In this document: positions 1 through 64,000 of the stretch, in pieces
How positions within the stretch are numbered: position 1 is the first letter of the stretch
How the letters are laid out: each line of letters begins with the position of its first letter
IMG/VR virus record: IMGVR_UViG_3300031787_000001
Coordinates: 124,001 to 188,000 of that record
Strand: one strand, 5' to 3'
DNA length: 64,000 nt
Program-made: the position numbers and the translations under genes
The notes under the pieces: generated by a model
Seen by the model: the letters and a program-made list of their open reading frames with translations, nothing else
What the model was told of the DNA's origin: nothing
Database searches by the model: none

Positions 1-495
1 GTCTTTTACTCTACCATCTTTTAACATGTTAGGATGATAATATCCACCCTCAAGTTCTTGTACTACTTTTTGTACAATACCATCAAAATCTGTGGGTATA
101 TTTTTAAATTTTCCCGAACTAAGTTTTTGAGATCTTGATTTTATTCTCCAATCATCTTTCTCATTTATCTTCTCAATTTCTTCTTTAAGGTATTTTTTTA
201 TTATATTTTCTAATCTTAGCTCGTTCATTTTTTTTGAATTTTTTATTTTAATTGTACCTATTGATTTTGGAAAAAACTCAGTAGTATCCACGTCATCACC
301 ATATTTGTTAATTAAAAAAATACCAGTTTTTAATTCACCAATATCCTCTATCCTATAAATTTTATTTTCTTCAACATCAACACCTTCTTTTTGTGGGTAT
401 CCCACGTATTTTTCATCACCGTTTGAATATATTGGAATTTCATATCCTTTGTATGAAATTTTATCTATTTTTTTAAATTTTGGTTTAAAGAACAT
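1..495 (-). CDS. Partial ORF (runs off window), possible GH108-like lysozyme domain
   Basis: ATG at 495, open to position 1; ends ..QELEGGYYHPNMLKDGRVKD (EGGY motif). Confidence 0.5.
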   Translation of the reverse strand, partial: MFFKPKFKKIDKISYKGYEIPIYSNGDEKYVGYPQKEGVDVEENKIYRIEDIGELKTGIFLINKYGDDVDTTEFFPKSIGTIKIKNSKKMNELRLENIIKKYLKEEIEKINEKDDWRIKSRSQKLSSGKFKNIPTDFDGIVQKVVQELEGGYYHPNMLKDGRVKD

Positions 496-615
496 AATAA
501 TAAATATATAAAAAAATAGAACAAAAACAAAATAGGACAAGAGTAGCGAATTCTTGTCCTTGTCGCGGAATATAACCATCCCGGTCCTAATCCGAGTATC
601 TAAACTCGGTGTATC

Positions 616-945
616 TTACCTGTGTTTTATGAGTAACTCACCCAACACTTCTATTTTACCAACTAATTTTTGAAATTCAACTTGACCCAAACTCGGATCA
701 TCTGTTTTACATAATTTATCCAATAGTTCTTTATATTCTTTTTTGGATTTTTCAACATCAAATTTACCTTCAGATGCTTTCTTATAATAAGGTAATTTAA
801 CCACAAAATGATGATAAGTTAACATAGAAGAACCACCCTTTTCTTTTGCGGTATTCGCAATCTTTGTAGCACCTTTTAATCTTTTGCCAGAAAATTCCTC
901 AAACTGTTCTTCTTTGGATTCTTCTAATATCTCTAAAAATTTCAT
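616..945 (-). CDS. Hypothetical protein, MKFLEILEE leader
   Basis: ORF track; leader resembles those of 14068 and 61717 ORFs. Confidence 0.75.
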   Translation of the reverse strand: MKFLEILEESKEEQFEEFSGKRLKGATKIANTAKEKGGSSMLTYHHFVVKLPYYKKASEGKFDVEKSKKEYKELLDKLCKTDDPSLGQVEFQKLVGKIEVLGELLIKHR

Positions 946-946
946 A

Positions 947-1282
947 TTATTCTCTCCACATTGGATTTGCGATTATTAATTTATCACCTTCAACACGAGG
1001 AATCTCACCCATATCTTGATTATCGGCAAATTCTATTTGATCGGGATAAAATTTTTGACCATTAAAAACGGTATAATAAGTGTCTTCGTTGTCGTTAGAA
1101 TTGTCTTTACCCATATGACTATAACCTTGTGATCTTAATGCATCTTTAGCCGCATCCTGAGCTGTAGGTTTATTAAAAAATCTACCAAAACGACCGAAAA
1201 ACCCTTCACCTTCATTAATCAAATTATATTTTTTTCTTATTTCATTTTTTTCGGATTCTGTAATTGTAAAACGTTTTCCCAT
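947..1282 (-). CDS. Hypothetical protein, MGKRFTITESE leader
   Basis: Leader nearly identical to 8796..9320; TATTTAT upstream. Confidence 0.8.
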   Translation of the reverse strand: MGKRFTITESEKNEIRKKYNLINEGEGFFGRFGRFFNKPTAQDAAKDALRSQGYSHMGKDNSNDNEDTYYTVFNGQKFYPDQIEFADNQDMGEIPRVEGDKLIIANPMWRE

Positions 1283-1323
1283 TATATTTCTTTTTATATA
1301 AATATCTCTATTATATTTTTAAC

Positions 1324-2064
1324 TTACATCAAAGATTTTGCATGTCCTAAATCAATAACACCAAATTTTTGTGCTTGTTTTAAATAACCACCATTCACAA
1401 AATTATTTGGTGAATTTTTTATCATTCTCTTCCAACCATTATATTGAGTAGTGTAGTCCCATATTTTTTTTGTGTCACCCCATCCCTTTTTATATAACCA
1501 ACCACCAACATTACCACCAGTTCTATCAGCACCATGATGACAATGAATTAATGTATTTCCTTTATCCAACAATTCATTTACTTTATCTTGATCTTTTGTG
1601 GATGATAATTTATAAAATTTACACCCATTTTCTTCACAAACTCTTTTTTCTTCTTTTATGGATAATCCAGAACTATCTCCACCATCACCATTAAATCTTA
1701 CTACATTTTTTATTCCATATTTTAATATAACACCTTTTAGTGCATCTGCCGTAGGTTCTGCGGAACGATAATTGTTATCACCTAAAGGTATTTTATGGAA
1801 ATTTTTTATACTTTTATCGTTTATATCTTCCGAATCTGTCGAGAACGTAGGTCCAACGTATTCTTTACCATAAACCTCTTCATAGGCCTTTCTGGTCATT
1901 GGTCCCATAATACCATCAACACCATCTTTTTTAGGTCCATATTTACCGATATCTTTTTTATGGACATAAACTAATTCTTTTTGTATATCTTCTATACTTT
2001 TATCTTCAACATCGTCAGTTTCTAAAATTAATTTTAGTTGGCGTTCTGTAATTAAAATCTTCAT
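1324..2064 (-). CDS. Leader + peptidoglycan-binding motif + protein tyrosine/dual-specificity phosphatase
   Basis: DGVDGIMGPMT (PG_binding_1-like); IHCHHGADRTG = CX5R catalytic loop. Confidence 0.8.
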   Translation of the reverse strand: MKILITERQLKLILETDDVEDKSIEDIQKELVYVHKKDIGKYGPKKDGVDGIMGPMTRKAYEEVYGKEYVGPTFSTDSEDINDKSIKNFHKIPLGDNNYRSAEPTADALKGVILKYGIKNVVRFNGDGGDSSGLSIKEEKRVCEENGCKFYKLSSTKDQDKVNELLDKGNTLIHCHHGADRTGGNVGGWLYKKGWGDTKKIWDYTTQYNGWKRMIKNSPNNFVNGGYLKQAQKFGVIDLGHAKSLM

Positions 2065-2081
2065 AATATATATAAATATTA

Positions 2082-2603
2082 TTATAAATCTAAACCACCT
2101 TTATCTAATTTTTCAAAATTTTCTAAATCCCCAAAGTTTGGGTCTGATTTTATTTTTTCTTGTTTTGATAGTTTCATTTGATCCAATCTATGTGCATTCA
2201 TATGGTTTTTAACAATGTAATAAATAATTTCTGGATCTCCACCTTTTTCAACAATCCAATCAGAATATTTTTTTACTAATTCAGCAGACACATCTTCATG
2301 ACCATATGCAGTTGGAAAACCGGTTTTAGGGTTTATAGAATGAGTTTCATCCTTACCAATGTCATGAAACAATGCGGCTAAAATTATGTTCATGTTATTT
2401 GGGTAATTCTTAATTGCTCTTTTAACTACCATTATAACATGTTTTAACGTATTGCCTTCGGGATGATAATCAGGTCTTTGTGGTACTTTCCACAGACCAA
2501 AAAAACGATTTTTTATGTCGTCAGGTAACGAATAAATCAATTTTTTTGCATCAACATCACTTTTTATTTCTTCAAACTGTGATTCTGTTATTATAATTTT
2601 CAT
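2082..2603 (-). CDS. HD-domain phosphohydrolase resembling the C-terminal domain of multifunctional CCA enzymes
   Basis: VPQRPDYHPEG..KH, AALFHDIGK, GHE motifs. Confidence 0.8.
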   Translation of the reverse strand: MKIIITESQFEEIKSDVDAKKLIYSLPDDIKNRFFGLWKVPQRPDYHPEGNTLKHVIMVVKRAIKNYPNNMNIILAALFHDIGKDETHSINPKTGFPTAYGHEDVSAELVKKYSDWIVEKGGDPEIIYYIVKNHMNAHRLDQMKLSKQEKIKSDPNFGDLENFEKLDKGGLDL

Positions 2604-2611
2604 ACCAATAA

Positions 2612-3790
2612 TTATATTATTTTTTTGAAATTATCTAATTCAATTTTATTTATCATATCACCCACTTCTTTACCCGGTTTTAAATTCATTTTTTTCATAA
2701 CATCATCTCCACTAACGGTTAAATTAAAATTAACAAAGGCATTTAATAACTTTTTATCAATACCCTCTAAATTACCAAAAGTCATTATTTGATCGTCAGA
2801 TAAATTTGTGTTTTTTTGTATTCTTTTTAATTGAATTACATTATCTAATGACATATTTTTTAAATTAATTAAGAAAGTAATGTCCTTTATCTCATCAACA
2901 CTATATTTTAGATTATTCAATTTTTTTCCGATTGTAGATAGATCATTGTTTTTTAATAATCTTGATATAACTAAAATCGGATCTTTAATTTCTATAAAAT
3001 CTTTTGACACAGATAAACCTCTGAATATTGAATCAAATAAATTATACTTATCAATCAATTGTAAAAAATGTATTGTTGATTTAGATGATATAATTCCCTT
3101 TATAAATTCATCTCTAATCCTTTCTCCCGATATACCATCTATACTTGAATTTCTCTGTAATGATTGATCAACATTATTATCTAAATCTGAACCGAACCTA
3201 CCAGCAAATCTAATTGCTCTAAGTATTCTTAATCTATCTTCATTAAATCTATCGTCAGGGTTACCAACAGTTCTAACAATATCGTTTTTTAAATCCTCAA
3301 CACCGCCAACTAAATCAACAACTTCACCTGTGTCAATATCATAATAAAGAGCATTTATTGTGAAATCCCTTCTTTTCGCATCTGTTTCAATATCTGTAAA
3401 TTCAACTTTATCTGGTCTTCTTTTATCTGACTCTGAATAAGATTCAGATCTAAATGTTGCTATTTCATATTCATCGTTATCTGTAAAAACATTTATAACA
3501 CCGAACGCCTTTCCCGTCGGTAATGTTTTGTAACCTGAATTATTTAATATTGTTTCAACCTCATCGGGTGTTGCATCCGTGGTCAAATCATAATCTTTTG
3601 GTGTTTTACCCAATACCGCATCTCTAACCGCACCACCAACAACAAATAATTTATAGTTATTTTTTTTGAAAATATCTTTAATTTTAATAATGTCTTCAGG
3701 TATTGATATATTGAATTTTATTCTTTCTTCAACCAATAAATCTGAATACATTATTTTATTTAATTGTGATTCAGTTATAACAATTTTCAT
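2612..3790 (-). CDS. cca: Class II tRNA nucleotidyltransferase (CCA-adding enzyme)
   Basis: VGGAVRD, DYD, RRDFTINAL, EDRLRILRAIRF (EDxxR). Confidence 0.9.
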   Translation of the reverse strand: MKIVITESQLNKIMYSDLLVEERIKFNISIPEDIIKIKDIFKKNNYKLFVVGGAVRDAVLGKTPKDYDLTTDATPDEVETILNNSGYKTLPTGKAFGVINVFTDNDEYEIATFRSESYSESDKRRPDKVEFTDIETDAKRRDFTINALYYDIDTGEVVDLVGGVEDLKNDIVRTVGNPDDRFNEDRLRILRAIRFAGRFGSDLDNNVDQSLQRNSSIDGISGERIRDEFIKGIISSKSTIHFLQLIDKYNLFDSIFRGLSVSKDFIEIKDPILVISRLLKNNDLSTIGKKLNNLKYSVDEIKDITFLINLKNMSLDNVIQLKRIQKNTNLSDDQIMTFGNLEGIDKKLLNAFVNFNLTVSGDDVMKKMNLKPGKEVGDMINKIELDNFKKII

Positions 3791-3849
3791 AATATATAAA
3801 TATAAGAAACATTAACCCAACTATAAAATATTTATATAAAAAGGGGTTT

Positions 3850-4218
3850 ATGGAAAATTTATTACCCTTGACATGGTATATTGAATCTCCAATAGATTTT
3901 GAACATAAGGAATATGTTCTATATTCTTATCTACAAAAAGTCGACCACGATTTCCATAATAAAATGTTATCTCCACACCTTTTACATTTAGAAAAATTAA
4001 TAGATGAACTATTAAATTTTGATGCGTCTTTTAACATGATCAAAAAAGATTTTGACAAAAATAGATATGTCTTTTTTGAAAATGTGAAACTGGTGGGTGA
4101 AGACGACAAACTTATTTATGAAATAAGAAATATCGTGGAATTTGCAATCCCACAAGTAGAACCACGAATTAAATTGGGTTATTCAATCTTAAAAAGGAAC
4201 AATCAAATATTATATTAA
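3850..4218 (+). CDS. Hypothetical protein
   Basis: ORF; TATTTATA upstream. Confidence 0.7.
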   Translation: MENLLPLTWYIESPIDFEHKEYVLYSYLQKVDHDFHNKMLSPHLLHLEKLIDELLNFDASFNMIKKDFDKNRYVFFENVKLVGEDDKLIYEIRNIVEFAIPQVEPRIKLGYSILKRNNQILY

Positions 4219-4501
4219 AATAACCCTCTATTCCACTGTTTAGGTGGTATCATTTTACCCATCTCACCATACTGAAATAATAAACGATTAAAGAATTTAA
4301 TAATAGTTTTCATACCAATAAATAGAAAACTATTATTTGAAAAGTATGACAACTTTTGCTCTAAAATATGATGGCCAAACTTATTTTTTTATAAAGATTT
4401 TAATACTTTATTATTTTCTTTTATTCTTTTAGATGTCTTTAAAGTAGATTTTCTACTTTTCATCGGTTTTTGTTTTTTCTTTGCTCTTGCCATGATTTTA
4501 T

Positions 4502-5272
4502 CTATTTATTTAAATCAAAATCTTTTATAAATGAATCGTGTGATTTTTCATATGATTTTAACGTTTCATCTTTCTCATTACTTGTATATTGCCAATTCCA
4601 ATATAATTTATCATTTATTTTAAAACCGTAAAATTCATGAATTTTACGTTGTAAATCAATTACATTTGTTCCATTAAAATTTTGTCCTACACATATCATT
4701 CCACCCTCAATATTTTTTAACAAATTTGATTCACCTAAACTAGCGTGTCTATTTTCCAACCATGTTAATCTTTCAATTAAATTTTGATAAAACATATTTG
4801 CGGAACCCCATCTAACCGAACTTAAAAATATAACACAATCAGATTCAAATAATTCTTTACTTATTTTCCAAAGTTCATCTGATTTATTATTTATAGACGC
4901 CCAACATCTATGATGTCCCGATGGGTTTTTTTCATCATCTTTTAGAACAGATTTTTTAACACCACATGAATTACCATCAGATCTGGACACATTACCTTCA
5001 CATGGAAATATTTTTAATTCAGAAACATCTATAAGTTTTACATTATCCAATTCATCGGCCAAATATTCTGCAAGTATCTTTGATTTAGGTATGTCAATGT
5101 TACTTTTATCCCAATTGAATCTGTTCGAACAACTCAATAATAAAACCTTTTTCTTAGTTTTTAACACCTCCACCGTATCTTTTAGTTTATCTAATCCGTT
5201 TTTTCTGACGTTTTCTTCAGATAACATCATTTTACGAATTCGATTAATTTCCTCTTTTAAAATTTTTTCCAT
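4502..5272 (-). CDS. Flavodoxin-fold NAD(P)H-dependent FMN reductase / iron-sulfur flavoprotein-like protein
   Basis: IDVSELKIFPCEG..C..C, ESDCVIFLSSVRWG, LIERL motifs; EEINRIRKMM leader. Confidence 0.7.
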   Translation of the reverse strand: MEKILKEEINRIRKMMLSEENVRKNGLDKLKDTVEVLKTKKKVLLLSCSNRFNWDKSNIDIPKSKILAEYLADELDNVKLIDVSELKIFPCEGNVSRSDGNSCGVKKSVLKDDEKNPSGHHRCWASINNKSDELWKISKELFESDCVIFLSSVRWGSANMFYQNLIERLTWLENRHASLGESNLLKNIEGGMICVGQNFNGTNVIDLQRKIHEFYGFKINDKLYWNWQYTSNEKDETLKSYEKSHDSFIKDFDLNK

Positions 5273-5293
5273 ATAAATAAATATATCAAAATA

Positions 5294-5698
5294 ATGATAC
5301 TTATTGTTATGGTGTCTCTACTGTTGTTAGTTAAAAATAAAAAATTTTTATTGCTTAAAAGAAGTCCATCCGAGTACAAATATTCGGGATTTTGGGGATT
5401 ACCTGGTGGTTCTGTCGAAAAAAATGAAACCCCGACGGATGCTTTAATTAGAGAAATTGGAGAAGAACTTGGTATCAGTATCCCTAATTTTATATTATTG
5501 AATAAATACGATATGGGTAATAATTTAATAAATGTTTATGTTTATAATTCACCCGAATTTGATGAAAATAAAATTATATTAAATGATGAACACACCGAAT
5601 TTAAATTCTTCTCTTATTATGAAATTAATAATATGAAAGATATCATTCCAACAACAATCAATTTTGTAATTGATTATTTATCTAATCCAAACCTTTAA
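5294..5698 (+). CDS. NUDIX hydrolase
   Basis: Nudix box GGSVEKNETPTDALIREIGEELG. Confidence 0.9.
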   Translation: MILIVMVSLLLLVKNKKFLLLKRSPSEYKYSGFWGLPGGSVEKNETPTDALIREIGEELGISIPNFILLNKYDMGNNLINVYVYNSPEFDENKIILNDEHTEFKFFSYYEINNMKDIIPTTINFVIDYLSNPNL

Positions 5699-6092
5699 CT
5701 TCTTTATCGTACTTTTTAAATCTATTGGGATTTGACATCATTGCACTTTTTGGAAATAAACGTTTTTTACGTGTAAATGCAAAACTTCTACTACGTTCAT
5801 CGATTTCTTCTTCAGAATCCATCATCATTTCGTCCACCGCATTTGTAAATTTATAACACCTATCAGAAATTTTATTTTTATCGTGATCAAACATTGTAAC
5901 AATCACTTCATTGTATTTTACAATCATATCAGGGTGATGATTTTGTTCTTCCGCAATTTCACCTACTTTATTCACGAAATCTAACACATCTTTATAAGAA
6001 TCAAATTCAAATTTTTTACATAATTTACCTTTCACGACTTTCCAATCGGATTTAAGTTTATTCATTTGAGATTCTGTGATTATTATATTCAT
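5682..6092 (-). CDS. Pterin-4-alpha-carbinolamine dehydratase with leader and basic tail
   Basis: AEEQNHHPDM signature. Confidence 0.85.
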   Translation of the reverse strand: MNIIITESQMNKLKSDWKVVKGKLCKKFEFDSYKDVLDFVNKVGEIAEEQNHHPDMIVKYNEVIVTMFDHDKNKISDRCYKFTNAVDEMMMDSEEEIDERSRSFAFTRKKRLFPKSAMMSNPNRFKKYDKEVKGLD

Positions 6093-6122
6093 TCTTTGTT
6101 TTTTTCTATTTGATTTCTCCCC

Positions 6123-6620
6123 CTACGCTTGTATATCACTGTAACTAGATTTACTCGTTATAGTTATAAATGATTTTAATCCATCAACAATATTTCCCCA
6201 AGTTAACCCCCATTCACTATCTAATTCTTTAAATAAATCTTGTTTTTTTTGTTTACTGAATAATCTATCAACCGCACAAAATTCATTTTTGTTTTTTATT
6301 TGTTTTAGTACATTGACGGTATTTGTTGGTTTTGATAAACCTTGTATTTGATTATACAGATTATTAAATAATTGAATATTTCTATTATTATTTAAGTTAA
6401 GTTGATTGTCACCCATTCTTCTACATTCGGTAAACAAATTAAGAACATCTTTTTTATATTCAATATCACCTGTTGTACCATCATCAGAGCCAGGTACATT
6501 TAATCCGGTATTTGATGGGTCAGCTAAAACATCAGCAAGACCAAGTACAGGTTGTTCTTTTATTGTTAATGATTTAATCACTTTTTTTAATTGTGATTCT
6601 GTTATTATTATTTTTTTCAT
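6123..6620 (-). CDS. Leader + possible single annexin-like repeat
   Basis: LYNQIQGL..T..VL..I....F..V...F....DL..EL.SE pattern. Confidence 0.45.
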   Translation of the reverse strand: MKKIIITESQLKKVIKSLTIKEQPVLGLADVLADPSNTGLNVPGSDDGTTGDIEYKKDVLNLFTECRRMGDNQLNLNNNRNIQLFNNLYNQIQGLSKPTNTVNVLKQIKNKNEFCAVDRLFSKQKKQDLFKELDSEWGLTWGNIVDGLKSFITITSKSSYSDIQA

Positions 6621-6623
6621 ATA

Positions 6624-7271
6624 TTATCTCTTATAATAAGTGTCGTATACATCAGAAGTCAATCCGTAATCAATTAGGACTATTCTATTATTTCCAACTA
6701 ACCCATATGATGATAATCTACACAAATCACCCCAAGGTAATTCGTAATTAACCATAAAATCCATCATATTATAAACAAATTCATTTTCCCATATGTCATT
6801 ATAATTCTCTGGTTTTGATACAGTGAAACCAAAATCAACTGAAATACTATTACGATATTTTATTATGTGACAATAATTTTCAAATGTAACACCCACAATA
6901 TTTTTGAAAATTGACGGAGTCACTTTTTTGGCTAATTCCATTTCAACCCATAGGTTGTTTTCATCGTGATCAAATATTTTTGCAACAACATCATTCACAT
7001 AAGAATCATTACCAAAATCAATCTCAGTTTCATTTTGGGCAATACCCTTCTTGTTTTTGGCGAGCTTTAAGACCTTATTGTCATCGATTTTATACACTAT
7101 TCTACTACTACCCGAAGATAGTCTTTGGAGATGTTGATTACAATAATTAACTCTGGCAGAAAACGATGTTAATTTTTTAAATTCCTCAATACTCCAACTA
7201 GTTGGATAATCCTCATCCAAGTCTTTTTGTATTAGATTATTATATTGTGATTCAGTTATGATTATTTTCAT
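6624..7271 (-). CDS. Protein kinase-like fold protein
   Basis: SSGSSRIVY loop, VLK lysine, NETE, GDL, LIDYG. Confidence 0.7.
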   Translation of the reverse strand: MKIIITESQYNNLIQKDLDEDYPTSWSIEEFKKLTSFSARVNYCNQHLQRLSSGSSRIVYKIDDNKVLKLAKNKKGIAQNETEIDFGNDSYVNDVVAKIFDHDENNLWVEMELAKKVTPSIFKNIVGVTFENYCHIIKYRNSISVDFGFTVSKPENYNDIWENEFVYNMMDFMVNYELPWGDLCRLSSYGLVGNNRIVLIDYGLTSDVYDTYYKR

Positions 7272-7281
7272 ATTAAATTAA

Positions 7282-7869
7282 TTAAAAGTCCATACCACCC
7301 CATTCTTTAGCTCTTACATCATAATCATCTCTATCATCATAATCATCTGGTCCATCATAATCATCGTAATCTCTTTCAATTACACCTGATCCACCACAAG
7401 AACTACATCTTGATCCATCATACTGTCCTTCGCCAGTTCCATTACAATTAGAACACATATCATCACCATCTTCCTCATCATTATCGTCTTCGTCCTCATT
7501 TTTTTCATCATATAATTCAGGATTCGGAGCGAGCTCAACTTCACTTTCCATATATTCTTTCGGATATAAATCTATTCCTTCTGATTTCCAATCAATTAAA
7601 TAATATGTATCATTTGGATCATCATTTCCCAAATATTTAACCGTCAGATCGTATGAAGGTTGATCTTTTGCCGCCTCCAAATTTGGGAAAATATTCAAAA
7701 TCTTACCATAGTAACTTGGATCTTCCGATAACGATACGGGATTCATTACAATGTCTCCAACTTTAAAATTTTTATCACCAGATACATTATCTTCCTGAGA
7801 TTCATTTTCATTTAATCCCATCATTTTTTTTATACGGGAAACTTGTTCGTTTAAGTTTTGTTTTTTCAT
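7282..7869 (-). CDS. Acidic protein with DnaJ-type zinc-finger motifs
   Basis: CSNCNGTG and CSSCGGSG; EQVSRIKKMMGLNE leader. Confidence 0.75.
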   Translation of the reverse strand: MKKQNLNEQVSRIKKMMGLNENESQEDNVSGDKNFKVGDIVMNPVSLSEDPSYYGKILNIFPNLEAAKDQPSYDLTVKYLGNDDPNDTYYLIDWKSEGIDLYPKEYMESEVELAPNPELYDEKNEDEDDNDEEDGDDMCSNCNGTGEGQYDGSRCSSCGGSGVIERDYDDYDGPDDYDDRDDYDVRAKEWGGMDF

Positions 7870-7893
7870 CTTATTTGTTTTTAATAAATATTG

Positions 7894-8778
7894 TTAAGGA
7901 ATCATTATTATTGAGTAATCCCTCGTCCCTCCGTCAAATGTACCATCTTTGATTGATTTAGCACCAGGAAAATCATTTAATATTTTATCTCTTGATGGGA
8001 AGACACCTTTAGTTTTATCGTCTCTAACATTTAGTGCCAATCTTAAATAATTGATTTGTGTTTTACCTGGGCCTATTTTTAAAGAATAGTTATTTGTTTT
8101 AGTATCCAAAACAACTTGAACATTATTTAAATCAATTGAACTGCCTTTTGATTTTATTTGAATGTCTTTAATAAATTGACTTAAATCCGTACTTGTTATA
8201 TTAACACCACTATTTTGTTGTTGGTTTCCTTGTTGTGTTTGACCGCCACAATCACTTTGATAATCTCTGTGTTTCCATTGTATCCAATATTCTTCCAATC
8301 CTTCGGGTGTTTTTGTTAATTGACTAACATCCAATTCGTTATTTAATACTACATTTTCTTTTTTTCCTGATGGAATATAATTTAATATTTCACTTTTTCT
8401 TGCATTTAATTCAGGTGTATGATTCCAACCCCCAACATGGGCAAATCCCGTTCTTGCCTCACATTTATCAGAAACACCAACAAATGGAATAACAACAGTA
8501 TAGACAACATTTCCACTACCCATTCCTTTTGTTGTCATTTGTATACCTTTAAAGTCAACTTTGACATATGTTCCTGATCTATATAATTCTTTTAATTTTG
8601 CTGCAACGTATTGTGTGATCGTGTTAGAATACTTATGTGCAACATCACCCGTATTATCAAACTCAGGTCCAACGTATTTTCCCGAACAACCACCCGCACT
8701 ACATACAGGTGTTTCTGCTTGTTCAATCAATAGACCCATCATCTGTTTTATTCTATATGTTTGTTCTTGTAGGTTCAT
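7894..8778 (-). CDS. Hypothetical protein, MNLQEQ..RIKQMMGL leader
   Basis: ORF track. Confidence 0.8.
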   Translation of the reverse strand: MNLQEQTYRIKQMMGLLIEQAETPVCSAGGCSGKYVGPEFDNTGDVAHKYSNTITQYVAAKLKELYRSGTYVKVDFKGIQMTTKGMGSGNVVYTVVIPFVGVSDKCEARTGFAHVGGWNHTPELNARKSEILNYIPSGKKENVVLNNELDVSQLTKTPEGLEEYWIQWKHRDYQSDCGGQTQQGNQQQNSGVNITSTDLSQFIKDIQIKSKGSSIDLNNVQVVLDTKTNNYSLKIGPGKTQINYLRLALNVRDDKTKGVFPSRDKILNDFPGAKSIKDGTFDGGTRDYSIIMIP

Positions 8779-8795
8779 TTTTAACTATATGAAAA

Positions 8796-9320
8796 TTACA
8801 TTTCAAGATCTTTCATATTCATTTTTTTATCAAATGATGTTTGATTTGTTGGGTTACTATCAATTGCAAATAATTCTTCAAAAAATCTTTTTCCTGGTTT
8901 AGCGATATTACCTAAATCTATAACACCGAGAGATGATTTAAAATTTTTTAAATTTGGTATCTCATCTTTTCTAGTTGAAAAAATATTTTTTATTAATGGA
9001 TGATCCACTCTATATGATGCAAAATATGCATTATTGATTGATTTCAATAATTCTAATGGTTCATGTTGTGGACTGAAAGTTATTGTGTAATCTATATTAC
9101 CATTGTTTTTAACAATGTTAATTGTATACATTGCTCCGTTATATGTTACTTGTAACTTATCTGGTGATACACTAACTTTTCCACCCCATTCTTTAATCGA
9201 TTCTAAAAATGAATCCCAGTATCTCGGAGCATTTGTGGTGGATTCCTCTTCTTTAACTAAATTGTACTGTTTTCTGATTTCATTTCTTTCAGATTCAGTA
9301 ATTGTAAAACGTTGTCCCAT
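8796..9320 (-). CDS. Hypothetical protein, MGQRFTITESE leader
   Basis: ORF track. Confidence 0.8.
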   Translation of the reverse strand: MGQRFTITESERNEIRKQYNLVKEEESTTNAPRYWDSFLESIKEWGGKVSVSPDKLQVTYNGAMYTINIVKNNGNIDYTITFSPQHEPLELLKSINNAYFASYRVDHPLIKNIFSTRKDEIPNLKNFKSSLGVIDLGNIAKPGKRFFEELFAIDSNPTNQTSFDKKMNMKDLEM

Positions 9321-9362
9321 AATATTTTGTTTTTAATATAAATATCTTAAAAAAATGAAATA

Positions 9363-9389
9363 AAAAAAACCTCCCGGTTCCGGAGGTTT
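9363..9389 (-). terminator. Intrinsic terminator; related copies at ~10447-10471 and ~12286-12312
   Basis: A-run + CCTCCCGG..GGAGG hairpin. Confidence 0.7.
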
Positions 9390-9421
9390 AAAAAATAAAA
9401 TCGATTAATAATATTAATTTT

Positions 9422-9694
9422 TTAAGAATTTTCAACTTCGATCTCGGTATCTGTTCCCAAATCTTTTTCTCTGGTGATATCCATTTCCATAAGTTCATCA
9501 TACAAACTATCTGCCCAACTTTCGGATCCGGGTAATGGTTTCATATCTGAAATGTTTTCCTTAATATATTCAGATATTTCTTCATCATCCTTACCCGATA
9601 ATTCAGGATAATTGTCGGTATCAATTTCTACAGAGTCACGAACAACCATTGTTCGTTGATATTCGATTAGTCTTACATTAATTTTCTTTCCCAT
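9422..9694 (-). CDS. Acidic hypothetical protein (no leader)
   Basis: ORF with own terminator. Confidence 0.7.
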   Translation of the reverse strand: MGKKINVRLIEYQRTMVVRDSVEIDTDNYPELSGKDDEEISEYIKENISDMKPLPGSESWADSLYDELMEMDITREKDLGTDTEIEVENS

Positions 9695-9742
9695 AAAATG
9701 TTTTTTGTAAAATATACAAAAAATAATTTAAATAATAAAATT

Positions 9743-10429
9743 TTACAGTTTTGGTATGTTTTGTGGTTTTTTAACAAACGTTGATGATGAGGTATTTTGT
9801 GGTTTATCTAAAACATCATTTTTAACAAGTACTTTATTTTGTTTATTTAACGCTTCTTTATTAACATCGTCGTTAATTAAATTCAATAAAGATTTTAAGT
9901 GATCTCCCTTTGTTAAAAAGGTCATAAATTTATTAAAGTTTTCACGATCATCTTTATTGACAAAATTATCACTGGCCCATTTTAAAAACCCCGATTTTCC
10001 TTGTGAAGTTAAAACGGTAATACCTGATTTATGTATTTTACTTAAAACATTTGCAATATTGGGTTTGATACCCAAAAAATTCATTGCTCTTACCGTTCTT
10101 CCTAATGAAAGTGGACTTGTTAGTAAACCAATTATTCCTTCAGTGTATTTTCCTCTTTTTAAATCTCTATATGCCATCATTGATCCATAACCTGCCGCCA
10201 GAAAACTACCGGCCAAAGGAATTTTCCAAAGTCCAAATTGTACAATTGTATCGATAATTAATGGAAATTCATCTCTTATATCGGCCAAGGCGCCTATGGG
10301 ATCATGTGATCTACCGCCAAACATTGCCGGACCACCTAACATTATATTTTGTTCACCAATAATTGATTTAACATTACCTCTTTCGGACTCCAAAAGATAA
10401 TAAAATCTATTTTTATATTGATCGTTCAT
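9743..10429 (-). CDS. Hypothetical protein with hydrophobic segments
   Basis: ORF; TATTTATA upstream. Confidence 0.75.
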   Translation of the reverse strand: MNDQYKNRFYYLLESERGNVKSIIGEQNIMLGGPAMFGGRSHDPIGALADIRDEFPLIIDTIVQFGLWKIPLAGSFLAAGYGSMMAYRDLKRGKYTEGIIGLLTSPLSLGRTVRAMNFLGIKPNIANVLSKIHKSGITVLTSQGKSGFLKWASDNFVNKDDRENFNKFMTFLTKGDHLKSLLNLINDDVNKEALNKQNKVLVKNDVLDKPQNTSSSTFVKKPQNIPKL

Positions 10430-10495
10430 ATCATTATAAATATAACAAAAAAACCTCCCGGCGGGAGGTTTTAAAATTTAAATCGATTAAATGTG

Positions 10496-10828
10496 TTATC
10501 TAATAAAGAAAGATAATACAGATAATCCACCGATTAATAATGGAAACCATGTTTTCTTTCCACCCATAAGTGATAGGTGTAAAGCCACCGCACCACTCAT
10601 TACAGATACGATGATTAACAAACCGTAAAGGGATGTTGCGGGGAAAATAAATAACAATACTCCGAGTAATTCTAAGATACCGATAGGTACTCTGTAGTTT
10701 TGGAGTTTCATGAATTGAAAATTCTGAACCGATTCATTTGATTTAATAATTTTGTCTGTACCACTTTTAGATAGGGTCCAAACTGCGGGGATACTAAGAA
10801 TCCAACCGATAATTGATAATACTGTCAT
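10496..10828 (-). CDS. DoxX-like membrane protein
   Basis: About four TM helices; IGILELLGVLLFIFP, GAVALHL. Confidence 0.7.
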   Translation of the reverse strand: MTVLSIIGWILSIPAVWTLSKSGTDKIIKSNESVQNFQFMKLQNYRVPIGILELLGVLLFIFPATSLYGLLIIVSVMSGAVALHLSLMGGKKTWFPLLIGGLSVLSFFIR

Positions 10829-10912
10829 AATATATTTGTTTTATAAAGTACAATATAAACAAAATAATTGAAATAAAAAAAACCCCTCACATTGGAGGGG
10901 TTAATATTTTTT

Positions 10913-11854
10913 TTAGAAATTTATTTTAATAGGTTGACTTGATACAGTGTTTATTAATTGTGATGCCGCCTGTTGATCATTTGCAACACTTGCATTTTGT
11001 GTGTTGTAATATGTATCTCCGTTCTTGAAAACGTGTTTATTTTGTATATGTGCGTTTGCCCAATTAATTAAAAGATCATTATCTAAATTAATCATTTTTT
11101 GTCGATCCACCCCTTTATATTCTAAATAAACTAACGCCTTTACCCTATCGGTTATTTCAGGTGGTGCTTGTTGTGGTTGAGTTTGTTGAGTTTGAGTTTG
11201 TTGTGGTTTAGTTTGTTGTGTTTGTTGGCCACCCGAAGAGTTTTGACCTTTATATTTACCAAAAACCCATGCGGTGATTTTACCTCCTTCCCCATGGTAA
11301 CACCAATGTCCACACTTCCCTTTTTCATTAAAGATATCAGCGTGTCCCGATATTCCCGGCCATTTGGGGTTATTGGTTATGACAAAAATTCCTTTGTTAC
11401 CTTTTAGATATTTTTCAATATTTTCTGGAGTGTTATCTATTGAATCAATTGTAGGTTCCCCAAAAGTTCTTGTTAAATAAATTAAACTATTTTTAGCACC
11501 TGTTGTAATATCTTTACCTTTAGTGGGATACGTAATACCTTTAAACGTCCAATCTTTTTCACTTCTAAATGCACGACCACATTCTACACCCATTTTAATT
11601 AATGCCAAACATAATCTGGTTGCACATGCATTTTGGAATGTTTGTGGTGATTGTTTATATTGGTTTGGGAATATACCAGGAAAAATTTCTTCCTCATCCG
11701 CATTAGGAAAATTATTCCATAAGGCATTAAAATCCATACTTGTTACCACATTTTCAGGATTTACTGAAGCCTCGTTTAATACTTTCCTTGTTACTCCTTC
11801 GTATAGACCTCTTATTCTTGTTTTTTCTTCTTCTGTAATTATAAATTTTCCCAT
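10913..11854 (-). CDS. Leader + Tae4-family peptidoglycan amidase + Q/T-rich linker
   Basis: NACATRL (Cys) and GHADIFN (His); start reassigned to MGKFIITEEEK at 11854. Confidence 0.75.
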   Translation of the reverse strand: MGKFIITEEEKTRIRGLYEGVTRKVLNEASVNPENVVTSMDFNALWNNFPNADEEEIFPGIFPNQYKQSPQTFQNACATRLCLALIKMGVECGRAFRSEKDWTFKGITYPTKGKDITTGAKNSLIYLTRTFGEPTIDSIDNTPENIEKYLKGNKGIFVITNNPKWPGISGHADIFNEKGKCGHWCYHGEGGKITAWVFGKYKGQNSSGGQQTQQTKPQQTQTQQTQPQQAPPEITDRVKALVYLEYKGVDRQKMINLDNDLLINWANAHIQNKHVFKNGDTYYNTQNASVANDQQAASQLINTVSSQPIKINF

Positions 11855-11867
11855 ATTGAATTTTTTT

Positions 11868-12260
11868 TTAGGTTGGATAATTGGTTCTAATTTCACTAAA
11901 ATTATACAAAACCAATTTACCGTTTTCACATTTCCATCTACACAATTGATATTTCATTGATGCAGGAAGTAACCTTGCATTATATTTTCCTTCACTGTTA
12001 ACATAAACATCTGTTTTATATAACGTCACATCTTTACCATTATATTTTCCCGACCAACTATCAGGAACATTACGACCTCCTTTTAAAGGTGAGTAATGTC
12101 CTTTTTCAAATTGAAATCCTTTTAAACAAGATATATCATCTTTTTTAGGTACGATAGTAGGTTTTATAGTTGATGTGTCTCTACCCATATTTTGTTCACT
12201 GATCACATTTTTAATCAAGTCGATCAATTCACTTTCTGTTAATCTAACAACTTTCTTCAT
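11868..12260 (-). CDS. Hypothetical protein, MKKVVRLTESEL leader
   Basis: ORF track. Confidence 0.8.
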   Translation of the reverse strand: MKKVVRLTESELIDLIKNVISEQNMGRDTSTIKPTIVPKKDDISCLKGFQFEKGHYSPLKGGRNVPDSWSGKYNGKDVTLYKTDVYVNSEGKYNARLLPASMKYQLCRWKCENGKLVLYNFSEIRTNYPT

Positions 12261-12311
12261 ATTTTATTTTCTATATAAATATAACAAAAAAACACTCCCG
12301 GTTCCGGAGGT

Positions 12312-12554
12312 TTAACTTTTTCTCATCTCTCTATATTTTAGATATACACCGACAAAGAAACCCAATGATGAAGAATATTTTAAACATTCTTCCATAGTCG
12401 AACCCATCAACATAAGAATAATGAATGAGATGACAGTTGTACCGAAAACTTTCCAAAAGACACTAACCAATAAATAAAACAAACCGAATGGTAATAATAG
12501 AATAACAAAAAGAATACTGAGAATATAACCAAGTATTTTCGTTATTATTTTCAT
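12312..12554 (-). CDS. Small membrane protein
   Basis: Hydrophobic ORF followed by terminator. Confidence 0.65.
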   Translation of the reverse strand: MKIITKILGYILSILFVILLLPFGLFYLLVSVFWKVFGTTVISFIILMLMGSTMEECLKYSSSLGFFVGVYLKYREMRKS

Positions 12555-12622
12555 ATCATTATAAAATCATAATTTAATTTGATTATTTCTTTAATCCTTT
12601 GTATGTTTTCTTGTAGATTCAT
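12551..12622 (-). pseudogene. Leader-only mini-ORF MNLQENIQRIKEIIKLNYDFIMI
   Basis: First 13 residues identical to 12625..13503 leader; ATGA overlap with next gene. Confidence 0.7.
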
Positions 12623-12624
12623 TT

Positions 12625-13503
12625 TTATTTCACAATTTCTTTGAATTTATCCAAATAAACAGTTCTTTCGGAATCGACATTTATTAATTTAGTTGTTGGT
12701 GTCATATATTCGTCTTTGACTTTAATATAATATACACCATTGTCCACTACTCCGAGTTCATTCAAAAAGTAATTTATAAATTCATCATCTAAACCATTAC
12801 TTTTTAATAATCCAATCAATCCATCTTTTGTTAACTCAGTAGTTGGGTCTCCAATTGAAATATCAGGTTTTTGTTTTGTCACCTCATACTTAGTTAAATA
12901 TTGTTTCAAAACTTCTTTTGGGTCTCTTGGTTCCGTTAGTTTTCTAGTCTCAACATTTTTTAATAAAATATAAATTGGAGCGTGAAGTAAAACATTTTTA
13001 ATCTTTTCGTTTGGTATATATTGTAAAATACCATTTCCGATATCATCTATTATAATTTTTTTATGTCCACCATATTTTACTTCTTGAGCCATATACCAAT
13101 TTCTATAATCAAGTCCTTTTATTAAATCTTTATTATGTGGGTGCAAAGGGAAACCTACTGTTGTGTCTCCTCTTTTCTCTCCGAACCCTCCTTTTCTTTT
13201 TTCCGCCATTTGTTTATGAAATTCTTCACCTGATTGTGGATTAGGTCCATCACCAGAGTGGTCGTATTTGATTCTGTTTTGAATACATTGATCATCATCA
13301 CATCCAAACATATCACTATCAATTTGAACCCACTGATTGGGGTCTGTTGATTTAAAAAATGGAACCGCATTTAAAATTTTAGCAGTTTGTGATTTTCCCG
13401 CAGATGACGTTCCATCAATCAAAATGATTTCTTTTTCTTGGGTTTCTTCCGTAAGAAGTCCCATTATTTCTTTAATTCTTTGTATGTTTTCTTGTAGGTT
13501 CAT
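12625..13503 (-). CDS. P-loop kinase (chloramphenicol phosphotransferase-like)
   Basis: IILIDGTSSAGKS Walker A; IIIDD. Confidence 0.7.
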   Translation of the reverse strand: MNLQENIQRIKEIMGLLTEETQEKEIILIDGTSSAGKSQTAKILNAVPFFKSTDPNQWVQIDSDMFGCDDDQCIQNRIKYDHSGDGPNPQSGEEFHKQMAEKRKGGFGEKRGDTTVGFPLHPHNKDLIKGLDYRNWYMAQEVKYGGHKKIIIDDIGNGILQYIPNEKIKNVLLHAPIYILLKNVETRKLTEPRDPKEVLKQYLTKYEVTKQKPDISIGDPTTELTKDGLIGLLKSNGLDDEFINYFLNELGVVDNGVYYIKVKDEYMTPTTKLINVDSERTVYLDKFKEIVK

Positions 13504-14022
13504 TTAAGATTTATTAATTAACTCATTAATCAATTCATTGATTTTTTTTAAAGGTTCGTCAGTTCTTAAATCCAAATACATTTCATTTGGATTATCTTTA
13601 TTTGCATCAACAAAACCTAACTTTTTATAATACTCATGAAGTTTTGGTCCACTGAATTCGTCCCTTTTTAATGTAATGATGTTTATTTTATTTCTTTTTG
13701 AGTGTTCAAAAATATTTTTTAATAATATCAATCCAATACCTTTAATTGCATCATTTTTTCTATCTATTCTTTCTAAATAGAATTCTTTTGTTTTCCATGG
13801 AAGTTCAAGTTCGATACCCATTATTTCATCTTCACCGAAATATTTAACTTCCGCAGTTGCATCACCCAAAGAATAATATATGGTTGTCACATCACTTATT
13901 GCTCCTTTATTTACTTTTATATCTGCGGGAGTATTGTTCAATTCTTCTAATGTGGTACTTTCATTTTCTGAAATTAACCCCATCATTTCTTTAATCCTTT
14001 GTATGTTTTCTTGTAGGTTCAT
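13504..14022 (-). CDS. GNAT-like acetyltransferase
   Basis: KGIGLILL and YYKKLGF motifs. Confidence 0.7.
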   Translation of the reverse strand: MNLQENIQRIKEMMGLISENESTTLEELNNTPADIKVNKGAISDVTTIYYSLGDATAEVKYFGEDEIMGIELELPWKTKEFYLERIDRKNDAIKGIGLILLKNIFEHSKRNKINIITLKRDEFSGPKLHEYYKKLGFVDANKDNPNEMYLDLRTDEPLKKINELINELINKS

Positions 14023-14066
14023 ATTACTATGTTTATTTCTTGTTCGGTAATTATAAGTTTTCTCAT
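14019..14066 (-). pseudogene. Leader-only mini-ORF MRKLIITEQEINIVI
   Basis: Matches IITE leader; ATGA overlap with 14022 start. Confidence 0.6.
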
Positions 14067-14067
14067 A

Positions 14068-15117
14068 TTATATGTAATTATTTTCTCTCAACATAAAATG
14101 ACCTAATTCAAATGTTAAAATAGATTTAATATTTTTTTCTTCCCAGTATGGTATTCTTATTAATTGTATGTTGTTATCTTTACAATAATTTGTTTTAATT
14201 AAGTCTCTTTCTTGTAATGACTTAAATCCTTCTTCTCCACCAAAATACTCAATAGGTTCAAAATGTTGGATACCGTCATATTCTATACACACCTCAGTAC
14301 CATCATTTTTTATTACATGAGCATCAAATTTTAGTTTATCACAATATCTTTTACCACCATAACCAAAGCAACCATCGAAAGATTTTTGTTTATTTACTTT
14401 ATAACCTAATTCGTTTAATACACTTATCACCTGAGATTCGCCCTTACTTTCTTTTTTACCACATATAGGGCAACCTGTTTTTCCTTTTTTTAGGTTATGT
14501 ATGTTTATACCTTCTTGAGCAAAAACAAAAGGTGTTGTGTGTTTTGTACATATAACATCTTTAACAAATAAAGTTTTATTTTTTAAACCATCCGTCTTAT
14601 AAAAAAAATTTTCAGGTTTAAATGATAATCCTCTCTCCGCGGGAAAAGAATTAATCCAATCTCTCACATTTATTTTTACTGCAGATATAATTCTATCTTT
14701 ACCACATTTTCTACAACCGTTCCCCCTTATTTTTAAATCTTTTACATTGATGTTATTTGATATACCATGTTCCTCACCATTTTCATCTGTTTTATGACAT
14801 TTTATACCATCAATAAATCTTCTACCGTTTATTAATCTATATTTTACATTGGAAAAATCTAATTCAGGAAATTGTTTAATTAATTCTTGGGTTACCACAT
14901 CGTCATCTTTTTTTTTAGGGGAGATTCTTAACAAATATTTCGTAATATCACCCCATGTATTTGAATCGTAGTTTCTATAAATGTATGTTTTTATGCCTGA
15001 ATATTTAGGATCTTTTCTAAAATCATCCATAGACGAAAATTTAGAAACGTAATCTTTAACATCACTTAAAGTCCATATTTTTTTTTCAATTTCATATAAT
15101 ATTTCTAATAATTTCAT
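14068..15117 (-). CDS. Putative free-standing endonuclease (Zn-ribbon repeats + Vsr/DUF559-like PD-(D/E)xK domain)
   Basis: GCRKC, GCPICG, SKGE, KFD..IEYDGIQHF, IRIPYW. Confidence 0.75.
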   Translation of the reverse strand: MKLLEILYEIEKKIWTLSDVKDYVSKFSSMDDFRKDPKYSGIKTYIYRNYDSNTWGDITKYLLRISPKKKDDDVVTQELIKQFPELDFSNVKYRLINGRRFIDGIKCHKTDENGEEHGISNNINVKDLKIRGNGCRKCGKDRIISAVKINVRDWINSFPAERGLSFKPENFFYKTDGLKNKTLFVKDVICTKHTTPFVFAQEGINIHNLKKGKTGCPICGKKESKGESQVISVLNELGYKVNKQKSFDGCFGYGGKRYCDKLKFDAHVIKNDGTEVCIEYDGIQHFEPIEYFGGEEGFKSLQERDLIKTNYCKDNNIQLIRIPYWEEKNIKSILTFELGHFMLRENNYI

Positions 15118-15168
15118 ATTATCATAAATATTCTGAAAAATTTCCAGAAATTTTTTTTTTCAGTTTTA
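15112..15168. repeat. 57-bp direct repeat, copy 1
   Basis: Identical to 16603-16658 except for T-run length. Confidence 0.9.
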
Positions 15169-16608
15169 TCGATTAAAGTCCAATTTTAGGATTTTTAAGA
15201 ATTGATCAAGTTTATCATTAATGTTTTTTGTACCTATTTTTTCTAATTTTTGGTTTAAGTTATTTATTTTGGTATAGAGTGTTGGATTTGATAATCTTGC
15301 AAGACCTGATTTAAATTCTATAGAAGAGGTTATTTGACTTGGATTATGTTTATAGTTATTTATTTCTTTTTCATAATTTTTTATAATAATACTAACCACT
15401 GAGTTATTGTTTCTTTTTATAAAGTCTTTGATATTTTTAATGATTTCATTATTTTCTATTGGTTTTGTTACTATACCATATATAACATCCATTTTAGATA
15501 ATTCTGTTTCCATTAATTTTTGTATGTTATCATACATTGGGTCAATGATATCTTTAGGTAATTTTTTAAACACATTTATTCCGAATGTACTGATTAAGAT
15601 TGAAGTTAAAAAATCGGGGTCATATACCGATAAGAATTTTTTTAATACATCGTATCTTTTATTTATTACTGATCCCCTTATTATGAATTTAACTTCATCT
15701 AAATTATTTGAATTTGTCTTTATTAATTCTATTATTTCATCAGATGGTTTATTGAATATATTTTTATCTGATCTAATATTTTCTTTATTTGTTATTTTAC
15801 TATATTCTATCATCCATTCTCTAATAAAGTTTTTAAAGTCATTATTAAATTCACCATAAAAATGATAAGCATTTCCAAATTCACAAACACTTGATTCTAA
15901 AAATCTACTTATTGGGTCTTTTATGTTCCAGTCTCCCCTTTTTATAAGATAAAAGACTAATAGTCCATTTTGGACAGTATTAATTATTACTCGACCAGAA
16001 CCTTCACCGACATCACCAAATCCGGCTGATGGTATTCCCGTTTGTAATATATTGGTATATTGTGTTAAGTTTTCACAAGATGTTATTTTCGGTTTTGATG
16101 ACATTTCGGCAATATCATGTGAGTGTCTTGAAATTACAACATATAATTTATCCTCACCTTTATATTCTTTAGTTAGTGCACCTAAAAAATCAGTATAATT
16201 TTTTAAAAGTGTATTGTCATTATCATTTAATACTTTGGTTATTTTTATTTCTTGTCCGTTTCTTTTATTTTTTGCGGTATTTTTATTAAAATCAACAATT
16301 GAGTAACCTAATTCTTCTAAACTTGATGATATTTGATTTTTTAATTTATCATCTAATTTAATGTCTATTTTTAATTTTGGTGTATGTTTGGTTGGTGTAA
16401 TTTGTTCACCAGTTTGTAGATCATAGTATAAACGATAGACATTTTTACCAAATATTTCTGTTAATTTTTCTTCATAATCTGATTTTAATTGTTTTGATCT
16501 AATTTGTTTAGATAGGTTAAGTGAAATATATTCATTAATTAAATTAAAATTAGATAACGTATTTTTAATAATATTTTTAAGTTGCGATTCTTTAATTAAA
16601 ATTTTCAT
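15166..16608 (-). CDS. Hypothetical protein, MKILIKESQL leader
   Basis: 480-aa ORF. Confidence 0.8.
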   Translation of the reverse strand: MKILIKESQLKNIIKNTLSNFNLINEYISLNLSKQIRSKQLKSDYEEKLTEIFGKNVYRLYYDLQTGEQITPTKHTPKLKIDIKLDDKLKNQISSSLEELGYSIVDFNKNTAKNKRNGQEIKITKVLNDNDNTLLKNYTDFLGALTKEYKGEDKLYVVISRHSHDIAEMSSKPKITSCENLTQYTNILQTGIPSAGFGDVGEGSGRVIINTVQNGLLVFYLIKRGDWNIKDPISRFLESSVCEFGNAYHFYGEFNNDFKNFIREWMIEYSKITNKENIRSDKNIFNKPSDEIIELIKTNSNNLDEVKFIIRGSVINKRYDVLKKFLSVYDPDFLTSILISTFGINVFKKLPKDIIDPMYDNIQKLMETELSKMDVIYGIVTKPIENNEIIKNIKDFIKRNNNSVVSIIIKNYEKEINNYKHNPSQITSSIEFKSGLARLSNPTLYTKINNLNQKLEKIGTKNINDKLDQFLKILKLDFNR

Positions 16609-16658
16609 ATTATCATAAATATTCTGAAAAATTTCCAGAAATTTTTTTTTCAGTTTTA
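16603..16658. repeat. 56-bp direct repeat, copy 2
   Basis: tttcatattatcataaatattctgaaaaatttccagaaa-Tn-cagtttta. Confidence 0.9.
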
Positions 16659-16714
16659 CCCCTATTGATCCGATTTTCAGATTTTTTCCGGAAAAATTTC
16701 TGTTACGGCATTGT

Positions 16715-16867
16715 CCCCCCTTTCTAACCCCCCCTAAAAACCCCTATTTAAGGGGGGATACGGGAGGGGGGTGGTATAGGGGGGAGGGGTATGTAGGGAG
16801 ATAGGGGGGTCGCCAGAGAAATTTTGAATCGGGACGGGGGTGGTCGGTCTGTATCTTGGATAGGGGG
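16715..16867. other. C-run then G-run tract (G-quadruplex-capable) at the block boundary
   Basis: C6, C7, C4 followed by ten G3-G6 runs. Confidence 0.8.
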
Positions 16868-16870
16868 TAT

Positions 16871-16899
16871 AAAAAAAAGGTATCGTTTCCGATACCTTT
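16871..16899 (-). terminator. Intrinsic terminator
   Basis: A-run + AGGTATCG..CGATACCT. Confidence 0.75.
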
Positions 16900-16927
16900 G
16901 TGAACTCATTAGAGTCAATTTAAGACC

Positions 16928-17449
16928 TTATCTTTCTACAATGTAGTGAACACCACCCAAAGTAATTTCCTCAATAGAACTCAACTTAAATGATTGTACC
17001 AACACTCTCCTTTCTTGTGGTTGTCTTGAACTCTCACTCACTTTAACAAGGTAACTTTCAAACAATGTCTTTTCAACTTCGTTACCCTCAAAAATGTAAC
17101 TTACATTCGGTTTGATTTCGTCAAATCTTTCAACTTGTAAGTAGTGGGAATTGTGTTTCTCATTGAACAAAACACACTTTGAAATATGAACACCCACCTT
17201 ATTTTCCTCACTCACAAAATTACCCTCTCCACCCTCTTTTTTATCATTGGTATTCACTCTCGTTTCGTACTCATTTCCAATAAGGTAGTTACATTTGTTC
17301 ACTTTGAACACCTTATCATAATAAGGGTTATTTGTTTTGTTCATACGAACTTTTGTTTTGGAAACGATATTAACAAAGGTTGATTTATCAACATTCATTA
17401 AGATTTCCAATAATTCAGTTTGTCCGATTGTTTTTGTTTCTTTGTTCAT
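16928..17449 (-). CDS. Early hypothetical protein, paralog of 23462..23989; no Ala
   Basis: Shared IVSKTKVRMNK, SESSRQPQE; promoter at 17473-17504. Confidence 0.85.
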   Translation of the reverse strand: MNKETKTIGQTELLEILMNVDKSTFVNIVSKTKVRMNKTNNPYYDKVFKVNKCNYLIGNEYETRVNTNDKKEGGEGNFVSEENKVGVHISKCVLFNEKHNSHYLQVERFDEIKPNVSYIFEGNEVEKTLFESYLVKVSESSRQPQERRVLVQSFKLSSIEEITLGGVHYIVER

Positions 17450-17676
17450 AGTTTTAATTTTTAATTGTTTCACAAATATACACCCTCAAAATGTATATTT
17501 CCAAATTTTTTTTTCCCTTTAACAAAACTTTAACATTTCGGGGGTGAAGGTTCGGGGTGACTTTTTTCGTGGCGAGAACCTACAAAGATACAAAATTATT
17601 TGTTAATAAAAAGTTAAAGTTTTCGTTAACAAAATTTTAAGAAAAAAAATTTGGAGGTGAACCCGTGAAGGTTTGG

Positions 17677-17762
17677 ATTTTCTGTGGCGTGTAGGAAAAA
17701 AACCACAAAGGTACGAAATTATTTGTTAATAAAAAGTTAAAGTTATTATGAGCCAGAGAAAA
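17677..17762. repeat. TGGC inverted element (63-bp spacer); extra half-site 17564-17573
   Basis: ATTTTCTGTGGC..GCCAGAGAAAA; 40-bp direct repeats 17582-17621/17705-17744. Confidence 0.6.
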
Positions 17763-17888
17763 AGTTTTCCGGGTGATCCGGGGTTTACCCGTAAAATTCT
17801 TTAACATAACATTAACATTCGGGTTGATTGTTTTGGGGTGTATAAGGTGTATATTTGTATATCGTTCACAAGTTAAAACTCTACTACT

Positions 17889-18263
17889 ATGTTAAAAAGA
17901 ACTCTCACACTCGGACTTCATCATTGGACTGACAATGACTTAATCCTGAACTTTTATGTTACCAAATTCGGTACTCGGTACATTCATTTGAAAACCGAAG
18001 AAGAACTCTCCAAATTCATCGGTACAACTCCTTGTTCGTTTACCAAACAACAGATGAACTTCCGTTACCTTATGGGGTGTAAATCAAATGTCCTGACTGA
18101 CTACTCCAAACTTCAAAAGTTGGTGTTTGAAATGTTTGATGAAATCTCCTTCTACGAATTTCATCAAATCGTGAAAAAGATAGTTGGACAAGATGAATAC
18201 GAAAGAAATAAATTCTTTGTGGAAAATGGATATAACCCTGAACGAATGATAATGATAAGTTAA
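17889..18263 (+). CDS. Early hypothetical protein; no Ala
   Basis: Promoter upstream, terminator downstream. Confidence 0.8.
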   Translation: MLKRTLTLGLHHWTDNDLILNFYVTKFGTRYIHLKTEEELSKFIGTTPCSFTKQQMNFRYLMGCKSNVLTDYSKLQKLVFEMFDEISFYEFHQIVKKIVGQDEYERNKFFVENGYNPERMIMIS

Positions 18264-18414
18264 TCGGGTTGGAAACTGAAACGAAACCTCAACAGAAATG
18301 TTGGGGTTTTTTATTTCCCACAGAACTCCGTGTTCACCAGATTCGCTGGTGGTAAATTTCTTTGGCTTGTAGAACCAGTTAGAAGATGTGGTTGGGGACA
18401 CCGCATGCGAAAAT

Positions 18415-18475
18415 ATTTCTGTGGCGGTTGTCTTACATAATAGGGGTATTACAGGAGGTTACACGCCAAGGAAAT
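18415..18475. repeat. TGGC inverted element, spacer 39 (extra half-site 18356-18366)
   Basis: ATTTCTGTGGC/GCCAAGGAAAT. Confidence 0.85.
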
Positions 18476-18594
18476 TCCATAATCCCGGATCACCTGTCGT
18501 GTCATCGTATTACACATTCACAAAACTTTAACAAAATAAATTTGGATATAAGGGTATAAATTGGTTAACTTTGACGAAACAAACTTTCAAAGTT

Positions 18595-18876
18595 ATGTCT
18601 TACACAAAAGAAGAAATCAAAATGAACTTGTCAAGAAACCCTAAATGGATAGAAAGAGCGTTGGTTGTCTTACATAACCTCCAAACTACCGAAGAACAAA
18701 TCACAAACGAAACAATCAAAGAGAATGGGGTTGGTTTTAATTCATCGGATAGTCGGTATCTCTCCTATTGTGCGAAATGGATAAAGGGTGGTAATCACTT
18801 AAACGAGAAACACCTCACTAAATGTGGTCAGAAACTCCCAAAGTATTGGAAACAAATACACTCAATGATTAAGTAA
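18595..18876 (+). CDS. Early hypothetical protein
   Basis: ATG downstream of promoter. Confidence 0.8.
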   Translation: MSYTKEEIKMNLSRNPKWIERALVVLHNLQTTEEQITNETIKENGVGFNSSDSRYLSYCAKWIKGGNHLNEKHLTKCGQKLPKYWKQIHSMIK

Positions 18877-18964
18877 CTTCACACTCCACTCAAAACATTA
18901 AACCTCCGATAGTATCGGGGGTTTTTTGTTAGAACTCCGTGTTCACCAGATTCGCTGGTAGATA

Positions 18965-19010
18965 TTTTTTGTGGCGGATAGGTACAGATTAACCTACTCG
19001 CCATGGAAAA
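18965..19010. repeat. TGGC inverted element, spacer 24
   Basis: TTTTTTGTGGC/GCCATGGAAAA. Confidence 0.85.
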
Positions 19011-19128
19011 TTATCCTGATCGCAACAGCGGTTCACGGGGAAAATTCGTTAACAACATTTTAACAATAAAAATTTGGAAATATAAGGTATAATGTCGTAT
19101 ATTTGATAAACAATTAAAAACTACTACA

Positions 19129-19308
19129 ATGGACAAAATCACTCTCACACTCCTTCTCCTTACACTCGGACTAATGGGGTTAACAATGTTATTCTCTCAC
19201 TATATGAGGAATGACAAAATCTCAAACATTTTTCTTCGTGTTTTATTCGGTTTGACAATGATGACATTCACTCTCTTTATGATGGACATTTTTCTCTCAA
19301 ACATTTAA
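19129..19308 (+). CDS. 59-aa two-TM membrane protein (not in ORF track)
   Basis: MDKITLTLLLLTLGLMG.. directly after promoter. Confidence 0.7.
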   Translation: MDKITLTLLLLTLGLMGLTMLFSHYMRNDKISNIFLRVLFGLTMMTFTLFMMDIFLSNI

Positions 19309-19320
19309 TAACTACCAACT

Positions 19321-19659
19321 ATGACACACGAACAACTACACAACTTCGTATCGGAAAAAGGTGAAAGGGAATTTAACCCACAAGAAACCTTACAAGTATT
19401 AACCCACAACAGAACAACATATTGGTCTTGGGGTGTATCTAAACTCCTTAATATGTTTAATAAGGGGTTATGTTTGAAAGTATCAGGACATCACCACAAA
19501 GGTTGGGTAATCATCACACTCGGTTTTACAGACACTTACTCGGTGTTTTATGTATCAAACAATGGTAAAGTCAAAGATGAACAACACTTGGTCTATTTTG
19601 ACGAACTCACCGAAAGGATAGATGATAAAATCGAACGAATACCGATTTACAAACACTAA
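19321..19659 (+). CDS. Early hypothetical protein; no Ala
   Basis: ORF track. Confidence 0.8.
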   Translation: MTHEQLHNFVSEKGEREFNPQETLQVLTHNRTTYWSWGVSKLLNMFNKGLCLKVSGHHHKGWVIITLGFTDTYSVFYVSNNGKVKDEQHLVYFDELTERIDDKIERIPIYKH

Positions 19660-19751
19660 TCACGAAATCGTAATACAGAAACCCTCGACAAAAGTCGGGG
19701 GTTTTTTGTTTTTCCACAGAACTCCGTGTTCACCAGATTCGCTGGTGGTGA

Positions 19752-19805
19752 ATTTATGTGGCGGATCGTATTACAGATAAAGGTGGTATTACACGCCACA
19801 TAAAT
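19752..19805. repeat. TGGC inverted element, spacer 32
   Basis: ATTTATGTGGC/GCCACATAAAT (perfect). Confidence 0.9.
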
Positions 19806-19922
19806 TTTTTGGTTCAGATCCAGGTTTCCACCAGTGAAACTCTTTAACAATAGATTAACAAAATAAATTTGGAATATAAGGTTTAATGATGTATATTTGT
19901 TAAACAATTAAAACATACTACA

Positions 19923-20177
19923 ATGGACAAAAACAAACTAATTAACAGAATTGAAAACATTGGTTTTCTTCTCGGTTGTTTTATCGGTTTATTAACACTT
20001 ATGATGTTGGGGGCGGAACCTACTACTTGGGATGAGGATGGGTTGTACGATTATGAACACCTTTGGGATAAAGGAAATTCGGGTTGGTATGTTATGTGGA
20101 CTTGGGTTTGGTCAGTTGTTACTTTGATTGGGTTGATAGTGGTTAGGTCATTCATTAAGAAAAGTTTAACAAAATAA
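19923..20177 (+). CDS. Small membrane protein
   Basis: Two hydrophobic helices. Confidence 0.75.
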   Translation: MDKNKLINRIENIGFLLGCFIGLLTLMMLGAEPTTWDEDGLYDYEHLWDKGNSGWYVMWTWVWSVVTLIGLIVVRSFIKKSLTK

Positions 20178-20234
20178 ATTTGGTTTTACTCGGTATAAGT
20201 TGTATATTTGTATAAACAATTAAAAACAAAAATT

Positions 20235-20429
20235 ATGAAAAAGTTTTTCAGTTCTATTCTCGGTTTTCACTTGACAATTATGGTTGGGTTGGTTGTTATG
20301 TTTTACTTCAACAACTTGGAAGATAACTACCTAACAATCATTAACAACATTTTCTTGGTTATGATGTCTTTATCCGTTGTGTTATCGGTGGTCTTATGTT
20401 ACTTTGACAAACGAATTTCTAAAAGATAG
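20235..20429 (+). CDS. Small membrane protein
   Basis: Two TM helices; own promoter. Confidence 0.7.
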   Translation: MKKFFSSILGFHLTIMVGLVVMFYFNNLEDNYLTIINNIFLVMMSLSVVLSVVLCYFDKRISKR

Positions 20430-20530
20430 TTGTAGTTTTAATTGTGAACGAAACCACTCCGAAAGGGGTGGTTTTTTTATTTGTGGTATTACACAAAACT
20501 TGAATCGCGGTTCGAGCTGGGATTACACCT

Positions 20531-20576
20531 TTTTCTGTGGCGATCCGTATTACAGAAACCCACTCGCCATAAAAAA
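20531..20576. repeat. TGGC inverted element, spacer 24
   Basis: TTTTCTGTGGC/GCCATAAAAAA. Confidence 0.85.
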
Positions 20577-20683
20577 AGTTTACCAGGACGACAGGTATGA
20601 ATATGGTTTTGAAAAATAAATTTGGAATCAAAAAATATAAGTTGTATATTTGTGTATTATCTAACAAATTAAATTTATATCAA

Positions 20684-21025
20684 ATGAAAGAACAAAATGA
20701 ATGTAATGGAAAAATGTTTCCGAAAGGTTTTTGGTCAAAGAATGGTAAGCCCACACAAAACGCCTTAATGATGTATTTTGTGTATTTGACACATTTACCT
20801 GAAAGTTGGAAAAAGAAAGTAGTACACAAACCCTCACTCGAAAAAACACGACAATACTTTGATGTTGATTATGGTATTGAATGTATGTTAACTTGGGGGA
20901 TACAATTTGGTTGTAAAAATTCTAAAACGTCAGATGAAAGACACCACGCAATGTCTTTGGCTTATCACGACGCTTTGGGTATGATTGGTCAAGGTTACCG
21001 ATACACCGAATTGAAAATTAAGTAG
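20684..21025 (+). CDS. Early hypothetical protein
   Basis: Start reassigned downstream of promoter. Confidence 0.75.
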   Translation: MKEQNECNGKMFPKGFWSKNGKPTQNALMMYFVYLTHLPESWKKKVVHKPSLEKTRQYFDVDYGIECMLTWGIQFGCKNSKTSDERHHAMSLAYHDALGMIGQGYRYTELKIK

Positions 21026-21124
21026 TGTTTGGTTTTAATTGTGAACGAAAAGTCCTCAACGAAAGTTGGGGATTTTTTTTGTCAAGTCACAGACCTCCGT
21101 GTTCACCAGATTCGCTGGTGGACA

Positions 21125-21170
21125 TTTTTTGTGGCTGATCCTATTAGAGAAACCGACAAGCCATAGAAAT
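21125..21170. repeat. TGGC inverted element, spacer 24
   Basis: TTTTTTGTGGC/GCCATAGAAAT. Confidence 0.85.
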
Positions 21171-21278
21171 TTCAGGATGGAAGGTGATCCGAATTCACCT
21201 TCACAAAATTTTAACAAAAAAAATTTGGAATAAGTATGTATATGTTGTATATTTGTATAAATAATTAAAAAAAACATT

Positions 21279-21416
21279 ATGAAAAAGATTTATTCAGTTA
21301 TCGTAGTTATCGTTCTTGTATCATTAACAATGTCCTCTTGTAAAACAAGTGGGTATGGTTGTAAGGGGAAAGAAAGTTGGGGTGGATTGATGAAAAGAAT
21401 TAACAAACCTTATTAG
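21279..21416 (+). CDS. 45-aa lipoprotein (not in ORF track)
   Basis: MKKIYSVIVVIVLVSLTMSS-C lipobox; own promoter and terminator. Confidence 0.7.
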   Translation: MKKIYSVIVVIVLVSLTMSSCKTSGYGCKGKESWGGLMKRINKPY

Positions 21417-21532
21417 TAGTATGGTTGGTTTTAACCCGATGTTTTTACATCGGGTTTTTTATTTTTTTTAACATTTTAGATTTGAAATATAATATTTATT
21501 GTTGTATATTTGTTTAACTAAACCCACTCACT

Positions 21533-21736
21533 ATGAATTTACAATTAAGAACTGAACTAATCGGAAAAAGAATTATGATGATTTTTATGGATGACCCTCA
21601 ACCTATTGAACCAAACACAATGGGTACAATTATCGGAGTTGATGGGTTAAATCAATATCAAGTCAAATGGGATAACGGAAGAAGTTTATCGGTTATACCC
21701 GAAGAAGACCAATTCGTCATTATTGACACAGAGTAG
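21533..21736 (+). CDS. DUF4314-like protein
   Basis: MDDPQPI..GT...VD...QVKWDNGRSL.VIP.ED pattern. Confidence 0.75.
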   Translation: MNLQLRTELIGKRIMMIFMDDPQPIEPNTMGTIIGVDGLNQYQVKWDNGRSLSVIPEEDQFVIIDTE

Positions 21737-21832
21737 TCCGTTCGTTCCCTCATAAAGACAAACCTCAACAGAAATGTTGGGGTTTTTTGTTTCTCCACAG
21801 AACTCCGTGTTCACCATGCTCCCGGTATGTCA

Positions 21833-21878
21833 TTTTCTGTGGCTGATCGTATTACAGGAAGTTAGACGCCAAAGAAAT
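21833..21878. repeat. TGGC inverted element, spacer 24
   Basis: TTTTCTGTGGC/GCCAAAGAAAT. Confidence 0.85.
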
Positions 21879-22270
21879 TTCCAACGACCCGGATCAGGAA
21901 ATCGCCTGTCGGTTATCTTCACAAAGTTTTAACAAAATAAATTTGGAATATAAAGTATAATGATGTATATTTGTTAAACAATTAAAAACTACTACAATGA
22001 AACAAGACAATTCTGACCAATGGATTCAAGGATTAACATTAATAATCTGTTTTATTACACTTGTTATTGTAATCTCCTTAAAGTATTATCTAACGGGTGA
22101 AATCTAAAATAAATTTGGAATATAATAAATAATACCTTATATTTGTGTTATGAAACAGAAATACGAAAATAGATTTTACAAAATTTTACTTTTATTTTGG
22201 ATGATGGTATTCACCTTTGTTTACTTTCAAATAAAATATCAATTAGTTTTCCATTTCTAAAAAACGAAAT

Positions 22271-22423
22271 ATGAAAAATAATTATTTAAGTACAATTAAA
22301 AGAAAGGAACAAGTACAACAAGGAATGTACGATGGTCGTTTCCGTAGTCGTGTGGTGGTAGATAAGAAGAAGAAAGAAAGTAAAAACAAATGTCGTGTTA
22401 AACTTAAAATCAATTATGTATGA
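22271..22423 (+). CDS. 50-aa basic protein (not in ORF track)
   Basis: YDGRFRSRVVVDKKKK; ATGA-coupled to 22420. Confidence 0.6.
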   Translation: MKNNYLSTIKRKEQVQQGMYDGRFRSRVVVDKKKKESKNKCRVKLKINYV

Positions 22424-22629
22424 TACTTGAATTACATTCAGTCGGAAGTGTTATTGACACAGAAACACTATTCACATATCCAATGTTACTAAATGGTGGA
22501 TATGATAAAAATCAAAATGTCCATATTGACGATGTTGATATAGAGTGGTTTCATAGTTTGTCTGATGAAGATTTTGGAACAATAAATGAGTTAATCAATC
22601 AAAGAAACATTAAATCGGAAATAGTATGA
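22420..22629 (+). CDS. Hypothetical protein
   Basis: ORF track. Confidence 0.7.
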   Translation: MILELHSVGSVIDTETLFTYPMLLNGGYDKNQNVHIDDVDIEWFHSLSDEDFGTINELINQRNIKSEIV

Positions 22630-22851
22630 ACAGAGATAGACTAAATAAAATTGAAGAAATTGGTTTTCGTATTACAATGATATTGGTGTTTAGTGTTTTC
22701 ACTATTTGGTTGATTGGAACGATTGTCAAGTTAATAATGATATTGTCGTCATAGTTTAGGTTTGGTTTTAATTGTGAAGAAATCCCTCAACGAAAGTTGG
22801 GGGATTTTCTTTTGGAGGAACTTGAGTCGTGGTTCACCGTGTCTTCAGGGA

Positions 22852-22899
22852 TTTTTTGTGGCTGATCGTATTCAGGTCAACCTCACAAGCCACGGAAAT
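22852..22899. repeat. TGGC inverted element, spacer 26
   Basis: TTTTTTGTGGC/GCCACGGAAAT. Confidence 0.85.
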
Positions 22900-23023
22900 T
22901 TGGTAATCCGAATCACCTGTTTTCCTTCAGGAAATCCTTTCACAAATTTTTAACAAATTATTTTTGGAATAAAAATTTATATGGTGTATATTTGTTATAT
23001 CATTAACAATTAAAACAAACATT

Positions 23024-23191
23024 ATGAAAAAGTTACTTGGTCTTATCGTTATCGTGGTTTTATTTTCTTCTTGTAGTCATTATGTAAACGGAGGTGGTGG
23101 AGGTTGTGGGGTATGGTATCCTCGTAAATTTGAAAAAACAAAGGTGTTCCCTACTCGAAATCATCCAATGTATCGACACTTCGGAGGATAG
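23024..23191 (+). CDS. 55-aa lipoprotein, paralog of 24551 (not in ORF track)
   Basis: MKKLLGLIVIVVLFSS-C..GGGCGVWYPRKFE. Confidence 0.75.
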   Translation: MKKLLGLIVIVVLFSSCSHYVNGGGGGCGVWYPRKFEKTKVFPTRNHPMYRHFGG

Positions 23192-23288
23192 TGTTCTAAA
23201 TAAACCTATCAATAAAAATCCCTGACAATAGTCGGGGATTTTTTTTTCAAACACAAGAAGATGTGATCCGGATCAGCTCGACCGTGGA

Positions 23289-23326
23289 TTTTCTCTGGCT
23301 CAGGTCAACCTACAAGCCAAAGAAAA
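23289..23326. repeat. TGGC inverted element, spacer 16
   Basis: TTTTCTCTGGC/GCCAAAGAAAA. Confidence 0.85.
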
Positions 23327-23461
23327 TTAATAATCCAGATCCCGTCCCTGAAATTTTAACAAAACTTTAACACAAAATCCTTTAACAACATTTTAACAAT
23401 AAAAATTTGGAAATAGGTAGTAATAAGTTGTATATTTGTATAAACAATTAAAACAAATTTT

Positions 23462-23989
23462 ATGAAACAGAAACAAAGAGTATTTGTAACAGAAAGAGAG
23501 TTGTTAATTATCTTAATGAGTATTGACAAACCTACATTCACTCACATTGTATCTAAAACCAAAGTGAGAATGAATAAAGGTGGTAATCCGTATTTTGATA
23601 AAGTTACCAAACACTCAAAAGGTAACTACTTCATCGGTGGTAGTTATGAGGATATGGTAAACACTCGTTGTGTGAAAGAGGGTATTGAACCTAATTTTGA
23701 AAGTCAAGAATGTTCAGTCGGAGAACATATTACCAAGTGTGTTCAGTATAATGAGAACTTACAGAGGTACTATCTTCAATACTTCATCTTCCCTACAAGT
23801 AACATCAAGAGTGAATTTACCTATGAGGGAGATAGTATTGAGAGAGAGTTGTTCCGTAGTTATGAGGTAAAGAGGTCGGAGAGTTCAAGACAACCACAAG
23901 AGAACAAACACAAACCACAATCGTTTATGGTATCTTCCATTGAGGAAATGACACTAAACGGAACGGAATATGTGGTGGTAGGTAGATAA
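23462..23989 (+). CDS. Early hypothetical protein, paralog of 16928..17449; no Ala
   Basis: Full-length similarity. Confidence 0.85.
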   Translation: MKQKQRVFVTERELLIILMSIDKPTFTHIVSKTKVRMNKGGNPYFDKVTKHSKGNYFIGGSYEDMVNTRCVKEGIEPNFESQECSVGEHITKCVQYNENLQRYYLQYFIFPTSNIKSEFTYEGDSIERELFRSYEVKRSESSRQPQENKHKPQSFMVSSIEEMTLNGTEYVVVGR

Positions 23990-24083
23990 GGTATTACACA
24001 ACCGAAATATAAGGTAGTCATTTGACTACCTTTTTTTATGTCCATACCTATCCACGAGTCGTAGACAGAAGACGCGTCCGAAA

Positions 24084-24128
24084 ATTTCTCTGGCGGATCG
24101 GTATTCGTATTACAGGAGCCACGGAAAT
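24084..24128. repeat. TGGC inverted element, spacer 23
   Basis: ATTTCTCTGGC/GCCACGGAAAT. Confidence 0.85.
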
Positions 24129-24250
24129 TTCAACATCTCAGTAGACATCTCCTCGTCATCGTTAAATTCATTATGAAAACATTAACAGAGATTTTTTGGA
24201 GATATAAGGTATTACATAGTATATTTGATAAACAATTAAAAACATATACT

Positions 24251-24472
24251 ATGAACAAAGAAACAATCAAAGTGGTGGTGTGTTATTGTAACTCACTTCC
24301 CAAAGGTTTTATGACACTTCGGAATTTCTTAAACTTTACAAATCGTTCGTGGTGGGATAGTACCAAAACTATTGAGATACCAAAAGAGTATTGGGAGAAT
24401 GTCCACATTGGGAACATAGATAGGTATGTTGAAATGTATGAGAATAACCCTAAGTGGTGGAATGTTGTATAA
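24251..24472 (+). CDS. Hypothetical protein
   Basis: Start downstream of promoter. Confidence 0.7.
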   Translation: MNKETIKVVVCYCNSLPKGFMTLRNFLNFTNRSWWDSTKTIEIPKEYWENVHIGNIDRYVEMYENNPKWWNVV

Positions 24473-24550
24473 ATTTTAACAAATTAAATTTGGAATATAA
24501 ATTTATTTGTTGTATATTTGTTCTATCATTAACAATTAAAACAATACATT

Positions 24551-24745
24551 ATGAAAAAGTTACTCGGTCTTATCGTTGTGGTTATCATCTTTTCAAGTTG
24601 TGGAACAACTTATTACGGAACAAGTGGTGGGAATGGTTGTGGTGTGTGGTTTCCCAAAAAATTTGAAAGGGATAGAAGTCATCAAAGAAGAATGAATTGG
24701 ATAAACAATCCAAATTCGGGTAGGTATCGTAGTGGTGTTCATTAA
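24551..24745 (+). CDS. Small lipoprotein
   Basis: IIFSS-C lipobox; GCGVWFPKKFE. Confidence 0.75.
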   Translation: MKKLLGLIVVVIIFSSCGTTYYGTSGGNGCGVWFPKKFERDRSHQRRMNWINNPNSGRYRSGVH

Positions 24746-24785
24746 AAAAAAATTCTTATCTTCGTTAAACCTTAAATCAATTTTT

Positions 24786-24968
24786 ATGAAACAATTACTT
24801 TTTATCTTGTTCGGTATTAAACCTCAACAAAAATTCAGAGAGTTGAAATTTGAAAAGAAACAATATCCTTTAAGGGAGTTCAATCAAACTGACTTTGAAA
24901 AGTGGTGTAACGAATTTAGAGTTGGTTGTATGGATGGAAAAAGGATAGTTCATTTTGAAATTGGGTAA
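24786..24968 (+). CDS. Hypothetical protein
   Basis: ORF before terminator. Confidence 0.65.
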   Translation: MKQLLFILFGIKPQQKFRELKFEKKQYPLREFNQTDFEKWCNEFRVGCMDGKRIVHFEIG

Positions 24969-25063
24969 TCACTTACCTTTGATAACAAAGTCCTCAACGA
25001 AAGTTGGGGATTTTTTTTGTCCAAAACCCAAGAAGATGTGATCCGGATCAGCTCCATCCGGGA

Positions 25064-25108
25064 TTTTACGTGGCAGATCGGTATTCGTATTACAGAAGCC
25101 ACAAAAAT
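25064..25108. repeat. TGGC inverted element, spacer 23
   Basis: TTTTACGTGGC/GCCACAAAAAT. Confidence 0.85.
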
Positions 25109-25231
25109 TCCACTTCAGGACGACAGGTATGATTCTGATTTTTATTTTAACACTTTTTAACAAAAATAAATTTGGAGTGGAATTGTATATGTTGTATATT
25201 CGTGTATTGTTAAACAATTAAAACTAAACGT

Positions 25232-25456
25232 ATGACAAACTTACAAAGAATTGGTAATTGGTATTCAGTTACAATTAATGATACTAACTACAATGTCCTT
25301 ATTCAAAAAGATGATAATAAGGTTACTTGTGAACCTTCCTCAATTATTGTATTTGACGAAGATTTCAAAGAGGTTGACAAACCAAGTGTGTATGATGATA
25401 TGATAAGTATATTTGAAAAAGTTGACTTCAAATACGATATGATTGATGATGATTAA
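25232..25456 (+). CDS. Hypothetical protein
   Basis: ORF track, promoter upstream. Confidence 0.7.
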   Translation: MTNLQRIGNWYSVTINDTNYNVLIQKDDNKVTCEPSSIIVFDEDFKEVDKPSVYDDMISIFEKVDFKYDMIDDD

Positions 25457-25539
25457 CTAATCTTTAACAAAATAAATTTGGAATGAAAGTTTATATCGTG
25501 TATATTTGTGTATTGTTAAACAATTAAAATTAAAAACAA

Positions 25540-25881
25540 ATGAACTTTGTAATCACACACTACGGAAAAAATGTTGATGAACTCAACGAAAAAGAAAAAG
25601 CATTATTAATGGTTGATACCCTTATGACTACTCTTTTTATGAAAAAGAAAGAAGATGGTCTTGAACCGATTGAGGATATTATGTGTAACTCTTTGAGTAA
25701 CAAAAGAAACGGAATTGTCCTTGACATTATGGGTTGGGAACAAGGGGAAACTCGTGAGGAAAAATTGGAACTCCTTGAAAGAATGGAACAGACAAAGTAT
25801 AGTTATACTAAATTCTTAAAGGATATGAGAATTAATGTTAAGAAACACGATGAAATGGAAAGAGTATCATCATTGAATTAA
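25540..25881 (+). CDS. Hypothetical protein
   Basis: ORF track, promoter upstream. Confidence 0.75.
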   Translation: MNFVITHYGKNVDELNEKEKALLMVDTLMTTLFMKKKEDGLEPIEDIMCNSLSNKRNGIVLDIMGWEQGETREEKLELLERMEQTKYSYTKFLKDMRINVKKHDEMERVSSLN

Positions 25882-25974
25882 TTTTGGATTATCGTTTCAT
25901 ATTTACCCCCGATGTTTTTACATTGGGGGTTTTTGTTTCCCCGAACTCACCTTCACAGACAGCTCCATCGGGGA

Positions 25975-26012
25975 ATTTATCTGGCGGATCGGTTTATGGA
26001 CGCCACGGAAAT
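25975..26012. repeat. TGGC inverted element, spacer 16
   Basis: ATTTATCTGGC/GCCACGGAAAT. Confidence 0.85.
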
Positions 26013-26190
26013 TTCTGGATGGAAGGATGCTCCTTCAGAAAATAAAATTTGTTAATAGTTTTTAACAAAATAAATTTGGAATAGGGGTGTATAAGTTGTA
26101 TATTTGTGTTATGAAGAAACTAAAACCTTACATATTTCCGATTATATTGGTTATGTATGTTTTAATTAAAACATTCTTCAAACATTAATT

Positions 26191-26736
26191 ATGAAAACTT
26201 TAATTATTCACCCGAAAGACAGAACGACTGATTTTTTAAGTGTATTTTACCAAAACATACCCGATAAGGTTGTTATTAGTGGTGGGTACTCAAAAGATGA
26301 AGTTAGGGAAATGATAAAGGACTTTGATAGGGTTATTATGTGTGGACACGGAACTCCCAATGGGTTGATGTCCGTAGGTCAATTCAAAAGTAGTTGGGGG
26401 TTTATCATTGACGAAACCTTTGTTGATGTGTTGAGTGAGAAAACTGAAAATATCTTTATATGGTGTAACGCGGACAAGTTTGTTCGTAAACATAACCTCA
26501 AAGGGTTTTTCAGTGGTATGTTTATTTCCGAAGTCGGAGAAAGTGAGTATTGTGGTGTACCCTCTCCACAAGATATTGTAACGGAAAGTAATGATACATT
26601 CTCAAACATTCTCTCAAAGTATATCAATGACAATGTTTCGGTAATTCACAAAAAAGTTACAAAGGAATATGGTAAATTTTCCGAAACTAACCCGATAGGG
26701 TATTACAATAATAATAGGTTGTACCTTACACAATAG
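26191..26736 (+). CDS. Hypothetical protein, possible caspase/CHAT-like His-Cys fold
   Basis: VIMCGHG..GL and IFIWCNA. Confidence 0.5.
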   Translation: MKTLIIHPKDRTTDFLSVFYQNIPDKVVISGGYSKDEVREMIKDFDRVIMCGHGTPNGLMSVGQFKSSWGFIIDETFVDVLSEKTENIFIWCNADKFVRKHNLKGFFSGMFISEVGESEYCGVPSPQDIVTESNDTFSNILSKYINDNVSVIHKKVTKEYGKFSETNPIGYYNNNRLYLTQ

Positions 26737-26838
26737 TTTTTTGTCATAAATAAAATAACCCCCGATGTTTCTACATTGGGGGTTTTTGTTTTTGGGGTAT
26801 TACAACAAGATGTGTTGGGACGGTGAGCAGATCAGGGA

Positions 26839-26876
26839 ATTTCTGTGGCTGATCGTATTACACTCGCCATAAAAAA
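26839..26876. repeat. TGGC inverted element, spacer 16
   Basis: ATTTCTGTGGC/GCCATAAAAAA. Confidence 0.85.
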
Positions 26877-27096
26877 AGTGGAAGACCAGAGCACCAGTCT
26901 TCAGGAAAAACTTGACTAATTAAAAAAAATGTATTACCTTTGTTTTGGTTTTTCACAGGATATTGGATTAATAACCCCCTTATGTTTCTACATTGAGGGG
27001 TTTTTTGTTTTAACAAAGGTTTAACAATAAATATTTGGAAATATAAGATTTTATTTCGTATATTTGTTCTATCAATAACAATTAAAAATTATTTTT

Positions 27097-27315
27097 ATGA
27101 AAACAAAAATTAAGAACATTGTACTCGCAGTAGTTACTTACTTTATTGGTTTATTCATTGTATCGGTGTTTTTAAGTACATTTCAAACTCCCGATAATCT
27201 TAACCTACCGACTTTTGGTTATGTGTTATTTTACCTTTATTTCTTCGGGGGAATGTATTTGGTGTATCGTATTTTCTTAAAGAAAAAGAAAGAAATTAAA
27301 CCCGAAACATTTTAA
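27097..27315 (+). CDS. Two-TM membrane protein
   Basis: Hydrophobicity. Confidence 0.7.
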   Translation: MKTKIKNIVLAVVTYFIGLFIVSVFLSTFQTPDNLNLPTFGYVLFYLYFFGGMYLVYRIFLKKKKEIKPETF

Positions 27316-27441
27316 TCAAAAAGTAACTTAACCCCCGATATTTCGGGGGTTTTTGTTTTAACAAAATTTTAAGAAAATAAATTTGGATTGTGTTTGTATA
27401 ATTTGTATATTTGATTATCATTAACAATTAAATTTACAATT

Positions 27442-27729
27442 ATGAAAAAGTTATTTGTAATATCATTTGTTGTTTTTCTTTTCAGTTGTTCAGTTCAAAA
27501 AGAGTGTAATGTGAAATTTAACCTTTCAAATTTAGATATTGACTTAAAAGATAGTGTTAATATAAAAGTAGAAAGAATTGTTTATACATATCTCGGAAAT
27601 TTTGTTAGGGGTACTAATAATGTTTGGTATCGTCATCGTGGAATAGTTGATTTTAAGGTTGGTGATAGTGTTGTAGTTTTTAATGAGTTCAAAACTTTAC
27701 CTCCTTGTCCTCGTGAGTGGGGGTTTTAA
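27442..27729 (+). CDS. Lipoprotein
   Basis: FLFS-C lipobox. Confidence 0.7.
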   Translation: MKKLFVISFVVFLFSCSVQKECNVKFNLSNLDIDLKDSVNIKVERIVYTYLGNFVRGTNNVWYRHRGIVDFKVGDSVVVFNEFKTLPPCPREWGF

Positions 27730-27810
27730 GAAAACATTAACAAAATAAATTTGGAATATAAAATTTATTGTTGTATATTTGTGTAACATTAACAATTAAA
27801 ACAAAACACA

Positions 27811-28413
27811 ATGGAAGCGATTAACACAATTACCAAAGGAAACTACAAATTAGAAATTTTTCAAGAGGATAGTCCCGAAAGTCCAAGAAGTTGGGATAAT
27901 TTGGGAACAATGATTTGTTTTCACGGAAGATACAATTTAGGGGATAAACACGACTATAATCATAGAGATTATTCGGGTTGGGAAGAACAGAAAAAAGAAA
28001 TTTCTAAACAAGAGAATGTGTGTGTTATCTTACCCTTGTATCTTTACGACCATAGTGGGATAACAATGAACACAACAGGTTTCAGTTGTGGTTGGGATAG
28101 TGGTCAGGTTGGTTGGATAGTAGTATCAAAGGAAAAAGTGAAAAGTGAATACGGAGTAAAAAGAATTACCAAAGATATTATTGAGAAAGTTACCAATGTG
28201 TTGAAAGGTGAAGTGGAAACATACGACCAATATCTTACGGGTGATGTTTACGGGTATAGAGTATCAAAGATTGAAGTGTGTGATAAGGGTTGTGAACACG
28301 ATGAAGAAGTAGATAGTTGTTGGGGTTATTATGGAGAGGAAAGTGTGGAGGCGGAAGGTAAAAGGATATTGGAGTATTACATTAAGGAAGAAGAAAAGAG
28401 TGTTTGTTCATAG
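27811..28413 (+). CDS. Hypothetical protein
   Basis: 200-aa ORF; PLYLYDHSG, WDSGQVG, DSCWGYYG motifs. Confidence 0.8.
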   Translation: MEAINTITKGNYKLEIFQEDSPESPRSWDNLGTMICFHGRYNLGDKHDYNHRDYSGWEEQKKEISKQENVCVILPLYLYDHSGITMNTTGFSCGWDSGQVGWIVVSKEKVKSEYGVKRITKDIIEKVTNVLKGEVETYDQYLTGDVYGYRVSKIEVCDKGCEHDEEVDSCWGYYGEESVEAEGKRILEYYIKEEEKSVCS

Positions 28414-28514
28414 TTTAGTTTTAGTTGTTAAAGGGAAAAGGGTATCAGAAATGATACCTTTTTTTATTGCCCGAATTTGCGCTTAAGCTCGAACCAGTGC
28501 GCAACAGCTCGTGA

Positions 28515-28551
28515 TTTTCCGTGGCAGATCCGTATTACATGCCACAAAAAA
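28515..28551. repeat. TGGC inverted element, spacer 15
   Basis: TTTTCCGTGGC/GCCACAAAAAA. Confidence 0.85.
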
Positions 28552-28814
28552 ATTACCATCCTGAGTCAGCATTTTCCTTCAGAAAAACATTAACAAATTT
28601 TAACAAATTAAATTTGGAATAAAACTATATTAGTTGTATATTTGTATAAATTAAATTGTATGGAACAAACAATTAAAAAAGAAAAGAAAAAAAGTGAACC
28701 GAAGTATTTTACGGATGAAGATGCGAAAAATGTATTTGTTTTTCAAGAACCATATAAAACAAGTGTAAAAGGTAAACCTATTCAAAAATCAATATCATTA
28801 AAATTTCGTAAACG

Positions 28815-29051
28815 ATGAAAAAAAATCTTACTTATTTGTTATTTAGTTTTGTTATCTTTACTACTATCGGTTGTTCAGTTAGTAGGTGTGGATATAAGAA
28901 TAAGGTATCAAAAAGACAATTAAAAGAAAGTATGAAGTATTCCGATTGGAGATATTATTATCCAACTAAATCAATTACTCAAACATATCAAAATAATCAT
29001 TACAATGTATATGATTACAATACTCAAAGAAAAACTGAAAAAGACAATTAA
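28815..29051 (+). CDS. Putative lipoprotein
   Basis: TTIG-C lipobox. Confidence 0.6.
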   Translation: MKKNLTYLLFSFVIFTTIGCSVSRCGYKNKVSKRQLKESMKYSDWRYYYPTKSITQTYQNNHYNVYDYNTQRKTEKDN

Positions 29052-29244
29052 TAATTGTTTTGTTAATGATACTGGATTGGTTGCGAAAGGTATTATCTAT
29101 CAGTACGAGGGTAAACCTTTCGCGGGTTATGTCATTTATCAAACATACAAATTCTTTTGGATTACTCAATATAAGACCATTGACCACATTGATAGTTTGG
29201 AAACATTAAAAGAAGAATATCCAAACATTAAAGTAATATATTAA
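29005..29244 (+). CDS. Hypothetical protein
   Basis: ORF track. Confidence 0.6.
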   Translation: MYMITILKEKLKKTINNCFVNDTGLVAKGIIYQYEGKPFAGYVIYQTYKFFWITQYKTIDHIDSLETLKEEYPNIKVIY

Positions 29245-29351
29245 AGATTAAGACAAGCAATCAAGTGAAAATTCCCTGATGTTTCTACATCGGGGTTTTT
29301 TGTTTTATGACTGTAAATAGATTACAGTCTGGTCCAGTGCGATCAGGTTGA

Positions 29352-29390
29352 TTTTCTGTGGCAAATCCGTACTATTGTTGCCACAAAATA
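29352..29390. repeat. TGGC inverted element, spacer 17
   Basis: TTTTCTGTGGC/GCCACAAAATA. Confidence 0.85.
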
Positions 29391-29520
29391 TTTTCCTGAT
29401 CCGGATCACCTCCTCCTTCAGTAAATTCATTAAGAAAACTTTAACATAAATTATTTGGAAATATAAACAAAATAGATTTATATTTGTGTACTATCTCACT
29501 AACTATTAAACTCAAAAAAA

Positions 29521-30213
29521 ATGAAAACAAAAACAATTAAAATCCAGACAAAAAGTAAAAGAAAATCAACTTATTCAAACCACGATGGAATGTATAAGAA
29601 TAGGGCTAGAATGAAGATAGTTAATACAATTAAGGAGAGTAACTTAAAAAATAGAAGAATACTATCTTTACCGGCTGATAATTGTATTATTGAAAAACAA
29701 CTTTTTACGAATGTATCTAAACTGATTAAATTTGTTTTATGTGAAAACAATGAACAAGTGTATAAAAAATTGTTAATGAATATCGTTACTAGTAAAACTA
29801 GAATCCCACATTCAATCCTTTCTGGTTCAATCGGTGATGAAATTTACAGAAGTCGGGAGAATGATTATACTGATTTAATACTTGACTATTGTGGTCAAAT
29901 CGGAACATACCATAAAGAAATTGAACACGCAATTAAAAATAATATTGTGTGTGTCGGTGGAACAATATCTATGACATTCAATAAAAGAATTTCGGGAGAT
30001 ACTAATATGAAATTCATTGAAGAAATGGAACGACTTAACCCGAATTTTGATAAGAAAGAGGGTGAGAACAGAACAGAACCAGCCGTTATGACTTTTCTCA
30101 ATCGTGTGTGTGGTATGAATTATCAAATTGTTGAAAGGTATTCGTATAGGGATGATGGGGATGATAAAAAAAGATCACCAATGATGTTGGTTATAGTTCG
30201 TAGAGTATCTTAA
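29521..30213 (+). CDS. Hypothetical protein, possible degenerate class I SAM-methyltransferase fold
   Basis: RILSLP, FVLCEN, LILDYCG, GGTISMTF strand pattern. Confidence 0.45.
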   Translation: MKTKTIKIQTKSKRKSTYSNHDGMYKNRARMKIVNTIKESNLKNRRILSLPADNCIIEKQLFTNVSKLIKFVLCENNEQVYKKLLMNIVTSKTRIPHSILSGSIGDEIYRSRENDYTDLILDYCGQIGTYHKEIEHAIKNNIVCVGGTISMTFNKRISGDTNMKFIEEMERLNPNFDKKEGENRTEPAVMTFLNRVCGMNYQIVERYSYRDDGDDKKRSPMMLVIVRRVS

Positions 30214-30304
30214 CATTATCGTATTACATTTAAGGGGTATCAGAAATGATACCCTTTTTTGTTGCTGTCATCATAGCTCGATCGCAGCGCGCAACAGCTC
30301 GTGA

Positions 30305-30351
30305 TTTTCTGTGGCAAAATCGTATGACACAAAGTGACTTGCCACATAATA
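30305..30351. repeat. TGGC inverted element, spacer 25
   Basis: TTTTCTGTGGC/GCCACATAATA. Confidence 0.85.
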
Positions 30352-30468
30352 TTTTACAGTATTTGGGCTGGGGTCGTGATCCGATCCTTTAACAAAAGAT
30401 TAACGTAAATTATTTGGAAATAAAACTATAATAGTTGTATATTTGTGAAACAATTAAAAACAAATATT

Positions 30469-30759
30469 ATGAACCTTTATTTAGAATTTTCAATGGACTA
30501 TTCAGGGGAGTGTGAAGATTATACACTATTCCTTAACGATGAAGATAAAACCTACGATTATGATTTTGAAGATATTACCAACTACATTAAGAAGTTGGAG
30601 GATAATGTTGAAGGGTTTTTCTTATCAGAACACAGAACATCGGGAACTATTACTATCATTGATGATGTAATGACTATTGAATTTAGAACATTCAACGAAC
30701 CCGATTGGGATGAATTTGATGACCACACAATTACCACAACCCCTATTGATTTTAATTAA
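30469..30759 (+). CDS. Highly acidic hypothetical protein
   Basis: D/E-rich; own promoter. Confidence 0.7.
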   Translation: MNLYLEFSMDYSGECEDYTLFLNDEDKTYDYDFEDITNYIKKLEDNVEGFFLSEHRTSGTITIIDDVMTIEFRTFNEPDWDEFDDHTITTTPIDFN

Positions 30760-30834
30760 TAGGGGATAAAAATAAATTTGGTTTTTAATTAAAATAGTTT
30801 TATCTTTGTTCTTTAATCATTAAAATTTATAATT

Positions 30835-31668
30835 ATGAAATTCGCGTCAACCGACAATCTTAATTGGACAGTTCGTCAGGAGCCTGTTCAAACCGAAAGT
30901 GGTATCGTAATTCCTGGACAACTTGCGATAGTTCGTAACGATACGAATGTTCCTTTGTCAATTATGGCTGATGGTTATCAACCGTATCAAAATCACGAAT
31001 TGGTTGAACTACTTGAAAGGGTATCAAACCAAACCGGTATGGAAATTAAAAAATCGGGGTTATTCGGGGACGGAGAGAAGGTGTTTATTCAGTTGAAGTC
31101 AAACGACCTTAAACTCGGTAATGATAGGGTTGAAGGATATTTGACAGGTATCAATTCCTTTGATGGTTCAACATCACTCGCATTCGGACCCAGTAATGTT
31201 ACTATCAGTTGTACCAACTCGTTCTTCGCCGCGTTTCGTGGTCTTAACACAAAGGTTCGTCATACAAAAAATATGGTTGTTCGTATTGACGACATTTGTA
31301 GAAGTTTAATGGGTGTAGTTGAGGAAGAAAAGAAAATGTTTGATAACATTGTGAAGTTGTCGGAAACTCGTGTCGGAACAAAAAATGTTGATGATGTATT
31401 ACGGACATTATTCAACATTGATAAAAGTGTTAATCTCAAAGATATTGAGGCGATATCAACCGTAACTCAAAATAAAATATCTCGTTTCTATGTTGATTTG
31501 AACGGAGAAATGAAGGAGAAGGGAGATAATCTTTGGGGGTTGTTTAGTGGAGTAACTAAATACACAACTCACTCAATGAGTAAGGAAGACAATACCGAAA
31601 AGAAAATGTTTGGTGTGTACGGAAATCGTGAAAGGAAAATCTTTAACGACTTGGTTGAATTGGTATAA
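30835..31668 (+). CDS. DUF932-family protein
   Basis: YQPYQN, NSFDGS, ISCTN, RHT, NLWGLF..VT.Y motifs. Confidence 0.8.
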   Translation: MKFASTDNLNWTVRQEPVQTESGIVIPGQLAIVRNDTNVPLSIMADGYQPYQNHELVELLERVSNQTGMEIKKSGLFGDGEKVFIQLKSNDLKLGNDRVEGYLTGINSFDGSTSLAFGPSNVTISCTNSFFAAFRGLNTKVRHTKNMVVRIDDICRSLMGVVEEEKKMFDNIVKLSETRVGTKNVDDVLRTLFNIDKSVNLKDIEAISTVTQNKISRFYVDLNGEMKEKGDNLWGLFSGVTKYTTHSMSKEDNTEKKMFGVYGNRERKIFNDLVELV

Positions 31669-31758
31669 CCCTATAAGTGAATCGTGTATAACCCCAGCAA
31701 AAAGCTGGGGTTTTTTGTTGCTTTTCACCAGCCGATCGCAACAGCGCAACAGGTGGGA

Positions 31759-31805
31759 TTTTCTGTGGCAAGAAAATTACAGGGGAAACGACTCGCCACA
31801 GAAAT
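31759..31805. repeat. TGGC inverted element, spacer 25
   Basis: TTTTCTGTGGC/GCCACAGAAAT. Confidence 0.9.
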
Positions 31806-31927
31806 TTCAGATGACGCCGGGCTAAAAAGTTCGTAGCCCAGATCATAAAACACATTAACAAAAGATTAGCACAAATTATTTGGAAATAGAACTATAATAG
31901 TTGTATATTTGTATAAATTAAAACATT

Positions 31928-32113
31928 ATGAAAAAAGTAATCACACTATTATCAGTTGTTGTCTTATTGACAAGTTGTTCAACACAATATCAAACAACAA
32001 GTTACAATTCGGAAAAAAGTTATACCTTTAAGAGAGGTGGTGTTCGGTATAAAATAACCGACACTTACACAAGAAAAGTTGAAACCGATACATTAACAAT
32101 TAAAAAGAAATAA
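31928..32113 (+). CDS. Small lipoprotein
   Basis: LLTS-C lipobox. Confidence 0.7.
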   Translation: MKKVITLLSVVVLLTSCSTQYQTTSYNSEKSYTFKRGGVRYKITDTYTRKVETDTLTIKKK

Positions 32114-32114
32114 T

Positions 32115-32309
32115 ATGAAGTTTGATGTAATTTCCCCCGATGGTTTTTCAATTCATTTTTCCGACACTTATAGTAATAAGAAAGAAGCAAAAAAAGCTTT
32201 TGAGAAGTGGAAGAAGAATTACGAAAGACAAGGATATTATAGTTCGGTAAACTATGGTAGAATACCTTTGAACGAATTACACAACTACATTAAAATTGTT
32301 AAACTATGA
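32115..32309 (+). CDS. Hypothetical protein
   Basis: ORF track. Confidence 0.7.
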   Translation: MKFDVISPDGFSIHFSDTYSNKKEAKKAFEKWKKNYERQGYYSSVNYGRIPLNELHNYIKIVKL

Positions 32310-32767
32310 ATTTAGACAAAGCTGAGAAACTCACACTATCTTTGATGCACAAACACAATTTACGTGGTTGGAGTTTTAAGTGGGATAATTCATTGAGGAG
32401 GTTCGGTTGTTGTAGTCAAGGTAGAAAGTATATTGGGTTGTCAAGGAAATTGGTTGAGGTAAATAATGTGGAACAAGTTAAGGACACAATACTGCACGAA
32501 ATTGCACACGCACTTGCGGGACCTGGTGTAGGACACGGGCAAAAGTGGAAAGATATTTGTGTTCAGATTGGTGCAAAACCCGAAAGATGTTATGATAGTG
32601 ACGACACAAACACACCCGAAATGAAGTATTACGCGGTATGTGGTGCTTGTGGTAGAAAACACGAAAAGGCAAGATTAAAACTAAAGCATGTTCGTAGGTC
32701 GTGTTTATGTCAAAGTGGTAAGGATTGGAACAATAGAGTTTTATTAGAATTTCAAACAAGATATTAA
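32306..32767 (+). CDS. SprT-like zinc metalloprotease
   Basis: TILHEIAHA, GHG..WK, C-terminal CxxC. Confidence 0.85.
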   Translation: MNLDKAEKLTLSLMHKHNLRGWSFKWDNSLRRFGCCSQGRKYIGLSRKLVEVNNVEQVKDTILHEIAHALAGPGVGHGQKWKDICVQIGAKPERCYDSDDTNTPEMKYYAVCGACGRKHEKARLKLKHVRRSCLCQSGKDWNNRVLLEFQTRY

Positions 32768-32772
32768 TTCGT

Positions 32773-32973
32773 ATGACACCAGAACAACAAGTAAAAGAAA
32801 TTCAGTTGAAGGCACAATATAGTGTACTATCGGAACTATCGGAATGTTTTGGTAAAGGTAGTAGACACGAAGCGGCAGTTAAGATTAATAAAACGATGAA
32901 TGAAATTTTATACAAGTTAGAACTATTAAATTATGAGTACACACAACAGGCGAGGTCATACACGAAAGGTTAA
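32773..32973 (+). CDS. Hypothetical protein
   Basis: ORF track. Confidence 0.6.
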   Translation: MTPEQQVKEIQLKAQYSVLSELSECFGKGSRHEAAVKINKTMNEILYKLELLNYEYTQQARSYTKG

Positions 32974-33098
32974 AGTTAAAGGAGCCGTTAAGTGTATAAA
33001 GATTAAACCGACAAAAGTTAAAAAGAAAAAGTAACCCAGAGAAATCTGGGTTTTTTGTTGCTTTTCACCAGCTGATCGCAGCGCAAACGCAGCTCGGA

Positions 33099-33135
33099 TT
33101 TTCTGTGGCAGGATCGACACACTTGCCACAGAATA
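33099..33135. repeat. TGGC inverted element, spacer 15
   Basis: TTTTCTGTGGC/GCCACAGAATA. Confidence 0.9.
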
Positions 33136-33251
33136 TTTTCCTGATCCCGGACATCTTTTTCTTCAGAAATCCTTTAACAAAAGATTAGCACAAATTATTT
33201 GGAAATAGAACTATAATAGTTGTATATTTGTCTAAACAAAAACAAATCACA

Positions 33252-33473
33252 ATGGCTATCAAAAGTAAAAACTCAAAGAAATCAAAACTTGAAATTGACT
33301 TAACTGGTCCAGATGGTAACGCCTTCGTTCTTATCGGTATCGCGGGTAACTTATCAAAACAATTAGGTTTGGATAAAAGTAAAATACAATCCGAAATGAT
33401 GAAAGGTGATTATGAAAACTTGATAAAAGTTTTTGACAAACATTTTGGAAAATTCGTAACTTTATATCGTTAA
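33252..33473 (+). CDS. Hypothetical protein
   Basis: IDLTGPDGNAF motif; start after promoter. Confidence 0.75.
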   Translation: MAIKSKNSKKSKLEIDLTGPDGNAFVLIGIAGNLSKQLGLDKSKIQSEMMKGDYENLIKVFDKHFGKFVTLYR

Positions 33474-33487
33474 TAAAACTATTTCAA

Positions 33488-33814
33488 ATGAGAGTAACAA
33501 ATTTAACAGGGGCTATTGTCCTAATAAAAATACAACACAAGGTTGATGTTGTTCCTTCAAATATCAAAGGGTTTAAGTGGCATATTCCAGAAATGGATGA
33601 TGATGGTGGTGTCCATATTGAAACTGATGAAGACCTTATTAAATTATCAAATGAAATTTGTGATTTTGATAAATTGATTGATGAAGTCATTGAACAAATT
33701 AAACACGACATCAATGTAAGTGAGGATTTTACCGCAATTGACGAACTATTAAGAACGGTTCCAGTTATCAACTTAATAAATTATTTACCCGAAACAATAC
33801 AACAAGGAAAATGA
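33488..33814 (+). CDS. Hypothetical protein
   Basis: ORF track. Confidence 0.65.
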   Translation: MRVTNLTGAIVLIKIQHKVDVVPSNIKGFKWHIPEMDDDGGVHIETDEDLIKLSNEICDFDKLIDEVIEQIKHDINVSEDFTAIDELLRTVPVINLINYLPETIQQGK

Positions 33815-34023
33815 GAACAATAACAATTCATATCATTGATAGAGATAGTTCACGAACTATGAGTGAAAGTATCAGGGTTGATGGTGTTAAACCGATAGAC
33901 CTTGAAAACAATATTGTTAAATTACTTTCCGATGTTCCTTTCCGTAAATACTATATGGAAACTGAAACAAGTGATGAATTAACAAAGGAAGAATTGGAAG
34001 TTATTGAAAGGATCATTAACTAA
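33811..34023 (+). CDS. Hypothetical protein
   Basis: ATGA-coupled ORF. Confidence 0.65.
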   Translation: MRTITIHIIDRDSSRTMSESIRVDGVKPIDLENNIVKLLSDVPFRKYYMETETSDELTKEELEVIERIIN

Positions 34024-34218
34024 ATTTTAACAAAAATTATTTGGAAATAGAAAGTATTACATTGTATATTTGTAAAAAAATCGTATGACACTACAAGAAT
34101 TAAAAGAACAACTACAAGAAGATTTAATCTCACACTTGGAGGAATTAATCTCACAAGAAGATTTAGACATCGTTTGTAATATAGTAATCAATAATGTTAA
34201 TCAATTAAAACAATAACA

Positions 34219-34767
34219 ATGGGAGCAACAGATTTCAGAACAACAAAAAGAGGTTGGTCAATGTCCGAAGCGTATGACACCGCAGTTGAATATGCGAGAG
34301 ACGAATATGGAAACGATGGTTACAACGGAACAATATCCACAACTCGTGGGGTTATTGATAAGACCTCAATGTTTAAGTCATCAAAACTTTCTATTGATGA
34401 ATTTATTAACAAACATATTGATAGTTGTCAGAAGTGGGGTTCGGCTTGGGGAGTATGTATTGAAGAACCGACACAAAATAAATCTAAGATAAAATCTAAG
34501 GTTACAAACATTGTAAGTAAGGGAACGAAGAAATGGGAGTTGGTTTATGATGTGATTGTTCGTGGAGATAGTGTTAAGTCATTCAATAGTAAGAACGATG
34601 CGGTTAAACATGGTCGTGATTTGGTTGAGAAGAGTAAAGGAAGAGTATCAATAGAAATGAGGAAGAAACTTGTTAATGGTAACACAAGGGTTGCGGAGAT
34701 CGAATATAAAACCGATGGAAAAGAAAAAGAGGGTAAGTATGTTTTCTTCGGAATTGCAGCATGTTAA
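34219..34767 (+). CDS. Hypothetical protein
   Basis: YGNDGYNGTIST motif. Confidence 0.75.
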   Translation: MGATDFRTTKRGWSMSEAYDTAVEYARDEYGNDGYNGTISTTRGVIDKTSMFKSSKLSIDEFINKHIDSCQKWGSAWGVCIEEPTQNKSKIKSKVTNIVSKGTKKWELVYDVIVRGDSVKSFNSKNDAVKHGRDLVEKSKGRVSIEMRKKLVNGNTRVAEIEYKTDGKEKEGKYVFFGIAAC

Positions 34768-34870
34768 CAAAACTTTAAGAAAATAAATTTGGAAAACTAA
34801 TATAATAGTTATATCTTTGTTACTCATTACTAATCTAACTCGGGGACAGGAGTTCTGAACAAATTATCTT

Positions 34871-35614
34871 ATGAATAAGTTTCATGGAAAAAAAGTAGGA
34901 GAAATCTTTGAGACAAAAGATTATTCAATTTTCAAATTCAGAGAGGACAATCGTCCAATCATTCCAAACCATGTTAAGAAGTTAGCGAAGAGAATGTCTG
35001 AACGTGGTTGGTTACCAACATCAGTTGTCACTATTAATGGAAGTGGTGATATTATTGATGGACAAAATCGTGTGACCGCAGCGATGAGTGTTGGTTGTCC
35101 GATTCGTTACAAAGTAGTGAAAGGAGCAGGAAGTGATGAAATGACGGAAATGAATACACTACAAAAGAATTGGTCTCCGTTTGACCACTTACACAAGTTC
35201 GTTGTGAAGGGTAATAAGAATTATGTTGTATTCAATAATTTCATTACCGACTATCCAATGTATAAGTACACCGAAGTCGCGATGTTTCTCAACAACTCAA
35301 TGTCAAGTGTGAAGAGAGATACTTTTGAAAGTGGTGAATATGTTGTAAAGAACGAGAAGAAAGCTCGTGAGTGGGCTAACAACATTCTTGAACTCAAACC
35401 TTACTTTGAGAAGTATTACAACAAGTCAATCTTTGTGAGGGCGATGGTGAAGATTATGTCAAATAAGAAAGACTTTGTTTTTGAAGAGTTTTTACACAAA
35501 GTAAAGTTGAGACCAATGAAGTTAGTTCCGTGTGGAACGGTGGAACAATATGTGGAAATGATTGAGGGTATCTACAACTACATGAGAAAGGATAAAGTGA
35601 ATTTAAGGTTTTGA
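34871..35614 (+). CDS. ParB/Srx N-terminal-domain protein
   Basis: NR..HVKKL, IIDGQNRVTAA. Confidence 0.75.
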   Translation: MNKFHGKKVGEIFETKDYSIFKFREDNRPIIPNHVKKLAKRMSERGWLPTSVVTINGSGDIIDGQNRVTAAMSVGCPIRYKVVKGAGSDEMTEMNTLQKNWSPFDHLHKFVVKGNKNYVVFNNFITDYPMYKYTEVAMFLNNSMSSVKRDTFESGEYVVKNEKKAREWANNILELKPYFEKYYNKSIFVRAMVKIMSNKKDFVFEEFLHKVKLRPMKLVPCGTVEQYVEMIEGIYNYMRKDKVNLRF

Positions 35615-35707
35615 GTTAGATAGTAAGTGTGAACAAAGACCACTCCGAAAGGGGTGGTTTTTTTTGTTACGAACTCAGAATCTGCGGTCCTGAAGACGAC
35701 GGGGAAA

Positions 35708-35718
35708 TTTTCTGTGGC
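35708..35718 (+). repeat. Unpaired TGGC half-site
   Basis: TTTTCTGTGGC between terminator and promoter of the wHTH gene. Confidence 0.7.
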
Positions 35719-35800
35719 AGGATCAAACTCTTTAACAAAACATTATGAAAATAAATTTGGAAATAGAAAGTATTATATTGTATATTTGAAAAAAAACATT

Positions 35801-36211
35801 ATGATTGAAATGATTAAATCGGAATTGAAGTGGAGAGGAAAAGAAACCTACTCAATAGAAGAAATTATTGAAGTCATTGAGAAGTATAATAAAAAAGAAG
35901 AAACTCATAGAGTTGAAAGTTGTGGGTTTGTTGCCGATATGGAAACCAGACAAATAACTATTGACGATAAAAAACACAACCTACCAAAAAAAGAATTTTT
36001 GATTATTCATTACCTTATGGAAAATAAAAACAAGGTATTGAATAGAGATAAGATACTAAATAAAATTTGGGAAGATGATGTGATTGTAATAAACAGAACT
36101 ATTGATGTTCACATCAGGAGAATTAGAAATAAATTTCCAACAATTCCAATTAGAACAATTAAGGGAGTTGGATATACTTGGAGTGATAGAGAGACTTTAA
36201 CAAATGTTTAA
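35801..36211 (+). CDS. OmpR/PhoB-type winged-helix DNA-binding protein without receiver domain
   Basis: LPKKEF..L, RDKILNKIW, RTIDVHIRRIR.K, IRTIKGVGY; start reassigned to 35801. Confidence 0.9.
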   Translation: MIEMIKSELKWRGKETYSIEEIIEVIEKYNKKEETHRVESCGFVADMETRQITIDDKKHNLPKKEFLIIHYLMENKNKVLNRDKILNKIWEDDVIVINRTIDVHIRRIRNKFPTIPIRTIKGVGYTWSDRETLTNV

Positions 36212-36267
36212 CATAAATTATTTGGAGGTATAATGTTTTAAGTTGTATATTTGTAAAAATTAAAATT

Positions 36268-38256
36268 ATGGTAACTTTACACGAAGAAAAATTTATGGAC
36301 TATAAAATCGGTTTAGCCGGTTCGTTCAAACAATCACTTTACGAAACCTTTTTCAAAGGAGATACGGAGAACAGAAAGAAGTTAATGTCTGTTTTTCCCG
36401 AACTTGAAGTCGCTCAAAGATACGCCTCCGAAAGTGGTTATTGGAAAGGACTTGTGGAGAGATATAATAAACAATACAACACAAACTATAACCCATAAAA
36501 TAATATGCCAACAAGAGAACAAACAGACAAAGTTTTCACTGAATTGATAAGTTTATATGACATCGCCGATGAACTTGAAAACAATGGCGAAGAAGAAAAA
36601 TCAATCGAAATGAGAATTAAACTCAACATTATCGGACAATTTATTCAATCATTAATAAAATAAAATGAAATCACAACAAGTTTTTATTGTAATGTACAAT
36701 GACCGATATGGTAACGGAGACCAGAAGAAAATAGAGGTGGTATTAAAAGATGAAAAAGATTTTAAGAAGTGGTTGAAGAACCATAACTACGATAGGGATG
36801 CAGAACCCGAAACAAAAGAAGAATTTGATTTAATTCCAGTTAACCTTTTAACTTTTGATTAACGATTATTATATTATCTTTACAAATAAAAAAAATTGTA
36901 TGACAACACAACAATTCAACGAGAAGTACAAAGATTACTTGGAGGAAGGACACTATGGTTTAGCCATAGGTGCTGGAGAATTTGTAGAATGGTTAGATAA
37001 AAAGTTTGAGGACTTTGTTAAGAAACCCGGTTTTAGATTTACACAGATTAAAGCGAAATTCGGTTATGGTAGATTTTACGCCGAAGGTTTAACAAGTGAT
37101 GAAGTTCGTGAAGTGGAACAGAGAATTACAGATTTACATTCAGGTACAAAATTAGAATTTTAATTATGGCAAGAGTATCAAAATTAGCACAAAGACAAAC
37201 CTATTCAAACGGACATCAAATTTGTGTTGGATTGACTGGTGATATTGGTTATATATCTATTGAAGATAATAACCTTTATCCCGAAGGTGATAGTCGAGCA
37301 GATAGAAGGGATATGAATTTTAATAGGATAATGGTTCCCGTTATGACAAGGGAAGACCTTAAAGATTTACAGACCGCTATTGGTGAAGTATTAAAAAACT
37401 CAAAATAATGTCATACACAATAGATAAAATAATTCCAGTCAAATACGAATGGGATGATAAATGGACGGTAACCGCAGATCTTCGTGGACTTGAAACCTTT
37501 GAGAACTGCGAAAGTAATTATGATGTGGTTGAAAGATTAAAAGATAATAATGTCCTTTCAAGTAAAACTAGTGAGGATAGTGAATATTGTCAATTCTTTG
37601 CATATTTCAGTACAAAGAAAGCGGCAGAGAACTTTATCAAAAGATTAGGAACTTATATTGAAAAAAGAAAAAAATTAATATCATCTTTGTAATATGGAAA
37701 TTTTAACATTTAGAGAATGGAGTGAGAACTTTGTAAAAGTTATCTTTGATTTAGAGGGTGGAGTAGAAATCAAATCATTTAACAAAACAATTCTTAAAGT
37801 AAAAACCCCAAAGATTGTTAATGGTTTGTTAGAAGAACAAAGTAAAATGTTGTTGAAACATTACACCGATAACTTTGATAAAATACAAAGTCAGTATCAA
37901 GAATTATTAAACGAAGTTATATGACCGCACACCACATAGCAAAAGTTGTTCAAAGTCAATTCGATAAAGTAGATTTCGACGCCATCATTGATAAGTGGAA
38001 ACACATTAAAAGAGAGGATTGTGGTAGAGTATCAGATGAATGGGTTAATACAAGGATTGATGATAAACAATACTATAAGTGGATGAGGGCGTGTTCCTTA
38101 TTAGAGGAACATATTAAAAGGAACTTTGAAACCTTTGAAGAAACTGAATTGGTTTATACTTGGGCGAAAGACCTTTGTATTCAAAAGAACAATGAATTAA
38201 ATAGGTGGCGTCAGTTTGGTGCGTATCAAACATTTTCTCAATTTAGAAAGAGATAA
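36268..38256 (+). CDS. Operon of small hypothetical ORFs (36268, 36665, 36855, 37166, 37408, 37694, 37921)
   Basis: Tightly packed co-directional ORFs between promoter and terminator. Confidence 0.7.
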
Positions 38257-38350
38257 TATGAGAAACCTAATCTGTACCTTTTTAACCCCGACATAATGTT
38301 GGGGTTTTTTGTTGCTTGAACTTTGCTGGTCCTGTGCGCAACAGGTGAGA

Positions 38351-38387
38351 TATTCTGTGGCAGACTAAACACACTCGCCACAGAAAT
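38351..38387. repeat. TGGC inverted element, spacer 15
   Basis: TATTCTGTGGC/GCCACAGAAAT. Confidence 0.85.
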
Positions 38388-38530
38388 TTCAGATGACCGG
38401 GGTCAGGACAGTTTCAGGGTAAAACTATTTATATCTGTTAAGAAAATTTTAACAAAATAAATTTGGAAATACAAAGAAATAAGTTGTATATTTGTAATGT
38501 CATTTAATTATTAACTCAAAACTTTTTCAA

Positions 38531-38800
38531 ATGAAAAGTAAAGTAAAAAAACAAAAACACACCCTACTCAAAGGAGAGGGAGCAAACCAACACACTCTTT
38601 ACGGAGAGTTTAAGATTGATGAAGAAAAGTCCTTTGCAACATTGGAAGTAACAAAGGATAGTGTATTAAAACACGAACAACCTGACGGAAGTTTCTCAAA
38701 CGAACATCAAGCCTTAAAGATTGACAAAGGTAATTGGGTTATGGGAAAACAAGTTGAGTACAATCCGTTTTCTCGTTCAGTAAGTCAAGTTTGGGACTAA
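38531..38800 (+). CDS. Small His-containing hypothetical protein
   Basis: L.GEG..H, LKHE, EH..L.I..G.W....Q.EY.P. Confidence 0.7.
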   Translation: MKSKVKKQKHTLLKGEGANQHTLYGEFKIDEEKSFATLEVTKDSVLKHEQPDGSFSNEHQALKIDKGNWVMGKQVEYNPFSRSVSQVWD

Positions 38801-38826
38801 TTTATTCACACACTAAATCAACTCAA

Positions 38827-39231
38827 ATGGCAAATCCGTTAATTCATTCTAAATCCAGTGTTAAACGCTGGGGTGGAAAGGTAGAAGATTATTTACCTAT
38901 TCACGAACTTATTGATAGTCCAAAAATGACTATGAATAATAATAGTGCGAGGTTACTTACTCACAATACCTGGTTCGCATACCACATTGTTCCGAAAATC
39001 TTTGGTTACAACATTGTTAATTCTGACGGAAAGTCCGTTGATGTTGTAGATATTGCGATGTTACATATTGCAGAAGATTTCCGAATGAAGTTTGTACCGA
39101 CACCACAGGACTATCTTAAACATTTAGAAGTCCAACCCTGGATGAATAATGGAGTTAAGCCCGTTGATAATCCCGAAGCGTACGAAATTGTTAAAAACTT
39201 AAATCAAAAATTACACGATTATGCAAACTAA
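38827..39231 (+). CDS. DUF6915-like protein
   Basis: P..H..SS.KRWGG..EDY..IH; HIAEDF. Confidence 0.7.
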   Translation: MANPLIHSKSSVKRWGGKVEDYLPIHELIDSPKMTMNNNSARLLTHNTWFAYHIVPKIFGYNIVNSDGKSVDVVDIAMLHIAEDFRMKFVPTPQDYLKHLEVQPWMNNGVKPVDNPEAYEIVKNLNQKLHDYAN

Positions 39232-39901
39232 TGAAGCAGTAAAACTCTGGAAGGAGTTAGGTATTACACACGCAAATATGGAGTTCAGTTGTGGTGGAGA
39301 TAGTATGAATGACTACCACTTTACTTTCTACAAGAAAAACGATAGTAAGAAAAAGAATGTCCCCGAAGAAATTGAGGTTAATAGTCCCGAATTGGAAAGT
39401 TACTTTGACAAAGAAGTGTTTGATGAAGTTGAGTTTTATGTAAACTCTGACGGACACTACATTGGGGAGCACGGAAATGTTTATATTGAATTAGATGATA
39501 GTGATGAAGATGAAGAAGAACATACTTTCATTTATTCAAAAAGTGCCAAAAGTGAGTGGTCGGAGAGAATTGAAGAAACAATGGAAATCAAATTATCAAA
39601 GAAGATGTCTAAATTTGTTTCGGAGTATGTTAGTAACATTAACGGAGAAGAAGGGAATTGTACTATCAATTTCAAAAAAGATTTCATAATGTCTGACGAA
39701 CAAGAAAAGTTGGTGGGAGAATTGGAAGAAATTGTATTACAAGAAACCGCAGACTTTGAGCCTTCCTATGATGAAGGGGAGAAAGAAGATTACTATACTT
39801 TCACAACAAATGACGGAGATGATAGAGAAGAATTAACTATCAAAGATGATAAGTTGTTGGTATCTGTTGGAACTTCGTTTATCATTTACAAAGAAGATTA
39901 A
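39221..39901 (+). CDS. Acidic DUF6878-like protein
   Basis: FSCGGDS motif. Confidence 0.55.
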   Translation: MQTNEAVKLWKELGITHANMEFSCGGDSMNDYHFTFYKKNDSKKKNVPEEIEVNSPELESYFDKEVFDEVEFYVNSDGHYIGEHGNVYIELDDSDEDEEEHTFIYSKSAKSEWSERIEETMEIKLSKKMSKFVSEYVSNINGEEGNCTINFKKDFIMSDEQEKLVGELEEIVLQETADFEPSYDEGEKEDYYTFTTNDGDDREELTIKDDKLLVSVGTSFIIYKED

Positions 39902-39929
39902 ATTATTAACAAATTAAATTAAATCAGTT

Positions 39930-40601
39930 ATGCAAATCGTTATCAATAATTTACAATTTCCGTATGACATTGGTTGTCGTATTTTGAAAGTGAAACACAA
40001 AGATTGTCCTTTCAGTCAGTTGGAAGATATTTGGGAAGATATTACCCCGATTACTTTCAAAGAGATAGCCCAATTAGAGAACTTGGAACAACGCCGTGTG
40101 GCTATGTTGAACTATGGGTTAGATAGATTGGTCAAAGAGATTAAACCCGAATTGATTGATAAGAAAACATTGAAGAAAACAACAACTTGGGTTAGTCAAG
40201 ACGGACAACTTGTTACCAAAAAATTCAATGACACTTATGAACTTTACAAAGTTAATGGGGAAGTTTTCGGTAAGGCTCGTAATTCTTGGTCAAAACCTGA
40301 TGATTGTTACTATGTAAAGTGTAAGGACACAAGTACCGACAGAGAGTATTTCATTTGGGTTGATATGAAAAGTGTGGCAAACACAAATGGTCAGGGTTGG
40401 AATTGGGATATTAAAAAGGTCAATGCAATTCAGGCAATTGCTTGGACTATTCAAACGGACATTCCCGAAGGTTGTATTGAGAAGATTGTAAGACAGGGAG
40501 ATTGTGTGTTGATTAAACCGATAGGGAAGAAAGTAAAGTCGGAAAGTACAAGACACTTAACGGAAAGTGAGTACAAAAATCTGTTGGTCGCTGAGAGTTA
40601 G
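39930..40601 (+). CDS. DUF6745-like protein
   Basis: NLEQRRV, C.DTSTDREY..WV, AIAWT, RQGD. Confidence 0.6.
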   Translation: MQIVINNLQFPYDIGCRILKVKHKDCPFSQLEDIWEDITPITFKEIAQLENLEQRRVAMLNYGLDRLVKEIKPELIDKKTLKKTTTWVSQDGQLVTKKFNDTYELYKVNGEVFGKARNSWSKPDDCYYVKCKDTSTDREYFIWVDMKSVANTNGQGWNWDIKKVNAIQAIAWTIQTDIPEGCIEKIVRQGDCVLIKPIGKKVKSESTRHLTESEYKNLLVAES

Positions 40602-40689
40602 TAGTTTTTGACAAATGAAAGGGGGTACAATTAGTACCCCTTTTTTTATGCACTTTTTGTGCACTCGATCTGCATATTAACAGGTGAGA

Positions 40690-40726
40690 TTTTCTGTGGC
40701 GGATCAACTATACTCGCCACAGAAAA
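40690..40726. repeat. TGGC inverted element, spacer 15
   Basis: TTTTCTGTGGC/GCCACAGAAAA. Confidence 0.9.
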
Positions 40727-40835
40727 TTCTTGGTTCAGATCCTGAAATTTTTAGATATAATATCTTAACTAAACTTTAACGAAAATAAATTTGGAATCAA
40801 AATATATAAGTTGTATATTTGTAAAAATTAAAATT

Positions 40836-41600
40836 ATGATTTACACAACTAAAGCTCAAGCAAAAAAATTAACGGGTATCGGTTACCTGGGGTCGGTTAA
40901 CTTAACTACCAAACATCAGAAGGCGTACAAGTACAATGAACTTACTTATAGTTTATACCTCGCACCCGCAAAGTCAAGTGGTTATGAGGTTTGTCCTATG
41001 AGAAGTGAAGAATGTACATTGCTATGTTTGAACGAATCGGGAATGAATAAAATGACACAGAAGGTAAAGGGTGATGTTATTAATGAATCTAGAATTAAAA
41101 AAACGAAATTATTCTTTGAACACAGGGAATTTTTTGTTAATTGGATGATAGATGAAATATACACCGCAAAGAAAAAGGCAGATAAACTCGGTCACAAGTT
41201 CAGTGTTCGTTTAAACAATACATCAGATATAACCCCCGAAAGTTTTTATGTGACATATAAAGGAGAAGTGAGAAATGTATTACAGATTTTCCCCGATGTT
41301 AAATTTTACGATTACACGAAAGTTCCGAAACGAATTGAATTGTTAAAGAAGTACAATAACTACGATTTAACATTTTCATTTAGTGGATATAACTTTCCCG
41401 ATTGTATTAGTATGTTGAATAATGATGTTAGAGTGGCGGTCGTATTTAGAAAAGAATTACCCGAAACTTTCTGGGGTCGTAAAGTTATTGACGGGGATGA
41501 ATACGATATGAGATACTACGATGAAAAAAATGTTATTGTAGGTTTGAAATATAAAAGTGTTAGAAACAAGTTAAAGGATGATTACAAGTTCGTTGTTTAG
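40836..41600 (+). CDS. Phage GP88-like protein
   Basis: LYLAPA, VCP..C..CL, VRLN.TSDI, FYDYTK, IDGD..D.R. Confidence 0.7.
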   Translation: MIYTTKAQAKKLTGIGYLGSVNLTTKHQKAYKYNELTYSLYLAPAKSSGYEVCPMRSEECTLLCLNESGMNKMTQKVKGDVINESRIKKTKLFFEHREFFVNWMIDEIYTAKKKADKLGHKFSVRLNNTSDITPESFYVTYKGEVRNVLQIFPDVKFYDYTKVPKRIELLKKYNNYDLTFSFSGYNFPDCISMLNNDVRVAVVFRKELPETFWGRKVIDGDEYDMRYYDEKNVIVGLKYKSVRNKLKDDYKFVV

Positions 41601-41690
41601 TAGTTTTTGTTTTGATAGAGAACCCACCAGTAAAATGGTGGGTTTTTTATTGCTGTTACCAGAGCAGATCGCAGCGCAAAGCACAGTGGA

Positions 41691-41835
41691 ATTTCTGTGG
41701 CAGAATAGTTTTATTGATTATCAATGAGTTATGAAAATAGCAAAAGTTGCAAAAGTTGCAGCAACACCAGAGCAAGTTGCCAGATTCAGAGCTATGGATT
41801 TTCTGTGGCAGACATTTGTATTACGCCACAGAATA
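41691..41835. repeat. Expanded element: half-site 41691-41701 plus pair 41799-41835 (spacer 15)
   Basis: TTTTCTGTGGC/GCCACAGAATA. Confidence 0.85.
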
Positions 41836-41967
41836 TTTTTACCGTGCCGGGCTGGGGTCGTGATCAAAAATATTTTTGCAAAATTTTAACAAAATATATT
41901 TGGATTATAACTTTATCCGTTGTATATTTGTGATGTCATTAATTATTAAACTCTAAATTTTATTAAC

Positions 41968-42423
41968 ATGGGAACTAGATCTCTCACAACATTCATTGAA
42001 AGATGGAACGATGAAAAGACAGGTAAAAAGAAACAAGTTAAGATTGTAACAATGTATCGTCAAATGGACGGTTACCCCGAAGGACACGGACTTGACCTCG
42101 CAGATTTTTTGGCTGGTGGTACTGTTGTTAATGGTTTGCCGATAGGTGTAATTACAGGTGAAGACAAGACACTTTACTTTAATGGAATGGGTTGTTTGTC
42201 CGCACAGGTAATCGGACATTTCAAAACCAATTCTGGAGGAATTTATTTACACAGGGGAGGAATTACCAACTGTTGGGAACAGTATCGATATGAGGTTATT
42301 GTAGATGAAGACAACCCGAAAGAAATCTTACTCCGTTGTTATGATGTGTATGACCGTAAATGGATATTCGAGGGAAACCCTAAAGATTTTGTTAAAAAAT
42401 ACAAAGAAAAAGAAAAAGTATAA
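41968..42423 (+). CDS. Hypothetical protein
   Basis: MGTRS, YRQ.DGYP.GHG motifs. Confidence 0.75.
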   Translation: MGTRSLTTFIERWNDEKTGKKKQVKIVTMYRQMDGYPEGHGLDLADFLAGGTVVNGLPIGVITGEDKTLYFNGMGCLSAQVIGHFKTNSGGIYLHRGGITNCWEQYRYEVIVDEDNPKEILLRCYDVYDRKWIFEGNPKDFVKKYKEKEKV

Positions 42424-42496
42424 AAAATATTTTTGTATTATAATTTAAAACTCCGTATATTTGTATCACATTATCTAACAATTTAAATTTTATTTT

Positions 42497-43039
42497 ATGG
42501 GATTAGACCAGTATCTCTCCAAGAAAACTTATGTTAAAAATTGGAGCTTCCACACTAAGGAACAAAAACACACTGTCACCGTTAAGAAGGGTGGTAAGAA
42601 AAGAACCGACATTAACCCTGAAAAAATCTCCTACATTGTTGAGGAAGTAATGTATTGGAGAAAAGCAAATCAAATTCATAATTGGTTTGTACAGAATGTT
42701 CAGGATGGTGAAGATAATTGTCGGGAACATTATGTGGAGAAAGAAAAACTGAAAGAACTTGTTGACACCTGTAAGAAAGTTCGTGACAGTTTATTGAAGT
42801 CCGAAATCAAATTGGTTCAAGCTGAGGTTGGTTGGGCTAATGGTGAGAAGATGTATGACAATATCGAAGTTTACACCGACACGGAAGTCGCGGAGGAATT
42901 GTTACCACCGAGTCCAGGTTTCTTCTTTGGTTCATATGAGTTCGATAAATGGTATCTTCAGGATATTGAAAATACTATTAACGCGATCGAACCACTATTA
43001 GACAGTGACGGTGAATTTTATTACGACTCGTCTTGGTAA
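42497..43039 (+). CDS. Hypothetical protein
   Basis: MGLD.YL, YWRKANQIH.WF, GFFFG motifs. Confidence 0.8.
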   Translation: MGLDQYLSKKTYVKNWSFHTKEQKHTVTVKKGGKKRTDINPEKISYIVEEVMYWRKANQIHNWFVQNVQDGEDNCREHYVEKEKLKELVDTCKKVRDSLLKSEIKLVQAEVGWANGEKMYDNIEVYTDTEVAEELLPPSPGFFFGSYEFDKWYLQDIENTINAIEPLLDSDGEFYYDSSW

Positions 43040-43113
43040 AAAAATATTGGGGATATTGTTTGGTAAAACGATATCCCCTTTATATCTTTGTATCACATTT
43101 TAAAATAAATCTT

Positions 43114-43982
43114 ATGACAAAAGAATTGTTACAAACTTGGACAACCAAAGCGAAAGAAGTATTAGAGGGACGAACTATTATATCAGTCCGTTATCTTAAT
43201 GATAAAGAAATGGAAATGATGGGTTGGTATAAACGACCTGTCGTGTTCTTCCTCGACAACGGAACATCCTGTATTCTCTCTATGGACGACGAGGGTAATG
43301 ATGGTGGTGTTTTATTCTATGGTAAAGATGGTGTATTACCTACACTTTAAAATAAATCTATATGAGAAGTTTTTTAGAATTAAAAACAGCAATAACAAAC
43401 GGTGTTCCATTAGTATGGAATGACCCTGACCCAATCAAAGGTACTGATTATACAATCACATACATTGAACCACTAGATGAAATTGATGATGATGAAGACC
43501 CAATGGGTTATCCAATTCTAATTCAATATGGGGGTTCAGAAGCTCAGGTTTATTTACATGAAATCATTTTAAAATAAATCTATATGAAAAAACGAATTAA
43601 AGTTAGGTTCAATCTCGGTAGAGGTAAGAACTATCTAAAATGGAAAATCGAATATCCATCAGGTGAGGTAGAGTATCATTATCCTATCAATGTACAACTC
43701 GTAATGAAGAACTGTCAGCTTAAGAACAACAGGAATGCCGCTGAGAAGATTTATAAAAATCAATCACACAAAGTCGTTTGTGCTTGGGTACTCTGTGAGG
43801 ATATCGATGTGAAGTTCGATAAATTTAAGGCGTATGACACGATGGATCTGGATCGATTAACATACAATCCAAGAAGATTACCATATTGGGTGAAAGATGA
43901 TGGTTATCTAATGTGTATGGATGGAGTAACAGTAAATGAAATTGGAACAGTGGATTATAAATTATTCATAACTAAAAATTAA
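43114..43982 (+). CDS. Three hypothetical ORFs (43114-43350, 43362-43577, 43584-43982)
   Basis: Each preceded by aaataaatct. Confidence 0.7.
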
Positions 43983-43986
43983 AACT

Positions 43987-44583
43987 ATGCCAAATTGGTG
44001 TTCAAACTCAATCACCATAACAGGTGATGAGGAAAAAATTAAATTCTTAAAGAATGTAATTGAGAATGGTATCCCCACTGAAAAACGACAGGAAGCGAAT
44101 GTTTTCATGACTCTCGTCGGAATTCCTCCTGACATGAATCTGTATGAATATGAACAGAAGTGGTATGGAACCAACATAGATAATTGGGGGACCAAATGGG
44201 ATGTGGCATATAATGAATCTTATTTCTCTTTTGAGGATACTGAAATAACCATGTCACCTGATACAGCTTGGTCACCACCAATTGGATTTGCTCAAAGTTT
44301 GGCAAGGAACTATGGGGTAAAGGTGGAGATGTACTATGAGGAACCAGGTTCCGACTTCTGTGGTAAAACTATAATCACTGAAGATGGTACGTTGACGGAG
44401 GAGGATTATGATTTTGTACATGGGAAATATGTCTTTGATAAAGAAGGTTTTTGGAATGAAATTATAAATAATATAGAGTTTGCAAAAGAAGATGATGTAT
44501 CTTTGGAAAACTTCATATTGGATTATGGTTATGTGAATGAAGAAGACAAAAAAGAGATTGAGAAATTATATAATGAATCATAG
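43987..44583 (+). CDS. DUF1281/YubB ferredoxin-like domain protein
   Basis: MPNWC.N, NWGTKWD, TAWSPP, Y.EPG. Confidence 0.75.
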   Translation: MPNWCSNSITITGDEEKIKFLKNVIENGIPTEKRQEANVFMTLVGIPPDMNLYEYEQKWYGTNIDNWGTKWDVAYNESYFSFEDTEITMSPDTAWSPPIGFAQSLARNYGVKVEMYYEEPGSDFCGKTIITEDGTLTEEDYDFVHGKYVFDKEGFWNEIINNIEFAKEDDVSLENFILDYGYVNEEDKKEIEKLYNES

Positions 44584-44628
44584 TTTTTATTTTTAACCAG
44601 CTGTTTATACAGCACAAATCAAACAAGT

Positions 44629-45108
44629 ATGGGTAGAGTTAACAAACTTACAGAGGGTGTGTTCACCAGTATCGTAGGTAATCAAACAATCATTCCTTCG
44701 TATGACAAATTCTTAAATGTTCAGGACGATTTAAAAAAACCGAGTCAGGAACTTAAGAAATTAATCACACAATACAAGAAAGAAATAACATCAAATAAAA
44801 CAATATTTGAGAAGTTAGCAAAGCTTGAGGATGTGATTATGCAGATCCGTACACGGGACAACCTGTCCAATGATATGATCAAATTGAACATTGTCCGTGA
44901 GTACATCTACGCTCGTATTCCTTTCCATCGTAACGATAAGGAATCAAACGACATCCGTGTCATCGTTGGATTAACTGAATTCAATGGTGTGGAAGTGGAC
45001 AAGATGTATGACAACAAAGAGTTTATGGACAAAGCCAAGAATAAATTGGTTGAGGCTATGAACGAGATTATTAACCAAAATTTGGAAACTGTAAATAAAA
45101 TAGATTAA
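44629..45108 (+). CDS. Hypothetical protein
   Basis: ORF track. Confidence 0.75.
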   Translation: MGRVNKLTEGVFTSIVGNQTIIPSYDKFLNVQDDLKKPSQELKKLITQYKKEITSNKTIFEKLAKLEDVIMQIRTRDNLSNDMIKLNIVREYIYARIPFHRNDKESNDIRVIVGLTEFNGVEVDKMYDNKEFMDKAKNKLVEAMNEIINQNLETVNKID

Positions 45109-45109
45109 T

Positions 45110-46027
45110 ATGAAAAAGATTAACAATGTATTATCATTATGTGACGGTATCTCAATGTTCCAATACGCATTGAAAAAATCAGGAATTGAGTACAAGAATT
45201 ATTTTTCAGGTGAGATCAGTGAAACTGCTATGAGTATAGCAATGAAGAATTTCCCGAAAACAAAACAACTTGGTGATATCCGTAACATCAAAGGAAAAAA
45301 TTTACCTGAGATCGATATTATGGTTGCGGGATTTCCTTGTCAACAATTCTCAAGAGCAGGTAATGAAGATGGATTAACAGATATTCACGGAAATGTTCTC
45401 GACACATACAAGAAGTATCGTGAAGCCGATAAAAAGGGATGGATTAGAGAAGGATCTCAATCACACATTTTTTGGGAAGTATATAGGATCTTCAAAGAAG
45501 TTAAACCGAAGTATTTCATTTTTGAGAATGTTAAAATGGATCCAAAGTGGATGTACATCATATCAACATCTTTCGGTGTTAGTCCCATCTTAATAGATTC
45601 AAAATTGGTTTCCGCTCAACATCGTGAGAGATACTATTGGACAAATATTCCTGGTGCTATAATTCCAAAAGATAAAGGAATTCATCTTTCAAGTATTATT
45701 CCTGATGCGATCGGTGGACACGGTGTTAGAAACATTGATACAGGTAAGAAAACTCCTGAAGGTAAAAAAGTTTGGCGTAAGAACGCTACAACAAGAAAAG
45801 ATGGTAAGGCCAACTGTTTAACAACAAGAAAGGGTAACTGTTCCAAAGTGGAATTAAAGGACGGAACCATTAGACAAATCACCATCGAGGAAGCTGAACA
45901 ACTTCAAAATCTCCCGAAGAACTATACCAAAGTTCCTGGTGTTGCTGAAGGTAAGAGGTGGCACGCCATCGGTAATGGGTTCACCGTCAATGTATTTGTT
46001 CACCTATTAAAAGGTCTTAAAAAATAA
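45110..46027 (+). CDS. DNA (cytosine-5)-methyltransferase
   Basis: GFPCQ (motif IV), FENV (VI), Q.RER (VIII), IGNG (X). Confidence 0.9.
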   Translation: MKKINNVLSLCDGISMFQYALKKSGIEYKNYFSGEISETAMSIAMKNFPKTKQLGDIRNIKGKNLPEIDIMVAGFPCQQFSRAGNEDGLTDIHGNVLDTYKKYREADKKGWIREGSQSHIFWEVYRIFKEVKPKYFIFENVKMDPKWMYIISTSFGVSPILIDSKLVSAQHRERYYWTNIPGAIIPKDKGIHLSSIIPDAIGGHGVRNIDTGKKTPEGKKVWRKNATTRKDGKANCLTTRKGNCSKVELKDGTIRQITIEEAEQLQNLPKNYTKVPGVAEGKRWHAIGNGFTVNVFVHLLKGLKK

Positions 46028-46078
46028 ATTTTGTGGAAAACATTTCACATATTATATTTGTAATCTAAATCCAAGTGT

Positions 46079-46426
46079 ATGACAAATAGCAATAGAATGT
46101 TAGTTCAGGATCTACAGAAACAACTGATCAATAAGGTTCTTTCCTTTATGGATGAGAATGATTTAAATATGGTGGAATTAAAAACCCCACTCAGGATCTT
46201 TGTTGAAGAACCATCATTTGATGATTATGTTATGGTTCCAATTGTGGCGAGGTCATTGTATGCTGATGGTTCCATCGGAGCTTATGATGAAGAAATAAAG
46301 ATCGAGAACTGTAGTATCTACGAGATCGCATACATAATGGATGTTCTCGAGAGTGGGGACTACACGGTAGATGAAGACGACTTTATCGATCCCGCTGGTG
46401 GACGAGGATTACATTCTCACATTTAA
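46079..46426 (+). CDS. Hypothetical protein
   Basis: ORF track. Confidence 0.7.
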   Translation: MTNSNRMLVQDLQKQLINKVLSFMDENDLNMVELKTPLRIFVEEPSFDDYVMVPIVARSLYADGSIGAYDEEIKIENCSIYEIAYIMDVLESGDYTVDEDDFIDPAGGRGLHSHI

Positions 46427-46451
46427 ATTTCGTAACTCAAAACTCAAGTAT

Positions 46452-47024
46452 ATGCACACTATCAATCTCGGAAAAAAAGTGGTCGTATCCGACCCTTGTT
46501 ACACCATCCCAACTTGGTGTCAAGCTGTAATCGAAAATGTAAAACCCGGCGTGTATCACACGACAGTCAGGAAACACGACGCTGGTGATTGGGGAAATCG
46601 TTGTTCAATGGTCTTTGCAATCCACGAGGAGTATGTTAACTTTGATCACCTGTTACACGGGAAATGGGAAGAACACCCAGCATCCATCGGAGTTGACTCG
46701 GGTCAATGTGGGATCTTTTCTTTTGAATCCTACAGGAATGACGAAGTTAAGTTCGATTTCGAACCATATGACTTCGGTAATGATTACCTTAGTAATAATG
46801 AGGGTGGTGACCTGTGGTATCGTCATATGTGTAAACACACATTGAGTGATCAATCTTGGGGAGTGTATGACAGTGGGATTGTTTCCAGTTCAGGATTCGG
46901 AGATGGAGCTTATCAATTGTATGTTGTTAAGAAACGAAACAAGATCGTGGCCTTCGCCATTGACTTTGGAGTTGAGGAGGGTAAGTACATCGACTTCGAT
47001 TACAGGAAGAAAGAATTAGTTTAA
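46452..47024 (+). CDS. DUF4241-like protein
   Basis: VSDPCY, GVDSGQ, SGFGDG.Y. Confidence 0.65.
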   Translation: MHTINLGKKVVVSDPCYTIPTWCQAVIENVKPGVYHTTVRKHDAGDWGNRCSMVFAIHEEYVNFDHLLHGKWEEHPASIGVDSGQCGIFSFESYRNDEVKFDFEPYDFGNDYLSNNEGGDLWYRHMCKHTLSDQSWGVYDSGIVSSSGFGDGAYQLYVVKKRNKIVAFAIDFGVEEGKYIDFDYRKKELV

Positions 47025-47090
47025 GAACTTGGTGGTCAAATGACCACCATTTTCATTTAAACCCTATTATAAAAATATAAATCTAATATT

Positions 47091-47519
47091 ATGTACTCAG
47101 ATAACTTGATCAGAATCATCAGACCATCTCAGTGGATTAATTTAATCTATATCGTTCTTGGTATTGCTTTGATCCAAACTATCTTTGTTCCCCTTCTTGC
47201 TGTCATCAAGATGTTGGATGTATATTTTTGGAGATATGAATTCAGGGAGAGGACCATCATTGAAAGAAGGGGAATATTATCCGTGACAAGGAAGGAGGTT
47301 CACTTCTACAGGATTAAATCCATCAGAATCGACGAACCACTGTGGATGAGAATCTTCGGACTGTCCAAAGTATCCATAATCACCTCCGATCAATATCATC
47401 CTGAATTGGTTTTATACGCTGTATCCGACGGACATTACCTCCGTGAGTACATTAGATCTAACACCGATCAGTGGAGAAAGCTCGAAGGAGTTAAAGAATT
47501 TGACCTATATAACCTATAA
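47091..47519 (+). CDS. Membrane protein with bacterial PH (bPH_2) domain
   Basis: TM pair; RGIL...EV..YRI......PL..RIFGL. Confidence 0.75.
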   Translation: MYSDNLIRIIRPSQWINLIYIVLGIALIQTIFVPLLAVIKMLDVYFWRYEFRERTIIERRGILSVTRKEVHFYRIKSIRIDEPLWMRIFGLSKVSIITSDQYHPELVLYAVSDGHYLREYIRSNTDQWRKLEGVKEFDLYNL

Positions 47520-47672
47520 TTTATGATAAGTAAGATTGCTTGGTTCTTTGATTACTACATCTTGTACTTCCTGTACAATGAGAGAAAGATCAACAGGTAC
47601 CATCGTAATATGATCAACAAGTACGGGGACAAATACAGAATACGAATCGACAGGTGAGATATGACCCCTCGA

Positions 47673-47683
47673 TTTTCTGTGGC
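47673..47683 (+). repeat. Unpaired TGGC half-site (another at 48160-48170)
   Basis: TTTTCTGTGGC. Confidence 0.55.
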
Positions 47684-47807
47684 AAATCCATATGGGAGAG
47701 GTATGCCCCGACAATAAGTTCTTTGAAATCCTTACTGGGATAAAGTTTTGTTAAAAAAAGTTACGGCAAGATTTTGTTTTCTACCATTCATTTTGTATGT
47801 TTATGAT

Positions 47808-48020
47808 ATGAAGAAAACAACAACCAAGGCTACTCGTGGAACAGGTTCCAAGACAGCCAACAAGACCCGCCGCACCACTTATGTTGCGGTAACGAACAAT
47901 GTTTACCATGACGGTACTAGTTACCGTGTACGTGTAAGTGTTGACGGTATCAAGTACAGCAAGAACTTCACTTCGAAGAAGAATGCTATTGCTTACCGCA
48001 ACCAGTTGTTGTCCGCTTAA
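47808..48020 (+). CDS. Small basic protein, AP2-like DNA-binding fold
   Basis: NVY....YRVRV..DG..YSKNF...A..YR. Confidence 0.55.
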   Translation: MKKTTTKATRGTGSKTANKTRRTTYVAVTNNVYHDGTSYRVRVSVDGIKYSKNFTSKKNAIAYRNQLLSA

Positions 48021-48112
48021 TTCGGACACAACCTCACACAGGTAAACAATCTCAGTAAGACCTTCGTGGATAAATCCTATACAGGTGTATGGGACCCACG
48101 GGGTCTTTTTAC

Positions 48113-48142
48113 ATTACGGACCTCCCTTCGGTCGGTCCTTCA
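48113..48142. repeat. 30-bp hairpin repeat, copy 1 (copy 2 at 49034-49063)
   Basis: attacggRcctcccttcggtcggYccttca. Confidence 0.85.
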
Positions 48143-48203
48143 GGAAAATGAACATCAGATTTTCCGTGGCATAACTATGCTCATTAATTAACCAAATATA
48201 TTT

Positions 48204-49034
48204 ATGTGTATGACAAGACTTAAGATGTATGACATACTGAGAGAATCAGAAAAAAGGGAAGAGATAGAAAATAAACTTGATAAGTATATAAAATATGAAT
48301 TAAGTTATGAAGACCAAGACCGAACTTATGAACCCATTGTAATGATGTATAAATCAATGTCCGATGGTGATAAGGTCCATGTCACTTTTGAAAACGTACC
48401 ATTGAATATAAAATCAAATACAATTGATCCAAATATATTCAACACCGCCCTGAACAAACTAGTTGAAAAGTTAAAAGGTAGCGGGTACACAAGTGAAGAT
48501 TTTGGTGACCGTAAATTTAGAGTTATCGGTTTTCATGTTATCGTACCAAATCCAGATTATAAATATAGTATTGACTTAGGTGCACTTAGTTTTAATTTTC
48601 TTAAGTTTGATCTAACCGATTACCTATCCACTTCTCTTAACAATATCGTATACCGTCAGGAATATTCTTTTAAAGATTTATATTCAGGTGACCTACTTAA
48701 AGATGTTGGACCGTTACCAAAGGTAGATGTGGACCTAAAAAAATGGAACGATATTGAATATAAAAAGATATTAACCGCAACAAAACACCTTCTTAAAGGT
48801 AAGGTTGATGATACCACGTATGACATAAATAATTCACACGTACATATGTTTATTCAGTTGGATCGTAAACTATACAGGGAATCGGAAAACTATATTCACC
48901 CGGTTTTCAAAAGTATGTTAAAGATAAACCTAAGTAAATATTTTTATGAGGATACCGACGAATATGATAAAGTAAAAAATCACATCGAGAATAGACTTAA
49001 AAAGTTCGGTATAGACAATGTAGAGTTTAATTAA
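48204..49034 (+). CDS. Hypothetical protein of late type
   Basis: TATTTAT upstream; YDILRESE leader-like start. Confidence 0.75.
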   Translation: MCMTRLKMYDILRESEKREEIENKLDKYIKYELSYEDQDRTYEPIVMMYKSMSDGDKVHVTFENVPLNIKSNTIDPNIFNTALNKLVEKLKGSGYTSEDFGDRKFRVIGFHVIVPNPDYKYSIDLGALSFNFLKFDLTDYLSTSLNNIVYRQEYSFKDLYSGDLLKDVGPLPKVDVDLKKWNDIEYKKILTATKHLLKGKVDDTTYDINNSHVHMFIQLDRKLYRESENYIHPVFKSMLKINLSKYFYEDTDEYDKVKNHIENRLKKFGIDNVEFN

Positions 49035-49483
49035 TTACGGGCCTCCCTTCGGTCGGCCCTTCATCCCCGAATATAGTGACCCATATGTATGACAAATATA
49101 TATGGGTTTTTTTGTGACCGTTCCCCCTGAAGTCCGACCATCGTGAAACGAGGGAGGACGATAATCTATTCCACATATACATATATAAAACGTATACTGA
49201 AGACGTATAAATGTATGACGTTTATAAATTTTTCAGAAAGTGGGTCGTGATTCGGACAAGGGACAATCCTACACTATCTCCCACAAAGTTACACTTTTCC
49301 CCACTTTTCCACTCTGTCATACATAGAACCAAAAAAATGTGGGTTACAGGTATCTGTAGAAGGGAAAAAATAGGTACGACAAAAAAGGTGACAAAATGTC
49401 TGGTTTTTATAGGTTATTTTAATAGAAATTTGTAATACACTCGGTCCCCCATAAAGTGGGTGACCTCGTTTACTGGTACCCAA

Positions 49484-49882
49484 TTAGTTATGTATATAAT
49501 ACCTAAACTTATACTCAACCTTCCCCAAGAGTCCCATGGGTAGAACATTAATGAACATATAGAACCTTACCTTATAGACATTCTCTTCCAGTAACTTCTT
49601 TACGATCTGACGAGCAACTCTGTGGAACTCATATGGACCACTTAGATAAGACTCCCCCTTTAATGTGACGACCACCTCATCTGTGTGAGGGAGTGAATAA
49701 GGGTCCGTCTTAACCGTTCCTTGTATATCTAATTTACCCAATGTTTCCATTAGACTCTTCTCACATTTCCTTTCAAACTCTTCTATCTTCTCTACATACT
49801 TTTCCTGTGTATGAACTTTCTTACTGTGTCCGAGTAGAGGAAATAGTATGGAGAGGTTCAGATCTACTTCTGGTCGTTCCAT
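49484..49882 (-). CDS. Hypothetical protein
   Basis: ORF track. Confidence 0.7.
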   Translation of the reverse strand: MERPEVDLNLSILFPLLGHSKKVHTQEKYVEKIEEFERKCEKSLMETLGKLDIQGTVKTDPYSLPHTDEVVVTLKGESYLSGPYEFHRVARQIVKKLLEENVYKVRFYMFINVLPMGLLGKVEYKFRYYIHN

Positions 49883-50678
49883 TGTTTTAATTCTTCAATT
49901 ATATTATTATTCATCTCTGTACAGAAATCTCGTTCAAGTATATTCTTTAGTGCTTGTTCTGCATCAACACCTGTTTCACTTGTGGCCATTTCAATACACT
50001 CATCATCTGTTTTATTATGCCAAAATGTTAAGTGTTTCAATAACTGATTTCCGTCTATTTTATTCATAAACTTCTTCGATTTTAAGTATTTTACAATCTT
50101 TCACATTTACACATTCCAACATTTCTTTTTTCCATTCTTTAAGTTTTTCTAAGTTGGATGTTTCTCTATAACCCATTTTATAGTAGTCATCAAATTCATT
50201 TTTAAATAATCCAATGTATTTTTGTTCGTTATTCATAAACTTCTATTGTTTTATCTTTGTATGTTACTGTAATTAGTTGAGTTGGGATGTTTATACCTTG
50301 ATTTGACTGAATGCCTTCGTATTGTTCTTGAATATACTTTTCCCATTCATGTCCATAAATTATCCTATCATTCTCAATATCATTTATACAATTAGTTTTT
50401 TCCAATTGCCATTCTTTTTCTTCCAAACTCAACTCTCTTTCTTCAATCTTTAATCTCCACTTTTCAGAGAACTCTGTGTCGGTTTTGATTTTGTTGATGA
50501 ATTCTTCTTTGGTTAAATGACGAGTTGGATGTGGAGATACCATAGAACGACCATTCAACATACACCAACCTTTACCTATATTTTGATAAAGAAGATTTGT
50601 ACGATGGTCGTGTATTGTTGCTAATGGATAGTTTTGGTAATTCTCATAAGCCTCATCAATGATCTGTTCTTTATTCAT
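49864..50678 (-). CDS. Hypothetical ORFs 49864-50067, ~50060-50236, 50229-50678
   Basis: Junctions share AGAAGTTTATGAATAA. Confidence 0.65.
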
Positions 50679-50684
50679 AAACTT

Positions 50685-51680
50685 CTATTGTTTTGATTTT
50701 ATTTGTTCCCTATACCATTTGGCTCCTTCTTCGAATGCTATTGAAGATACTCCATGAATTCTATTTGATTCTTTTAATATCTCCTCATCTGATATTTCTG
50801 TTTGATCCTTCTCCATTTGTTTGGCTTGTTCTTCCTTTTCAGCTAAAACCCAAGCAGGTATTTTGATAATATAGTTTTCATTATCTTTTATATCGGCAAA
50901 ATCGTATTCTTTTAATTGTTCAACCAACCATTCTACTGCTGTCATAGTTATTTCTTTTTAAATTGTTCAATAAAATGCACTAATGTTTGTACATCTATAC
51001 AAGAATTTCCTAATTCTCCTTCTGTGTGGTTATCTTCATCAAGAATAAATTTTAACATTCTTTCTTGTTGCCATTTAACAATGTGAATAAACATTGATTT
51101 TATCCAAGTTTTTTCATGAGGATCTATTGTTTTTGCTTCCAACAATTCTAAGCTATACTTTTCAGCAGCTTCTTCAAGTTCATTTTCCATTTCTATTGCT
51201 TGTAATTTAGGAGAATTATATATCCTCATTGGTCTACCATCCTTATATCTTAATTCAGGTAAACCTTTCCCATAAGTTTCTTTATAGTATCCTTCCCCCG
51301 TACTATATTCTAATAACACATGACCATTCCTTCCGAGAAGATTACCATCATTCCAAGATTCTTTTATCTGATCCTTAAACATTTGTTTAACCTGTTCTTG
51401 TATATCTAATGGAATATCTCCCATGTTATCTTGTACTTGGTTTATTAACCATTCTACTGCTGTCATGTTTTTATTTTCCATATCCTTTATTTACTAAGTT
51501 TATACCATCTAATCTTGCAATATTTAGTTGTTTCTTCTCCATTTGTTTGGATTGTTCTTCAAGTTCATCAATCATACCTTGTGTAACTCTCACATCACCC
51601 ATTCCTATATGTGTGGTTGGATCATGTGCAAGTTGACGTAATTGATTTATAATCCACTCTACCGCCGTTTGTTGTGACAT
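50685..51680 (-). CDS. Three TAVEW-family ORFs (50685-50945, 50948-51481, 51471-51680)
   Basis: Shared TAVEW(L/I)..Q and Q.KQM.K.Q. Confidence 0.75.
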
Positions 51681-52206
51681 TATTTATATATTTTATCGTA
51701 ATTGATATCGTACATTTGATCGTAGAACTCGATCAGTTCTTTATACTTTTCCTTATCCTGGTAAATCTTTTCCATTAAAATATTGTTCATCTTATACCCG
51801 AATTTTAAATCTTTCAAATAAGTTTGACAATAAGAACCCTCGGAACTTTGTTCACATCTTAATGGACTACAACACCCCTCTTCACCACATCCATCACATA
51901 TAGGACAATATGGATTATGTATATCTTCTGTTGTTTTCATATCAATTCGACTTTTTCTTTATTATACTCCATAATCTCCTCGGTTTGATCGGGTATCTCA
52001 AGGAACCTAATATGATGATGTTTACCTTCCACCTCCAAGAATTCATACCAAGGACCGGGTGCAAAGTTAATACCCGTTTCCTCCCTCATTTCCTCACCAC
52101 TGATCACATCAATAACATGATATATCGATCCTTTATGGGTATAGACTTTACCCTTGTCTTCACCCTCATCAACACATAACGAATTCTCAATACAAATCAC
52201 TCTCAT
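51680..52206 (-). CDS. Two hypothetical ORFs (51680-51940 Cys-rich; 51937-52206)
   Basis: ORF track; CPICDGCGEEGCC. Confidence 0.65.
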
Positions 52207-53167
52207 GTTCTTTTAATAATTTATTTGGATTAACACAATAGGATTCACTCCAATTTGGAACCGTATAATGACAATTCCATGGTAATTTTTTATGAACCTC
52301 CTTAAACTCATTACACCCAATCATTAAAGAAAAACAATAATCTATTTCATCTAAAAGATGTTGAATTGTATCAGGTGGATTACCATAAAGTTTTTCAGAT
52401 TCTTGTACATAACACTTAAACCCACCAAATCCAATGTAATCTATAAAAAAGTTAGATGTTAAAACATTGATCGGTGTGACAATATACTTCTTATGTTTAT
52501 TATAGGTAGTATAATTTATTTGAGTATCACCAATCTTTTCAATATTCCATTTTATCATTTGTTCATAGTTCACCGGTTCGTGAAAGATAAGAAGATTGGC
52601 GAACTTTCTAACATTATGTGTACATAGATAATTTGCAAAATGTATAAAAGACATTTTGTTCTTACCACAGAAAGATTTTAAATTACGTTCACTGGTGAGA
52701 ACCACCTCATTGATAAAACACATATCCTCAAAAGTGATTTCCGTCTTATATCTCATATACATTAATCTCGAATGTTTATCTTCGTTCCAATACCCATATT
52801 CTTTAATATCATAAATAATATTATCAATCTCCCTGAGTATCAATTGAACAAAGATTTTAGATAGAACATTACTGTACTTCACATGATAAAAGATACCATT
52901 CATTCCATCCAAATATTTTTCAACCTCACATGTCTTTTGGTCAAAATACATAACCGGATCATATAGAAGAAAATCTCCCCTGTTTTTGTGTACCCCTTCA
53001 GTTGGATGTAAATGTTTAAACATTGACATAGATATCTCCTCCGCGAAACTCGTTGTTAAATCCATTTTATCAACAAATTCCTTCCCATAAAAAGATTCAA
53101 TAGAATAAAATTTACCGAACTCAGGTCTCCATTCAAACCTATTTGATCTTGGAATAAATTGTGACAT
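52187..53167 (-). CDS. Hypothetical protein
   Basis: 326-aa ORF. Confidence 0.75.
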   Translation of the reverse strand: MSQFIPRSNRFEWRPEFGKFYSIESFYGKEFVDKMDLTTSFAEEISMSMFKHLHPTEGVHKNRGDFLLYDPVMYFDQKTCEVEKYLDGMNGIFYHVKYSNVLSKIFVQLILREIDNIIYDIKEYGYWNEDKHSRLMYMRYKTEITFEDMCFINEVVLTSERNLKSFCGKNKMSFIHFANYLCTHNVRKFANLLIFHEPVNYEQMIKWNIEKIGDTQINYTTYNKHKKYIVTPINVLTSNFFIDYIGFGGFKCYVQESEKLYGNPPDTIQHLLDEIDYCFSLMIGCNEFKEVHKKLPWNCHYTVPNWSESYCVNPNKLLKEHESDLY

Positions 53168-53172
53168 AACTA

Positions 53173-53421
53173 TTAATTGTTGTTTATAAATGTATCATTA
53201 CACCATATCGGTGTTTTCTCTCCAACGTAACTACCAGCAACATTATACCAAAAGTATTCTATCGCATCATCTTCCGTCATTCCCTCCTTAACCAATATAT
53301 CAATACATTTGGTGACAGAATATATAAGACGATAGGTCGATTCCTCAATACCAATTATTGCGTCATCAAACCCATCGGCTTTTAGAATGTCCTCATCAAT
53401 TGTATAATGTGATAAATCCAT
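53173..53421 (-). CDS. Hypothetical protein
   Basis: ADGFDDAIIG..EYF.YN..GSYVGE.TP. Confidence 0.75.
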   Translation of the reverse strand: MDLSHYTIDEDILKADGFDDAIIGIEESTYRLIYSVTKCIDILVKEGMTEDDAIEYFWYNVAGSYVGEKTPIWCNDTFINNN

Positions 53422-53537
53422 ATCAATATTTTCAACAAATATAAGAGAAATAATTTTAAAACAAAAAAAATATTTATTAAAGGTCCGATATCCGCGTTTT
53501 CATCTCACTCGGACCAACATGAGCTTCCGACGGGTTG

Positions 53538-53681
53538 TGGTCAGGACAGGATTCGAACCTGTTTTGTAATAAAGGGTCTCACGACAGTTATTTCTAACCT
53601 ACATTTCTGTAGCGTGGTTTGAGTAGTCCCTAAACTGTTCTCTTTTATATTACAATGGCGTACCAATTCCGCCACCTGACT
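53538..53681 (-). ncRNA. tRNA-like RNA with ~90-nt structured insert in place of the anticodon/variable arms
   Basis: 5' AGTCAGGTGGCGGAATTGGTACGC; 3' ACAGGTTCGAATCCTGT-CCTGACCA; acceptor and T stems pair. Confidence 0.75.
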
Positions 53682-53856
53682 ATTTTAGTTAATATAATTT
53701 TATTTTTTCAACTGAACAATCCAACCCATAATTTTCTTTAATTAAAGACACAAAACTATCCTTTTCTTGCTCACTAAATCTGGTGATAGTTTGACCATTC
53801 CAAGTACCACCAATAATCGTAATAATAAATTTGTATGCTGGCATATTTTTTAATTT

Positions 53857-54326
53857 TTAGTAGTCTACTACAAACCATTTAATGTCAGGTCTAGTTTCAT
53901 TTAACCTTTTTTTCCATGGGTTAAGAAACTCAATGGCTTCTTTCTCATTATTAAATTTCTTTGCATGTTCCAAATTTTTCGGTCTCAAATATGGATCTTT
54001 ATGTGAGGCGTAAAAGTATTTTTCACAAAAGAAATAGTGCATGGATTTGTTTATCTCACTTTTCCCAACTATCATTTTCATACTCTCTTCTTTAATGTTA
54101 TGTTACCATTTACACTTAATATCACCCTACCGTCACTGAATACCGCTGGTCCCTCTCCTTCATATGCAACAATATCTTGATTAATTGTTACAGTGGGAGG
54201 TTTATTAAATGTTTTTAACCAATACCATTTATCTTTAATCCAATCTTTGATACTCATAAATAAGTTTTTATTTGGGTTTTCAGTTGTAAAATATGTTGTC
54301 CCGTCTTCTCTTTTTATTTGAAACAT
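53857..54326 (-). CDS. Two hypothetical ORFs (53857-54081, 54078-54326)
   Basis: ORF track. Confidence 0.6.
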
Positions 54327-54475
54327 TTGAGTTTATTTTTTTATATAAGGTTTCTTTGGTGAATACTTGTTCTGTGACATATTAAACTTTCTCATAAACA
54401 TTCCATTCAAATGTAGTCCAGGTGAACAGGATGTTATAAACATAACAAATATAATAAAAAATACTAATAACTTTC

Positions 54476-54712
54476 TCATTTTCCATATGTTTTGTTATAG
54501 TATTTTATTGAACTTTTATCGATCATTTCGTCAGTACATCCGGCATGTTTCATATATGGTGATTCTCTTTTGTATGCCTCAATTATCTGATCCTTCTCAA
54601 TTTGTTTGGCTATTTTTTTCAATTCATATAACCTTTGGGTTGTTAATATTTTCTCTATTTTAGCATGATTAATTCTTTCAACTAACCAATCTACTGCTGT
54701 TTCCTGTGACAT
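54476..54712 (-). CDS. TAVEW-family protein
   Basis: QETAVDWL..AKQIEKDQIIEAY. Confidence 0.7.
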   Translation of the reverse strand: MSQETAVDWLVERINHAKIEKILTTQRLYELKKIAKQIEKDQIIEAYKRESPYMKHAGCTDEMIDKSSIKYYNKTYGK

Positions 54713-54915
54713 AAAATTTTTATATTTGTTTCTTAAAATATGTTAAAGGTAATTTAACATCGTTAGATTTAACATAATATGAATTGATGTTCATCCATCT
54801 TTCCTGTTTATTGTTTTCACAAATGAAATATAATTTTGAAAGTGTGTGAAACACAATGTCACCTACGATTATCATTTTTATTTTTACTTTATGGTATTAT
54901 ACCTTTTAGTATAAA

Positions 54916-55179
54916 TTATTGTTTGGGATACGTTTTCGCATCTGAAAATGATTCTATTGAAACGAATTCGGAATGAAGATGTTCAATAATTTCTTTCATT
55001 AATTCATGATCGGGTTTACCGTCATCTTTTTCAGAAAGTTTAACCAATAAAGATATTCCCGATACAAGTATATGAGACATTTCACTAAAACTTAATTTTG
55101 GTTGAGTTGGTGGTAACTTAATAAAAACATTTGATTTACCATCTAAAATTTCAGTCTCAACAATTACACTTAAATTCAT
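54916..55179 (-). CDS. Hypothetical protein
   Basis: ORF track. Confidence 0.65.
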   Translation of the reverse strand: MNLSVIVETEILDGKSNVFIKLPPTQPKLSFSEMSHILVSGISLLVKLSEKDDGKPDHELMKEIIEHLHSEFVSIESFSDAKTYPKQ

Positions 55180-55700
55180 TAGTCTTCATTTTTTAAAATT
55201 TTTATTAATTTTTCTTTAATTCCACTTTGTTTAATACCTTCACTTTCTTTGGGTGTTAAAACAAAATTGTCACCAAGAAATAAACTCATATCTAAATCAT
55301 CAACACTAACCCAACTTGTGATATCATTTTTATCTTCCAACCATTTTTTTATTTCTAATGATCTAAGAAGTTCTAATGTACCTGATTGATTGATTATGGG
55401 TGTGAAGTCTATTGGTTTTTTTATTACACCCATAAGTTCATAATACTTACCAATATCTTCTAATGATCCGTGAAGTTTCCAATCTGAACTAACAACTATC
55501 TCAGCATCGGTTTCAGTTAAAACTTCATTTAAAACTTTAACTGCCTTCTTATCAAAATTATCAAATCTAAATTCAATCGGAACTTCTCTTAATGTCATAG
55601 ACATTTTCATTCTACCCCACTTCTTTTGTTTCTTATAACGAGAACCAAAATTATTTGATAGACAAATTACACCATCGTGATCCAAGAATAGAATCTTCAT
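55179..55700 (-). CDS. HAD-superfamily phosphatase (Swiss-Army-Knife RNA-repair-like)
   Basis: FLDHDGVI, IVVSSDWK, VSVDDL. Confidence 0.8.
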   Translation of the reverse strand: MKILFLDHDGVICLSNNFGSRYKKQKKWGRMKMSMTLREVPIEFRFDNFDKKAVKVLNEVLTETDAEIVVSSDWKLHGSLEDIGKYYELMGVIKKPIDFTPIINQSGTLELLRSLEIKKWLEDKNDITSWVSVDDLDMSLFLGDNFVLTPKESEGIKQSGIKEKLIKILKNED

Positions 55701-57283
55701 TTATTAAAATTAGTTTTGGATTCAAATAAATCACAAGTGTGATTTTTACTTGGTATTGATTCCAGTTTAATTTCTTTTTTTGGATTACAACATTTTAAAC
55801 CTTGCCCTACACCAACCAACCAAGCAATATACTTACAGTTATAACAAACTTTATCTTCTGATTTTATTTCATTTGTTGTTTCCATTTATAACATTATTTA
55901 AATTATATTTCTCTTTAATATTATTTAACTGTGGACATTCTTTATTTACAAGAGTTTCGTCTGAATCTATCGAACCATACATATGATGACCACACTCATA
56001 TTCCCTATCCCATGCATGGAGTGAACTACCTTCTCTTTTAAGTTTGGATCCACACACACTACATATTGTCTTATCAAATACTTCAACTTTTCTTGGAATG
56101 ACACTATCAATCATTCTATTTACAATTGCTTCAGACATAGAAACATTTTCTTTTTTCAAATTTTTAAGTTCTTCCGTAGTCATTACAACAACTTCACCAT
56201 AACTTGTTATTGAATGATTTGGGTTGTTTGTATAAACATCAACAATTCCATTATCCCCATAATATTCGTCACAAAGTTCCTGAACGGAAAAACAATTGTA
56301 GTGTATATCCCAATTTATAGAACCATAGCACCTAAGTTTAGTCAAATATACAAATCCGTCAGAATATTCTCTAATCTGTCCTCTAACTTCATGAAGTTCA
56401 TCCTGCAACTTATTCATCTTATCTAGTAGATCTTGTATTTTCATTTTACACTTTTTAAAAGTTTTACTTTACATATTTTTATAAAAAAAATCACCAACTT
56501 TCGTAGTCTGTTAAATTAATATCTAATTCAGGTACATCATCTCTACCTGCCAATACAATATCTCCTATTCCAGTTGGAATAAACTTAAACCAATAACCAC
56601 CACCCGCCGCACCGAACTTACCCTCATCTACTTTAGGTAAATTCTTTTTCCACTTATTATACTTTTTAATTTGTTTATCGGTAAGTTCAAATATCATAGT
56701 ATATGAATTTAATATAAAATCATTTATCTAATTTAACTTTTATTTTATTACAATCTTTACTTCTTAAATGTACAGACGAATCAACAGTAATTGAACTTCT
56801 GTCGGGATCCGATTTCCAAAATTCATGTCTTATTACCTGATGAATATCATAGGCGACCCTACAACTTTCATCTACATCTGGACTATATATGCCGTAACTT
56901 CCGTTATTGGGGATTTCTTCTTGGAGAAGCACATTTCTTCCTTGATTAAGAATTCTTTCTGCCTTGTCTCTTATATCGTGATATAAACCATAATCAATAG
57001 ATAATTTAATATTCTCAACATCAGTCCATTCTCTAATCTCTTCTCCATTTCCCCAACTTCCCTTTGTTTTAATATACCCATCACCAATTTCAACAACATC
57101 ACCTCTTTCTGTTCTATCACCGACTTCTAATTTCTTTTTTGGTCTGAGTTTGTCGGCCAATATTCTTTCGTATGTGGGATGTTCTTTGATTGCCCACATT
57201 TGTCCGATACCAACTCTTGAATAAAAATCAAGCGCTTTTTGTATGAGTTGTAATTGTTCGTTGGTTACAGTTAATGTTGCCAT
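55697..57283 (-). CDS. Hypothetical ORFs 55697-55885, 55869-56444, 56491-56697, 56720-57283
   Basis: ORF track, co-directional. Confidence 0.7.
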
Positions 57284-57312
57284 GGTTTATTTTTTGCCTT
57301 CTGATTTTTCTT

Positions 57313-58212
57313 TTATTTTTTTATATTTTCATAATTTTTAACAAAAAAATCTATTGTTTCGTTCAATCCATCTTCTATATTAGTGAACTTAAAATCTTTT
57401 AATATTTTTTTTAGTTTTGTGTTATCAGATGGTTTTCTAAACTGACCGCTAGGTTTTGTTTTATCCCATCTTATTTCTTTTTTATATCCCATTATCTTTG
57501 TCACCAAATTTGCAACTTCTTTTATTGATATTTCTTCAGAGTTAGATAATATTATCGGTTCTGTTTTATTATATTCGTTTAATAACCTATCACATATATT
57601 GGATACATCTCTAGAAAATATGAACTCTCTTAAAGATTTACCGTCTCCCCATAATTCTAAAATTGTATCGTATTTTATAGATAAATAACATTTATGAATT
57701 ATTGCAGGTAAAACATGACCATTTTCTAAATTATAATTGTCTTTTGGTCCATAAACATTTGTTGGGATTACACAAAAATATTTTGTACCATATTGTTGAT
57801 TATATGACTTTATTTGAATATCTGACATTCTTTTTGAATACGCATATGCGTCATTTGAATGATGTGGTGGACCAAAATGTATTTTTTCCTCAATCAATGG
57901 ATATTCAATATCATCGGGGAAAACACAAGTTGACAAAAAAGCAATTAACTTTTTAACGTTAAATTCTTTTGCGTAATGAATAACATTTGTATTCATTATT
58001 ATATTTTGATAGAAAAAATCGCCTTTATGTCTCATATTAGAAAGAACTCCTCCGACTTTAGCCGCAGTATGAATAACATAATCTGGTGTATGTTTTTCGT
58101 ACATTAATTTCACTTGGTTAGAATCGGTAAGATCGAATTCTTTTCTACTTATTTTTGTTCCTTCTTTGAATTCACTGGCAATCAAACCATTTCCTGTTAT
58201 TAATTTTTTCAT
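57313..58212 (-). CDS. fcl: GDP-L-fucose synthase
   Basis: AAKVGG, LSTCVFP, YAYSKR, PTNVYGP.DN, HVLPA, WGDG..LREF. Confidence 0.9.
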   Translation of the reverse strand: MKKLITGNGLIASEFKEGTKISRKEFDLTDSNQVKLMYEKHTPDYVIHTAAKVGGVLSNMRHKGDFFYQNIIMNTNVIHYAKEFNVKKLIAFLSTCVFPDDIEYPLIEEKIHFGPPHHSNDAYAYSKRMSDIQIKSYNQQYGTKYFCVIPTNVYGPKDNYNLENGHVLPAIIHKCYLSIKYDTILELWGDGKSLREFIFSRDVSNICDRLLNEYNKTEPIILSNSEEISIKEVANLVTKIMGYKKEIRWDKTKPSGQFRKPSDNTKLKKILKDFKFTNIEDGLNETIDFFVKNYENIKK

Positions 58213-59177
58213 TTATAATAATTTAACCAATAGTCTATCATCTCGTCGAGCATTGTTTCAAAAGTGTATTCATTATCCCATTTAGTTATATCTCTAAGTT
58301 TTGTTGAATCTCCTTTAAGGTCCTCTAATTCTTCTGGTCTAAAATATTTCTGATCTTGTTCCACATATTTCTTCCAATCTAAACCTAATTTTGAAAATAC
58401 ATATTCACATAGATCCCTAACTGAATGTGATATACCTGTTGAGCAAACAAAATCATCTGATTTATCTAATTGTAAAATCATCCACATTGCTTTAACATAA
58501 TCTTTAGCGTGGCCCCAATCTCTTGTTGCCTCTAAATTACCTAATTTTAATTTATTAGATAATCCAAGTTTTATTTTAACCGCTTCTTTACAAACTTTGT
58601 TTGTTACAAAATTGGTTCCCCTTCTTGGTGATTCGTGATTAAATAAAATCCCATTTGATATGAACATGTTATATGAGTTCCTATAATTCCTTGAAATATT
58701 ATAAGAAAAAACTTTTGCACATCCATATGGTGAAACGGGATTCATTGGTGTTGTTTCTCTTTGAAAACCATCGGAATCAATACTATTGCCGAACATCTCC
58801 GAAGAAGAGGCTTGGTATATTTTTGTGTCAGGTTTAATTAACCTAACCGCTTCAAGTAGATTTAACGTTCCTAAACCCGTGACTTGTGATGTATATATTG
58901 GTTGATCAAAAGATATTCTGACATGTGATTGTGCCGCCAAATTATATATTTCATCTGGTTGTATTTTTTGAATCACATAAATCAAAGATGATAAATCGGT
59001 CATGTCCGCATAGAATAACGTAATCTTATCGTAAATGTTATCTAATCTATACGTTTGATTTTCAGCAACAGAATTTCTTTTTAATATCCCATAAACTTTA
59101 TATTTTTTTTGAATTAAAAATTCCGATAAATAAGATCCGTCTTGCCCATTTATTCCGGTTATTAGTGCTTTCTTCAT
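58209..59177 (-). CDS. gmd: GDP-mannose 4,6-dehydratase
   Basis: ITGINGQDGSYL, NLAAQSHV, YQASSSE, NGILFNHESPRRG, RDWGHAKDYV. Confidence 0.95.
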   Translation of the reverse strand: MKKALITGINGQDGSYLSEFLIQKKYKVYGILKRNSVAENQTYRLDNIYDKITLFYADMTDLSSLIYVIQKIQPDEIYNLAAQSHVRISFDQPIYTSQVTGLGTLNLLEAVRLIKPDTKIYQASSSEMFGNSIDSDGFQRETTPMNPVSPYGCAKVFSYNISRNYRNSYNMFISNGILFNHESPRRGTNFVTNKVCKEAVKIKLGLSNKLKLGNLEATRDWGHAKDYVKAMWMILQLDKSDDFVCSTGISHSVRDLCEYVFSKLGLDWKKYVEQDQKYFRPEELEDLKGDSTKLRDITKWDNEYTFETMLDEMIDYWLNYYK

Positions 59178-59188
59178 TTATTTTATTT

Positions 59189-59716
59189 TTATGCTTCATT
59201 AGTTGAAATTATACCATTACTTGCTAACATTATTCTACGAATATTTGTTGGTTGTAGTTTGTATTCTGGTCTTCTTGCTTGTGATAATCTAGATTTTGCA
59301 ATTCTTGAAACACAAACTTTGTTTCCTTGATTACCACCAAGAACATGATATGCAGTTTCATCTTCTCCAACGTAGAAACCAACATGACCACCACTTTTTC
59401 TTGTGAATGTTAAGATGTCCCCTAACATAGGTGTTTGTACTCTAACACCAAACTTATTCCAATTTAAAGCCCATAGTGGACCTTCGACAACAGGTCTAGC
59501 GGCCCTGTGGATAACAATTGCAACATATAATCCACACCATGGAATTTCATCTGATTTATAGACGTTATCTAATCCAACTTCTTTTGCCCATCCCATGATG
59601 ACCGGATTGTGTTTAGGACCAACAATTTCTGTTACACCATACAATTCAACTGCCTTTAATAAATGTCTTGGTGCAGGTTCCTGTACTAACCAACGATAAG
59701 ATTTTGAAATATTCAT
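59189..59716 (-). CDS. TIGR02594-like NlpC/P60-CHAP peptidoglycan hydrolase
   Basis: DEIPWCG, GHVGF, LGGNQ. Confidence 0.85.
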   Translation of the reverse strand: MNISKSYRWLVQEPAPRHLLKAVELYGVTEIVGPKHNPVIMGWAKEVGLDNVYKSDEIPWCGLYVAIVIHRAARPVVEGPLWALNWNKFGVRVQTPMLGDILTFTRKSGGHVGFYVGEDETAYHVLGGNQGNKVCVSRIAKSRLSQARRPEYKLQPTNIRRIMLASNGIISTNEA

Positions 59717-59765
59717 ATTAAATGTTTTGTTTTAAAATAATGAAAAATTTCTAATTAAACAAATT

Positions 59766-60479
59766 TTAATCAACATTTGATATAATTTCCTTTATTTTTT
59801 TAAGACCCTTGTATTCTAAAATCGAATCGGACATTGAATTAATACTTTCTCTTATTATTTCTTTATGTTCCACCCATATCTGATTCAATGGTGTCATTTC
59901 AACTCTAACAAAAAATAAACTAATGTTATTACCCATACCAACTGTGGTTTGAACTTCTGTTCTAAAGTATATATCATCAATACTTTCCGGTATGGGTCTT
60001 TCGTATCTTGGGTGTTGACTTAATGAAGATAAGGATGAAAGTGTCCAAACATATCTCCTATATTTTGATCCCTCCCTTGACATTGCTGTCGTTATATTAT
60101 CACTAGACTTTCTTAATCTTTCAGATTCGGGTACTGGTTCATGAATTTGATAAAAGGATTTACCGACAATTTCATCAGGTGAGAACCCACTTGGAAAACA
60201 AAAACATATTGCAGATAATTTACCATCCTTCATAACCGCAACATCTTCCTCTAACCTAAGTCCAATATCTTTTATATTAAATGAGTTAACACCACAATAG
60301 TCACCAAGAATACGAACAACACTTTCGTCTTCTTGTTTACATAGATACTTTTCAAGTCTAAATAATTCTTTTTCTTTTTCTCTAATATAACTTTCACTAA
60401 TAACGGGACTAAAAACTTCACCATCGTACTTAACAATATCGGGACCGATGGTGTATTTTGGTTTTACCGGAAATACCAT
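59766..60479 (-). CDS. DUF3445 (heme-dependent oxidative N-demethylase alpha-like) protein
   Basis: EDVAVM, CFPSG, IHEPVP, RYVW, FRTEVQT. Confidence 0.7.
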   Translation of the reverse strand: MVFPVKPKYTIGPDIVKYDGEVFSPVISESYIREKEKELFRLEKYLCKQEDESVVRILGDYCGVNSFNIKDIGLRLEEDVAVMKDGKLSAICFCFPSGFSPDEIVGKSFYQIHEPVPESERLRKSSDNITTAMSREGSKYRRYVWTLSSLSSLSQHPRYERPIPESIDDIYFRTEVQTTVGMGNNISLFFVRVEMTPLNQIWVEHKEIIRESINSMSDSILEYKGLKKIKEIISNVD

Positions 60480-60489
60480 GTAAATTATT

Positions 60490-60612
60490 TTATCTTAAAC
60501 GATTCTTACCACATTTCATTCCACCTTTCTGTGATGCTTGATATGGTGTAAGATTCCTACCACAAGAAATTAATAATGTGGTTATGAGAAGGGTTAATAA
60601 TATTTTTTTCAT
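60490..60612 (-). CDS. 40-aa lipoprotein (not in ORF track)
   Basis: MKKILLTLLITTLLIS-C. Confidence 0.6.
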   Translation of the reverse strand: MKKILLTLLITTLLISCGRNLTPYQASQKGGMKCGKNRLR

Positions 60613-60791
60613 TTTTTACTAATTTTTATAATTTGGATCTCTTTCACGTTGGATCCAATATTACCTGTTGCCCTGATTTTTCTTTCCGCTTCGGAACTTG
60701 AATCAGATTCCATAATTAATGTTGTTCCTTGTGATAATTTACTATTGTTCGCATAAACTAAATAGTAAGTAACTTCATAATGATTTGCCAT
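60609..60791 (-). CDS. Hypothetical protein
   Basis: ORF track. Confidence 0.6.
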   Translation of the reverse strand: MANHYEVTYYLVYANNSKLSQGTTLIMESDSSSEAERKIRATGNIGSNVKEIQIIKISKK

Positions 60792-60826
60792 AATTTCTTA
60801 TTTATTTCAACAAAGATAAGGTTATT

Positions 60827-61459
60827 TTATTTAATAATCTTAAATAAATGATAATCGTATGTTTTATTTTCTATATATACAGAAATAAAATTCATTCCCC
60901 TTACTAAGAAATCATTTAAATTAATTTCATATTGTTTTTTAACCCAACATCTGTGTTTAAACAATATTCTACCGACACCATCATAAATGATTGTTATTTG
61001 ATTATCAGATAAATTACCAAAATCACTTTTTAGTATACCACCGACAAACGATACTTTGTATGTACTTGATGATCTAATTGGTTTTATCACATTAGTTTCA
61101 TTAAGAGATAGGACAACTAAACTCGTGTTAATTTCTAACCAACCCATATCTGGTCTAGTTATACAAGCTGTTTCGGCTTTAGCTCTAAATAATATGTTTA
61201 TATTAGTTGGTCGTGCAACATATACTGTTTCACATTCTAATGCTCTAACTATTATATCAATAGCAGAATCTTGATCAGCTTTTGTTCTAATTCTTGCTTC
61301 ACAATCTTGTTTGTTACACACTATAAAAGTGTGTTGTTCATTAGAATATCCTAAATAGTTTATTCTAATTACATTATTTTCAAAAAACTGACCTCCGTTT
61401 TGGGAGAAAGAAAAATTTGATATTAATAGTAATAAAAATGTAATTAAATGTGTTTTCAT
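60827..61459 (-). CDS. Secreted protein, possible T9SS C-terminal-domain-like end
   Basis: Signal peptide; IYDGVGRIL, G..FI.V, KIIK terminus. Confidence 0.5.
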   Translation of the reverse strand: MKTHLITFLLLLISNFSFSQNGGQFFENNVIRINYLGYSNEQHTFIVCNKQDCEARIRTKADQDSAIDIIVRALECETVYVARPTNINILFRAKAETACITRPDMGWLEINTSLVVLSLNETNVIKPIRSSSTYKVSFVGGILKSDFGNLSDNQITIIYDGVGRILFKHRCWVKKQYEINLNDFLVRGMNFISVYIENKTYDYHLFKIIK

Positions 61460-61716
61460 ATTAAAGGTATATACTATATATATATCTTAATTATTCATTT
61501 TCGTAAGGATCGGGTGCACAAATATACTTTCTCCACCACCTACCAAATTTCGTGTCTTCATTGTTAGCAACATATACCTCACCAACAATCAAACCAAATA
61601 AAAAAATGAATGAAATTACACATAAAATGAAAAAAATGACAAGACTTTTTAACATAAAAATAATTTTAATCCGAAGTTAATAAATATTTTCAATAAAAAA
61701 AAATATTTATTTAGAT

Positions 61717-62541
61717 ATGAAACTATTAAAAACGGTATACGATATATTATTATTAGAATATAGTGAAAAATTAATTGGGGGTCTTGTAAATAAATTTACA
61801 GAGGAAAAACCCGATTTATCAAGTGAAATTGCTAGATTTTATATAAAAAGATTTAAAGAACTTAAGGATTCCCCAAATATTGGAGAAAAGGACATAACAA
61901 GGTATTCTTGGAATGAATTGGAAAAAGTGGTCGATAGTAACCAAAAAAGAAAAATAAAAACAGGTAAAATTGATTTAACATCAGATGACCCAAATTTAAT
62001 CTACAATAATAATGGTATTAGATTATATAAGTCAAATACATTAGAATCATGTGTAAAATATGGTGCGGGTTATAGATTTTGTATATCATCAAGAGGTTTA
62101 AAGAATCAATATCATGAATATAGGGTACATAAAGGAGGTACGATATATTTCATTTTCAACGATAATTTACCAAAAGAAATGGATGATCAAAGTAATTTTG
62201 GTGATCCGAGACATGTAATGGTTATTATTGTTTATAAAAACAAATACACAGTAACCGACGCCACAAATAGACAGGAAGAAGAATATTATAATTTAGAGGA
62301 TATGGTTAAAAAATATCCTTGGATTGGTGAGATAAAAAATTATCTTGTTGAGGTTAAACCAAAAAACTTCGACACCGAATTAATGAATTTAAAAAGAAAT
62401 TACGAAAAAGATAAAAGAGAAATCGAATCTCAGTTACAAAATGATCCGACCAACAACGAACTAATTTTTAAATTAGATGACTTAACAAAAAACTTTAGAT
62501 CTGAAGTTCAAAAATTAAGAATTGAATTTAATAAATTTTAA
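61717..62541 (+). CDS. Late-type hypothetical protein, MKLL..ILLLE leader
   Basis: TATTTAT upstream; opposite strand to neighbours. Confidence 0.8.
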   Translation: MKLLKTVYDILLLEYSEKLIGGLVNKFTEEKPDLSSEIARFYIKRFKELKDSPNIGEKDITRYSWNELEKVVDSNQKRKIKTGKIDLTSDDPNLIYNNNGIRLYKSNTLESCVKYGAGYRFCISSRGLKNQYHEYRVHKGGTIYFIFNDNLPKEMDDQSNFGDPRHVMVIIVYKNKYTVTDATNRQEEEYYNLEDMVKKYPWIGEIKNYLVEVKPKNFDTELMNLKRNYEKDKREIESQLQNDPTNNELIFKLDDLTKNFRSEVQKLRIEFNKF

Positions 62542-63551
62542 TTTTTTCTTTTCGGTGGATTAAAGTTTCTTCTTAACCATTCAATCAATGGAATTGCGTC
62601 TGTAAATGGGCCACCGAATGGTGGGTAATTTTCATTAGAATATTCCTCATAAATTTCATCCCATTTTTCATTTGATATCATATTTTCATATGATTCTCTA
62701 AGATTTGAATTTGGGTCTTCCGGATTTTCCAAAGAATCCATAAAAATAGACATATCTCTCTCAAGTAATTCTAACATACCAATTCTTTGTAATATTTTCG
62801 CCCTGTATAAAGTTTGATCACTTAAATAAATTTTAATGATGTCGAAAATAACATTGGAACCTATATCTGATTCTAAACAATAAAGTTCATCTTCTGGATG
62901 AAGTTGTATTTCATTTTTTGTTTTGTCTTTAATTGATTCGTATTTTACAAACCAATTTTGATCTTTTTTAATTAACAAACCGACCATATTATTTATATAT
63001 TTTTACCGCATACATTTGACCTCTTCTATGATAATGAGTTATTGATATGGCATATATCTCAGGTTGATCAACAATGTAAATCATATTATCAACCCTATCA
63101 TTACTTAAAATATGGTAATTTTCGTTTATTTCTTTATAGTATCCAATTTCATTATCACCCGTAATATCTAAACTATCTTTACTTAATTCCTGATAAGTTT
63201 GAATGTTATCTAAATTAGGTTTAAATATGTCTTCGGGTAAATAGGAAAACACCTCTTGTATTGTCATATTTTTGCTTTTTTATAAACAAGTTTTATTGTG
63301 TCACCAATTTTATAAATATCTCTTCTTGTTGTTGTAAACTTGAAATCACAATCTGTGATATACACATATTTTGGTTCGATGTCCATTACAGATACTTGTG
63401 GTAATCTATAAAACGTATCTATAATACAATTCTCCACACGGTCACCCTCTTCAATTTTTGGTGGATCAACACATCCAACAAATAATATTGCGAATATTAA
63501 AACTGCGATAAACCAAATAATAACAATGTAAGTAAATAAATTCTTTTTCAT
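62538..63551 (-). CDS. Hypothetical ORFs 62538-62987, 62989-63267, 63264-63551 (last lipoprotein-like)
   Basis: ORF track. Confidence 0.7.
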
Positions 63552-63552
63552 T

Positions 63553-63894
63553 TTATAAAAATATTTGAGTTAAAATTATTAACAGACCCAAGAATAAACA
63601 TATATAACTTTTTAATGTTAGAGGTTCGTTAAATATTAAAACACTTAACCATGTGAAAACTATCACACCAATACCAAAACCAATAAGTCTAGATGGCCAT
63701 ATTTGTCCATCATAACCATCAATGAGATAATTGGTTGATTTTATAAAAAACCAACCTATCGGGATACTTGACAACAGGACTAACCAAAAATACTTTTTAT
63801 TCCAATCATATTTGTAGGAACATTGTAACTGTAAAAATGTTGCAACTTGCCCGAGTATCCCGTAAAATACACCAAGTATTATTTTATAATTCAT
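63553..63894 (-). CDS. Small multi-TM membrane protein (DMT/SMR-like)
   Basis: Four hydrophobic helices; F.EPL motif. Confidence 0.6.
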   Translation of the reverse strand: MNYKIILGVFYGILGQVATFLQLQCSYKYDWNKKYFWLVLLSSIPIGWFFIKSTNYLIDGYDGQIWPSRLIGFGIGVIVFTWLSVLIFNEPLTLKSYICLFLGLLIILTQIFL

Positions 63895-64000
63895 TTGTTA
63901 TTTTTTCTAACTCTTGGTATGTTTTATTTGTTTCTTCTTTAAGAAAATGTAATTTAGAATGAGATAGATTTTTATATTGCGATAACATATATAAAATTGA

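What the first reader, a model, noticed from the sequence alone, without database searches (positions are those of the whole stretch)
16812..48170. About 20 cassette-spacer elements: inverted WTTTHYNTGGC arms with quantised spacing and fixed distance to the promoter
Seen: between terminator and promoter of most early cassettes lies ~41-53 bp of GC-richer DNA, a left arm (TTTCTGTGGC-like), a spacer, a right arm (GCCACAGAAA-like), then the promoter. Spacers in 20 pairs are 15-17 (n=9), 23-26 (n=9), 32 and 39, i.e. steps of ~8 bp; one further pair has 63. Right arm end to -33 TTTGG is 62-64 bp in 12 cases and otherwise 66, 67, 45, 54, 74, 75, 80, mostly about whole helical turns away, despite divergent intervening sequence. 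Arms vary mostly independently and lone half-sites exist (16812, 17564, 18356, 35708, 41691, 47673, 48160), which favours a dsDNA protein-binding site over an RNA stem. Nearest known analogue: promoter/stem-loop (PeSL) cassettes of T4-type phages; I do not recall this arm geometry there. Inference: an undescribed nucleoprotein site that activates, protects or recombines the first-expressed cassettes. Candidate binders are the ParB-like (34871), AP2-like (47808) or a virion-delivered protein.
Basis: partly seen in the sequence, partly recalled or inferred. Interest (0 to 1): 0.9.

Follow-up and report, generated by a model that had tools for sequence, protein, structure and literature searches.

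The report
Paired protein-binding sites between phage early cassettes
Between most early genes of an uncultured jumbo phage of Bacteroidota sit two short inverted DNA words that behave like docking sites for a phage-specific DNA-binding protein rather than an RNA hairpin, and related phages carry the same device with changed words, so it looks like an undescribed control or boundary element for early genes.

Summary
The motif occurs 44 times against about 2 expected, all within 16.8-48.2 kb, forming 21 inverted pairs and 7 lone sites.

The window is a roughly 290-kb uncultured phage with Bacteroidota-type -33/-7 promoters. Eight related lineages carry the same element, but the arms differ by lineage. 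Only the GGC/GCC core is constant, and both arms change together even at orthologous junctions.

Arms do not covary within an element, many would fold poorly, and no Rfam family matches, so an RNA or hairpin reading is unlikely.

- The 8-bp step is peculiar to this phage. Across 88 pairs the best period is about 10.4 bp, starting from a compact 3-4-bp form. That suggests two sites kept on one face of the helix.
- The distance to the promoter is not constrained family-wide (30-124 bp, no phasing).
- Sister lineages place single sites right next to promoters.

Best reading: autonomous double-stranded-DNA half-sites for a co-evolving, probably phage-encoded protein that marks terminator-promoter gaps and coordinates or insulates the early cassettes. 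The binder is unidentified. None of the ParB-like, AP2-like or PhoB-type candidates tracks arm specificity. A cassette-recombination role is not excluded.

The parts
16812..16822 (-). Lone site at the left edge of the block, right-arm type on the + strand. It serves as the terminator-side arm of the inverted first cassette.
   Evidence: It lies 49 nt after the T-run of the minus-strand terminator.
16928..17573 (-). First cassette, inverted: promoter (-33 at 17505), gene 17449-16931, and a promoter-side arm at 17563-17573.
   Evidence: arm end to -33 is 58 nt on the minus strand; the homologous gene is on the + strand in L037.
17678..17762 (.). Arm pair, spacer 63. The spacer holds a 42-bp copy of 17580-17621.
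18356..18366 (+). Lone left-type site, followed by a remnant GC-rich box and the next pair.
18415..18475 (.). Arm pair, spacer 39, with three TTACA-type units.
18965..19010 (.). Arm pair, spacer 24.
19752..19805 (.). Arm pair, spacer 32, with two GTATTACA boxes. This is the only pair with a matching rare arm variant.
20531..20576 (.). Arm pair, spacer 24.
21125..21170 (.). Arm pair, spacer 24.
21833..21878 (.). Arm pair, spacer 24.
22852..22899 (.). Arm pair, spacer 26.
23289..23326 (.). Arm pair, spacer 16.
24084..24128 (.). Arm pair, spacer 23, with an internal 7-nt duplication.
25064..25108 (.). Arm pair, spacer 23, with an internal 7-nt duplication.
25975..26012 (.). Arm pair, spacer 16.
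26839..26876 (.). Arm pair, spacer 16.
28515..28551 (.). Arm pair, spacer 15.
29352..29390 (.). Arm pair, spacer 17. The right arm is degenerate at its outer end.
30305..30351 (.). Arm pair, spacer 25. The right arm is degenerate at its outer end.
31759..31805 (.). Arm pair, spacer 25, with consensus arms.
33099..33135 (.). Arm pair, spacer 15.
35708..35718 (+). Lone left-type site 37 bp upstream of the -33 element of the winged-helix gene.
38351..38387 (.). Arm pair, spacer 15. It is orthologous to L034 11202, which has a 4-bp spacer.
40690..40726 (.). Arm pair, spacer 15. It is orthologous to L034 13516, which has a 15-bp spacer and different arms.
41691..41701 (+). Lone left-type site.
41799..41835 (.). 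Arm pair, spacer 15.
47673..47683 (+). Lone left-type site upstream of the AP2-like gene. L040 has a site in the same place but with its own lineage's arm sequence.
48160..48170 (+). Lone left-type site 33 bp upstream of the ATG of ORF 48204-49034. It is the last site of the block.
18541..46644 (+). Array of 37 Bacteroidota-type promoters (TTTG, 17-23 nt, TAnnTTTG). Most of them carry TT[AC]ACA boxes 7 and 18 bp upstream of -33.
34871..35614 (+). ParB-like gene, a candidate binder. It is present in all six related lineages whose fetched DNA reaches it.
35801..36211 (+). Stand-alone PhoB/OmpR-type winged-helix DNA-binding protein, a candidate binder. It fits the TTAACA boxes better than the arms.
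47808..48020 (+).
   Evidence: No Pfam or PDB sequence hit.

Best explanation
**What it is.** Each arm is an autonomous recognition site of 11-12 bp in double-stranded DNA, with an invariant GGC at the inner end and an A/T-rich outer end. It is read by a sequence-specific DNA-binding protein that is most likely encoded by the phage and co-evolves with the sites.

**Where it sits.** The arms lie in a junction module of about 200 bp that separates the early gene cassettes. In order, the module holds:
1. an intrinsic terminator;
2. a GC- and GATC-rich box;
3. the left site;
4. a centre that usually carries a CGTATTACA box;
5. the right site;
6. a second GC- and GATC-rich box;
7. two TTAACA boxes;
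8. a host-type -33/-7 promoter.

**How it most likely works.** Two copies of the protein bind head to head on the same face of the helix. The ancestral compact form is a palindrome with a 3-4-bp centre, and the centre has grown by roughly whole helical turns. The result is a small nucleoprotein complex in the untranscribed gap between one cassette's terminator and the next cassette's promoter. I infer that it gives one phage protein a handle on about 20 early cassettes at once. It would act as a boundary against read-through and/or as the switch that times or shuts off early transcription. In sister lineages, single sites placed directly beside promoters would do this job at close range.

**Shown:** the sites, their selective conservation, their concerted change between lineages, the lack of pairing constraint, the spacing pattern and the promoter-proximal single sites.

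**Inferred:** that a protein binds, that it is phage-encoded, and what binding does to transcription.
For: **Enrichment and confinement.** 44 matches against 1.9 expected, all in the + strand early block. All five exact-consensus pairs of the 286.8-kb contig of the same phage fall in this block.

**Selective conservation.** The core and flanks are 21/21 while the neighbouring sequence has diverged.

**No pairing constraint.**
- Left arm against reverse-complemented right arm: 209 identical positions, against 206.1 when right arms are shuffled among elements (P = 0.22).
- Mismatches are not compensated.
- 7 of 20 elements fold no better than at least 5% of shuffles as single-stranded DNA.
- There is no palindromy beyond the arms.
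- No Rfam or tRNA hit.

**Family comparison**. Eight more lineages carry the element at the same kind of junction, with lineage-specific arms:

| Lineage | Arm type |
|---|---|
| window, L258 | ATTTCTGTGGC |
| L034, L037, L038, L039, L040, L047 | ATWTTGnTTGGC |
| L044/45 | AWTGAAYGGC |

- Only GGC/GCC is constant.
- The position written n is free on both arms.
- Consistent left/right asymmetries exist within a lineage.

**Concerted change at orthologous places.**
- The junctions 38351 and 40690 align with L034 11202 and 13516, between orthologous genes, but both arms differ.
- The lone site upstream of the orthologous AP2-like gene carries each lineage's own arm.

**The half-site is the working unit.**
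- Lone sites are real.
- In L037, 13 of 22 promoters have a left-type TGGC exactly 7-9 or 18-19 bp upstream of -33, one helical turn apart, and none in the opposite orientation.
- In L258 the right-type site lies 25 nt upstream of -33 at 5 of 5 promoters, with a left arm at only 2.
- Left-type sites, oriented with transcription, outnumber right-type: 26 to 18 here, 28 to 15 in L037 and 31 to 15 in L040.

**Spacing.** Over 88 pairs from nine lineages:
- The best period is 10.45 bp with phase 4.1 bp (R = 0.54).
- 67 of 88 spacers fall within +/-2 bp of 4.1 + 10.45n, against 48% expected.
- After collapsing to 37 lineage-level clusters, P = 0.012 for the a-priori period of 10.5 bp.

**Plausible readers are encoded in the block.**
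- A protein whose AlphaFold2 model best matches ParB-CDP/CTP, KorB and Noc structures.
- A stand-alone PhoB-type winged helix.
- The relatives' half-site TGTTTGGC matches the parS half-site TGTTTCAC at 6 of 8 positions (consensus from PMC7383237).
Against: - No binder is identified and nothing was measured.
- The ParB-like protein has only one column that separates the window from the TTGGC lineages, and that column lies outside the putative DNA-binding helices.
- The winged-helix recognition helix and wing are almost identical between the window and L034, whose arms differ.
- The AP2-like core is identical in L040.
- The spacing periodicity is not significant once the period is treated as free (scan-corrected P = 0.13 at cluster level). 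Copies within a lineage are not independent.
- The window's own spacers fit 8 bp better (R = 0.80) than 10.5 bp (R = 0.57).
- Right arm to promoter shows no phasing in the family (R = 0.13/0.085, P = 0.72). A stereospecific contact with RNA polymerase from the paired sites is therefore unlikely, and the proposed effect on transcription is indirect.
- Two terminator-promoter junctions (21433/21481 and 27330/27382) lack the element, so it is dispensable for termination and initiation as such.
- Only 64 kb of a genome of about 290 kb was seen.
- Gene conversion among repeats could contribute to the concerted change.
Confidence: 0.5

Rival explanations
1. Cassette-boundary recombination sites. Each cassette (right-type arm, promoter, gene, terminator, left-type arm) would be a unit that a site-specific recombinase excises, inserts or inverts. 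The compact palindrome with a 3-4-bp centre would be the crossover site. The array would then be an integron- or shufflon-like store of self-expressed early genes.
For: - Cassette order and content differ greatly between relatives that share genes at 65-80% nucleotide identity.
- The first cassette is inverted here relative to L037 and is bounded by the two arm types at canonical distances.
- The compact form is 9-12-bp inverted arms around 3-4 bp, which resembles simple recombinase core sites (established knowledge of loxP/dif/hix-type sites).
- Remnant half-modules exist at 18356-18415.
Against: - No recombinase, integrase or transposase domain was found in any of about 60 window ORFs scanned.
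- Spacers of 15-63 bp, as in all 21 pairs of this phage, are incompatible with a fixed crossover region.
- Arms are homogenised within a genome rather than travelling with their cassette.
- Many lone promoter-proximal half-sites, with a one-turn offset in L037, make no sense as crossover sites.
- One resolved homology breakpoint, upstream of the ParB-like gene, lies at the promoter and not at an arm.
- The five near-identical contigs show no cassette polymorphism.
Confidence: 0.15
2. Binding sites for a host protein, such as a Bacteroidota transcription factor, a nucleoid protein or an RNA-polymerase-associated factor. The phage would exploit it from the first moment of infection, and arm differences between lineages would reflect different hosts.
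For: - The sites flank promoters that must fire before any phage protein exists.
- The promoters themselves are host-type.
- None of the phage candidates tracks arm specificity.
Against: - A scan of 185,579 species' genomes for the compact relatives' palindrome gave only single hits scattered over all phyla. There was no Bacteroidota regulon.
- At least three arm types occur among closely related phages, which is easier to explain with a phage-borne reader.
Confidence: 0.12
3. A hairpin in RNA or single-stranded DNA. Candidates are a processing or stabilising stem in read-through transcripts, a back-up terminator, or an N4-like extruded hairpin promoter.
For: - The arms are inverted repeats, 85% Watson-Crick overall (178 of 210).
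- The best copies would fold at -8 to -13 kcal/mol.
- The compact forms in relatives have 3-4-nt loops.
Against: - No compensatory change.
- Left/right asymmetry is consistent within lineages, for example T.C or T.T at a fixed position in L037 and L039.
- 7 of 20 stems are no better than shuffles.
- Loop lengths show a period of about 10.4 bp, which is meaningless for a hairpin.
- The element lies downstream of strong intrinsic terminators and upstream of promoters.
- No Rfam match.
- Lone half-sites are common.
Confidence: 0.05
4. No function of its own. The arms would be the best-preserved part of an intergenic module that spreads by duplication and gene conversion, as in PeSL-type homologous shuffling. 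The regularities would be inherited, not selected.
For: - The constant 62-64 bp to the promoter and the two spacer classes in this phage are explained by common descent of the copies.
- Two junctions lack the element.
Against: - The 4-bp core and flanks are invariant in 21 of 21 pairs, while the neighbouring 45 bp have diverged to about 50%.
- The element survives, with the core intact, in nine lineages whose shared genes are only 65-80% identical.
- Lone sites lie outside the repeated module.
Confidence: 0.06

Closest known systems
PeSL (promoter-early stem-loop) cassettes of T4-type phages (PMC2839356, PMC4122927)
   Same: - Arrays of small, mostly unknown early genes, each with its own host-type promoter preceded by a stem-loop terminator.
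- Located in a plastic region whose gene order and content differ between relatives.
- Two junctions here (21433/21481 and 27330/27382) are plain PeSL-like fusions.
   Different: - In 21 junctions a module of about 110-170 bp with two inverted protein-site-like arms lies between terminator and promoter. PeSLs have the stem-loop directly upstream of the promoter and no such arms.
- The promoters are Bacteroidota -33/-7 type, not -35/-10.
- Mini-circle formation is not testable here.
Operator/stoperator sites of cluster A mycobacteriophages (L5 gp71 family; PMC9283540, PMC6550527)
   Same: - More than 20 copies of a 13-bp-class asymmetric site in short intergenic gaps of one phage genome.
- The site can work singly, near promoters or between genes.
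- The consensus differs between related phages together with its reader.
- There is an excess of sites oriented with transcription (26 to 18 here).
   Different: - Most sites here come as head-to-head pairs with spacing that appears helically phased.
- In the window they are confined to the early block, not spread genome-wide.
- The phage looks virulent and jumbo, and no gp71-like repressor was found.
- Binding and elongation block are untested.
ParB-family sites: parS, Noc NBS and RK2 KorB operators (PMC7383237; PDB 6sdk, 8qa9, 7ol9 as fold matches)
   Same: - A protein with a predicted ParB/KorB/Noc-like fold is the best-conserved gene of the block.
- Sites are inverted repeats, and the relatives' half-site matches the parS half-site at 6 of 8 positions.
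- From my own knowledge, KorB acts on many promoters from operators at variable distances. That would fit the unconstrained arm-to-promoter distance.
   Different: - parS, NBS and KorB sites are contiguous palindromes. Here the halves are 3-63 bp apart.
- Pfam's ParB domain model does not hit the protein.
- Its sequence does not track arm type.
- CTP binding and clamp loading are untested.
Integron attC sites
   Same: Imperfect inverted repeats of variable total length that separate gene cassettes in a one-directional array.
   Different: - No pairing constraint.
- The conserved bases are the inner ones rather than the outer core sites.
- Cassettes carry their own promoter and terminator.
- No integrase is seen.
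Cooperative binding of repressors to operators separated by whole helical turns (lambda cI, AraC, LacI-type looping; from my own knowledge)
   Same: Spacing classes differ by about one helical turn, with the phase of the compact site preserved.
   Different: Those systems use complete operators for dimers. Here single half-sites appear to be moved apart, and the statistics are only suggestive.

Membership tests
PeSL (T4-type promoter/stem-loop cassette) | Stem-loop terminator immediately upstream of the early promoter, forming one compact composite motif | tested here: not met
   In 21 junctions the terminator T-run is 32-53 bp from the left arm, and the right arm is a further 45-80 bp from -33. 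Only 21433/21481 and 27330/27382 are direct fusions.
PeSL (T4-type promoter/stem-loop cassette) | Host-sigma early promoter in front of small ORFs in a hyperplastic region | tested here: met
   37 TTTG, 17-23 nt, TAnnTTTG promoters on the + strand at 18.5-46.6 kb. Most ORFs have no family.
PeSL (T4-type promoter/stem-loop cassette) | Indels, replacements and shuffling between close relatives that map to the motif; mini-circles | tested here: inconclusive
   Gene order is scrambled between lineages. However, relatives are only 65-80% identical, so breakpoints are not resolved, and the near-identical contigs show no indels. Circles are not testable.
Mycobacteriophage stoperator system | Many copies of an asymmetric 13-bp-class site in short intergenic spaces | tested here: met
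   44 strict matches, all intergenic within the block. The half-site is asymmetric.
Mycobacteriophage stoperator system | Single orientation correlated with the direction of transcription, spread through the genome | tested here: not met
   18 of 44 sites are in the opposite orientation as partners of pairs. Sites are absent from the 32 kb of flanking minus-strand blocks.
Mycobacteriophage stoperator system | Cognate monomeric two-domain repressor that binds the site and stops elongation | not testable with these tools
   No binder was identified. Binding and transcription assays are needed.
Integron attC | Arms must pair (folded bottom strand), with conserved outer core sites RYYYAAC/GTTRRRY | tested here: not met
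   No covariation. Folds are weak. The conserved bases are the inner GGC/GCC.
Integron attC | Promoterless cassettes served by an adjacent integrase, attI and Pc | tested here: not met
   Each cassette has its own promoter and terminator. No integrase was found in about 60 ORFs of the window. The rest of the genome was not seen.
parS / NBS / KorB-operator class (ParB-family loading sites) | Contiguous 13-16-bp palindrome bound by a ParB-family dimer | tested here: not met
   Half-sites are separated by 15-63 bp here and by at least 3 bp in all relatives.
parS / NBS / KorB-operator class (ParB-family loading sites) | A ParB-family protein (N-terminal CTP-binding domain plus helix-turn-helix) encoded nearby | tested here: inconclusive
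   PHROG 12305 at 1e-28. The AlphaFold2 model has pLDDT 79.5. Its top Foldseek hits are ParB-CDP, KorB and Noc at E of about 3e-3 to 2e-2 with TM 0.3-0.4. There is no Pfam hit and no specificity correlation.
Known RNA families (Rfam 15), tRNA/tmRNA | Match at gathering score | tested here: not met
   0 matches in the whole window.
N4-type hairpin promoter | 5-7-bp stem with a 3-nt loop at a fixed place before the start site | tested here: not met
   Loops are 15-63 nt here, and the arms lie 45-80 bp upstream of a host-type promoter. The definition of the family is from my own knowledge.

The most novel reading that the evidence does not exclude
The arms are the ends of self-contained expression cassettes (promoter, gene, terminator) that a still unseen phage recombinase excises, inserts and flips. 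The early region of these jumbo phages would then be an integron-like, actively reshuffled library of host-takeover genes. The compact 3-4-bp-spaced palindrome would be the live crossover site and the filled ones retired or regulated copies.
Probability: 0.12. Interest if true: 0.85.

Novelty: new variant of a known kind. Interest (0 to 1): 0.55.

Why it matters
**If the reading is right.** A whole family of uncultured phages of about 300 kb from Bacteroidota wires its first-expressed genes through one repeated protein-DNA device. The recognition word has switched at least twice between close relatives.

**A natural specificity-switch series.** The arm types are TTTCTGTGGC, TTGnTTGGC and ATGAAYGGC, with dozens of sites per genome. 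This is comparable to the stoperator/immunity system of mycobacteriophages, but in a virulent jumbo phage and in a phylum whose phage gene regulation is almost unstudied.

**Practical uses.**
- A cheap marker for finding early regions in metagenomic Bacteroidota phage contigs.
- Compact terminator-insulator-promoter parts for Bacteroidota genetics.

**What stays open.** It also sharpens the question of how promoter/terminator cassettes are kept apart and reshuffled. The recombination reading remains testable with long-read population data.

Tried and rejected
- **Known RNA.** Rfam at gathering threshold and ARAGORN found nothing.
- **Hairpin.** Arm-arm covariation is absent. Single-strand DNA folds are weak for a third of the copies. 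No complementarity extends beyond the arms.
- **Miniature transposon with long terminal repeats.** Rejected on the same result.
- **Host regulon.** An exact compact palindrome was scanned in 185,579 genomes. It gave only scattered single hits.
- **Cultured relatives.** None were found by megablast, blastn or tblastn in 50,697 phage records.
- **Fixed or phased distance from right arm to promoter.** There is no periodicity family-wide.
- **Winged-helix gene as reader of the TTAACA boxes.** The gene occurs in the window phage and in L034, both of which have the boxes. L175 has the gene and no boxes. This is left as a lead only.
- **ParB-like protein as arm reader.** No residue pattern follows arm type.
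- **AP2-like protein as arm reader.** The core is identical in L040.
- **First-cassette protein.** It has no family, no informative Atlas hit and no fold match.
- **Orthology of ORF 48204-49034 with the L040 ORF that follows a lone site.** tblastn does not support it, so the claim was dropped.
- **Exact breakpoints of the first-cassette inversion.** They cannot be resolved at about 70% identity.
- **Similarity of CGTATTACA to the phiKZ early-promoter word TATATTAC (PMC7058600).** Noted, but with no supporting context.
- **Sigma-54, IHF and Pho-box comparisons of the arms.** Made from memory; none fit.
- **Metagenome scan for strain variants with cassette indels.** It yielded only one new lineage, L258, and no variants of this phage.

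Full report
**Context**

The window is low-GC DNA (about 31%). A + strand block runs from about 16.8 to 49 kb (positive GC skew) between two minus-strand blocks.

The + block holds 37 matches to the Bacteroidota promoter form TTTG, 17-23 nt, TAnnTTTG, most extended to TTTGGAA...GTATATTTG. It also holds about 20 strong intrinsic terminators. These bracket small ORFs that mostly lack any family.

Recognisable genes in the flanks and the block:
- tRNA nucleotidyltransferase
- an HD protein
- an RNA-repair HAD domain protein
- GDP-mannose dehydratase and an epimerase
- a Tae4-like amidase
- an HNH endonuclease
- a C5 methylase
- SprT-like and DUF932 proteins
- a ParB-like protein
- a PhoB-type winged-helix protein

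Five IMG/VR contigs of up to 286,785 bp are identical to the window over every fetched stretch. The object is therefore an uncultured jumbo phage. It has no nucleotide or close protein match among 50,697 deposited phage records. There are only distant protein links to Rak2-like jumbo phages.

**Checking the observation**

Pairing left-type with right-type sites gives 21 pairs. Spacers are 15-17 (9), 23-26 (9), 32, 39 and 63. Right arm to -33 is 62-64 bp in 12 pairs, plus 45, 54, 66, 67, 74, 75 and 80. All seven lone sites are present.

In an alignment anchored on the arms, TGGC/GCCA and the neighbouring T/A runs are 21/21, while the surrounding 45 bp rarely exceed 50% for the commonest base. 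The T-run of the upstream terminator ends 32-53 bp before the left arm in 17 pairs.

**Anatomy of the whole junction**

The arms are part of a larger repeated module. Three further features are enriched.
- **A strand-specific GTATTACA box.** There are 24 copies against 4 expected, 23 of them on the + strand at 18.4-41.3 kb. It usually sits 2-7 nt after the left arm as nGATC(C)GTATTACA.
- **GATC.** 37 copies against 9.4 expected across the box before the left arm, the spacer and the box after the right arm.
- **TT[AC]ACA boxes** exactly 7 and 18 bp upstream of -33, at 21 and 15 of 37 promoters.

The stretch between right arm and promoter aligns between copies. The constant 62-64 bp is therefore inherited with the module.

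The two main spacer classes are also related by descent. The short class is the GATC-GTATTACA core. The long class is the same core plus 8-10 nt. The pairs at 24084 and 25064 carry a 7-nt internal duplication, and the 32- and 39-bp spacers carry two and three TTACA-type units.

Two junctions (21433/21481 and 27330/27382) join terminator and promoter directly, without the element.

**Relatives**

Searches with the DUF932 protein, the ParB-like protein and the arm pattern brought in eight further lineages:
- L034
- L035-37
- L038
- L039
- L040
- L044/45 (contigs of 181 and 334 kb)
- L047 (311 kb)
- L258

They share individual genes with the window at 65-80% nucleotide identity, in scrambled order. 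All have the same promoter type, and all have the element, but with different arms.

| Lineage | Arms |
|---|---|
| L034, L037, L038, L039, L040, L047 | ATWTTGnTTGGC / GCCAAnCAAWAT (L040 also TTGTCTGGC; L039 right arm GCCAATCATTA) |
| L044/45 | AWTGAAYGGC / GCCATTCAWWT |
| L258 | window type |

Only GGC/GCC is constant. The CGTATTACA (or GTCATACA) box recurs in the spacers of all lineages even though the arms differ.

At two junctions flanked by orthologous genes, both arms differ between the window and L034 while position is kept. Spacers are 15 against 4 bp at one junction and 15 against 15 bp at the other. A lone left-type site upstream of the orthologous AP2-like gene has the window's word here and L040's word there.

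The sites therefore change in concert across a genome, including outside the repeated module.

**Hairpin or protein site?**

- Shuffling right arms among the 21 elements leaves the number of matching positions unchanged (209 observed, 206.1 expected, P = 0.22).
- In L034 the free position n is complementary in 2 of 11 pairs. L037 and L039 keep a fixed mismatch.
- Folded as single-stranded DNA, the elements range from -2.6 to -13.2 kcal/mol. Seven of 20 are matched by at least 5% of shuffles.
- Nothing beyond the arms is complementary.
- Rfam and ARAGORN find nothing.

Half-sites also occur alone in meaningful places.
- L037 has a left-type TGGC 7-9 or 18-19 bp upstream of -33 at 13 of 22 promoters, and never the inverse orientation. 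These are the very positions that the TTAACA boxes occupy in the window phage.
- L258 has the right-type site 25 nt upstream of -33 at all five promoters, with a left arm at only two.

These facts fit a double-stranded-DNA site read one half at a time.

**Spacing**

Across relatives, spacers run from 3-4 bp to about 60 bp. The 3-4-bp form is frequent in L034, L039, L040 and L044, and gives a compact palindrome of 22-26 bp.

Over 88 pairs from nine lineages:
- The Rayleigh statistic peaks at a period of 10.45 bp (R = 0.54) with phase 4.1 bp.
- The length classes are about 4, 15, 25, 36, 46 and 56 bp.
- 67 of 88 fall within +/-2 bp of this ladder, against 48% expected.

Collapsing each lineage's length classes to 37 points gives R = 0.35 and P = 0.012 for the a-priori helical period. 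The P value is 0.13 if the period is left free.

I take the spacing as suggestive evidence that the two sites are kept on one face of the helix.

By contrast, the distance from right arm to -33 ranges from 30 to 124 bp with no periodicity (R = 0.13 over all elements, 0.085 over clusters, P = 0.72). The pair is therefore a self-contained unit whose exact place in the gap does not matter.

**Recombination**

For this reading:
- Cassette order is scrambled between lineages.
- The first cassette (16812-17573) is inverted here relative to L037.
- It carries a promoter-side arm 58 nt from its own -33 and a terminator-side arm 49 nt after its T-run.

That is what arm-to-arm inversion would give, but breakpoints cannot be placed at 70% identity.

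Against this reading:
- No recombinase domain appears in about 60 scanned ORFs.
- Every pair in this phage has a spacer too long for a crossover site.
- Arms follow the genome, not the cassette.
- The one breakpoint I could place (upstream of the ParB-like gene, window against L034) lies at the promoter.

I keep this as the main rival at 0.15.

**Who binds?**

*ParB-like protein.* It occurs in all six relatives whose DNA reaches it. Its AlphaFold2 model (pLDDT 79.5) finds ParB-CDP, KorB and Noc structures first, at E of about 3e-3 to 2e-2. The relatives' half-site TGTTTGGC resembles the parS half-site TGTTTCAC (PMC7383237). However, the halves are never contiguous, and no residue pattern follows arm type.

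*Winged-helix protein.* The protein at 35801-36211 is a stand-alone PhoB/OmpR effector domain. Its recognition helix and wing are nearly identical in L034. It suits the 11-bp-spaced TTAACA direct repeats better than the arms, but L175 has the gene without the boxes.

*AP2-like protein.* Its core is unchanged in L040.

*Host factor.* This is not supported by a genome-wide scan for the compact palindrome, although that test was narrow.

The binder is therefore unknown.

**Mechanism I commit to (confidence 0.5)**

A sequence-specific protein, probably phage-encoded, binds each arm. Two copies bound head to head on one face form a small complex in the silent gap between a terminator and the next promoter.

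The complex serves as a common handle on the early cassettes. It would provide insulation against read-through and/or concerted shut-off or timing. Promoter-proximal single sites would do the direct work in some lineages.

- **Shown:** the sites, their conservation, the concerted switches, the absence of pairing constraint, the spacing and position statistics.
- **Inferred:** binding, the origin of the binder, and the effect on transcription.

**Comparison and novelty**

The cassette array works like the PeSL regions of T4-type phages but fails their defining compact terminator-promoter fusion. The multi-copy, lineage-specific, singly competent sites work like mycobacteriophage stoperators but fail on orientation and distribution. 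ParB-family sites and attC fail on contiguity and pairing respectively.

I found no description of this element in the searched literature. I rate it a new variant of a known kind (multi-copy phage regulatory sites within promoter/terminator cassette arrays), of moderate interest. The interest would be higher if the recombination reading proved true.

**Limits**

- Only 64 kb of about 290 kb was seen.
- Relatives are known from fragments of 2-21 kb.
- Copies within a genome are not independent.
- Nothing here measures binding or transcription.

Noticed in passing
window 16700-16811; L037 1173-1337; L040 2846-2992: A C-run then G-run tract of about 110 bp (several G4-G6 runs, with possible quadruplex or hairpin potential) sits exactly where the minus-strand block meets the early block. 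The first arm follows it directly. It is 77-79% conserved in two other lineages, better than most genes. It may be a genome end, an origin or an injection-leading signal.
   Followed up: partly
window 18446-41284 (23 + strand copies); spacers of all related loci: The strand-specific box CGTATTACA (variants GTCATACA, GTATGACA) is conserved in all lineages although the arms differ. It lies 2-7 nt after the left arm, and also just after or before some terminators. It shares TATTAC with the phiKZ early-promoter word (PMC7058600). Its function is unknown.
   Followed up: partly
window, the 45 bp before left arms, the spacers, and the 45 bp after right arms: GATC is enriched 3-5 fold (37 observed, 9.4 expected from shuffles) in the GC-rich boxes around the arms. 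Relatives show the same in their flanks. A link to Dam-type methylation or a GATC-reading protein is possible.
   Followed up: partly
window, 7 and 18 bp upstream of the -33 element of promoters between 18541 and 42432; also L034 and L038: Direct repeats TT[AC]ACA with an 11-bp period lie immediately upstream of -33, at 21 and 15 of 37 promoters here. The layout resembles a Pho box. A stand-alone PhoB-type winged-helix gene lies at 35801-36211. In L037 the arm half-site TTGGCA occupies the same two positions instead.
   Followed up: partly
window 16812-17573: The first cassette of the block is inverted relative to its homologue in L037 (1462-2004). Its protein is conserved as the first gene after the G-rich tract in L037 and L040. 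It has no family or fold match.
   Followed up: partly
window 17580-17621 and 17703-17744: A 42-bp direct repeat. The second copy fills most of the exceptional 63-bp spacer. A truncated promoter-like TTTGG follows the first copy at about 17650.
   Followed up: no
window about 18319-18328, 19716-19725, 21792-21801 (and a weaker copy near 21092): A third, right-arm-like word CCACAGAAC lies directly after the terminator T-run. It is followed by a conserved box with its own small hairpin (CACCAG...CTGGTG), which contains the E. coli Chi octamer GCTGGTGG. That is probably a coincidence in a Bacteroidota phage.
   Followed up: no
window 21433-21512 and 27330-27413: Two terminator-promoter junctions without any arm element. 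They are plain PeSL-like fusions and show that the element is optional.
   Followed up: yes
L040 12700-18300: A run of lone left-type sites (ATATTGTCTGGC or ATATTGTTTGGC), each preceded by a GATC-rich box. They sit 20-100 bp before gene starts in a stretch with no host-type promoter match. This could be a second, factor-dependent promoter class, but no common downstream box was found.
   Followed up: partly
window 2082-3790, 55179-55700, 57313-59177, 10913-11929, 45110-46027: Auxiliary genes typical of very large phages: tRNA nucleotidyltransferase with an HD protein, an RNA-repair HAD domain, GDP-mannose 4,6-dehydratase plus an epimerase, a Tae4-like amidase, and a C5 cytosine methylase.
   Followed up: no

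Follow-up and report, generated by a model that had tools for sequence, protein, structure and literature searches.

Why would a phage build a whole block of proteins almost without alanine? Here, we analyzed a 64-kb window (64,000 nucleotides, positions 124,001 to 188,000 of IMG/VR record IMGVR_UViG_3300031787_000001) from a 287-kb phage of Bacteroidota-type bacteria, in which the first ~12 kb of early genes has lost nearly every GC dinucleotide and many short restriction-type palindromes, so that about 30 proteins have almost no alanine. This pattern looks like defence evasion pushed far enough to change protein composition. The genome of 286.8 kb assembles as a circle, with two assemblies of 286,785 and 286,787 bp that start at different points.

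The depletion is real and its initial counts were accurate. The observed/expected ratio (O/E) of GpC is 0.42 for the whole window and 0.10-0.31 in the 2-kb windows from 16 to 28 kb, whereas CpG is at 0.86. From promoter to terminator, the 16 early transcription units (17815-29303, plus strand, about 9.4 kb, about 27 small genes) hold 17 GpC where about 220 are expected; 15 of these are Ala codons, one lies at a codon junction and one is non-coding. This matches the initial annotation, which had counted about 17 GC dinucleotides outside the spacers. Alanine accounts for 15 of 2,443 early codons (0.61%) as compared to 410 of 14,805 (2.77%) in the rest of the window (Fisher p 2.5e-13). The four ORFs named as alanine-free (16928, 17889, 19321, and 23462) indeed have no Ala, and 13 of the 15 Ala codons lie in CGC or GCG context, exactly as claimed.

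Is this a loss of alanine or a loss of the dinucleotide? GpC at codon positions 2-3 and 3-1 numbers 1 in the early block against 98 elsewhere (p 8e-6). The codons TGC (0/43), AGC (0/64), GGC (0/153), and CGC (0/31) are not used, although other C-ending codons run at 30-60%. Shuffling of synonymous codons gives 43 +/- 5 non-Ala GpC against 1 observed. The caveat of the initial annotation that the whole window is somewhat GpC-poor is correct but understated, as every gene in the window avoids non-Ala GpC; the late blocks have 48 against 119 in shuffles (z -9.5), and the fade noted after about 29 kb is gradual. The purge also extends to untranslated regions and to terminator stems, which hold 4 GpC against 41 expected. 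GC-centred palindromes cannot explain the signal alone. Once dinucleotide content is allowed for, AGCT, TGCA, GCGC, and CGCG are not extra-depleted window-wide (GGCC is mildly so, 0.60), and all 16 NGCN contexts are low. The signal thus belongs to the dinucleotide and not to any one tetramer, with the self-complementary DGCH as the approximate avoided word, as initially proposed. The DGCH preference, i.e., extra GCG codons and extra C before Ala codons, is seen in this window and in four other purged phages, but is absent in four normal relatives.

The block opens with a divergently transcribed gene of 173 aa (16928-17449, minus strand), which has no Ala and no GpC and is a paralogue of the 175-aa Ala-free early protein encoded at 23462-23989 (plus strand). 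This family occurs in every GpC-purged relative with 0 Ala, while the homologue in the normal-GpC phage L011 has 10 Ala in 181 aa as read from the alignment. The structure model of the 175-aa paralogue (pLDDT 84) finds no PDB fold match. A 181-aa early protein (26191-26736, plus strand) with 1 Ala is conserved in the purged relatives L019, L023, and L024 and has invariant GHG and WCNAD motifs; its structure model (pLDDT 88) gives weak fold matches only, namely flavodoxin-like, gingipain, and caspase. The 200-aa early protein at 27811-28413 (plus strand; phrog_6186), which has more than 7,900 homologues, served as comparative marker. The Ala count of its orthologue (0-8) tracks the GpC O/E of its contig. 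GpC is avoided at synonymous sites in at least four related phage lineages, but not in other relatives. Sister phage L010 has the same architecture, with a GpC O/E of 0.04-0.11 over 10 kb and 0.30% Ala.

Phages often track the dinucleotide usage of their hosts, and a relative (L021) has CpG at 0.30, like many low-G+C bacteria. Mimicry of a GpC-poor host or drift in base composition is nevertheless the least likely explanation, as all 80 bacterial loci carrying the closest homologues of Gmd, including those of Saprospiraceae, Chitinophagales, and Pyrinomonadaceae, have a GpC O/E of 0.75-1.63, and the depletion varies 5-fold within one genome. It is already contradicted, unless the true host has a genome-wide GpC O/E below 0.5.

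Do the early genes avoid only GpC? They have also lost GATC, CATG, CTAG, ACGT, TCGA, GANTC, ACNGT, and CTNAG. In codon-shuffle tests of the early coding sequence, GATC was observed 0 times against 17.5 expected, CATG 0 against 18.9, ACGT 1 against 20.6, GANTC 1 against 22.7, and ACNGT 0 against 15.2, and CTAG is likewise absent from the coding sequence, whereas the control words GTAC (20 against 23) and TTAA (66 against 71) sit at expectation. Palindromic 4-mers have a median O/E of 0.15 in early units against 1.05 for other 4-mers (p 1e-4), and interrupted palindromes are also lost. This avoidance is strongest in the early block, intermediate in the middle block, and weak or absent in the late blocks, as is also apparent in a 1-kb profile along the window. 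The early-promoter region continues at 29454-43090 (plus strand) with an intermediate purge. Here, palindromes stay scarce to about 41 kb, while GpC returns to the window level (about 0.4-0.5). In the late blocks, GATC is at 86 against 86 and GANTC is also at expectation, yet non-Ala GpC remains depleted, so that the GpC purge is not only an effect that precedes counter-defence. CTAG, ACGT, TCGA, and CATG are low in the window even after allowing for dinucleotide content, and sister phages L010, L019, L023, and L024 have no GATC at all in about 20 kb each. The graded loss of these words, with control words at expectation, is the signature of restriction avoidance on double-stranded DNA. Classical palindrome avoidance in phages, however, acts on words of 4-6 bp and is usually uniform along the genome, whereas here the strongest signal is a 2-bp word and is graded by gene class.

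The GpC left between genes sits mostly at three fixed positions of a repeated element (18319-41832, plus strand) that lies between each terminator and the next promoter, with 15 spacers from 18.3 to 30.4 kb and more up to 41.8 kb. The element is an inverted repeat, TTTCTGTGGC-N(13-30)-GCCACAGAAA, with a hairpin upstream, and holds most of the remaining GpC of the block and all of its GATC. Forty-nine of 66 spacer GpC occupy the three fixed positions, and GATC lies 3 nt after the TGGC GpC in 10 of 15 copies. Other spacer positions have 17 GpC against about 90 expected. The intergenic repeats keep 49 GpC and 22 GATC inside the supposedly exposed DNA, which speaks against restriction avoidance and fits it only if these positions are protected or indispensable.

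An alternative hypothesis is avoidance at the RNA level, in which a host toxin or a phage host-shutoff endoribonuclease cuts RNA at GpC and phage transcripts, most strictly the early ones, escape by lacking the word. The purge of untranslated regions, terminator stems, and all three codon phases is in accordance with this view, and a cost per site per transcript explains a graded, partial purge in late genes. Precedents exist, as MqsR cuts G^CU (PMC8546651) and ACA is under-represented in RNA phages exposed to MazF (PMC12151602), and transcripts lacking a 3-nt word are immune. However, the known effects are weak (0.83 for ACA), involve non-palindromic words, and concern RNA genomes. Moreover, the same early genes lose many palindromes, which is a signature of double-stranded DNA recognition, the tolerated flanks are symmetric (C before and G after) as expected for a self-complementary DNA word, and no RNase-like early protein was found by profile and fold searches. 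That spacers keep GpC does not hold as an argument against this hypothesis, since free spacer positions are purged too. GpC and DGCH are self-complementary, so that their depletion does not point to one strand. We consider an RNA-level agent possible but unlikely.

Could the agent belong to the phage itself? The middle block encodes a 305-aa C5 cytosine DNA methyltransferase (45110-46027, plus strand; PF00145, E 1e-32), whose best solved relatives are the Dnmt3A/B catalytic domains (E 4e-19). It was initially proposed as an alternative that the phage avoids its own GpC modification. In such a reading, the C5 methyltransferase would mark GpC and the phage would shed sites to escape methylation-dependent (type IV) restriction. 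A related possibility is that a GpC-directed phage nuclease degrades host DNA while the phage survives by lacking or methylating the sites, as has been proposed analogously for T5 protein A1, a nuclease whose sites are absent from first-step-transfer DNA (10.1101/866236, section 3.2.2). The tolerance of GpC that overlap CpG would fit masking by a CpG methylase. Chlorella viruses pair CviJI (RGCY) with a methylase and encode the GpC methylase M.CviPI; these eukaryotic-virus enzymes are the only ones known to us whose specificity approaches a bare GpC, and RGCY words are among the most depleted in the late blocks. Yet the tolerated contexts (CGCN, NGCG) match neither RGCY nor the relaxed CviJI pattern, and no homologue was found in the window. 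Avoidance of the phage's own GpC methylation has no support, because no specificity can be read from the methyltransferase sequence, its 35-38% identical homologues sit in phages with a GpC O/E of 1.08-1.27, and no close homologue turned up in any sequence other than this phage's own. No nuclease was recognized in the block, and losing the methylase would be simpler than purging thousands of sites. A phage-borne agent is likewise possible but unlikely.

The presence of a methyltransferase also raises the possibility of mutational decay, in which methylated or otherwise deamination-prone cytosines in GpC turn into GpT and ApC, as CpG does in vertebrates, and weakly constrained early genes lose Ala by drift. 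In early units, ApC (1.32) and GpT (1.15) are raised, as compared to 1.04 and 1.00 in the window, and early proteins have about 2 points more Val and slightly more Thr. In Gmd, which keeps 12 Ala, all at columns where most of 24 bacterial homologues have Ala (62-100%), five other majority-Ala columns became Ser (4) or Thr (1), never Val. Synonymous GpC density differs more than 10-fold between early genes and the rest, which a uniform mutation bias does not predict, and the parallel palindrome purge is not mutational. Decay is thus very unlikely. The genome-wide depletion of a single self-complementary dinucleotide with effects on codon use is shared with CpG suppression, caused by methylation decay in vertebrates or by CpG-sensing ZAP acting on RNA viruses. 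Here, however, the dinucleotide and the domain of life differ, the depletion reaches an O/E of 0.08 and removes an amino acid, and no GpC sensor or GpC methylase is known in bacteria.

We therefore favor, with moderate confidence, that the block is the host-transcribed early gene array of the phage, from which selection has removed the recognition words of DNA-cutting host defences wherever the sequence was free to change. Transcription by unmodified host RNA polymerase is a sequence-level inference from 32 matches to the Bacteroidota promoter consensus (TTTGG...TAnnTTTG), one before each unit; each unit also ends in an intrinsic terminator. Our analysis directly shows the loss of GpC from synonymous positions, codon junctions, untranslated regions, terminator stems, and variable parts of the intergenic repeat, the loss of a dozen short palindromes from the same genes, the early-to-late gradient of the palindrome purge in contrast to a GpC purge that holds across the window, the survival of GpC preferentially in CGC and GCG, and the covariation of alanine content with GpC O/E across related phages. 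It remains inference that this DNA is exposed to host nucleases before the counter-defence proteins of the phage exist, and that a GpC-centred, two-fold symmetric DNA recognition, either one enzyme with a very short site or many GC-centred systems, is a threat never fully neutralized. In this view, each GpC would carry a cost everywhere in the genome, highest in the first 12 kb, and alanine loss would be a side effect because every Ala codon begins with GC. No enzyme known to us recognizes DGCH. Furthermore, a partial purge, with about 8-10 GpC per kb left outside the block, gives little protection against an enzyme for which one cut is lethal, and cleavage per site must therefore be inefficient or partly masked.

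The initial interpretation, escape from restriction in first-injected DNA before anti-defence genes act, is hence only partly supported: the purge is selective and strongest in the early block, and restriction avoidance gains independent support from the palindromes, but first entry of this DNA is assumed by analogy to phage T5. The T5 first-step-transfer region is likewise a block of about 10 kb with many small genes driven by host-type promoters and with conserved non-coding regions rich in inverted repeats and palindromes, and restriction sites matter only inside it, as EcoRI sites in first-step-transfer DNA are cleaved while those elsewhere are insensitive (10.1101/866236, section 4.1.5). 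The T5 evidence, however, concerns individual 6-bp sites, without a dinucleotide-level purge, loss of an amino acid, or residual genome-wide avoidance, and two-step injection is demonstrated for T5 alone of the two phages. In the T7-type leading region of Autographiviridae, location of a motif in the early-entering, highly variable, anti-defence-encoding region decides sensitivity to Type I restriction (PMC12455610). That case involves a single long motif, whereas a dozen short palindromes and one dinucleotide are involved in this jumbo phage. No early protein could be identified as an anti-restriction factor, as early proteins had no Pfam hits above threshold, PHROGs matches only to families of unknown function, and no convincing fold match. 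Genes of the continuing early-promoter region (29454-43090) include DUF932, SprT-like, a winged-helix regulator, DUF6915, and GP88; apart from the regulator, these resemble gene sets of plasmid leading regions.

A more far-reaching but unlikely possibility is that a defence factor, or a phage weapon, recognizes the bare GpC dinucleotide (DGCH) in nucleic acid as a prokaryotic counterpart of CpG sensing in animals, driving a whole clade of environmental jumbo phages to purge GpC genome-wide and to build early proteins without alanine. The Dnmt3-like methylase of the phage might then mask the unavoidable sites that overlap CpG.

If restriction avoidance in first-exposed DNA holds, this is the most extreme case known to us in which defence evasion reshapes protein chemistry, with about 30 proteins built with almost no alanine and this state maintained in several phage lineages while the genes themselves turn over. 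It would provide a purely sequence-based way to find the first-exposed, anti-defence part of uncultured jumbo phage genomes. It would also predict an undiscovered nuclease, sensor, or modification with GpC-level specificity in aquatic Bacteroidota-type hosts or their phages, with the Ala-free early proteins as a natural set of candidate counter-defence factors.

The genome of this phage (IMGVR_UViG_3300031787_000001, 286,785 bp; 31.5% G+C in the window) was recovered in a second assembly of 286,787 bp that starts at a different point; it therefore assembles as a circle and is probably complete. A megablast search against GenBank phages returned no match. From about 17.6 to 43 kb, the + strand carries 32 copies of the Bacteroidota promoter consensus (TTTGG, then TAnnTTTG), each preceding one or a few small genes that end in a predicted intrinsic terminator, and a repeated element lies between each terminator and the next promoter. 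Upstream of this array, between the left block and the first early gene, an ORF-poor stretch of about 50% G+C (16609-16927) is made of C-runs and G-runs with only 2 GpC. A search of 16-50 kb against Rfam gave a single sub-threshold hit, and a tRNA scan found no tRNA gene in the 64 kb, which leaves no basis for an explanation through tRNA-Ala. A CCA-adding/poly(A) polymerase-type enzyme is nevertheless present. A GDP-mannose 4,6-dehydratase and an epimerase (57313-59177 (-) and 2612-3790 (-)) are up to 79% identical to Pyrinomonadaceae (Acidobacteriota) and 72-77% identical to Saprospiraceae (Bacteroidota) enzymes. A Bacteroidota host, perhaps in Saprospiraceae or Chitinophagales, is presumed.

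The observation made in the initial annotation, a GpC desert with near loss of alanine, is confirmed in every particular. Observed/expected (O/E) GpC is 0.42 for the whole window, as compared to 0.86 for CpG, and falls to 0.10-0.31 in the 2-kb windows between 16 and 28 kb. Sixteen transcription units between 17815 and 29303 hold 17 GpC where about 220 are expected; 15 of these are Ala codons, one spans a codon junction and one is non-coding. Early proteins contain 15 Ala in 2,443 residues (0.61%), against 410 in 14,805 (2.77%) elsewhere (p 2.5e-13), and the four proteins that had been singled out as Ala-free (starting at 16928, 17889, 19321 and 23462) indeed have none. TGC, AGC, GGC and CGC codons are absent (0 of 43, 64, 153 and 31, respectively), although other C-ending codons are used at 30-60%. 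Shuffling synonymous codons while keeping protein sequences and codon usage gave 43 +/- 5 non-Ala GpC, against 1 observed. Thirteen of the 15 Ala codons are in CGC or GCG context, as claimed. One early gene (20597-21025, +) holds 5 of the 17 non-spacer GpC of the block, including two of the four in DGCH context, and may be a recent arrival that has not yet been purged.

The purge is wider than the early block. In all 131 called genes, GpC at codon positions 2-3 and 3-1 is rare, and about 82% of coding GpC are Ala codons. The late blocks have 48 non-Ala GpC against 119 in shuffles (z -9.5). Avoidance of a single GC-centred tetramer can be rejected, as all 16 NGCN contexts are low and, once dinucleotide content is allowed for, AGCT (0.85), TGCA (0.82), GCGC (1.67) and CGCG (1.30) are not further depleted, with only GGCC mildly so (0.60). 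The signal therefore belongs to the dinucleotide. Terminator stems obtain their G:C pairs from runs of C and G and contain 4 GpC against 41 expected. Remaining Ala codons favour GCG 2.3-fold (p 7e-9) and a preceding C 1.6-fold; the same preference appears in four other purged phages pooled (odds ratios 1.9 and 1.7) and is absent in four normal relatives. The avoided word is DGCH, which is its own reverse complement.

Comparison with related phage contigs (designated L010 to L026) indicates a lineage trait rather than a host signature. Sister phage L010, with 65% identity in an early protein, has the same layout, and its early 10 kb has GpC O/E 0.07-0.11, or 0.04 outside the spacers, and 0.30% Ala. 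The 200-aa early protein (27811-28413) has more than 7,900 homologues, of which the 120 closest carry 0-8 Ala. Contigs encoding orthologues with 0-2 Ala (L019, L020, L023, L024) have GpC O/E 0.36-0.47 and 1.6-2.0% Ala, whereas contigs encoding orthologues with 5-8 Ala (L025, L026, L021, L022) have GpC O/E 0.85-1.01 and 3.7-6.2% Ala. In the latter group (L021 and L022, contigs Ga0568924_000023 and ERZ27247984 k141_567000), a phage encoding a 70%-identical orthologue has normal GpC (1.0) but a CpG O/E of 0.30 across 20 kb; related phages are therefore depleted in different self-complementary dinucleotides. Mimicry of a GpC-poor host is contradicted by 80 bacterial loci around the closest Gmd homologues, all of which have GpC O/E 0.75-1.63. 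The phage Gmd keeps 12 Ala, all at columns where most of 24 bacterial homologues have Ala (62-100%), while five other majority-Ala columns became Ser (four) or Thr (one). The 173/175-aa family has no Ala in six members from purged phages and 10 in its homologue from a normal phage. Equally Ala-free homologues elsewhere had been set as a refuting condition, and these comparisons do not refute the finding.

Avoidance in the early genes extends to a general desert of palindromes. In early coding sequence, GATC (0 against 17.5 in shuffles), CATG (0 against 18.9), CTAG (0 against 6.6), ACGT (1 against 20.6), TCGA (4 against 23.4), GANTC (1 against 22.7), ACNGT (0 against 15.2) and CTNAG (1 against 14.2) are lacking or nearly so, whereas GTAC, TCNGA, CANTG and TTAA are at expectation. 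Palindromic tetramers have a median O/E of 0.15 in early units, against 1.05 for the rest. The middle block is intermediate, and in the late blocks GATC is 86 against 86 and GANTC 79 against 91. A 1-kb profile shows the palindrome-poor zone running from about 17 to 41 kb, which matches the extent of the early promoters, with the GpC and alanine desert as its first half. L010 shows the same two tiers: GATC, CCGG and CTAG are absent everywhere, while CCNGG, GGNCC and CTNAG are depleted only in its early genes. GATC is completely absent, spacers included, from about 20 kb of each of L010, L019, L023 and L024, while the window phage has 166 GATC (O/E 0.89) and lacks it only in its early genes. We also considered that early genes are purged because they shuttle between phages as pooled cassettes, but each phage's early genes follow that phage's own avoidance spectrum; L010, for example, keeps CATG and ACGT. 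Such a graded loss of symmetric words is the expected mark of type II restriction acting on DNA that is exposed before counter-defence is in place. Known cases are T5, where only sites in first-step-transfer DNA are cleaved (10.1101/866236, section 4.1.5), and Autographiviridae, where motif location in the leading region decides restriction (PMC12455610).

The spacers between terminator and next promoter appear at first to contradict selection at the DNA level. Their raw GpC O/E is 0.6-1.4 in five phages and all 22 GATC of the early block lie in them, as would be expected if selection acted only on transcripts. This argument was rejected because, position by position, 49 of 66 spacer GpC sit at three fixed places of the repeat, namely the TGGC arm, the GCCA arm, and one 15-26 nt upstream; GATC follows the TGGC GpC by 3 nt in 10 of 15 copies. 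Only 17 GpC occupy other positions, against about 90 expected. The spacers are therefore purged wherever they are free to vary, which contrasts with the unexplained retention, next to every early promoter, of an element that needs GpC and GATC. About 20 copies of this element lie within 18319-41832 (e.g., 18968-19005, 21128-21165, 33102-33130 and 41802-41830). It is an inverted repeat, TTTCTGTGGC-N(13-30)-GCCACAGAAA, with a fixed TGGCNGATC motif and an upstream hairpin, and its variable loop length suggests a hairpin or cruciform rather than a fixed-spacing operator. Sister phages have different GC-containing motifs at the same place (CGCCAAAGAAA in L010, TTTGCAAC in L023), and in L010 the element is reduced to one motif with a single GpC. 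The genes just after the desert (29454-44583, +), including DUF932, SprT-like, DUF6915, GP88, L5 gp82-like and DUF1281_C/Api92-like genes and a winged-helix regulator (35801-36211), resemble the sets found in leading regions of conjugative elements; the regulator is a candidate binder of the intergenic repeat.

No nuclease or RNase was recognized among the conserved early proteins examined: searches gave nothing above threshold in Pfam and only families of unknown function in PHROGs. The two paralogues of the 173/175-aa family at 16928-17449 (-) and 23462-23989 (+) are 53% identical and conserved in all purged relatives, with one always divergently transcribed at the start of the early array; the structure model is confident (pLDDT 84) but has no match among solved structures in the PDB. 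The 181-aa protein at 26191-26736 (+) has invariant GHG and WCNAD motifs, a possible His/Cys pair and a predicted alpha/beta fold that only weakly resembles flavodoxin-like proteins and caspase or gingipain proteases. Several early ORFs of 45-95 aa (21279-21416, 23024-23191, 24551-24745, 27442-27729, 28815-29051 and 31928-32113, all +) begin MKK, continue with a hydrophobic stretch and then a Cys (lipoprotein-like signal), followed by Gly/Cys-rich tails, and look like a family of small secreted or lipid-anchored early proteins.

The best-supported account is DNA-level avoidance of nuclease recognition words, strongest in the DNA that would be exposed or expressed first, with an additional GpC-centred recognition that costs the phage something at every site throughout the genome; alanine loss would be a side effect. 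The depletion of these words, its gradation between gene classes and its recurrence in related phages are established by the counts, whereas the nuclease, the order of DNA entry and the cost per site are inferred from sequence alone. The interpretation in the initial annotation, escape from GC-containing restriction sites before anti-defence genes act or else avoidance of the phage's own GpC modification, is only partly supported, the second alternative having no support. The symmetric flanks of tolerated sites and the parallel loss of palindromes favour a double-stranded DNA target over RNA. An endoribonuclease that cuts at GpC is a rival. Deamination decay is argued against by the 10-fold difference in synonymous GpC between gene classes. 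However, no enzyme with DGCH specificity is known to us, and a partial genome-wide purge helps only if cleavage per site is inefficient or masked. One possible masking route rests on the tolerated contexts, which are those in which GpC overlaps a CpG, and on a 305-aa C5 cytosine methyltransferase (45110-46027, +) with a short target-recognition region, whose best solved relatives are the catalytic domains of Dnmt3A/B, CpG methylases of the Dnmt3 family. Sequence does not reveal its specificity, and its distribution is uninformative on a link to the purge: its nearest homologues in other phages (cyanophage S-CBS2, Flavobacterium and Bacteroides phages) are 40% identical or less, its distant homologues sit in phages with normal GpC, and no close homologue was found in any other phage. 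A GpC-directed nuclease or modification belonging to the phage itself is a further rival.

Region-limited restriction avoidance in early-entering DNA is already known. The present case differs in its breadth of a dozen words, in a dinucleotide-level component reaching O/E 0.08, in the persistence of that component genome-wide, as judged from the window, and across several lineages, and in its visible effect on the proteome. Its interest is high because it points to an unidentified GpC-level activity and gives a sequence-only marker for the region inferred to be first exposed in uncultured jumbo phages.

What the first reader, a model, noticed from the sequence alone, without database searches (positions are those of the whole stretch)
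17770..41870. Restriction-site-like words concentrated in the non-coding spacers
Seen (manual): ~39 GATC in ~3 kb of spacer elements against ~4 in the other ~22 kb of 16.9-41.9 kb; GATC is common again left of 16.7 kb and right of ~43.8 kb. Spacers also stack AGCT, GCGC, CGCG, CCGG, TCGA, GCWGC, TCCGGA, CTTCAG, GGTGA, GAAGA (e.g. agctcgatcgcagcgcgcaacagctc at ~30276; gatccggatcagctc at ~23265 and ~25040). GATC directly follows the left arm in about 13 elements. Inference: (a) sacrificial/decoy sites placed so cuts leave each promoter-gene-terminator unit intact, with arms oriented toward the break as a Chi-like or end-protection signal; (b) sites tolerated only under a protective protein footprint; or (c) a methylation-state sensor for early transcription.
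Basis: partly seen in the sequence, partly recalled or inferred. Interest (0 to 1): 0.85.

Follow-up and report, generated by a model that had tools for sequence, protein, structure and literature searches.

The report
GATC kept only in phage early-gene spacers
In the early-gene block of an uncultured 287-kb phage of Bacteroidota, short restriction-type palindromes have been scrubbed from the DNA, except that GATC survives and is enriched only inside a repeated terminator-to-promoter spacer cassette, which looks like a selected regulatory signal and not a decoy.

Summary
The counts are right. There are 39 GATC in 22 long spacers, 4 in the rest of 16.9-41.9 kb, and 13 directly after the left arm.

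Against matched nulls:
- GATC is 7-9 times depleted in the 58 early genes (6 vs 41-54).
- It is absent from promoter, leader and terminator DNA (0 vs 7.7).
- It is 3 times enriched in the ~3.2 kb of non-transcribed spacer cores (38 vs 12.5; 21 of 22 cores).
- It is at expectation outside the block (101 vs 98).

The other "restriction words" are not enriched. ACGT, CATG, CTAG, GGCC, TGCA and TCGA are purged from the cores too (16 vs 60). CTTCAG and GGTGA are strand-specific cassette motifs.

The spacers are copies of one cassette: terminator, inverted repeat with a CGTATTACA loop, then a Bacteroidota-type promoter. About 40 related metagenomic loci share it. One clade has no GATC at all. The other clade keeps the pattern of gene-poor, core-rich GATC. 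Other lineages have erased CATG or ACGT.

Best reading: restriction-site avoidance focused on the early block, with GATC kept as a selected cis-signal of the cassette. It may be methylation-read, but that is untested. The decoy and footprint ideas are contradicted.

The parts
16700..43800 (.). Early-gene block, which is also the palindrome-avoidance domain. It holds about 58 small + strand genes and one divergent - strand gene (16928-17473).
   Evidence: In sliding windows, CATG+ACGT+TCGA observed/expected is 0.05-0.4 here and 0.5-1.1 outside. In the codon shuffle the five most depleted 4-mers in the early CDS are all palindromes. The Bacteroidota-type promoter motif occurs 35 times on the + strand inside and 2 times outside.
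17535..17800 (+). Spacer core 1 (divergent promoter region); 1 GATC at 17775
18313..18513 (+). Spacer core 2; left arm TGTGGC at 18420; 1 GATC (18488, post-arm)
18928..19044 (+). Spacer core 3; left arm at 18970; 1 GATC (19018, post-arm)
19708..19839 (+). Spacer core 4; arms TTTATGTGGC/GCCACATAAA (compensated pair); GATC at 19764 (loop start) and 19817 (post-arm)
   Evidence: DNA hairpin -11.9 kcal/mol, z -4.3
20479..20592 (+). Spacer core 5; left arm at 20536; GATC 20542 (loop start)
21081..21195 (+). Spacer core 6; left arm at 21130; GATC 21137 (loop) and 21186 (post-arm)
21789..21913 (+). Spacer core 7; left arm at 21838; GATC 21845 (loop) and 21892 (post-arm, GATCAGG)
22858..22934 (+). Spacer core 8; left arm at 22857; GATC 22864 (loop)
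23248..23377 (+). Spacer core 9; pre-arm palindrome TGATCCGGATCA (23265/23271); post-arm GATC 23338
24038..24166 (+). Spacer core 10; GATC 24096 (loop start, followed by GTATTCGTATTACA)
25019..25142 (+). Spacer core 11; pre-arm TGATCCGGATCA (25040/25046); loop GATC 25076
25920..26046 (+). Spacer core 12; loop GATC 25987
26743..27005 (+). Spacer core 13 (long, with a second terminator); GATC 26830 (pre-arm) and 26851 (loop); degenerate right arm
   Evidence: this copy does not fold better than shuffles
28466..28584 (+). Spacer core 14; loop GATC 28527
29302..29425 (+). Spacer core 15; GATC 29341 (pre-arm) and 29398/29404 (post-arm TGATCCGGATCA)
30261..30386 (+). Spacer core 16; GATC 30280 (pre-arm) and 30378/30383 (post-arm)
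31717..31850 (+). Spacer core 17; arms TTTTCTGTGGC/GCCACAGAAA; GATC 31734 (pre-arm) and 31841 (post-arm)
33057..33169 (+). Spacer core 18; GATC 33074 (pre-arm), 33112 (loop) and 33143 (post-arm)
   Evidence: hairpin -10.2 kcal/mol, z -6.0
35666..35727 (+). Spacer core 19 (truncated: left arm only, at 35713); GATC 35721
38284..38433 (+). Spacer core 20; intact arms; the only core without GATC
40610..40761 (+). Spacer core 21; GATC 40667 (pre-arm), 40702 (loop) and 40738 (post-arm)
   Evidence: hairpin -13.8 kcal/mol, z -6.8
41609..41870 (+). Spacer core 22 (two left arms, at 41696 and 41804); GATC 41667 and 41862
27726..27796 (+). Example of the promoter module: TTAACAAAA-type A/T repeats, then -33 TTTGG, then about 19 nt, then -7 TATATTTG. 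It recurs more than 30 times, immediately 3' of each core or alone before genes.
   Evidence: Repeat families D1-D7. The motif matches the Bacteroidota sigma-A consensus TTTG / TAnnTTTG (established knowledge).

Best explanation
Shown. The window comes from an uncultured phage with a circular map of about 287 kb. The stretch 16.7-43.8 kb is its early block. It holds about 58 small genes in about 30 units, each driven by a Bacteroidota host-type promoter. Twenty-two units are separated by copies of one composite cassette. The cassette runs: intrinsic terminator, then a non-transcribed core of about 130 nt, then an A/T-rich upstream tract, then the promoter. The core carries an inverted repeat (TTTCTGTGGC / GCCACAGAAA) around a loop that usually holds CGTATTACA. 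It also carries a post-arm motif, (GA or CT)TCAGG. The block is scrubbed of 4-bp palindromes in genes and in cores alike. Relatives have erased different words: GATC, CATG or ACGT. GATC is the single exception. It is nearly absent from everything that is transcribed or promoter DNA, yet it is 3 times over-represented in the cores. It sits in three slots: before the left arm, at the start of the loop, and after the right arm.

Inferred. (1) The palindrome purge is restriction-site avoidance concentrated on the early block, which is probably the first part to enter and be expressed. This matches what is documented for the T5 first-step-transfer region and for the leading region of Autographiviridae. 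(2) GATC in the cores is not tolerated junk or a decoy. It is a positively maintained cis-signal of the cassette. It beats its own one-mismatch neighbours 3:1. It is present in 21 of 22 cores. It is kept across a deep clade in which coding GATC is purged. It is lost only where GATC is erased from all sequence examined, at least 36 kb and extending past the early block, so it is useful but dispensable. (3) The most likely reader of GATC as such is a methylation-linked one: host Dam-type or phage methylation marking the DNA upstream of the early promoters. I put this last step at about 35-40%. It is not shown. The cassettes also behave like T4-type PeSL elements, as recombination joints for shuffling gene units.
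For: Counts and nulls. Domain limits.

Cassette anatomy and hairpin capacity. Terminators number 35 vs 8.9 expected. The promoter motif occurs 35 times inside the block and 2 times outside.

Not an assembly artefact: the same sequence is present in five IMG/VR contigs and one JGI contig.

Family evidence:
- GATC 0 of 25-51 expected in L017-L020, CATG 0 of 47 in L022, CTAG 3 of 28 in L023.
- Across 38 loci GATC is either absent, or CDS-poor (O/E 0.04-0.7) with non-coding DNA at 0.75-2.2.
- Core-only O/E is 2-3 in every lineage that has GATC.
- 129 of 170 cores have at least one GATC, vs about 39% expected.
- In the tree, one deep GATC-null clade plus L044 stands apart from a second clade that carries the gene-poor, core-rich state throughout.
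- The null state continues at least 8 kb past the last early promoter.

Co-variation: the arms change with compensation between lineages (GGC/GCC, CGC/GCG, TTTGCA/TGCTAAA) while the loop motif stays.

Shuffling: cassettes are reshuffled between the window and a relative with 92% identity in the DUF932 protein.

Literature: PMC10644984, PMC12455610, PMC2839356.
Against: No Dam, SeqA-like, MutH/Sau3AI-like or nickase gene was found among about 58 window proteins scanned. The only methylase is a compact C5 enzyme nearest to DNMT3 catalytic domains, and its target is unknown.

GATC positions vary from about -30 to -190 relative to the -33 element, and the flanks vary. This is unlike classical Dam-regulated operators.

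The 38 sites are not independent. They fall into roughly 10-15 homologous groups, and the cassettes evolve in concert, so part of the enrichment could be descent plus gene conversion.

If hosts cut GATC efficiently, keeping 38 sites in the block would cancel the benefit of purging the coding sites. The model therefore needs a low per-site hazard (a kinetic race) or a separate cause for the coding depletion.

That the block enters the cell first is only an inference. The assemblies close into a circle, so the genome ends are unknown. GATC avoidance ends at about 43.8 kb inside an operon, not at a cassette boundary.
Confidence: 0.55

Rival explanations
1. Descent and concerted evolution only. 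The ancestral cassette happened to contain 2-3 GATC. Duplication and gene conversion among about 22 copies keep re-installing them faster than weak anti-GATC selection can remove them, whereas single-copy coding sites are purged one by one. GATC has no function.
For: Sites fall in three homologous slots. All copies in a genome change their arms together, for example GGC/GCC in the window vs CGC/GCG in L036. Core content of other words is also all-or-none by lineage: CATG at the loop/arm junction in L036, TGCA inside the arm in L080/L084. Orthologous cores of the window and L036 differ in which slots hold GATC.
Against: GATC is created in at least three different motif contexts (GATC-GTATTACA, GATCAGG, GATCGCAGC/TGATCCGGATCA) with varied flanks. 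It exceeds every one-mismatch neighbour 3:1, both in the window and in 139 cores of 17 other loci. Tandem GATCAG triplets occur in L051. 21 of 22 cores carry at least one. The state is stable across a deep clade.
Confidence: 0.2
2. Signal confinement by a factor acting on the injected DNA. GATC is where parental DNA is nicked, bound or otherwise marked. Such marks block host RNA polymerase, so they are excluded from every early transcription unit, useful or harmless in non-transcribed cores, and irrelevant for late genes read from replicated DNA.
For: This single cause explains all three compartments: early transcribed DNA including leaders and terminators 0-0.15 times, cores 3 times, late region 1.0 times. 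T5-like phages carry site-specific nicks (PMC10644984).
Against: No nickase or GATC-binding gene was found in the window. The distal part of the last + strand operon (43.8-46 kb) has normal GATC. The other four top-depleted words are palindromes purged from the cores too, so a DNA-level restriction explanation already covers the coding depletion.
Confidence: 0.1
3. Relic. The lineage recently left a GATC-restricting host. Fast-evolving spacers have regained GATC, and slowly evolving coding DNA has not yet.
For: There is a continuum of coding O/E (0.04-0.7) among lineages that have GATC, while non-coding DNA is always at 0.75 or above.
Against: The gene-poor, core-rich state is found throughout a deep clade whose members differ by 30-40% in a conserved protein. 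Synonymous sites are therefore saturated, and a relic would have decayed. Cores are 3 times above expectation, not at expectation, and above their neighbour words.
Confidence: 0.05
4. Decoy or sacrificial sites, or a protective protein footprint over the spacers.
For: GATC is enriched in non-transcribed DNA between intact promoter-gene-terminator units.
Against: Six other palindromes are purged from the same cores (16 vs 59.6). The GATC-null clade has removed spacer GATC as well. CATG-null and ACGT-null lineages likewise have none in their spacers. The arms are symmetric.
Confidence: 0.04
5. RNA-level selection. GAUC is avoided in early mRNAs (for example as the target of a host endoribonuclease) and is free to occur in untranscribed cores.
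For: Depletion covers coding DNA plus leaders, short intercistronic gaps and terminators, and spares only untranscribed DNA.
Against: It does not explain 3-fold enrichment in the cores. In the null clade GATC is removed from untranscribed cores too. The word is a DNA palindrome like the four other top-depleted words. Genes at 43.8-46 kb in the same operon carry GATC.
Confidence: 0.04

Closest known systems
PeSL (promoter-early stem-loop) cassettes of T4-type phages (PMC2839356, PMC4122927)
   Same: Repeated composite elements made of a strong host-type early promoter with an A/T-rich upstream tract plus a terminator stem-loop. They flank small orphan genes in a hyperplastic region. Close relatives differ by insertion, deletion and relocation of gene units at these elements (window vs L036).
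   Different: There is no sequence relation. The promoter is of the Bacteroidota type, not the sigma-70 type. Here a core of about 130 nt with a co-evolving inverted repeat, a CGTATTACA loop and GATC slots lies between terminator and promoter. Mini-circles were not tested.
Restriction-site avoidance confined to the first-entering region (T5/BF23 first-step-transfer DNA, PMC10644984; Autographiviridae leading region, PMC12455610)
   Same: Site depletion is strong in one early block of about 27 kb (about 9% of the genome) and weak or absent elsewhere. The set of erased sites differs between close lineages.
   Different: Entry order and two-step injection are unknown here. One word (GATC) is kept, and enriched, inside the same block. 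No known anti-restriction family was recognised among the early proteins.
GATC clusters read through Dam methylation (P1 pac TGATCA/G hexamers, Mu mom upstream sites, oriC/SeqA, pap and agn43); from general knowledge
   Same: Several GATC, often as TGATCA, GGATCA or tandem GATCAG, are clustered in non-coding regulatory DNA. GATC itself, not a longer word, is the common denominator.
   Different: No Dam, SeqA or other reader was found. Spacing to promoter elements is not fixed. The signal is repeated before about 22 promoters. Whole lineages do without it.
Counter-selection of GATC in enterobacterial phages such as T7 (from general knowledge)
   Same: Strong under-representation of GATC in phage DNA.
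   Different: There it is genome-wide and ascribed to Dam and MutH. Here it is limited to the early block, with the opposite sign in the spacer cores. Bacteroidota are not known to use MutH.

Membership tests
PeSL-like composite regulatory cassette | Strong host-RNA-polymerase early promoter with an A/T-rich upstream tract, repeated many times | tested here: met
   More than 30 copies of TTTGG-N(about 19)-TATATTTG with TTAACAAAA repeats upstream. 35 on the + strand in the block vs 2 outside. That host RNA polymerase uses them is inferred from the consensus.
PeSL-like composite regulatory cassette | Adjacent stem-loop acting as terminator | tested here: met
   35 terminator-like sites vs 8.9 in shuffles. 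The strong ones lie on the + strand just after gene ends. Activity was not assayed.
PeSL-like composite regulatory cassette | Elements are joints of modular shuffling between relatives | tested here: met
   Window vs L036: units relocated (DUF932 unit, gene 41968-42423) and units present or absent, with block edges at the spacers.
PeSL-like composite regulatory cassette | Formation of excised mini-circles | not testable with these tools
   Needs inverse PCR or read-level data.
PeSL-like composite regulatory cassette | Sequence or lineage relation to T4-type PeSLs | tested here: not met
   No similarity to any deposited phage. Different promoter type. So this is an analogue, not a member.
Leading-region restriction avoidance (T5 FST type) | Recognition-site depletion confined to the early region | tested here: met
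   For example ACGT O/E is 0.06 in early CDS vs 0.55 outside. GATC is 0.14 vs 1.03.
Leading-region restriction avoidance (T5 FST type) | Erased sites differ between lineages (host-driven) | tested here: met
   GATC-null, CATG-null and ACGT-null lineages.
Leading-region restriction avoidance (T5 FST type) | The region enters the cell first, before protective functions act | not testable with these tools
   The assemblies close into a circle (286,785 and 286,787 nt with different start points). The termini are unknown.
Leading-region restriction avoidance (T5 FST type) | The region encodes anti-restriction functions | tested here: inconclusive
   DUF932, ParB-like, SprT-like and GP88 proteins and many orphans. 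No recognised anti-restriction family.
Dam/GATC methylation-sensing regulatory cluster | GATC over-represented in non-coding regulatory DNA | tested here: met
   38 vs 12.5 in the cores. Neighbour words are at about 1 times. 2-3 times in all relatives that have GATC.
Dam/GATC methylation-sensing regulatory cluster | A GATC methylase acts on the DNA | not testable with these tools
   None is encoded in the 64 kb. The host and the rest of the genome were not available. No methylation data.
Dam/GATC methylation-sensing regulatory cluster | Sites overlap a promoter element or a defined operator at fixed position | tested here: not met
   Sites lie about 30-190 nt upstream of the -33 element at variable distance and with variable flanks.
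Known structured RNA families (Rfam 15) | Match above the gathering score | tested here: not met
   No match in the whole window. No tRNA either.

The most novel reading that the evidence does not exclude
GATC in the non-transcribed cores is an epigenetic or physical mark, either methylation state or a site-specific nick or bound factor. It would be read on the injected parental DNA of a widespread family of freshwater Bacteroidota jumbo phages. It would insulate or time some 20-30 early units, and it would have to be kept out of every early transcript. Lineages whose hosts cut GATC have re-engineered the cassette to work without it.
Probability: 0.25. Interest if true: 0.8.

Novelty: new variant of a known kind. 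Interest (0 to 1): 0.58.

Why it matters
The region combines two known themes in an unstudied, abundant group of uncultured jumbo phages. The themes are repeated promoter-terminator cassettes and restriction avoidance focused on the early region. It adds something not described to my knowledge: one restriction-type word whose selection has opposite signs in adjacent compartments of the same block, conserved across a deep clade and erased in its sister clade.

This gives a natural experiment of about 40 lineages. It could be used to link phage sequence to the restriction and methylation repertoire of unknown hosts. It could also be used to test whether GATC methylation regulates phage early transcription outside the enterobacteria.

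The co-evolving inverted repeat with the invariant CGTATTACA loop is an unassigned cis-element that is likely to have a dedicated binding protein.

Tried and rejected
- Similarity to deposited phages. Megablast found nothing. Protein-level hits were only remote.
- Rfam and tRNA scans found nothing.
- The exact-arm pattern search in viral contigs returned only identical copies of the same phage plus unrelated hits.
- Relatives were sought through the methylase, the 326-aa protein and the 480-aa protein. These gave only self hits or a distant phage (L119) without the cassette block.
- Gene presence or absence against GATC state. Several small orphan genes track the state, but this is confounded by phylogeny, because the null loci form one clade. 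Dropped.
- Co-evolution of the phage wHTH protein (35801-36211) with the arms. It has homologues only in L017/L044, so no test was possible.
- Methylase specificity. The nearest solved relatives are DNMT3 catalytic domains, then M.HhaI. Nothing about GATC can be inferred.
- Pre-arm and post-arm GATC as an outer stem around the inverted repeat. This is true for one element (29302-29425) only.
- Max-order Markov expectations. They were misleading for TGCA, because its trinucleotides are themselves depleted, so I relied on codon and dinucleotide shuffles.
- The GATC-rich stretch at 45-47.6 kb matches its local trinucleotide expectation (23 vs 21) and is not special.
- GGCC, CCGG and GCGC excesses of about 2 times in some relatives' cores can be explained by G+C heterogeneity within the cores. 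I did not count them as signal.

Full report
**Source and context**

The window has 31.5% G+C. It is identical to parts of five IMG/VR contigs and one JGI contig. Two of these assemblies are 286,785 and 286,787 nt long with different start points, so the map is circular and about 287 kb. No deposited phage is similar at the DNA level, and protein matches are remote.

Genes left of 16.6 kb and right of 49.5 kb are mostly on the - strand. From 17.9 to about 49 kb they are on the + strand. Between 17.5 and 43.1 kb a motif recurs more than 30 times: TTTGG, about 19 nt, then TATATTTG, preceded by TTAACAAAA-type repeats. It matches the Bacteroidota sigma-A consensus (-33 TTTG, -7 TAnnTTTG; established knowledge). 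It occurs 35 times on the + strand inside the block and twice outside. Terminator-like hairpins are four times more frequent than in shuffles, and the strong ones follow gene ends. I read this as a host-transcribed early block. That reading is inference from the consensus and the layout.

**The observation**

I curated 58 early genes (18.4 kb) and 22 long spacers. GATC occurs 39 times in the long spacers, 6 times in the genes and never in the 27 short gaps. All 39 lie in or at the edge of the cores, meaning the stretch between the terminator T-run and the promoter's A/T tract (3,160 nt, 43% G+C). Thirteen start 0-2 nt after the left arm.

Against nulls:

| Compartment | Observed | Expected | Source |
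|---|---|---|---|
| Early genes | 6 | 41.5 (synonymous-codon shuffle, z -7.0), 51 (codon-order shuffle), 54 (Markov) | |
| Cores | 38 | 12.5 (dinucleotide shuffle, z 7.7) | |
| Other non-coding DNA of the block (3,985 nt) | 0 | 7.7 (P 5e-4) | |
| Genes outside the block | 101 | 97.8 | |

The density ratio of cores to genes is 37.

**The other words**

In the cores AGCT, GCGC, CGCG, CCGG, GCWGC and GAAGA are within about 2.5 sd of expectation, and TCGA is depleted. CTTCAG (7 of 8 on the + strand) and GGTGA/TCACC are enriched, but they are pieces of cassette motifs. GTATTACA occurs 11 times.

In the early genes the five most depleted of all 256 tetramers are palindromes: ACGT 3 vs 52, TCGA 14 vs 58, CATG 6 vs 41, GATC 6 vs 41 and TATA 63 vs 107. 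The avoidance domain runs from about 16.5 to 43.5 kb. Outside it depletion is mild. The cores share the purge: ACGT, CATG, CTAG, GGCC, TGCA and TCGA together are 16 vs 59.6 (z -6.3). So the spacers are exposed to the same selection as the genes, and GATC is the one exception.

**Anatomy of the spacer**

Each long spacer has, in order:
- an intrinsic terminator;
- a variable pre-arm segment, in three sub-families;
- the left arm, (A)TTTTCTGTGGC;
- a loop of 11-39 nt, often N-GATC-(C/G)GTATTACA;
- the right arm, GCCACAGAAA(T);
- a post-arm segment;
- the promoter module.

As single strands the arms fold into hairpins of 10-13 bp. Energies are -8 to -14 kcal/mol and z-scores are -2.5 to -6.8. A degenerate copy does not fold. 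There is no Rfam match.

**Relatives**

The DUF932 protein (30835-31668) retrieved 7 diverged viral loci and 80 metagenomic loci, at 61-92% identity. All have the same cassette layout.

The arms co-vary:
- TGTGGC/GCCACA in the window;
- TGTCGC/GCGACA in L036, a compensated change in all copies;
- TTGTTTGGC/GCCAAACAA in many lineages;
- TTGGTTGGC/GCCAACCAA in L021;
- TTAGTTTGCA/TGCTAAACTAA in L080 and L084.

The loop keeps CGTAT(T/G)ACA throughout, and loop length ranges from 3 to about 60 nt. This fits a hairpin, or a symmetric protein site whose specificity co-evolves. I cannot tell which.

**Palindromes across the family**

- GATC is 0 of 25-51 expected in L017-L020. CATG is 0 of 47 in L022.
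- Over 38 loci of at least 7 kb, GATC is either totally absent (16 loci) or coding-poor (O/E 0.04-0.7) with non-coding DNA at 0.75-2.2.
- CATG is absent in L103, L104 and L108. ACGT is absent in L090.
- In cores alone GATC is 2-3 times expectation in every lineage that has it. Examples are 21 vs 8, 25 vs 8 and 16 vs 7.
- 129 of 170 cores hold at least one GATC, vs about 39% expected.
- In 139 cores of 17 other loci GATC is 181 vs 60, while its six neighbour-word pairs are at 0.5-1.2 times. In null-clade cores AATC/GATT and GACC/GGTC are slightly raised.
- On a DUF932 tree the null loci form one deep clade plus L044. The coding-poor, core-rich state is spread over the whole second clade.
- In the null clade GATC stays at zero for at least 8 kb beyond the last early promoter. 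The purge there extends beyond the block and may be genome-wide. In the window's phage it is not.

**What this excludes**

- A general shield or footprint over the cores, and harmless or sacrificial cutting there. Both predict tolerance of other palindromes and retention of GATC under strong GATC pressure. Both predictions fail.
- A relic of a past purge. The state is stable across lineages that differ by 30-40% in a conserved protein, and the cores are above expectation, not at it.
- RNA-level selection. It does not explain the enrichment, or the removal of GATC from untranscribed cores in the null clade.

**What remains**

The coding depletion is most simply the same restriction avoidance as for ACGT, CATG and TCGA. 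It is focused on the early block, as in T5/BF23 first-step-transfer DNA (PMC10644984) and the leading region of Autographiviridae (PMC12455610). GATC in the cores is maintained against that pressure. This could be through function, through concerted evolution of the roughly 22 copies, or both.

Several observations make me favour selection for GATC as such, at about 55%:
- the neighbour-word test;
- the near-universal presence in cores;
- the several distinct contexts in which GATC is formed;
- the tandem GATCAG repeats in L051.

The best-known way to read GATC as such in regulatory DNA is methylation, as at P1 pac, Mu mom and oriC/SeqA (general knowledge). It is untested here. No Dam-type enzyme or reader is encoded in the 64 kb. 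The only methylase (45110-46027) is a compact C5 enzyme closest to DNMT3 catalytic domains. The sites have no fixed spacing to the promoter.

One quantitative caveat applies. Keeping 38 sites makes sense only if the per-site hazard is low during a short exposed period, or if a different GATC-specific factor (a nick or a roadblock on parental DNA) drives the coding depletion. That second possibility is the most novel reading I cannot exclude.

**The cassettes as recombination joints**

Between the window and L036 (92% identity in DUF932), gene units are relocated, present or absent, with edges at the spacers. This matches what is described for PeSL cassettes of T4-type phages (PMC2839356). The resemblance is functional, not by descent.

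**Verdict**

The core observation is real and highly non-random, but it holds only for GATC. The decoy and footprint interpretations are contradicted. The methylation idea survives as the leading but unproven mechanism. The finding is a new variant of two known kinds of system, in an uncultured and apparently widespread phage family.

Noticed in passing
window 16700-16870: An unusual element made of C-runs followed by G-runs. It lies between the terminator of gene 16928-17473 (-) and the start of gene 15166-16608 (-), exactly at the left edge of the palindrome-avoidance domain. It is conserved in relative L020 (about 1180-1400). It could be a genome end, a packaging or entry signal, or an origin.
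   Followed up: partly
window 45110-46027 (+): A compact C5 cytosine DNA methyltransferase (PF00145, TIGR00675). Its nearest solved relatives are DNMT3A/3B catalytic domains, ahead of M.HhaI. It lies 1.3 kb past the point where GATC becomes common again. Its target is unknown, and it was not found in the diverged relatives.
   Followed up: partly
window 35801-36211 (+): An early phage gene for a PhoB/OmpR-type winged-helix DNA-binding domain without a receiver domain. It is a candidate binder of cassette elements. A homologue (52% identity) is found only in L017/L044.
   Followed up: partly
window 30835-31668, 32306-32767, 34871-35614, 40836-41600: The early block encodes DUF932, SprT-like metalloprotease, ParB-like and GP88-family proteins. 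This set is reminiscent of the leading regions of conjugative elements (from memory). No recognised anti-restriction family was hit.
   Followed up: partly
window 21279-21416, 23024-23191, 24551-24745, 27442-27729, 31928-32113: Five small paralogous genes whose N-termini look like lipoprotein signals (MKK...L...SSC), each in its own cassette (repeat family D16).
   Followed up: no
window 16500-30000 vs 30000-43000: TGCA is completely absent from the first half of the early block (genes and spacers) but present in the second half. This suggests sub-domains with different histories.
   Followed up: no
relatives L022, L103, L104, L108 (CATG); L090 (ACGT); L023 (CTAG): Lineage-specific complete erasure of other 4-bp palindromes over 10-20 kb, including the spacers. 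This could serve as a fingerprint of host restriction systems.
   Followed up: partly
L051 about 9880-9905 and about 13250-13280: Tandem GATCAG repeats (three in a row) in the post-arm slot just upstream of the promoter A/T tract.
   Followed up: no
window 47987-48149: A 161-nt insertion/deletion polymorphism between otherwise identical assemblies of the same phage (L011 vs the window).
   Followed up: no
window 41601-41967: This spacer holds two left arms or inverted-repeat copies and a short GCAAAAGTTGCA repeat. An ORF of 69 codons (41724-41933) runs through it and is probably spurious.
   Followed up: no
window 2612-3790 (-), 2082-2603 (-), 14068-15117 (-), 55179-55700 (-), 57313-59177 (-): Outside the block: a tRNA nucleotidyltransferase next to an HD-domain protein, an HNH endonuclease, a HAD domain of the RNA-repair type, and two nucleotide-sugar epimerases. 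There are no tRNA genes in the window.
   Followed up: no
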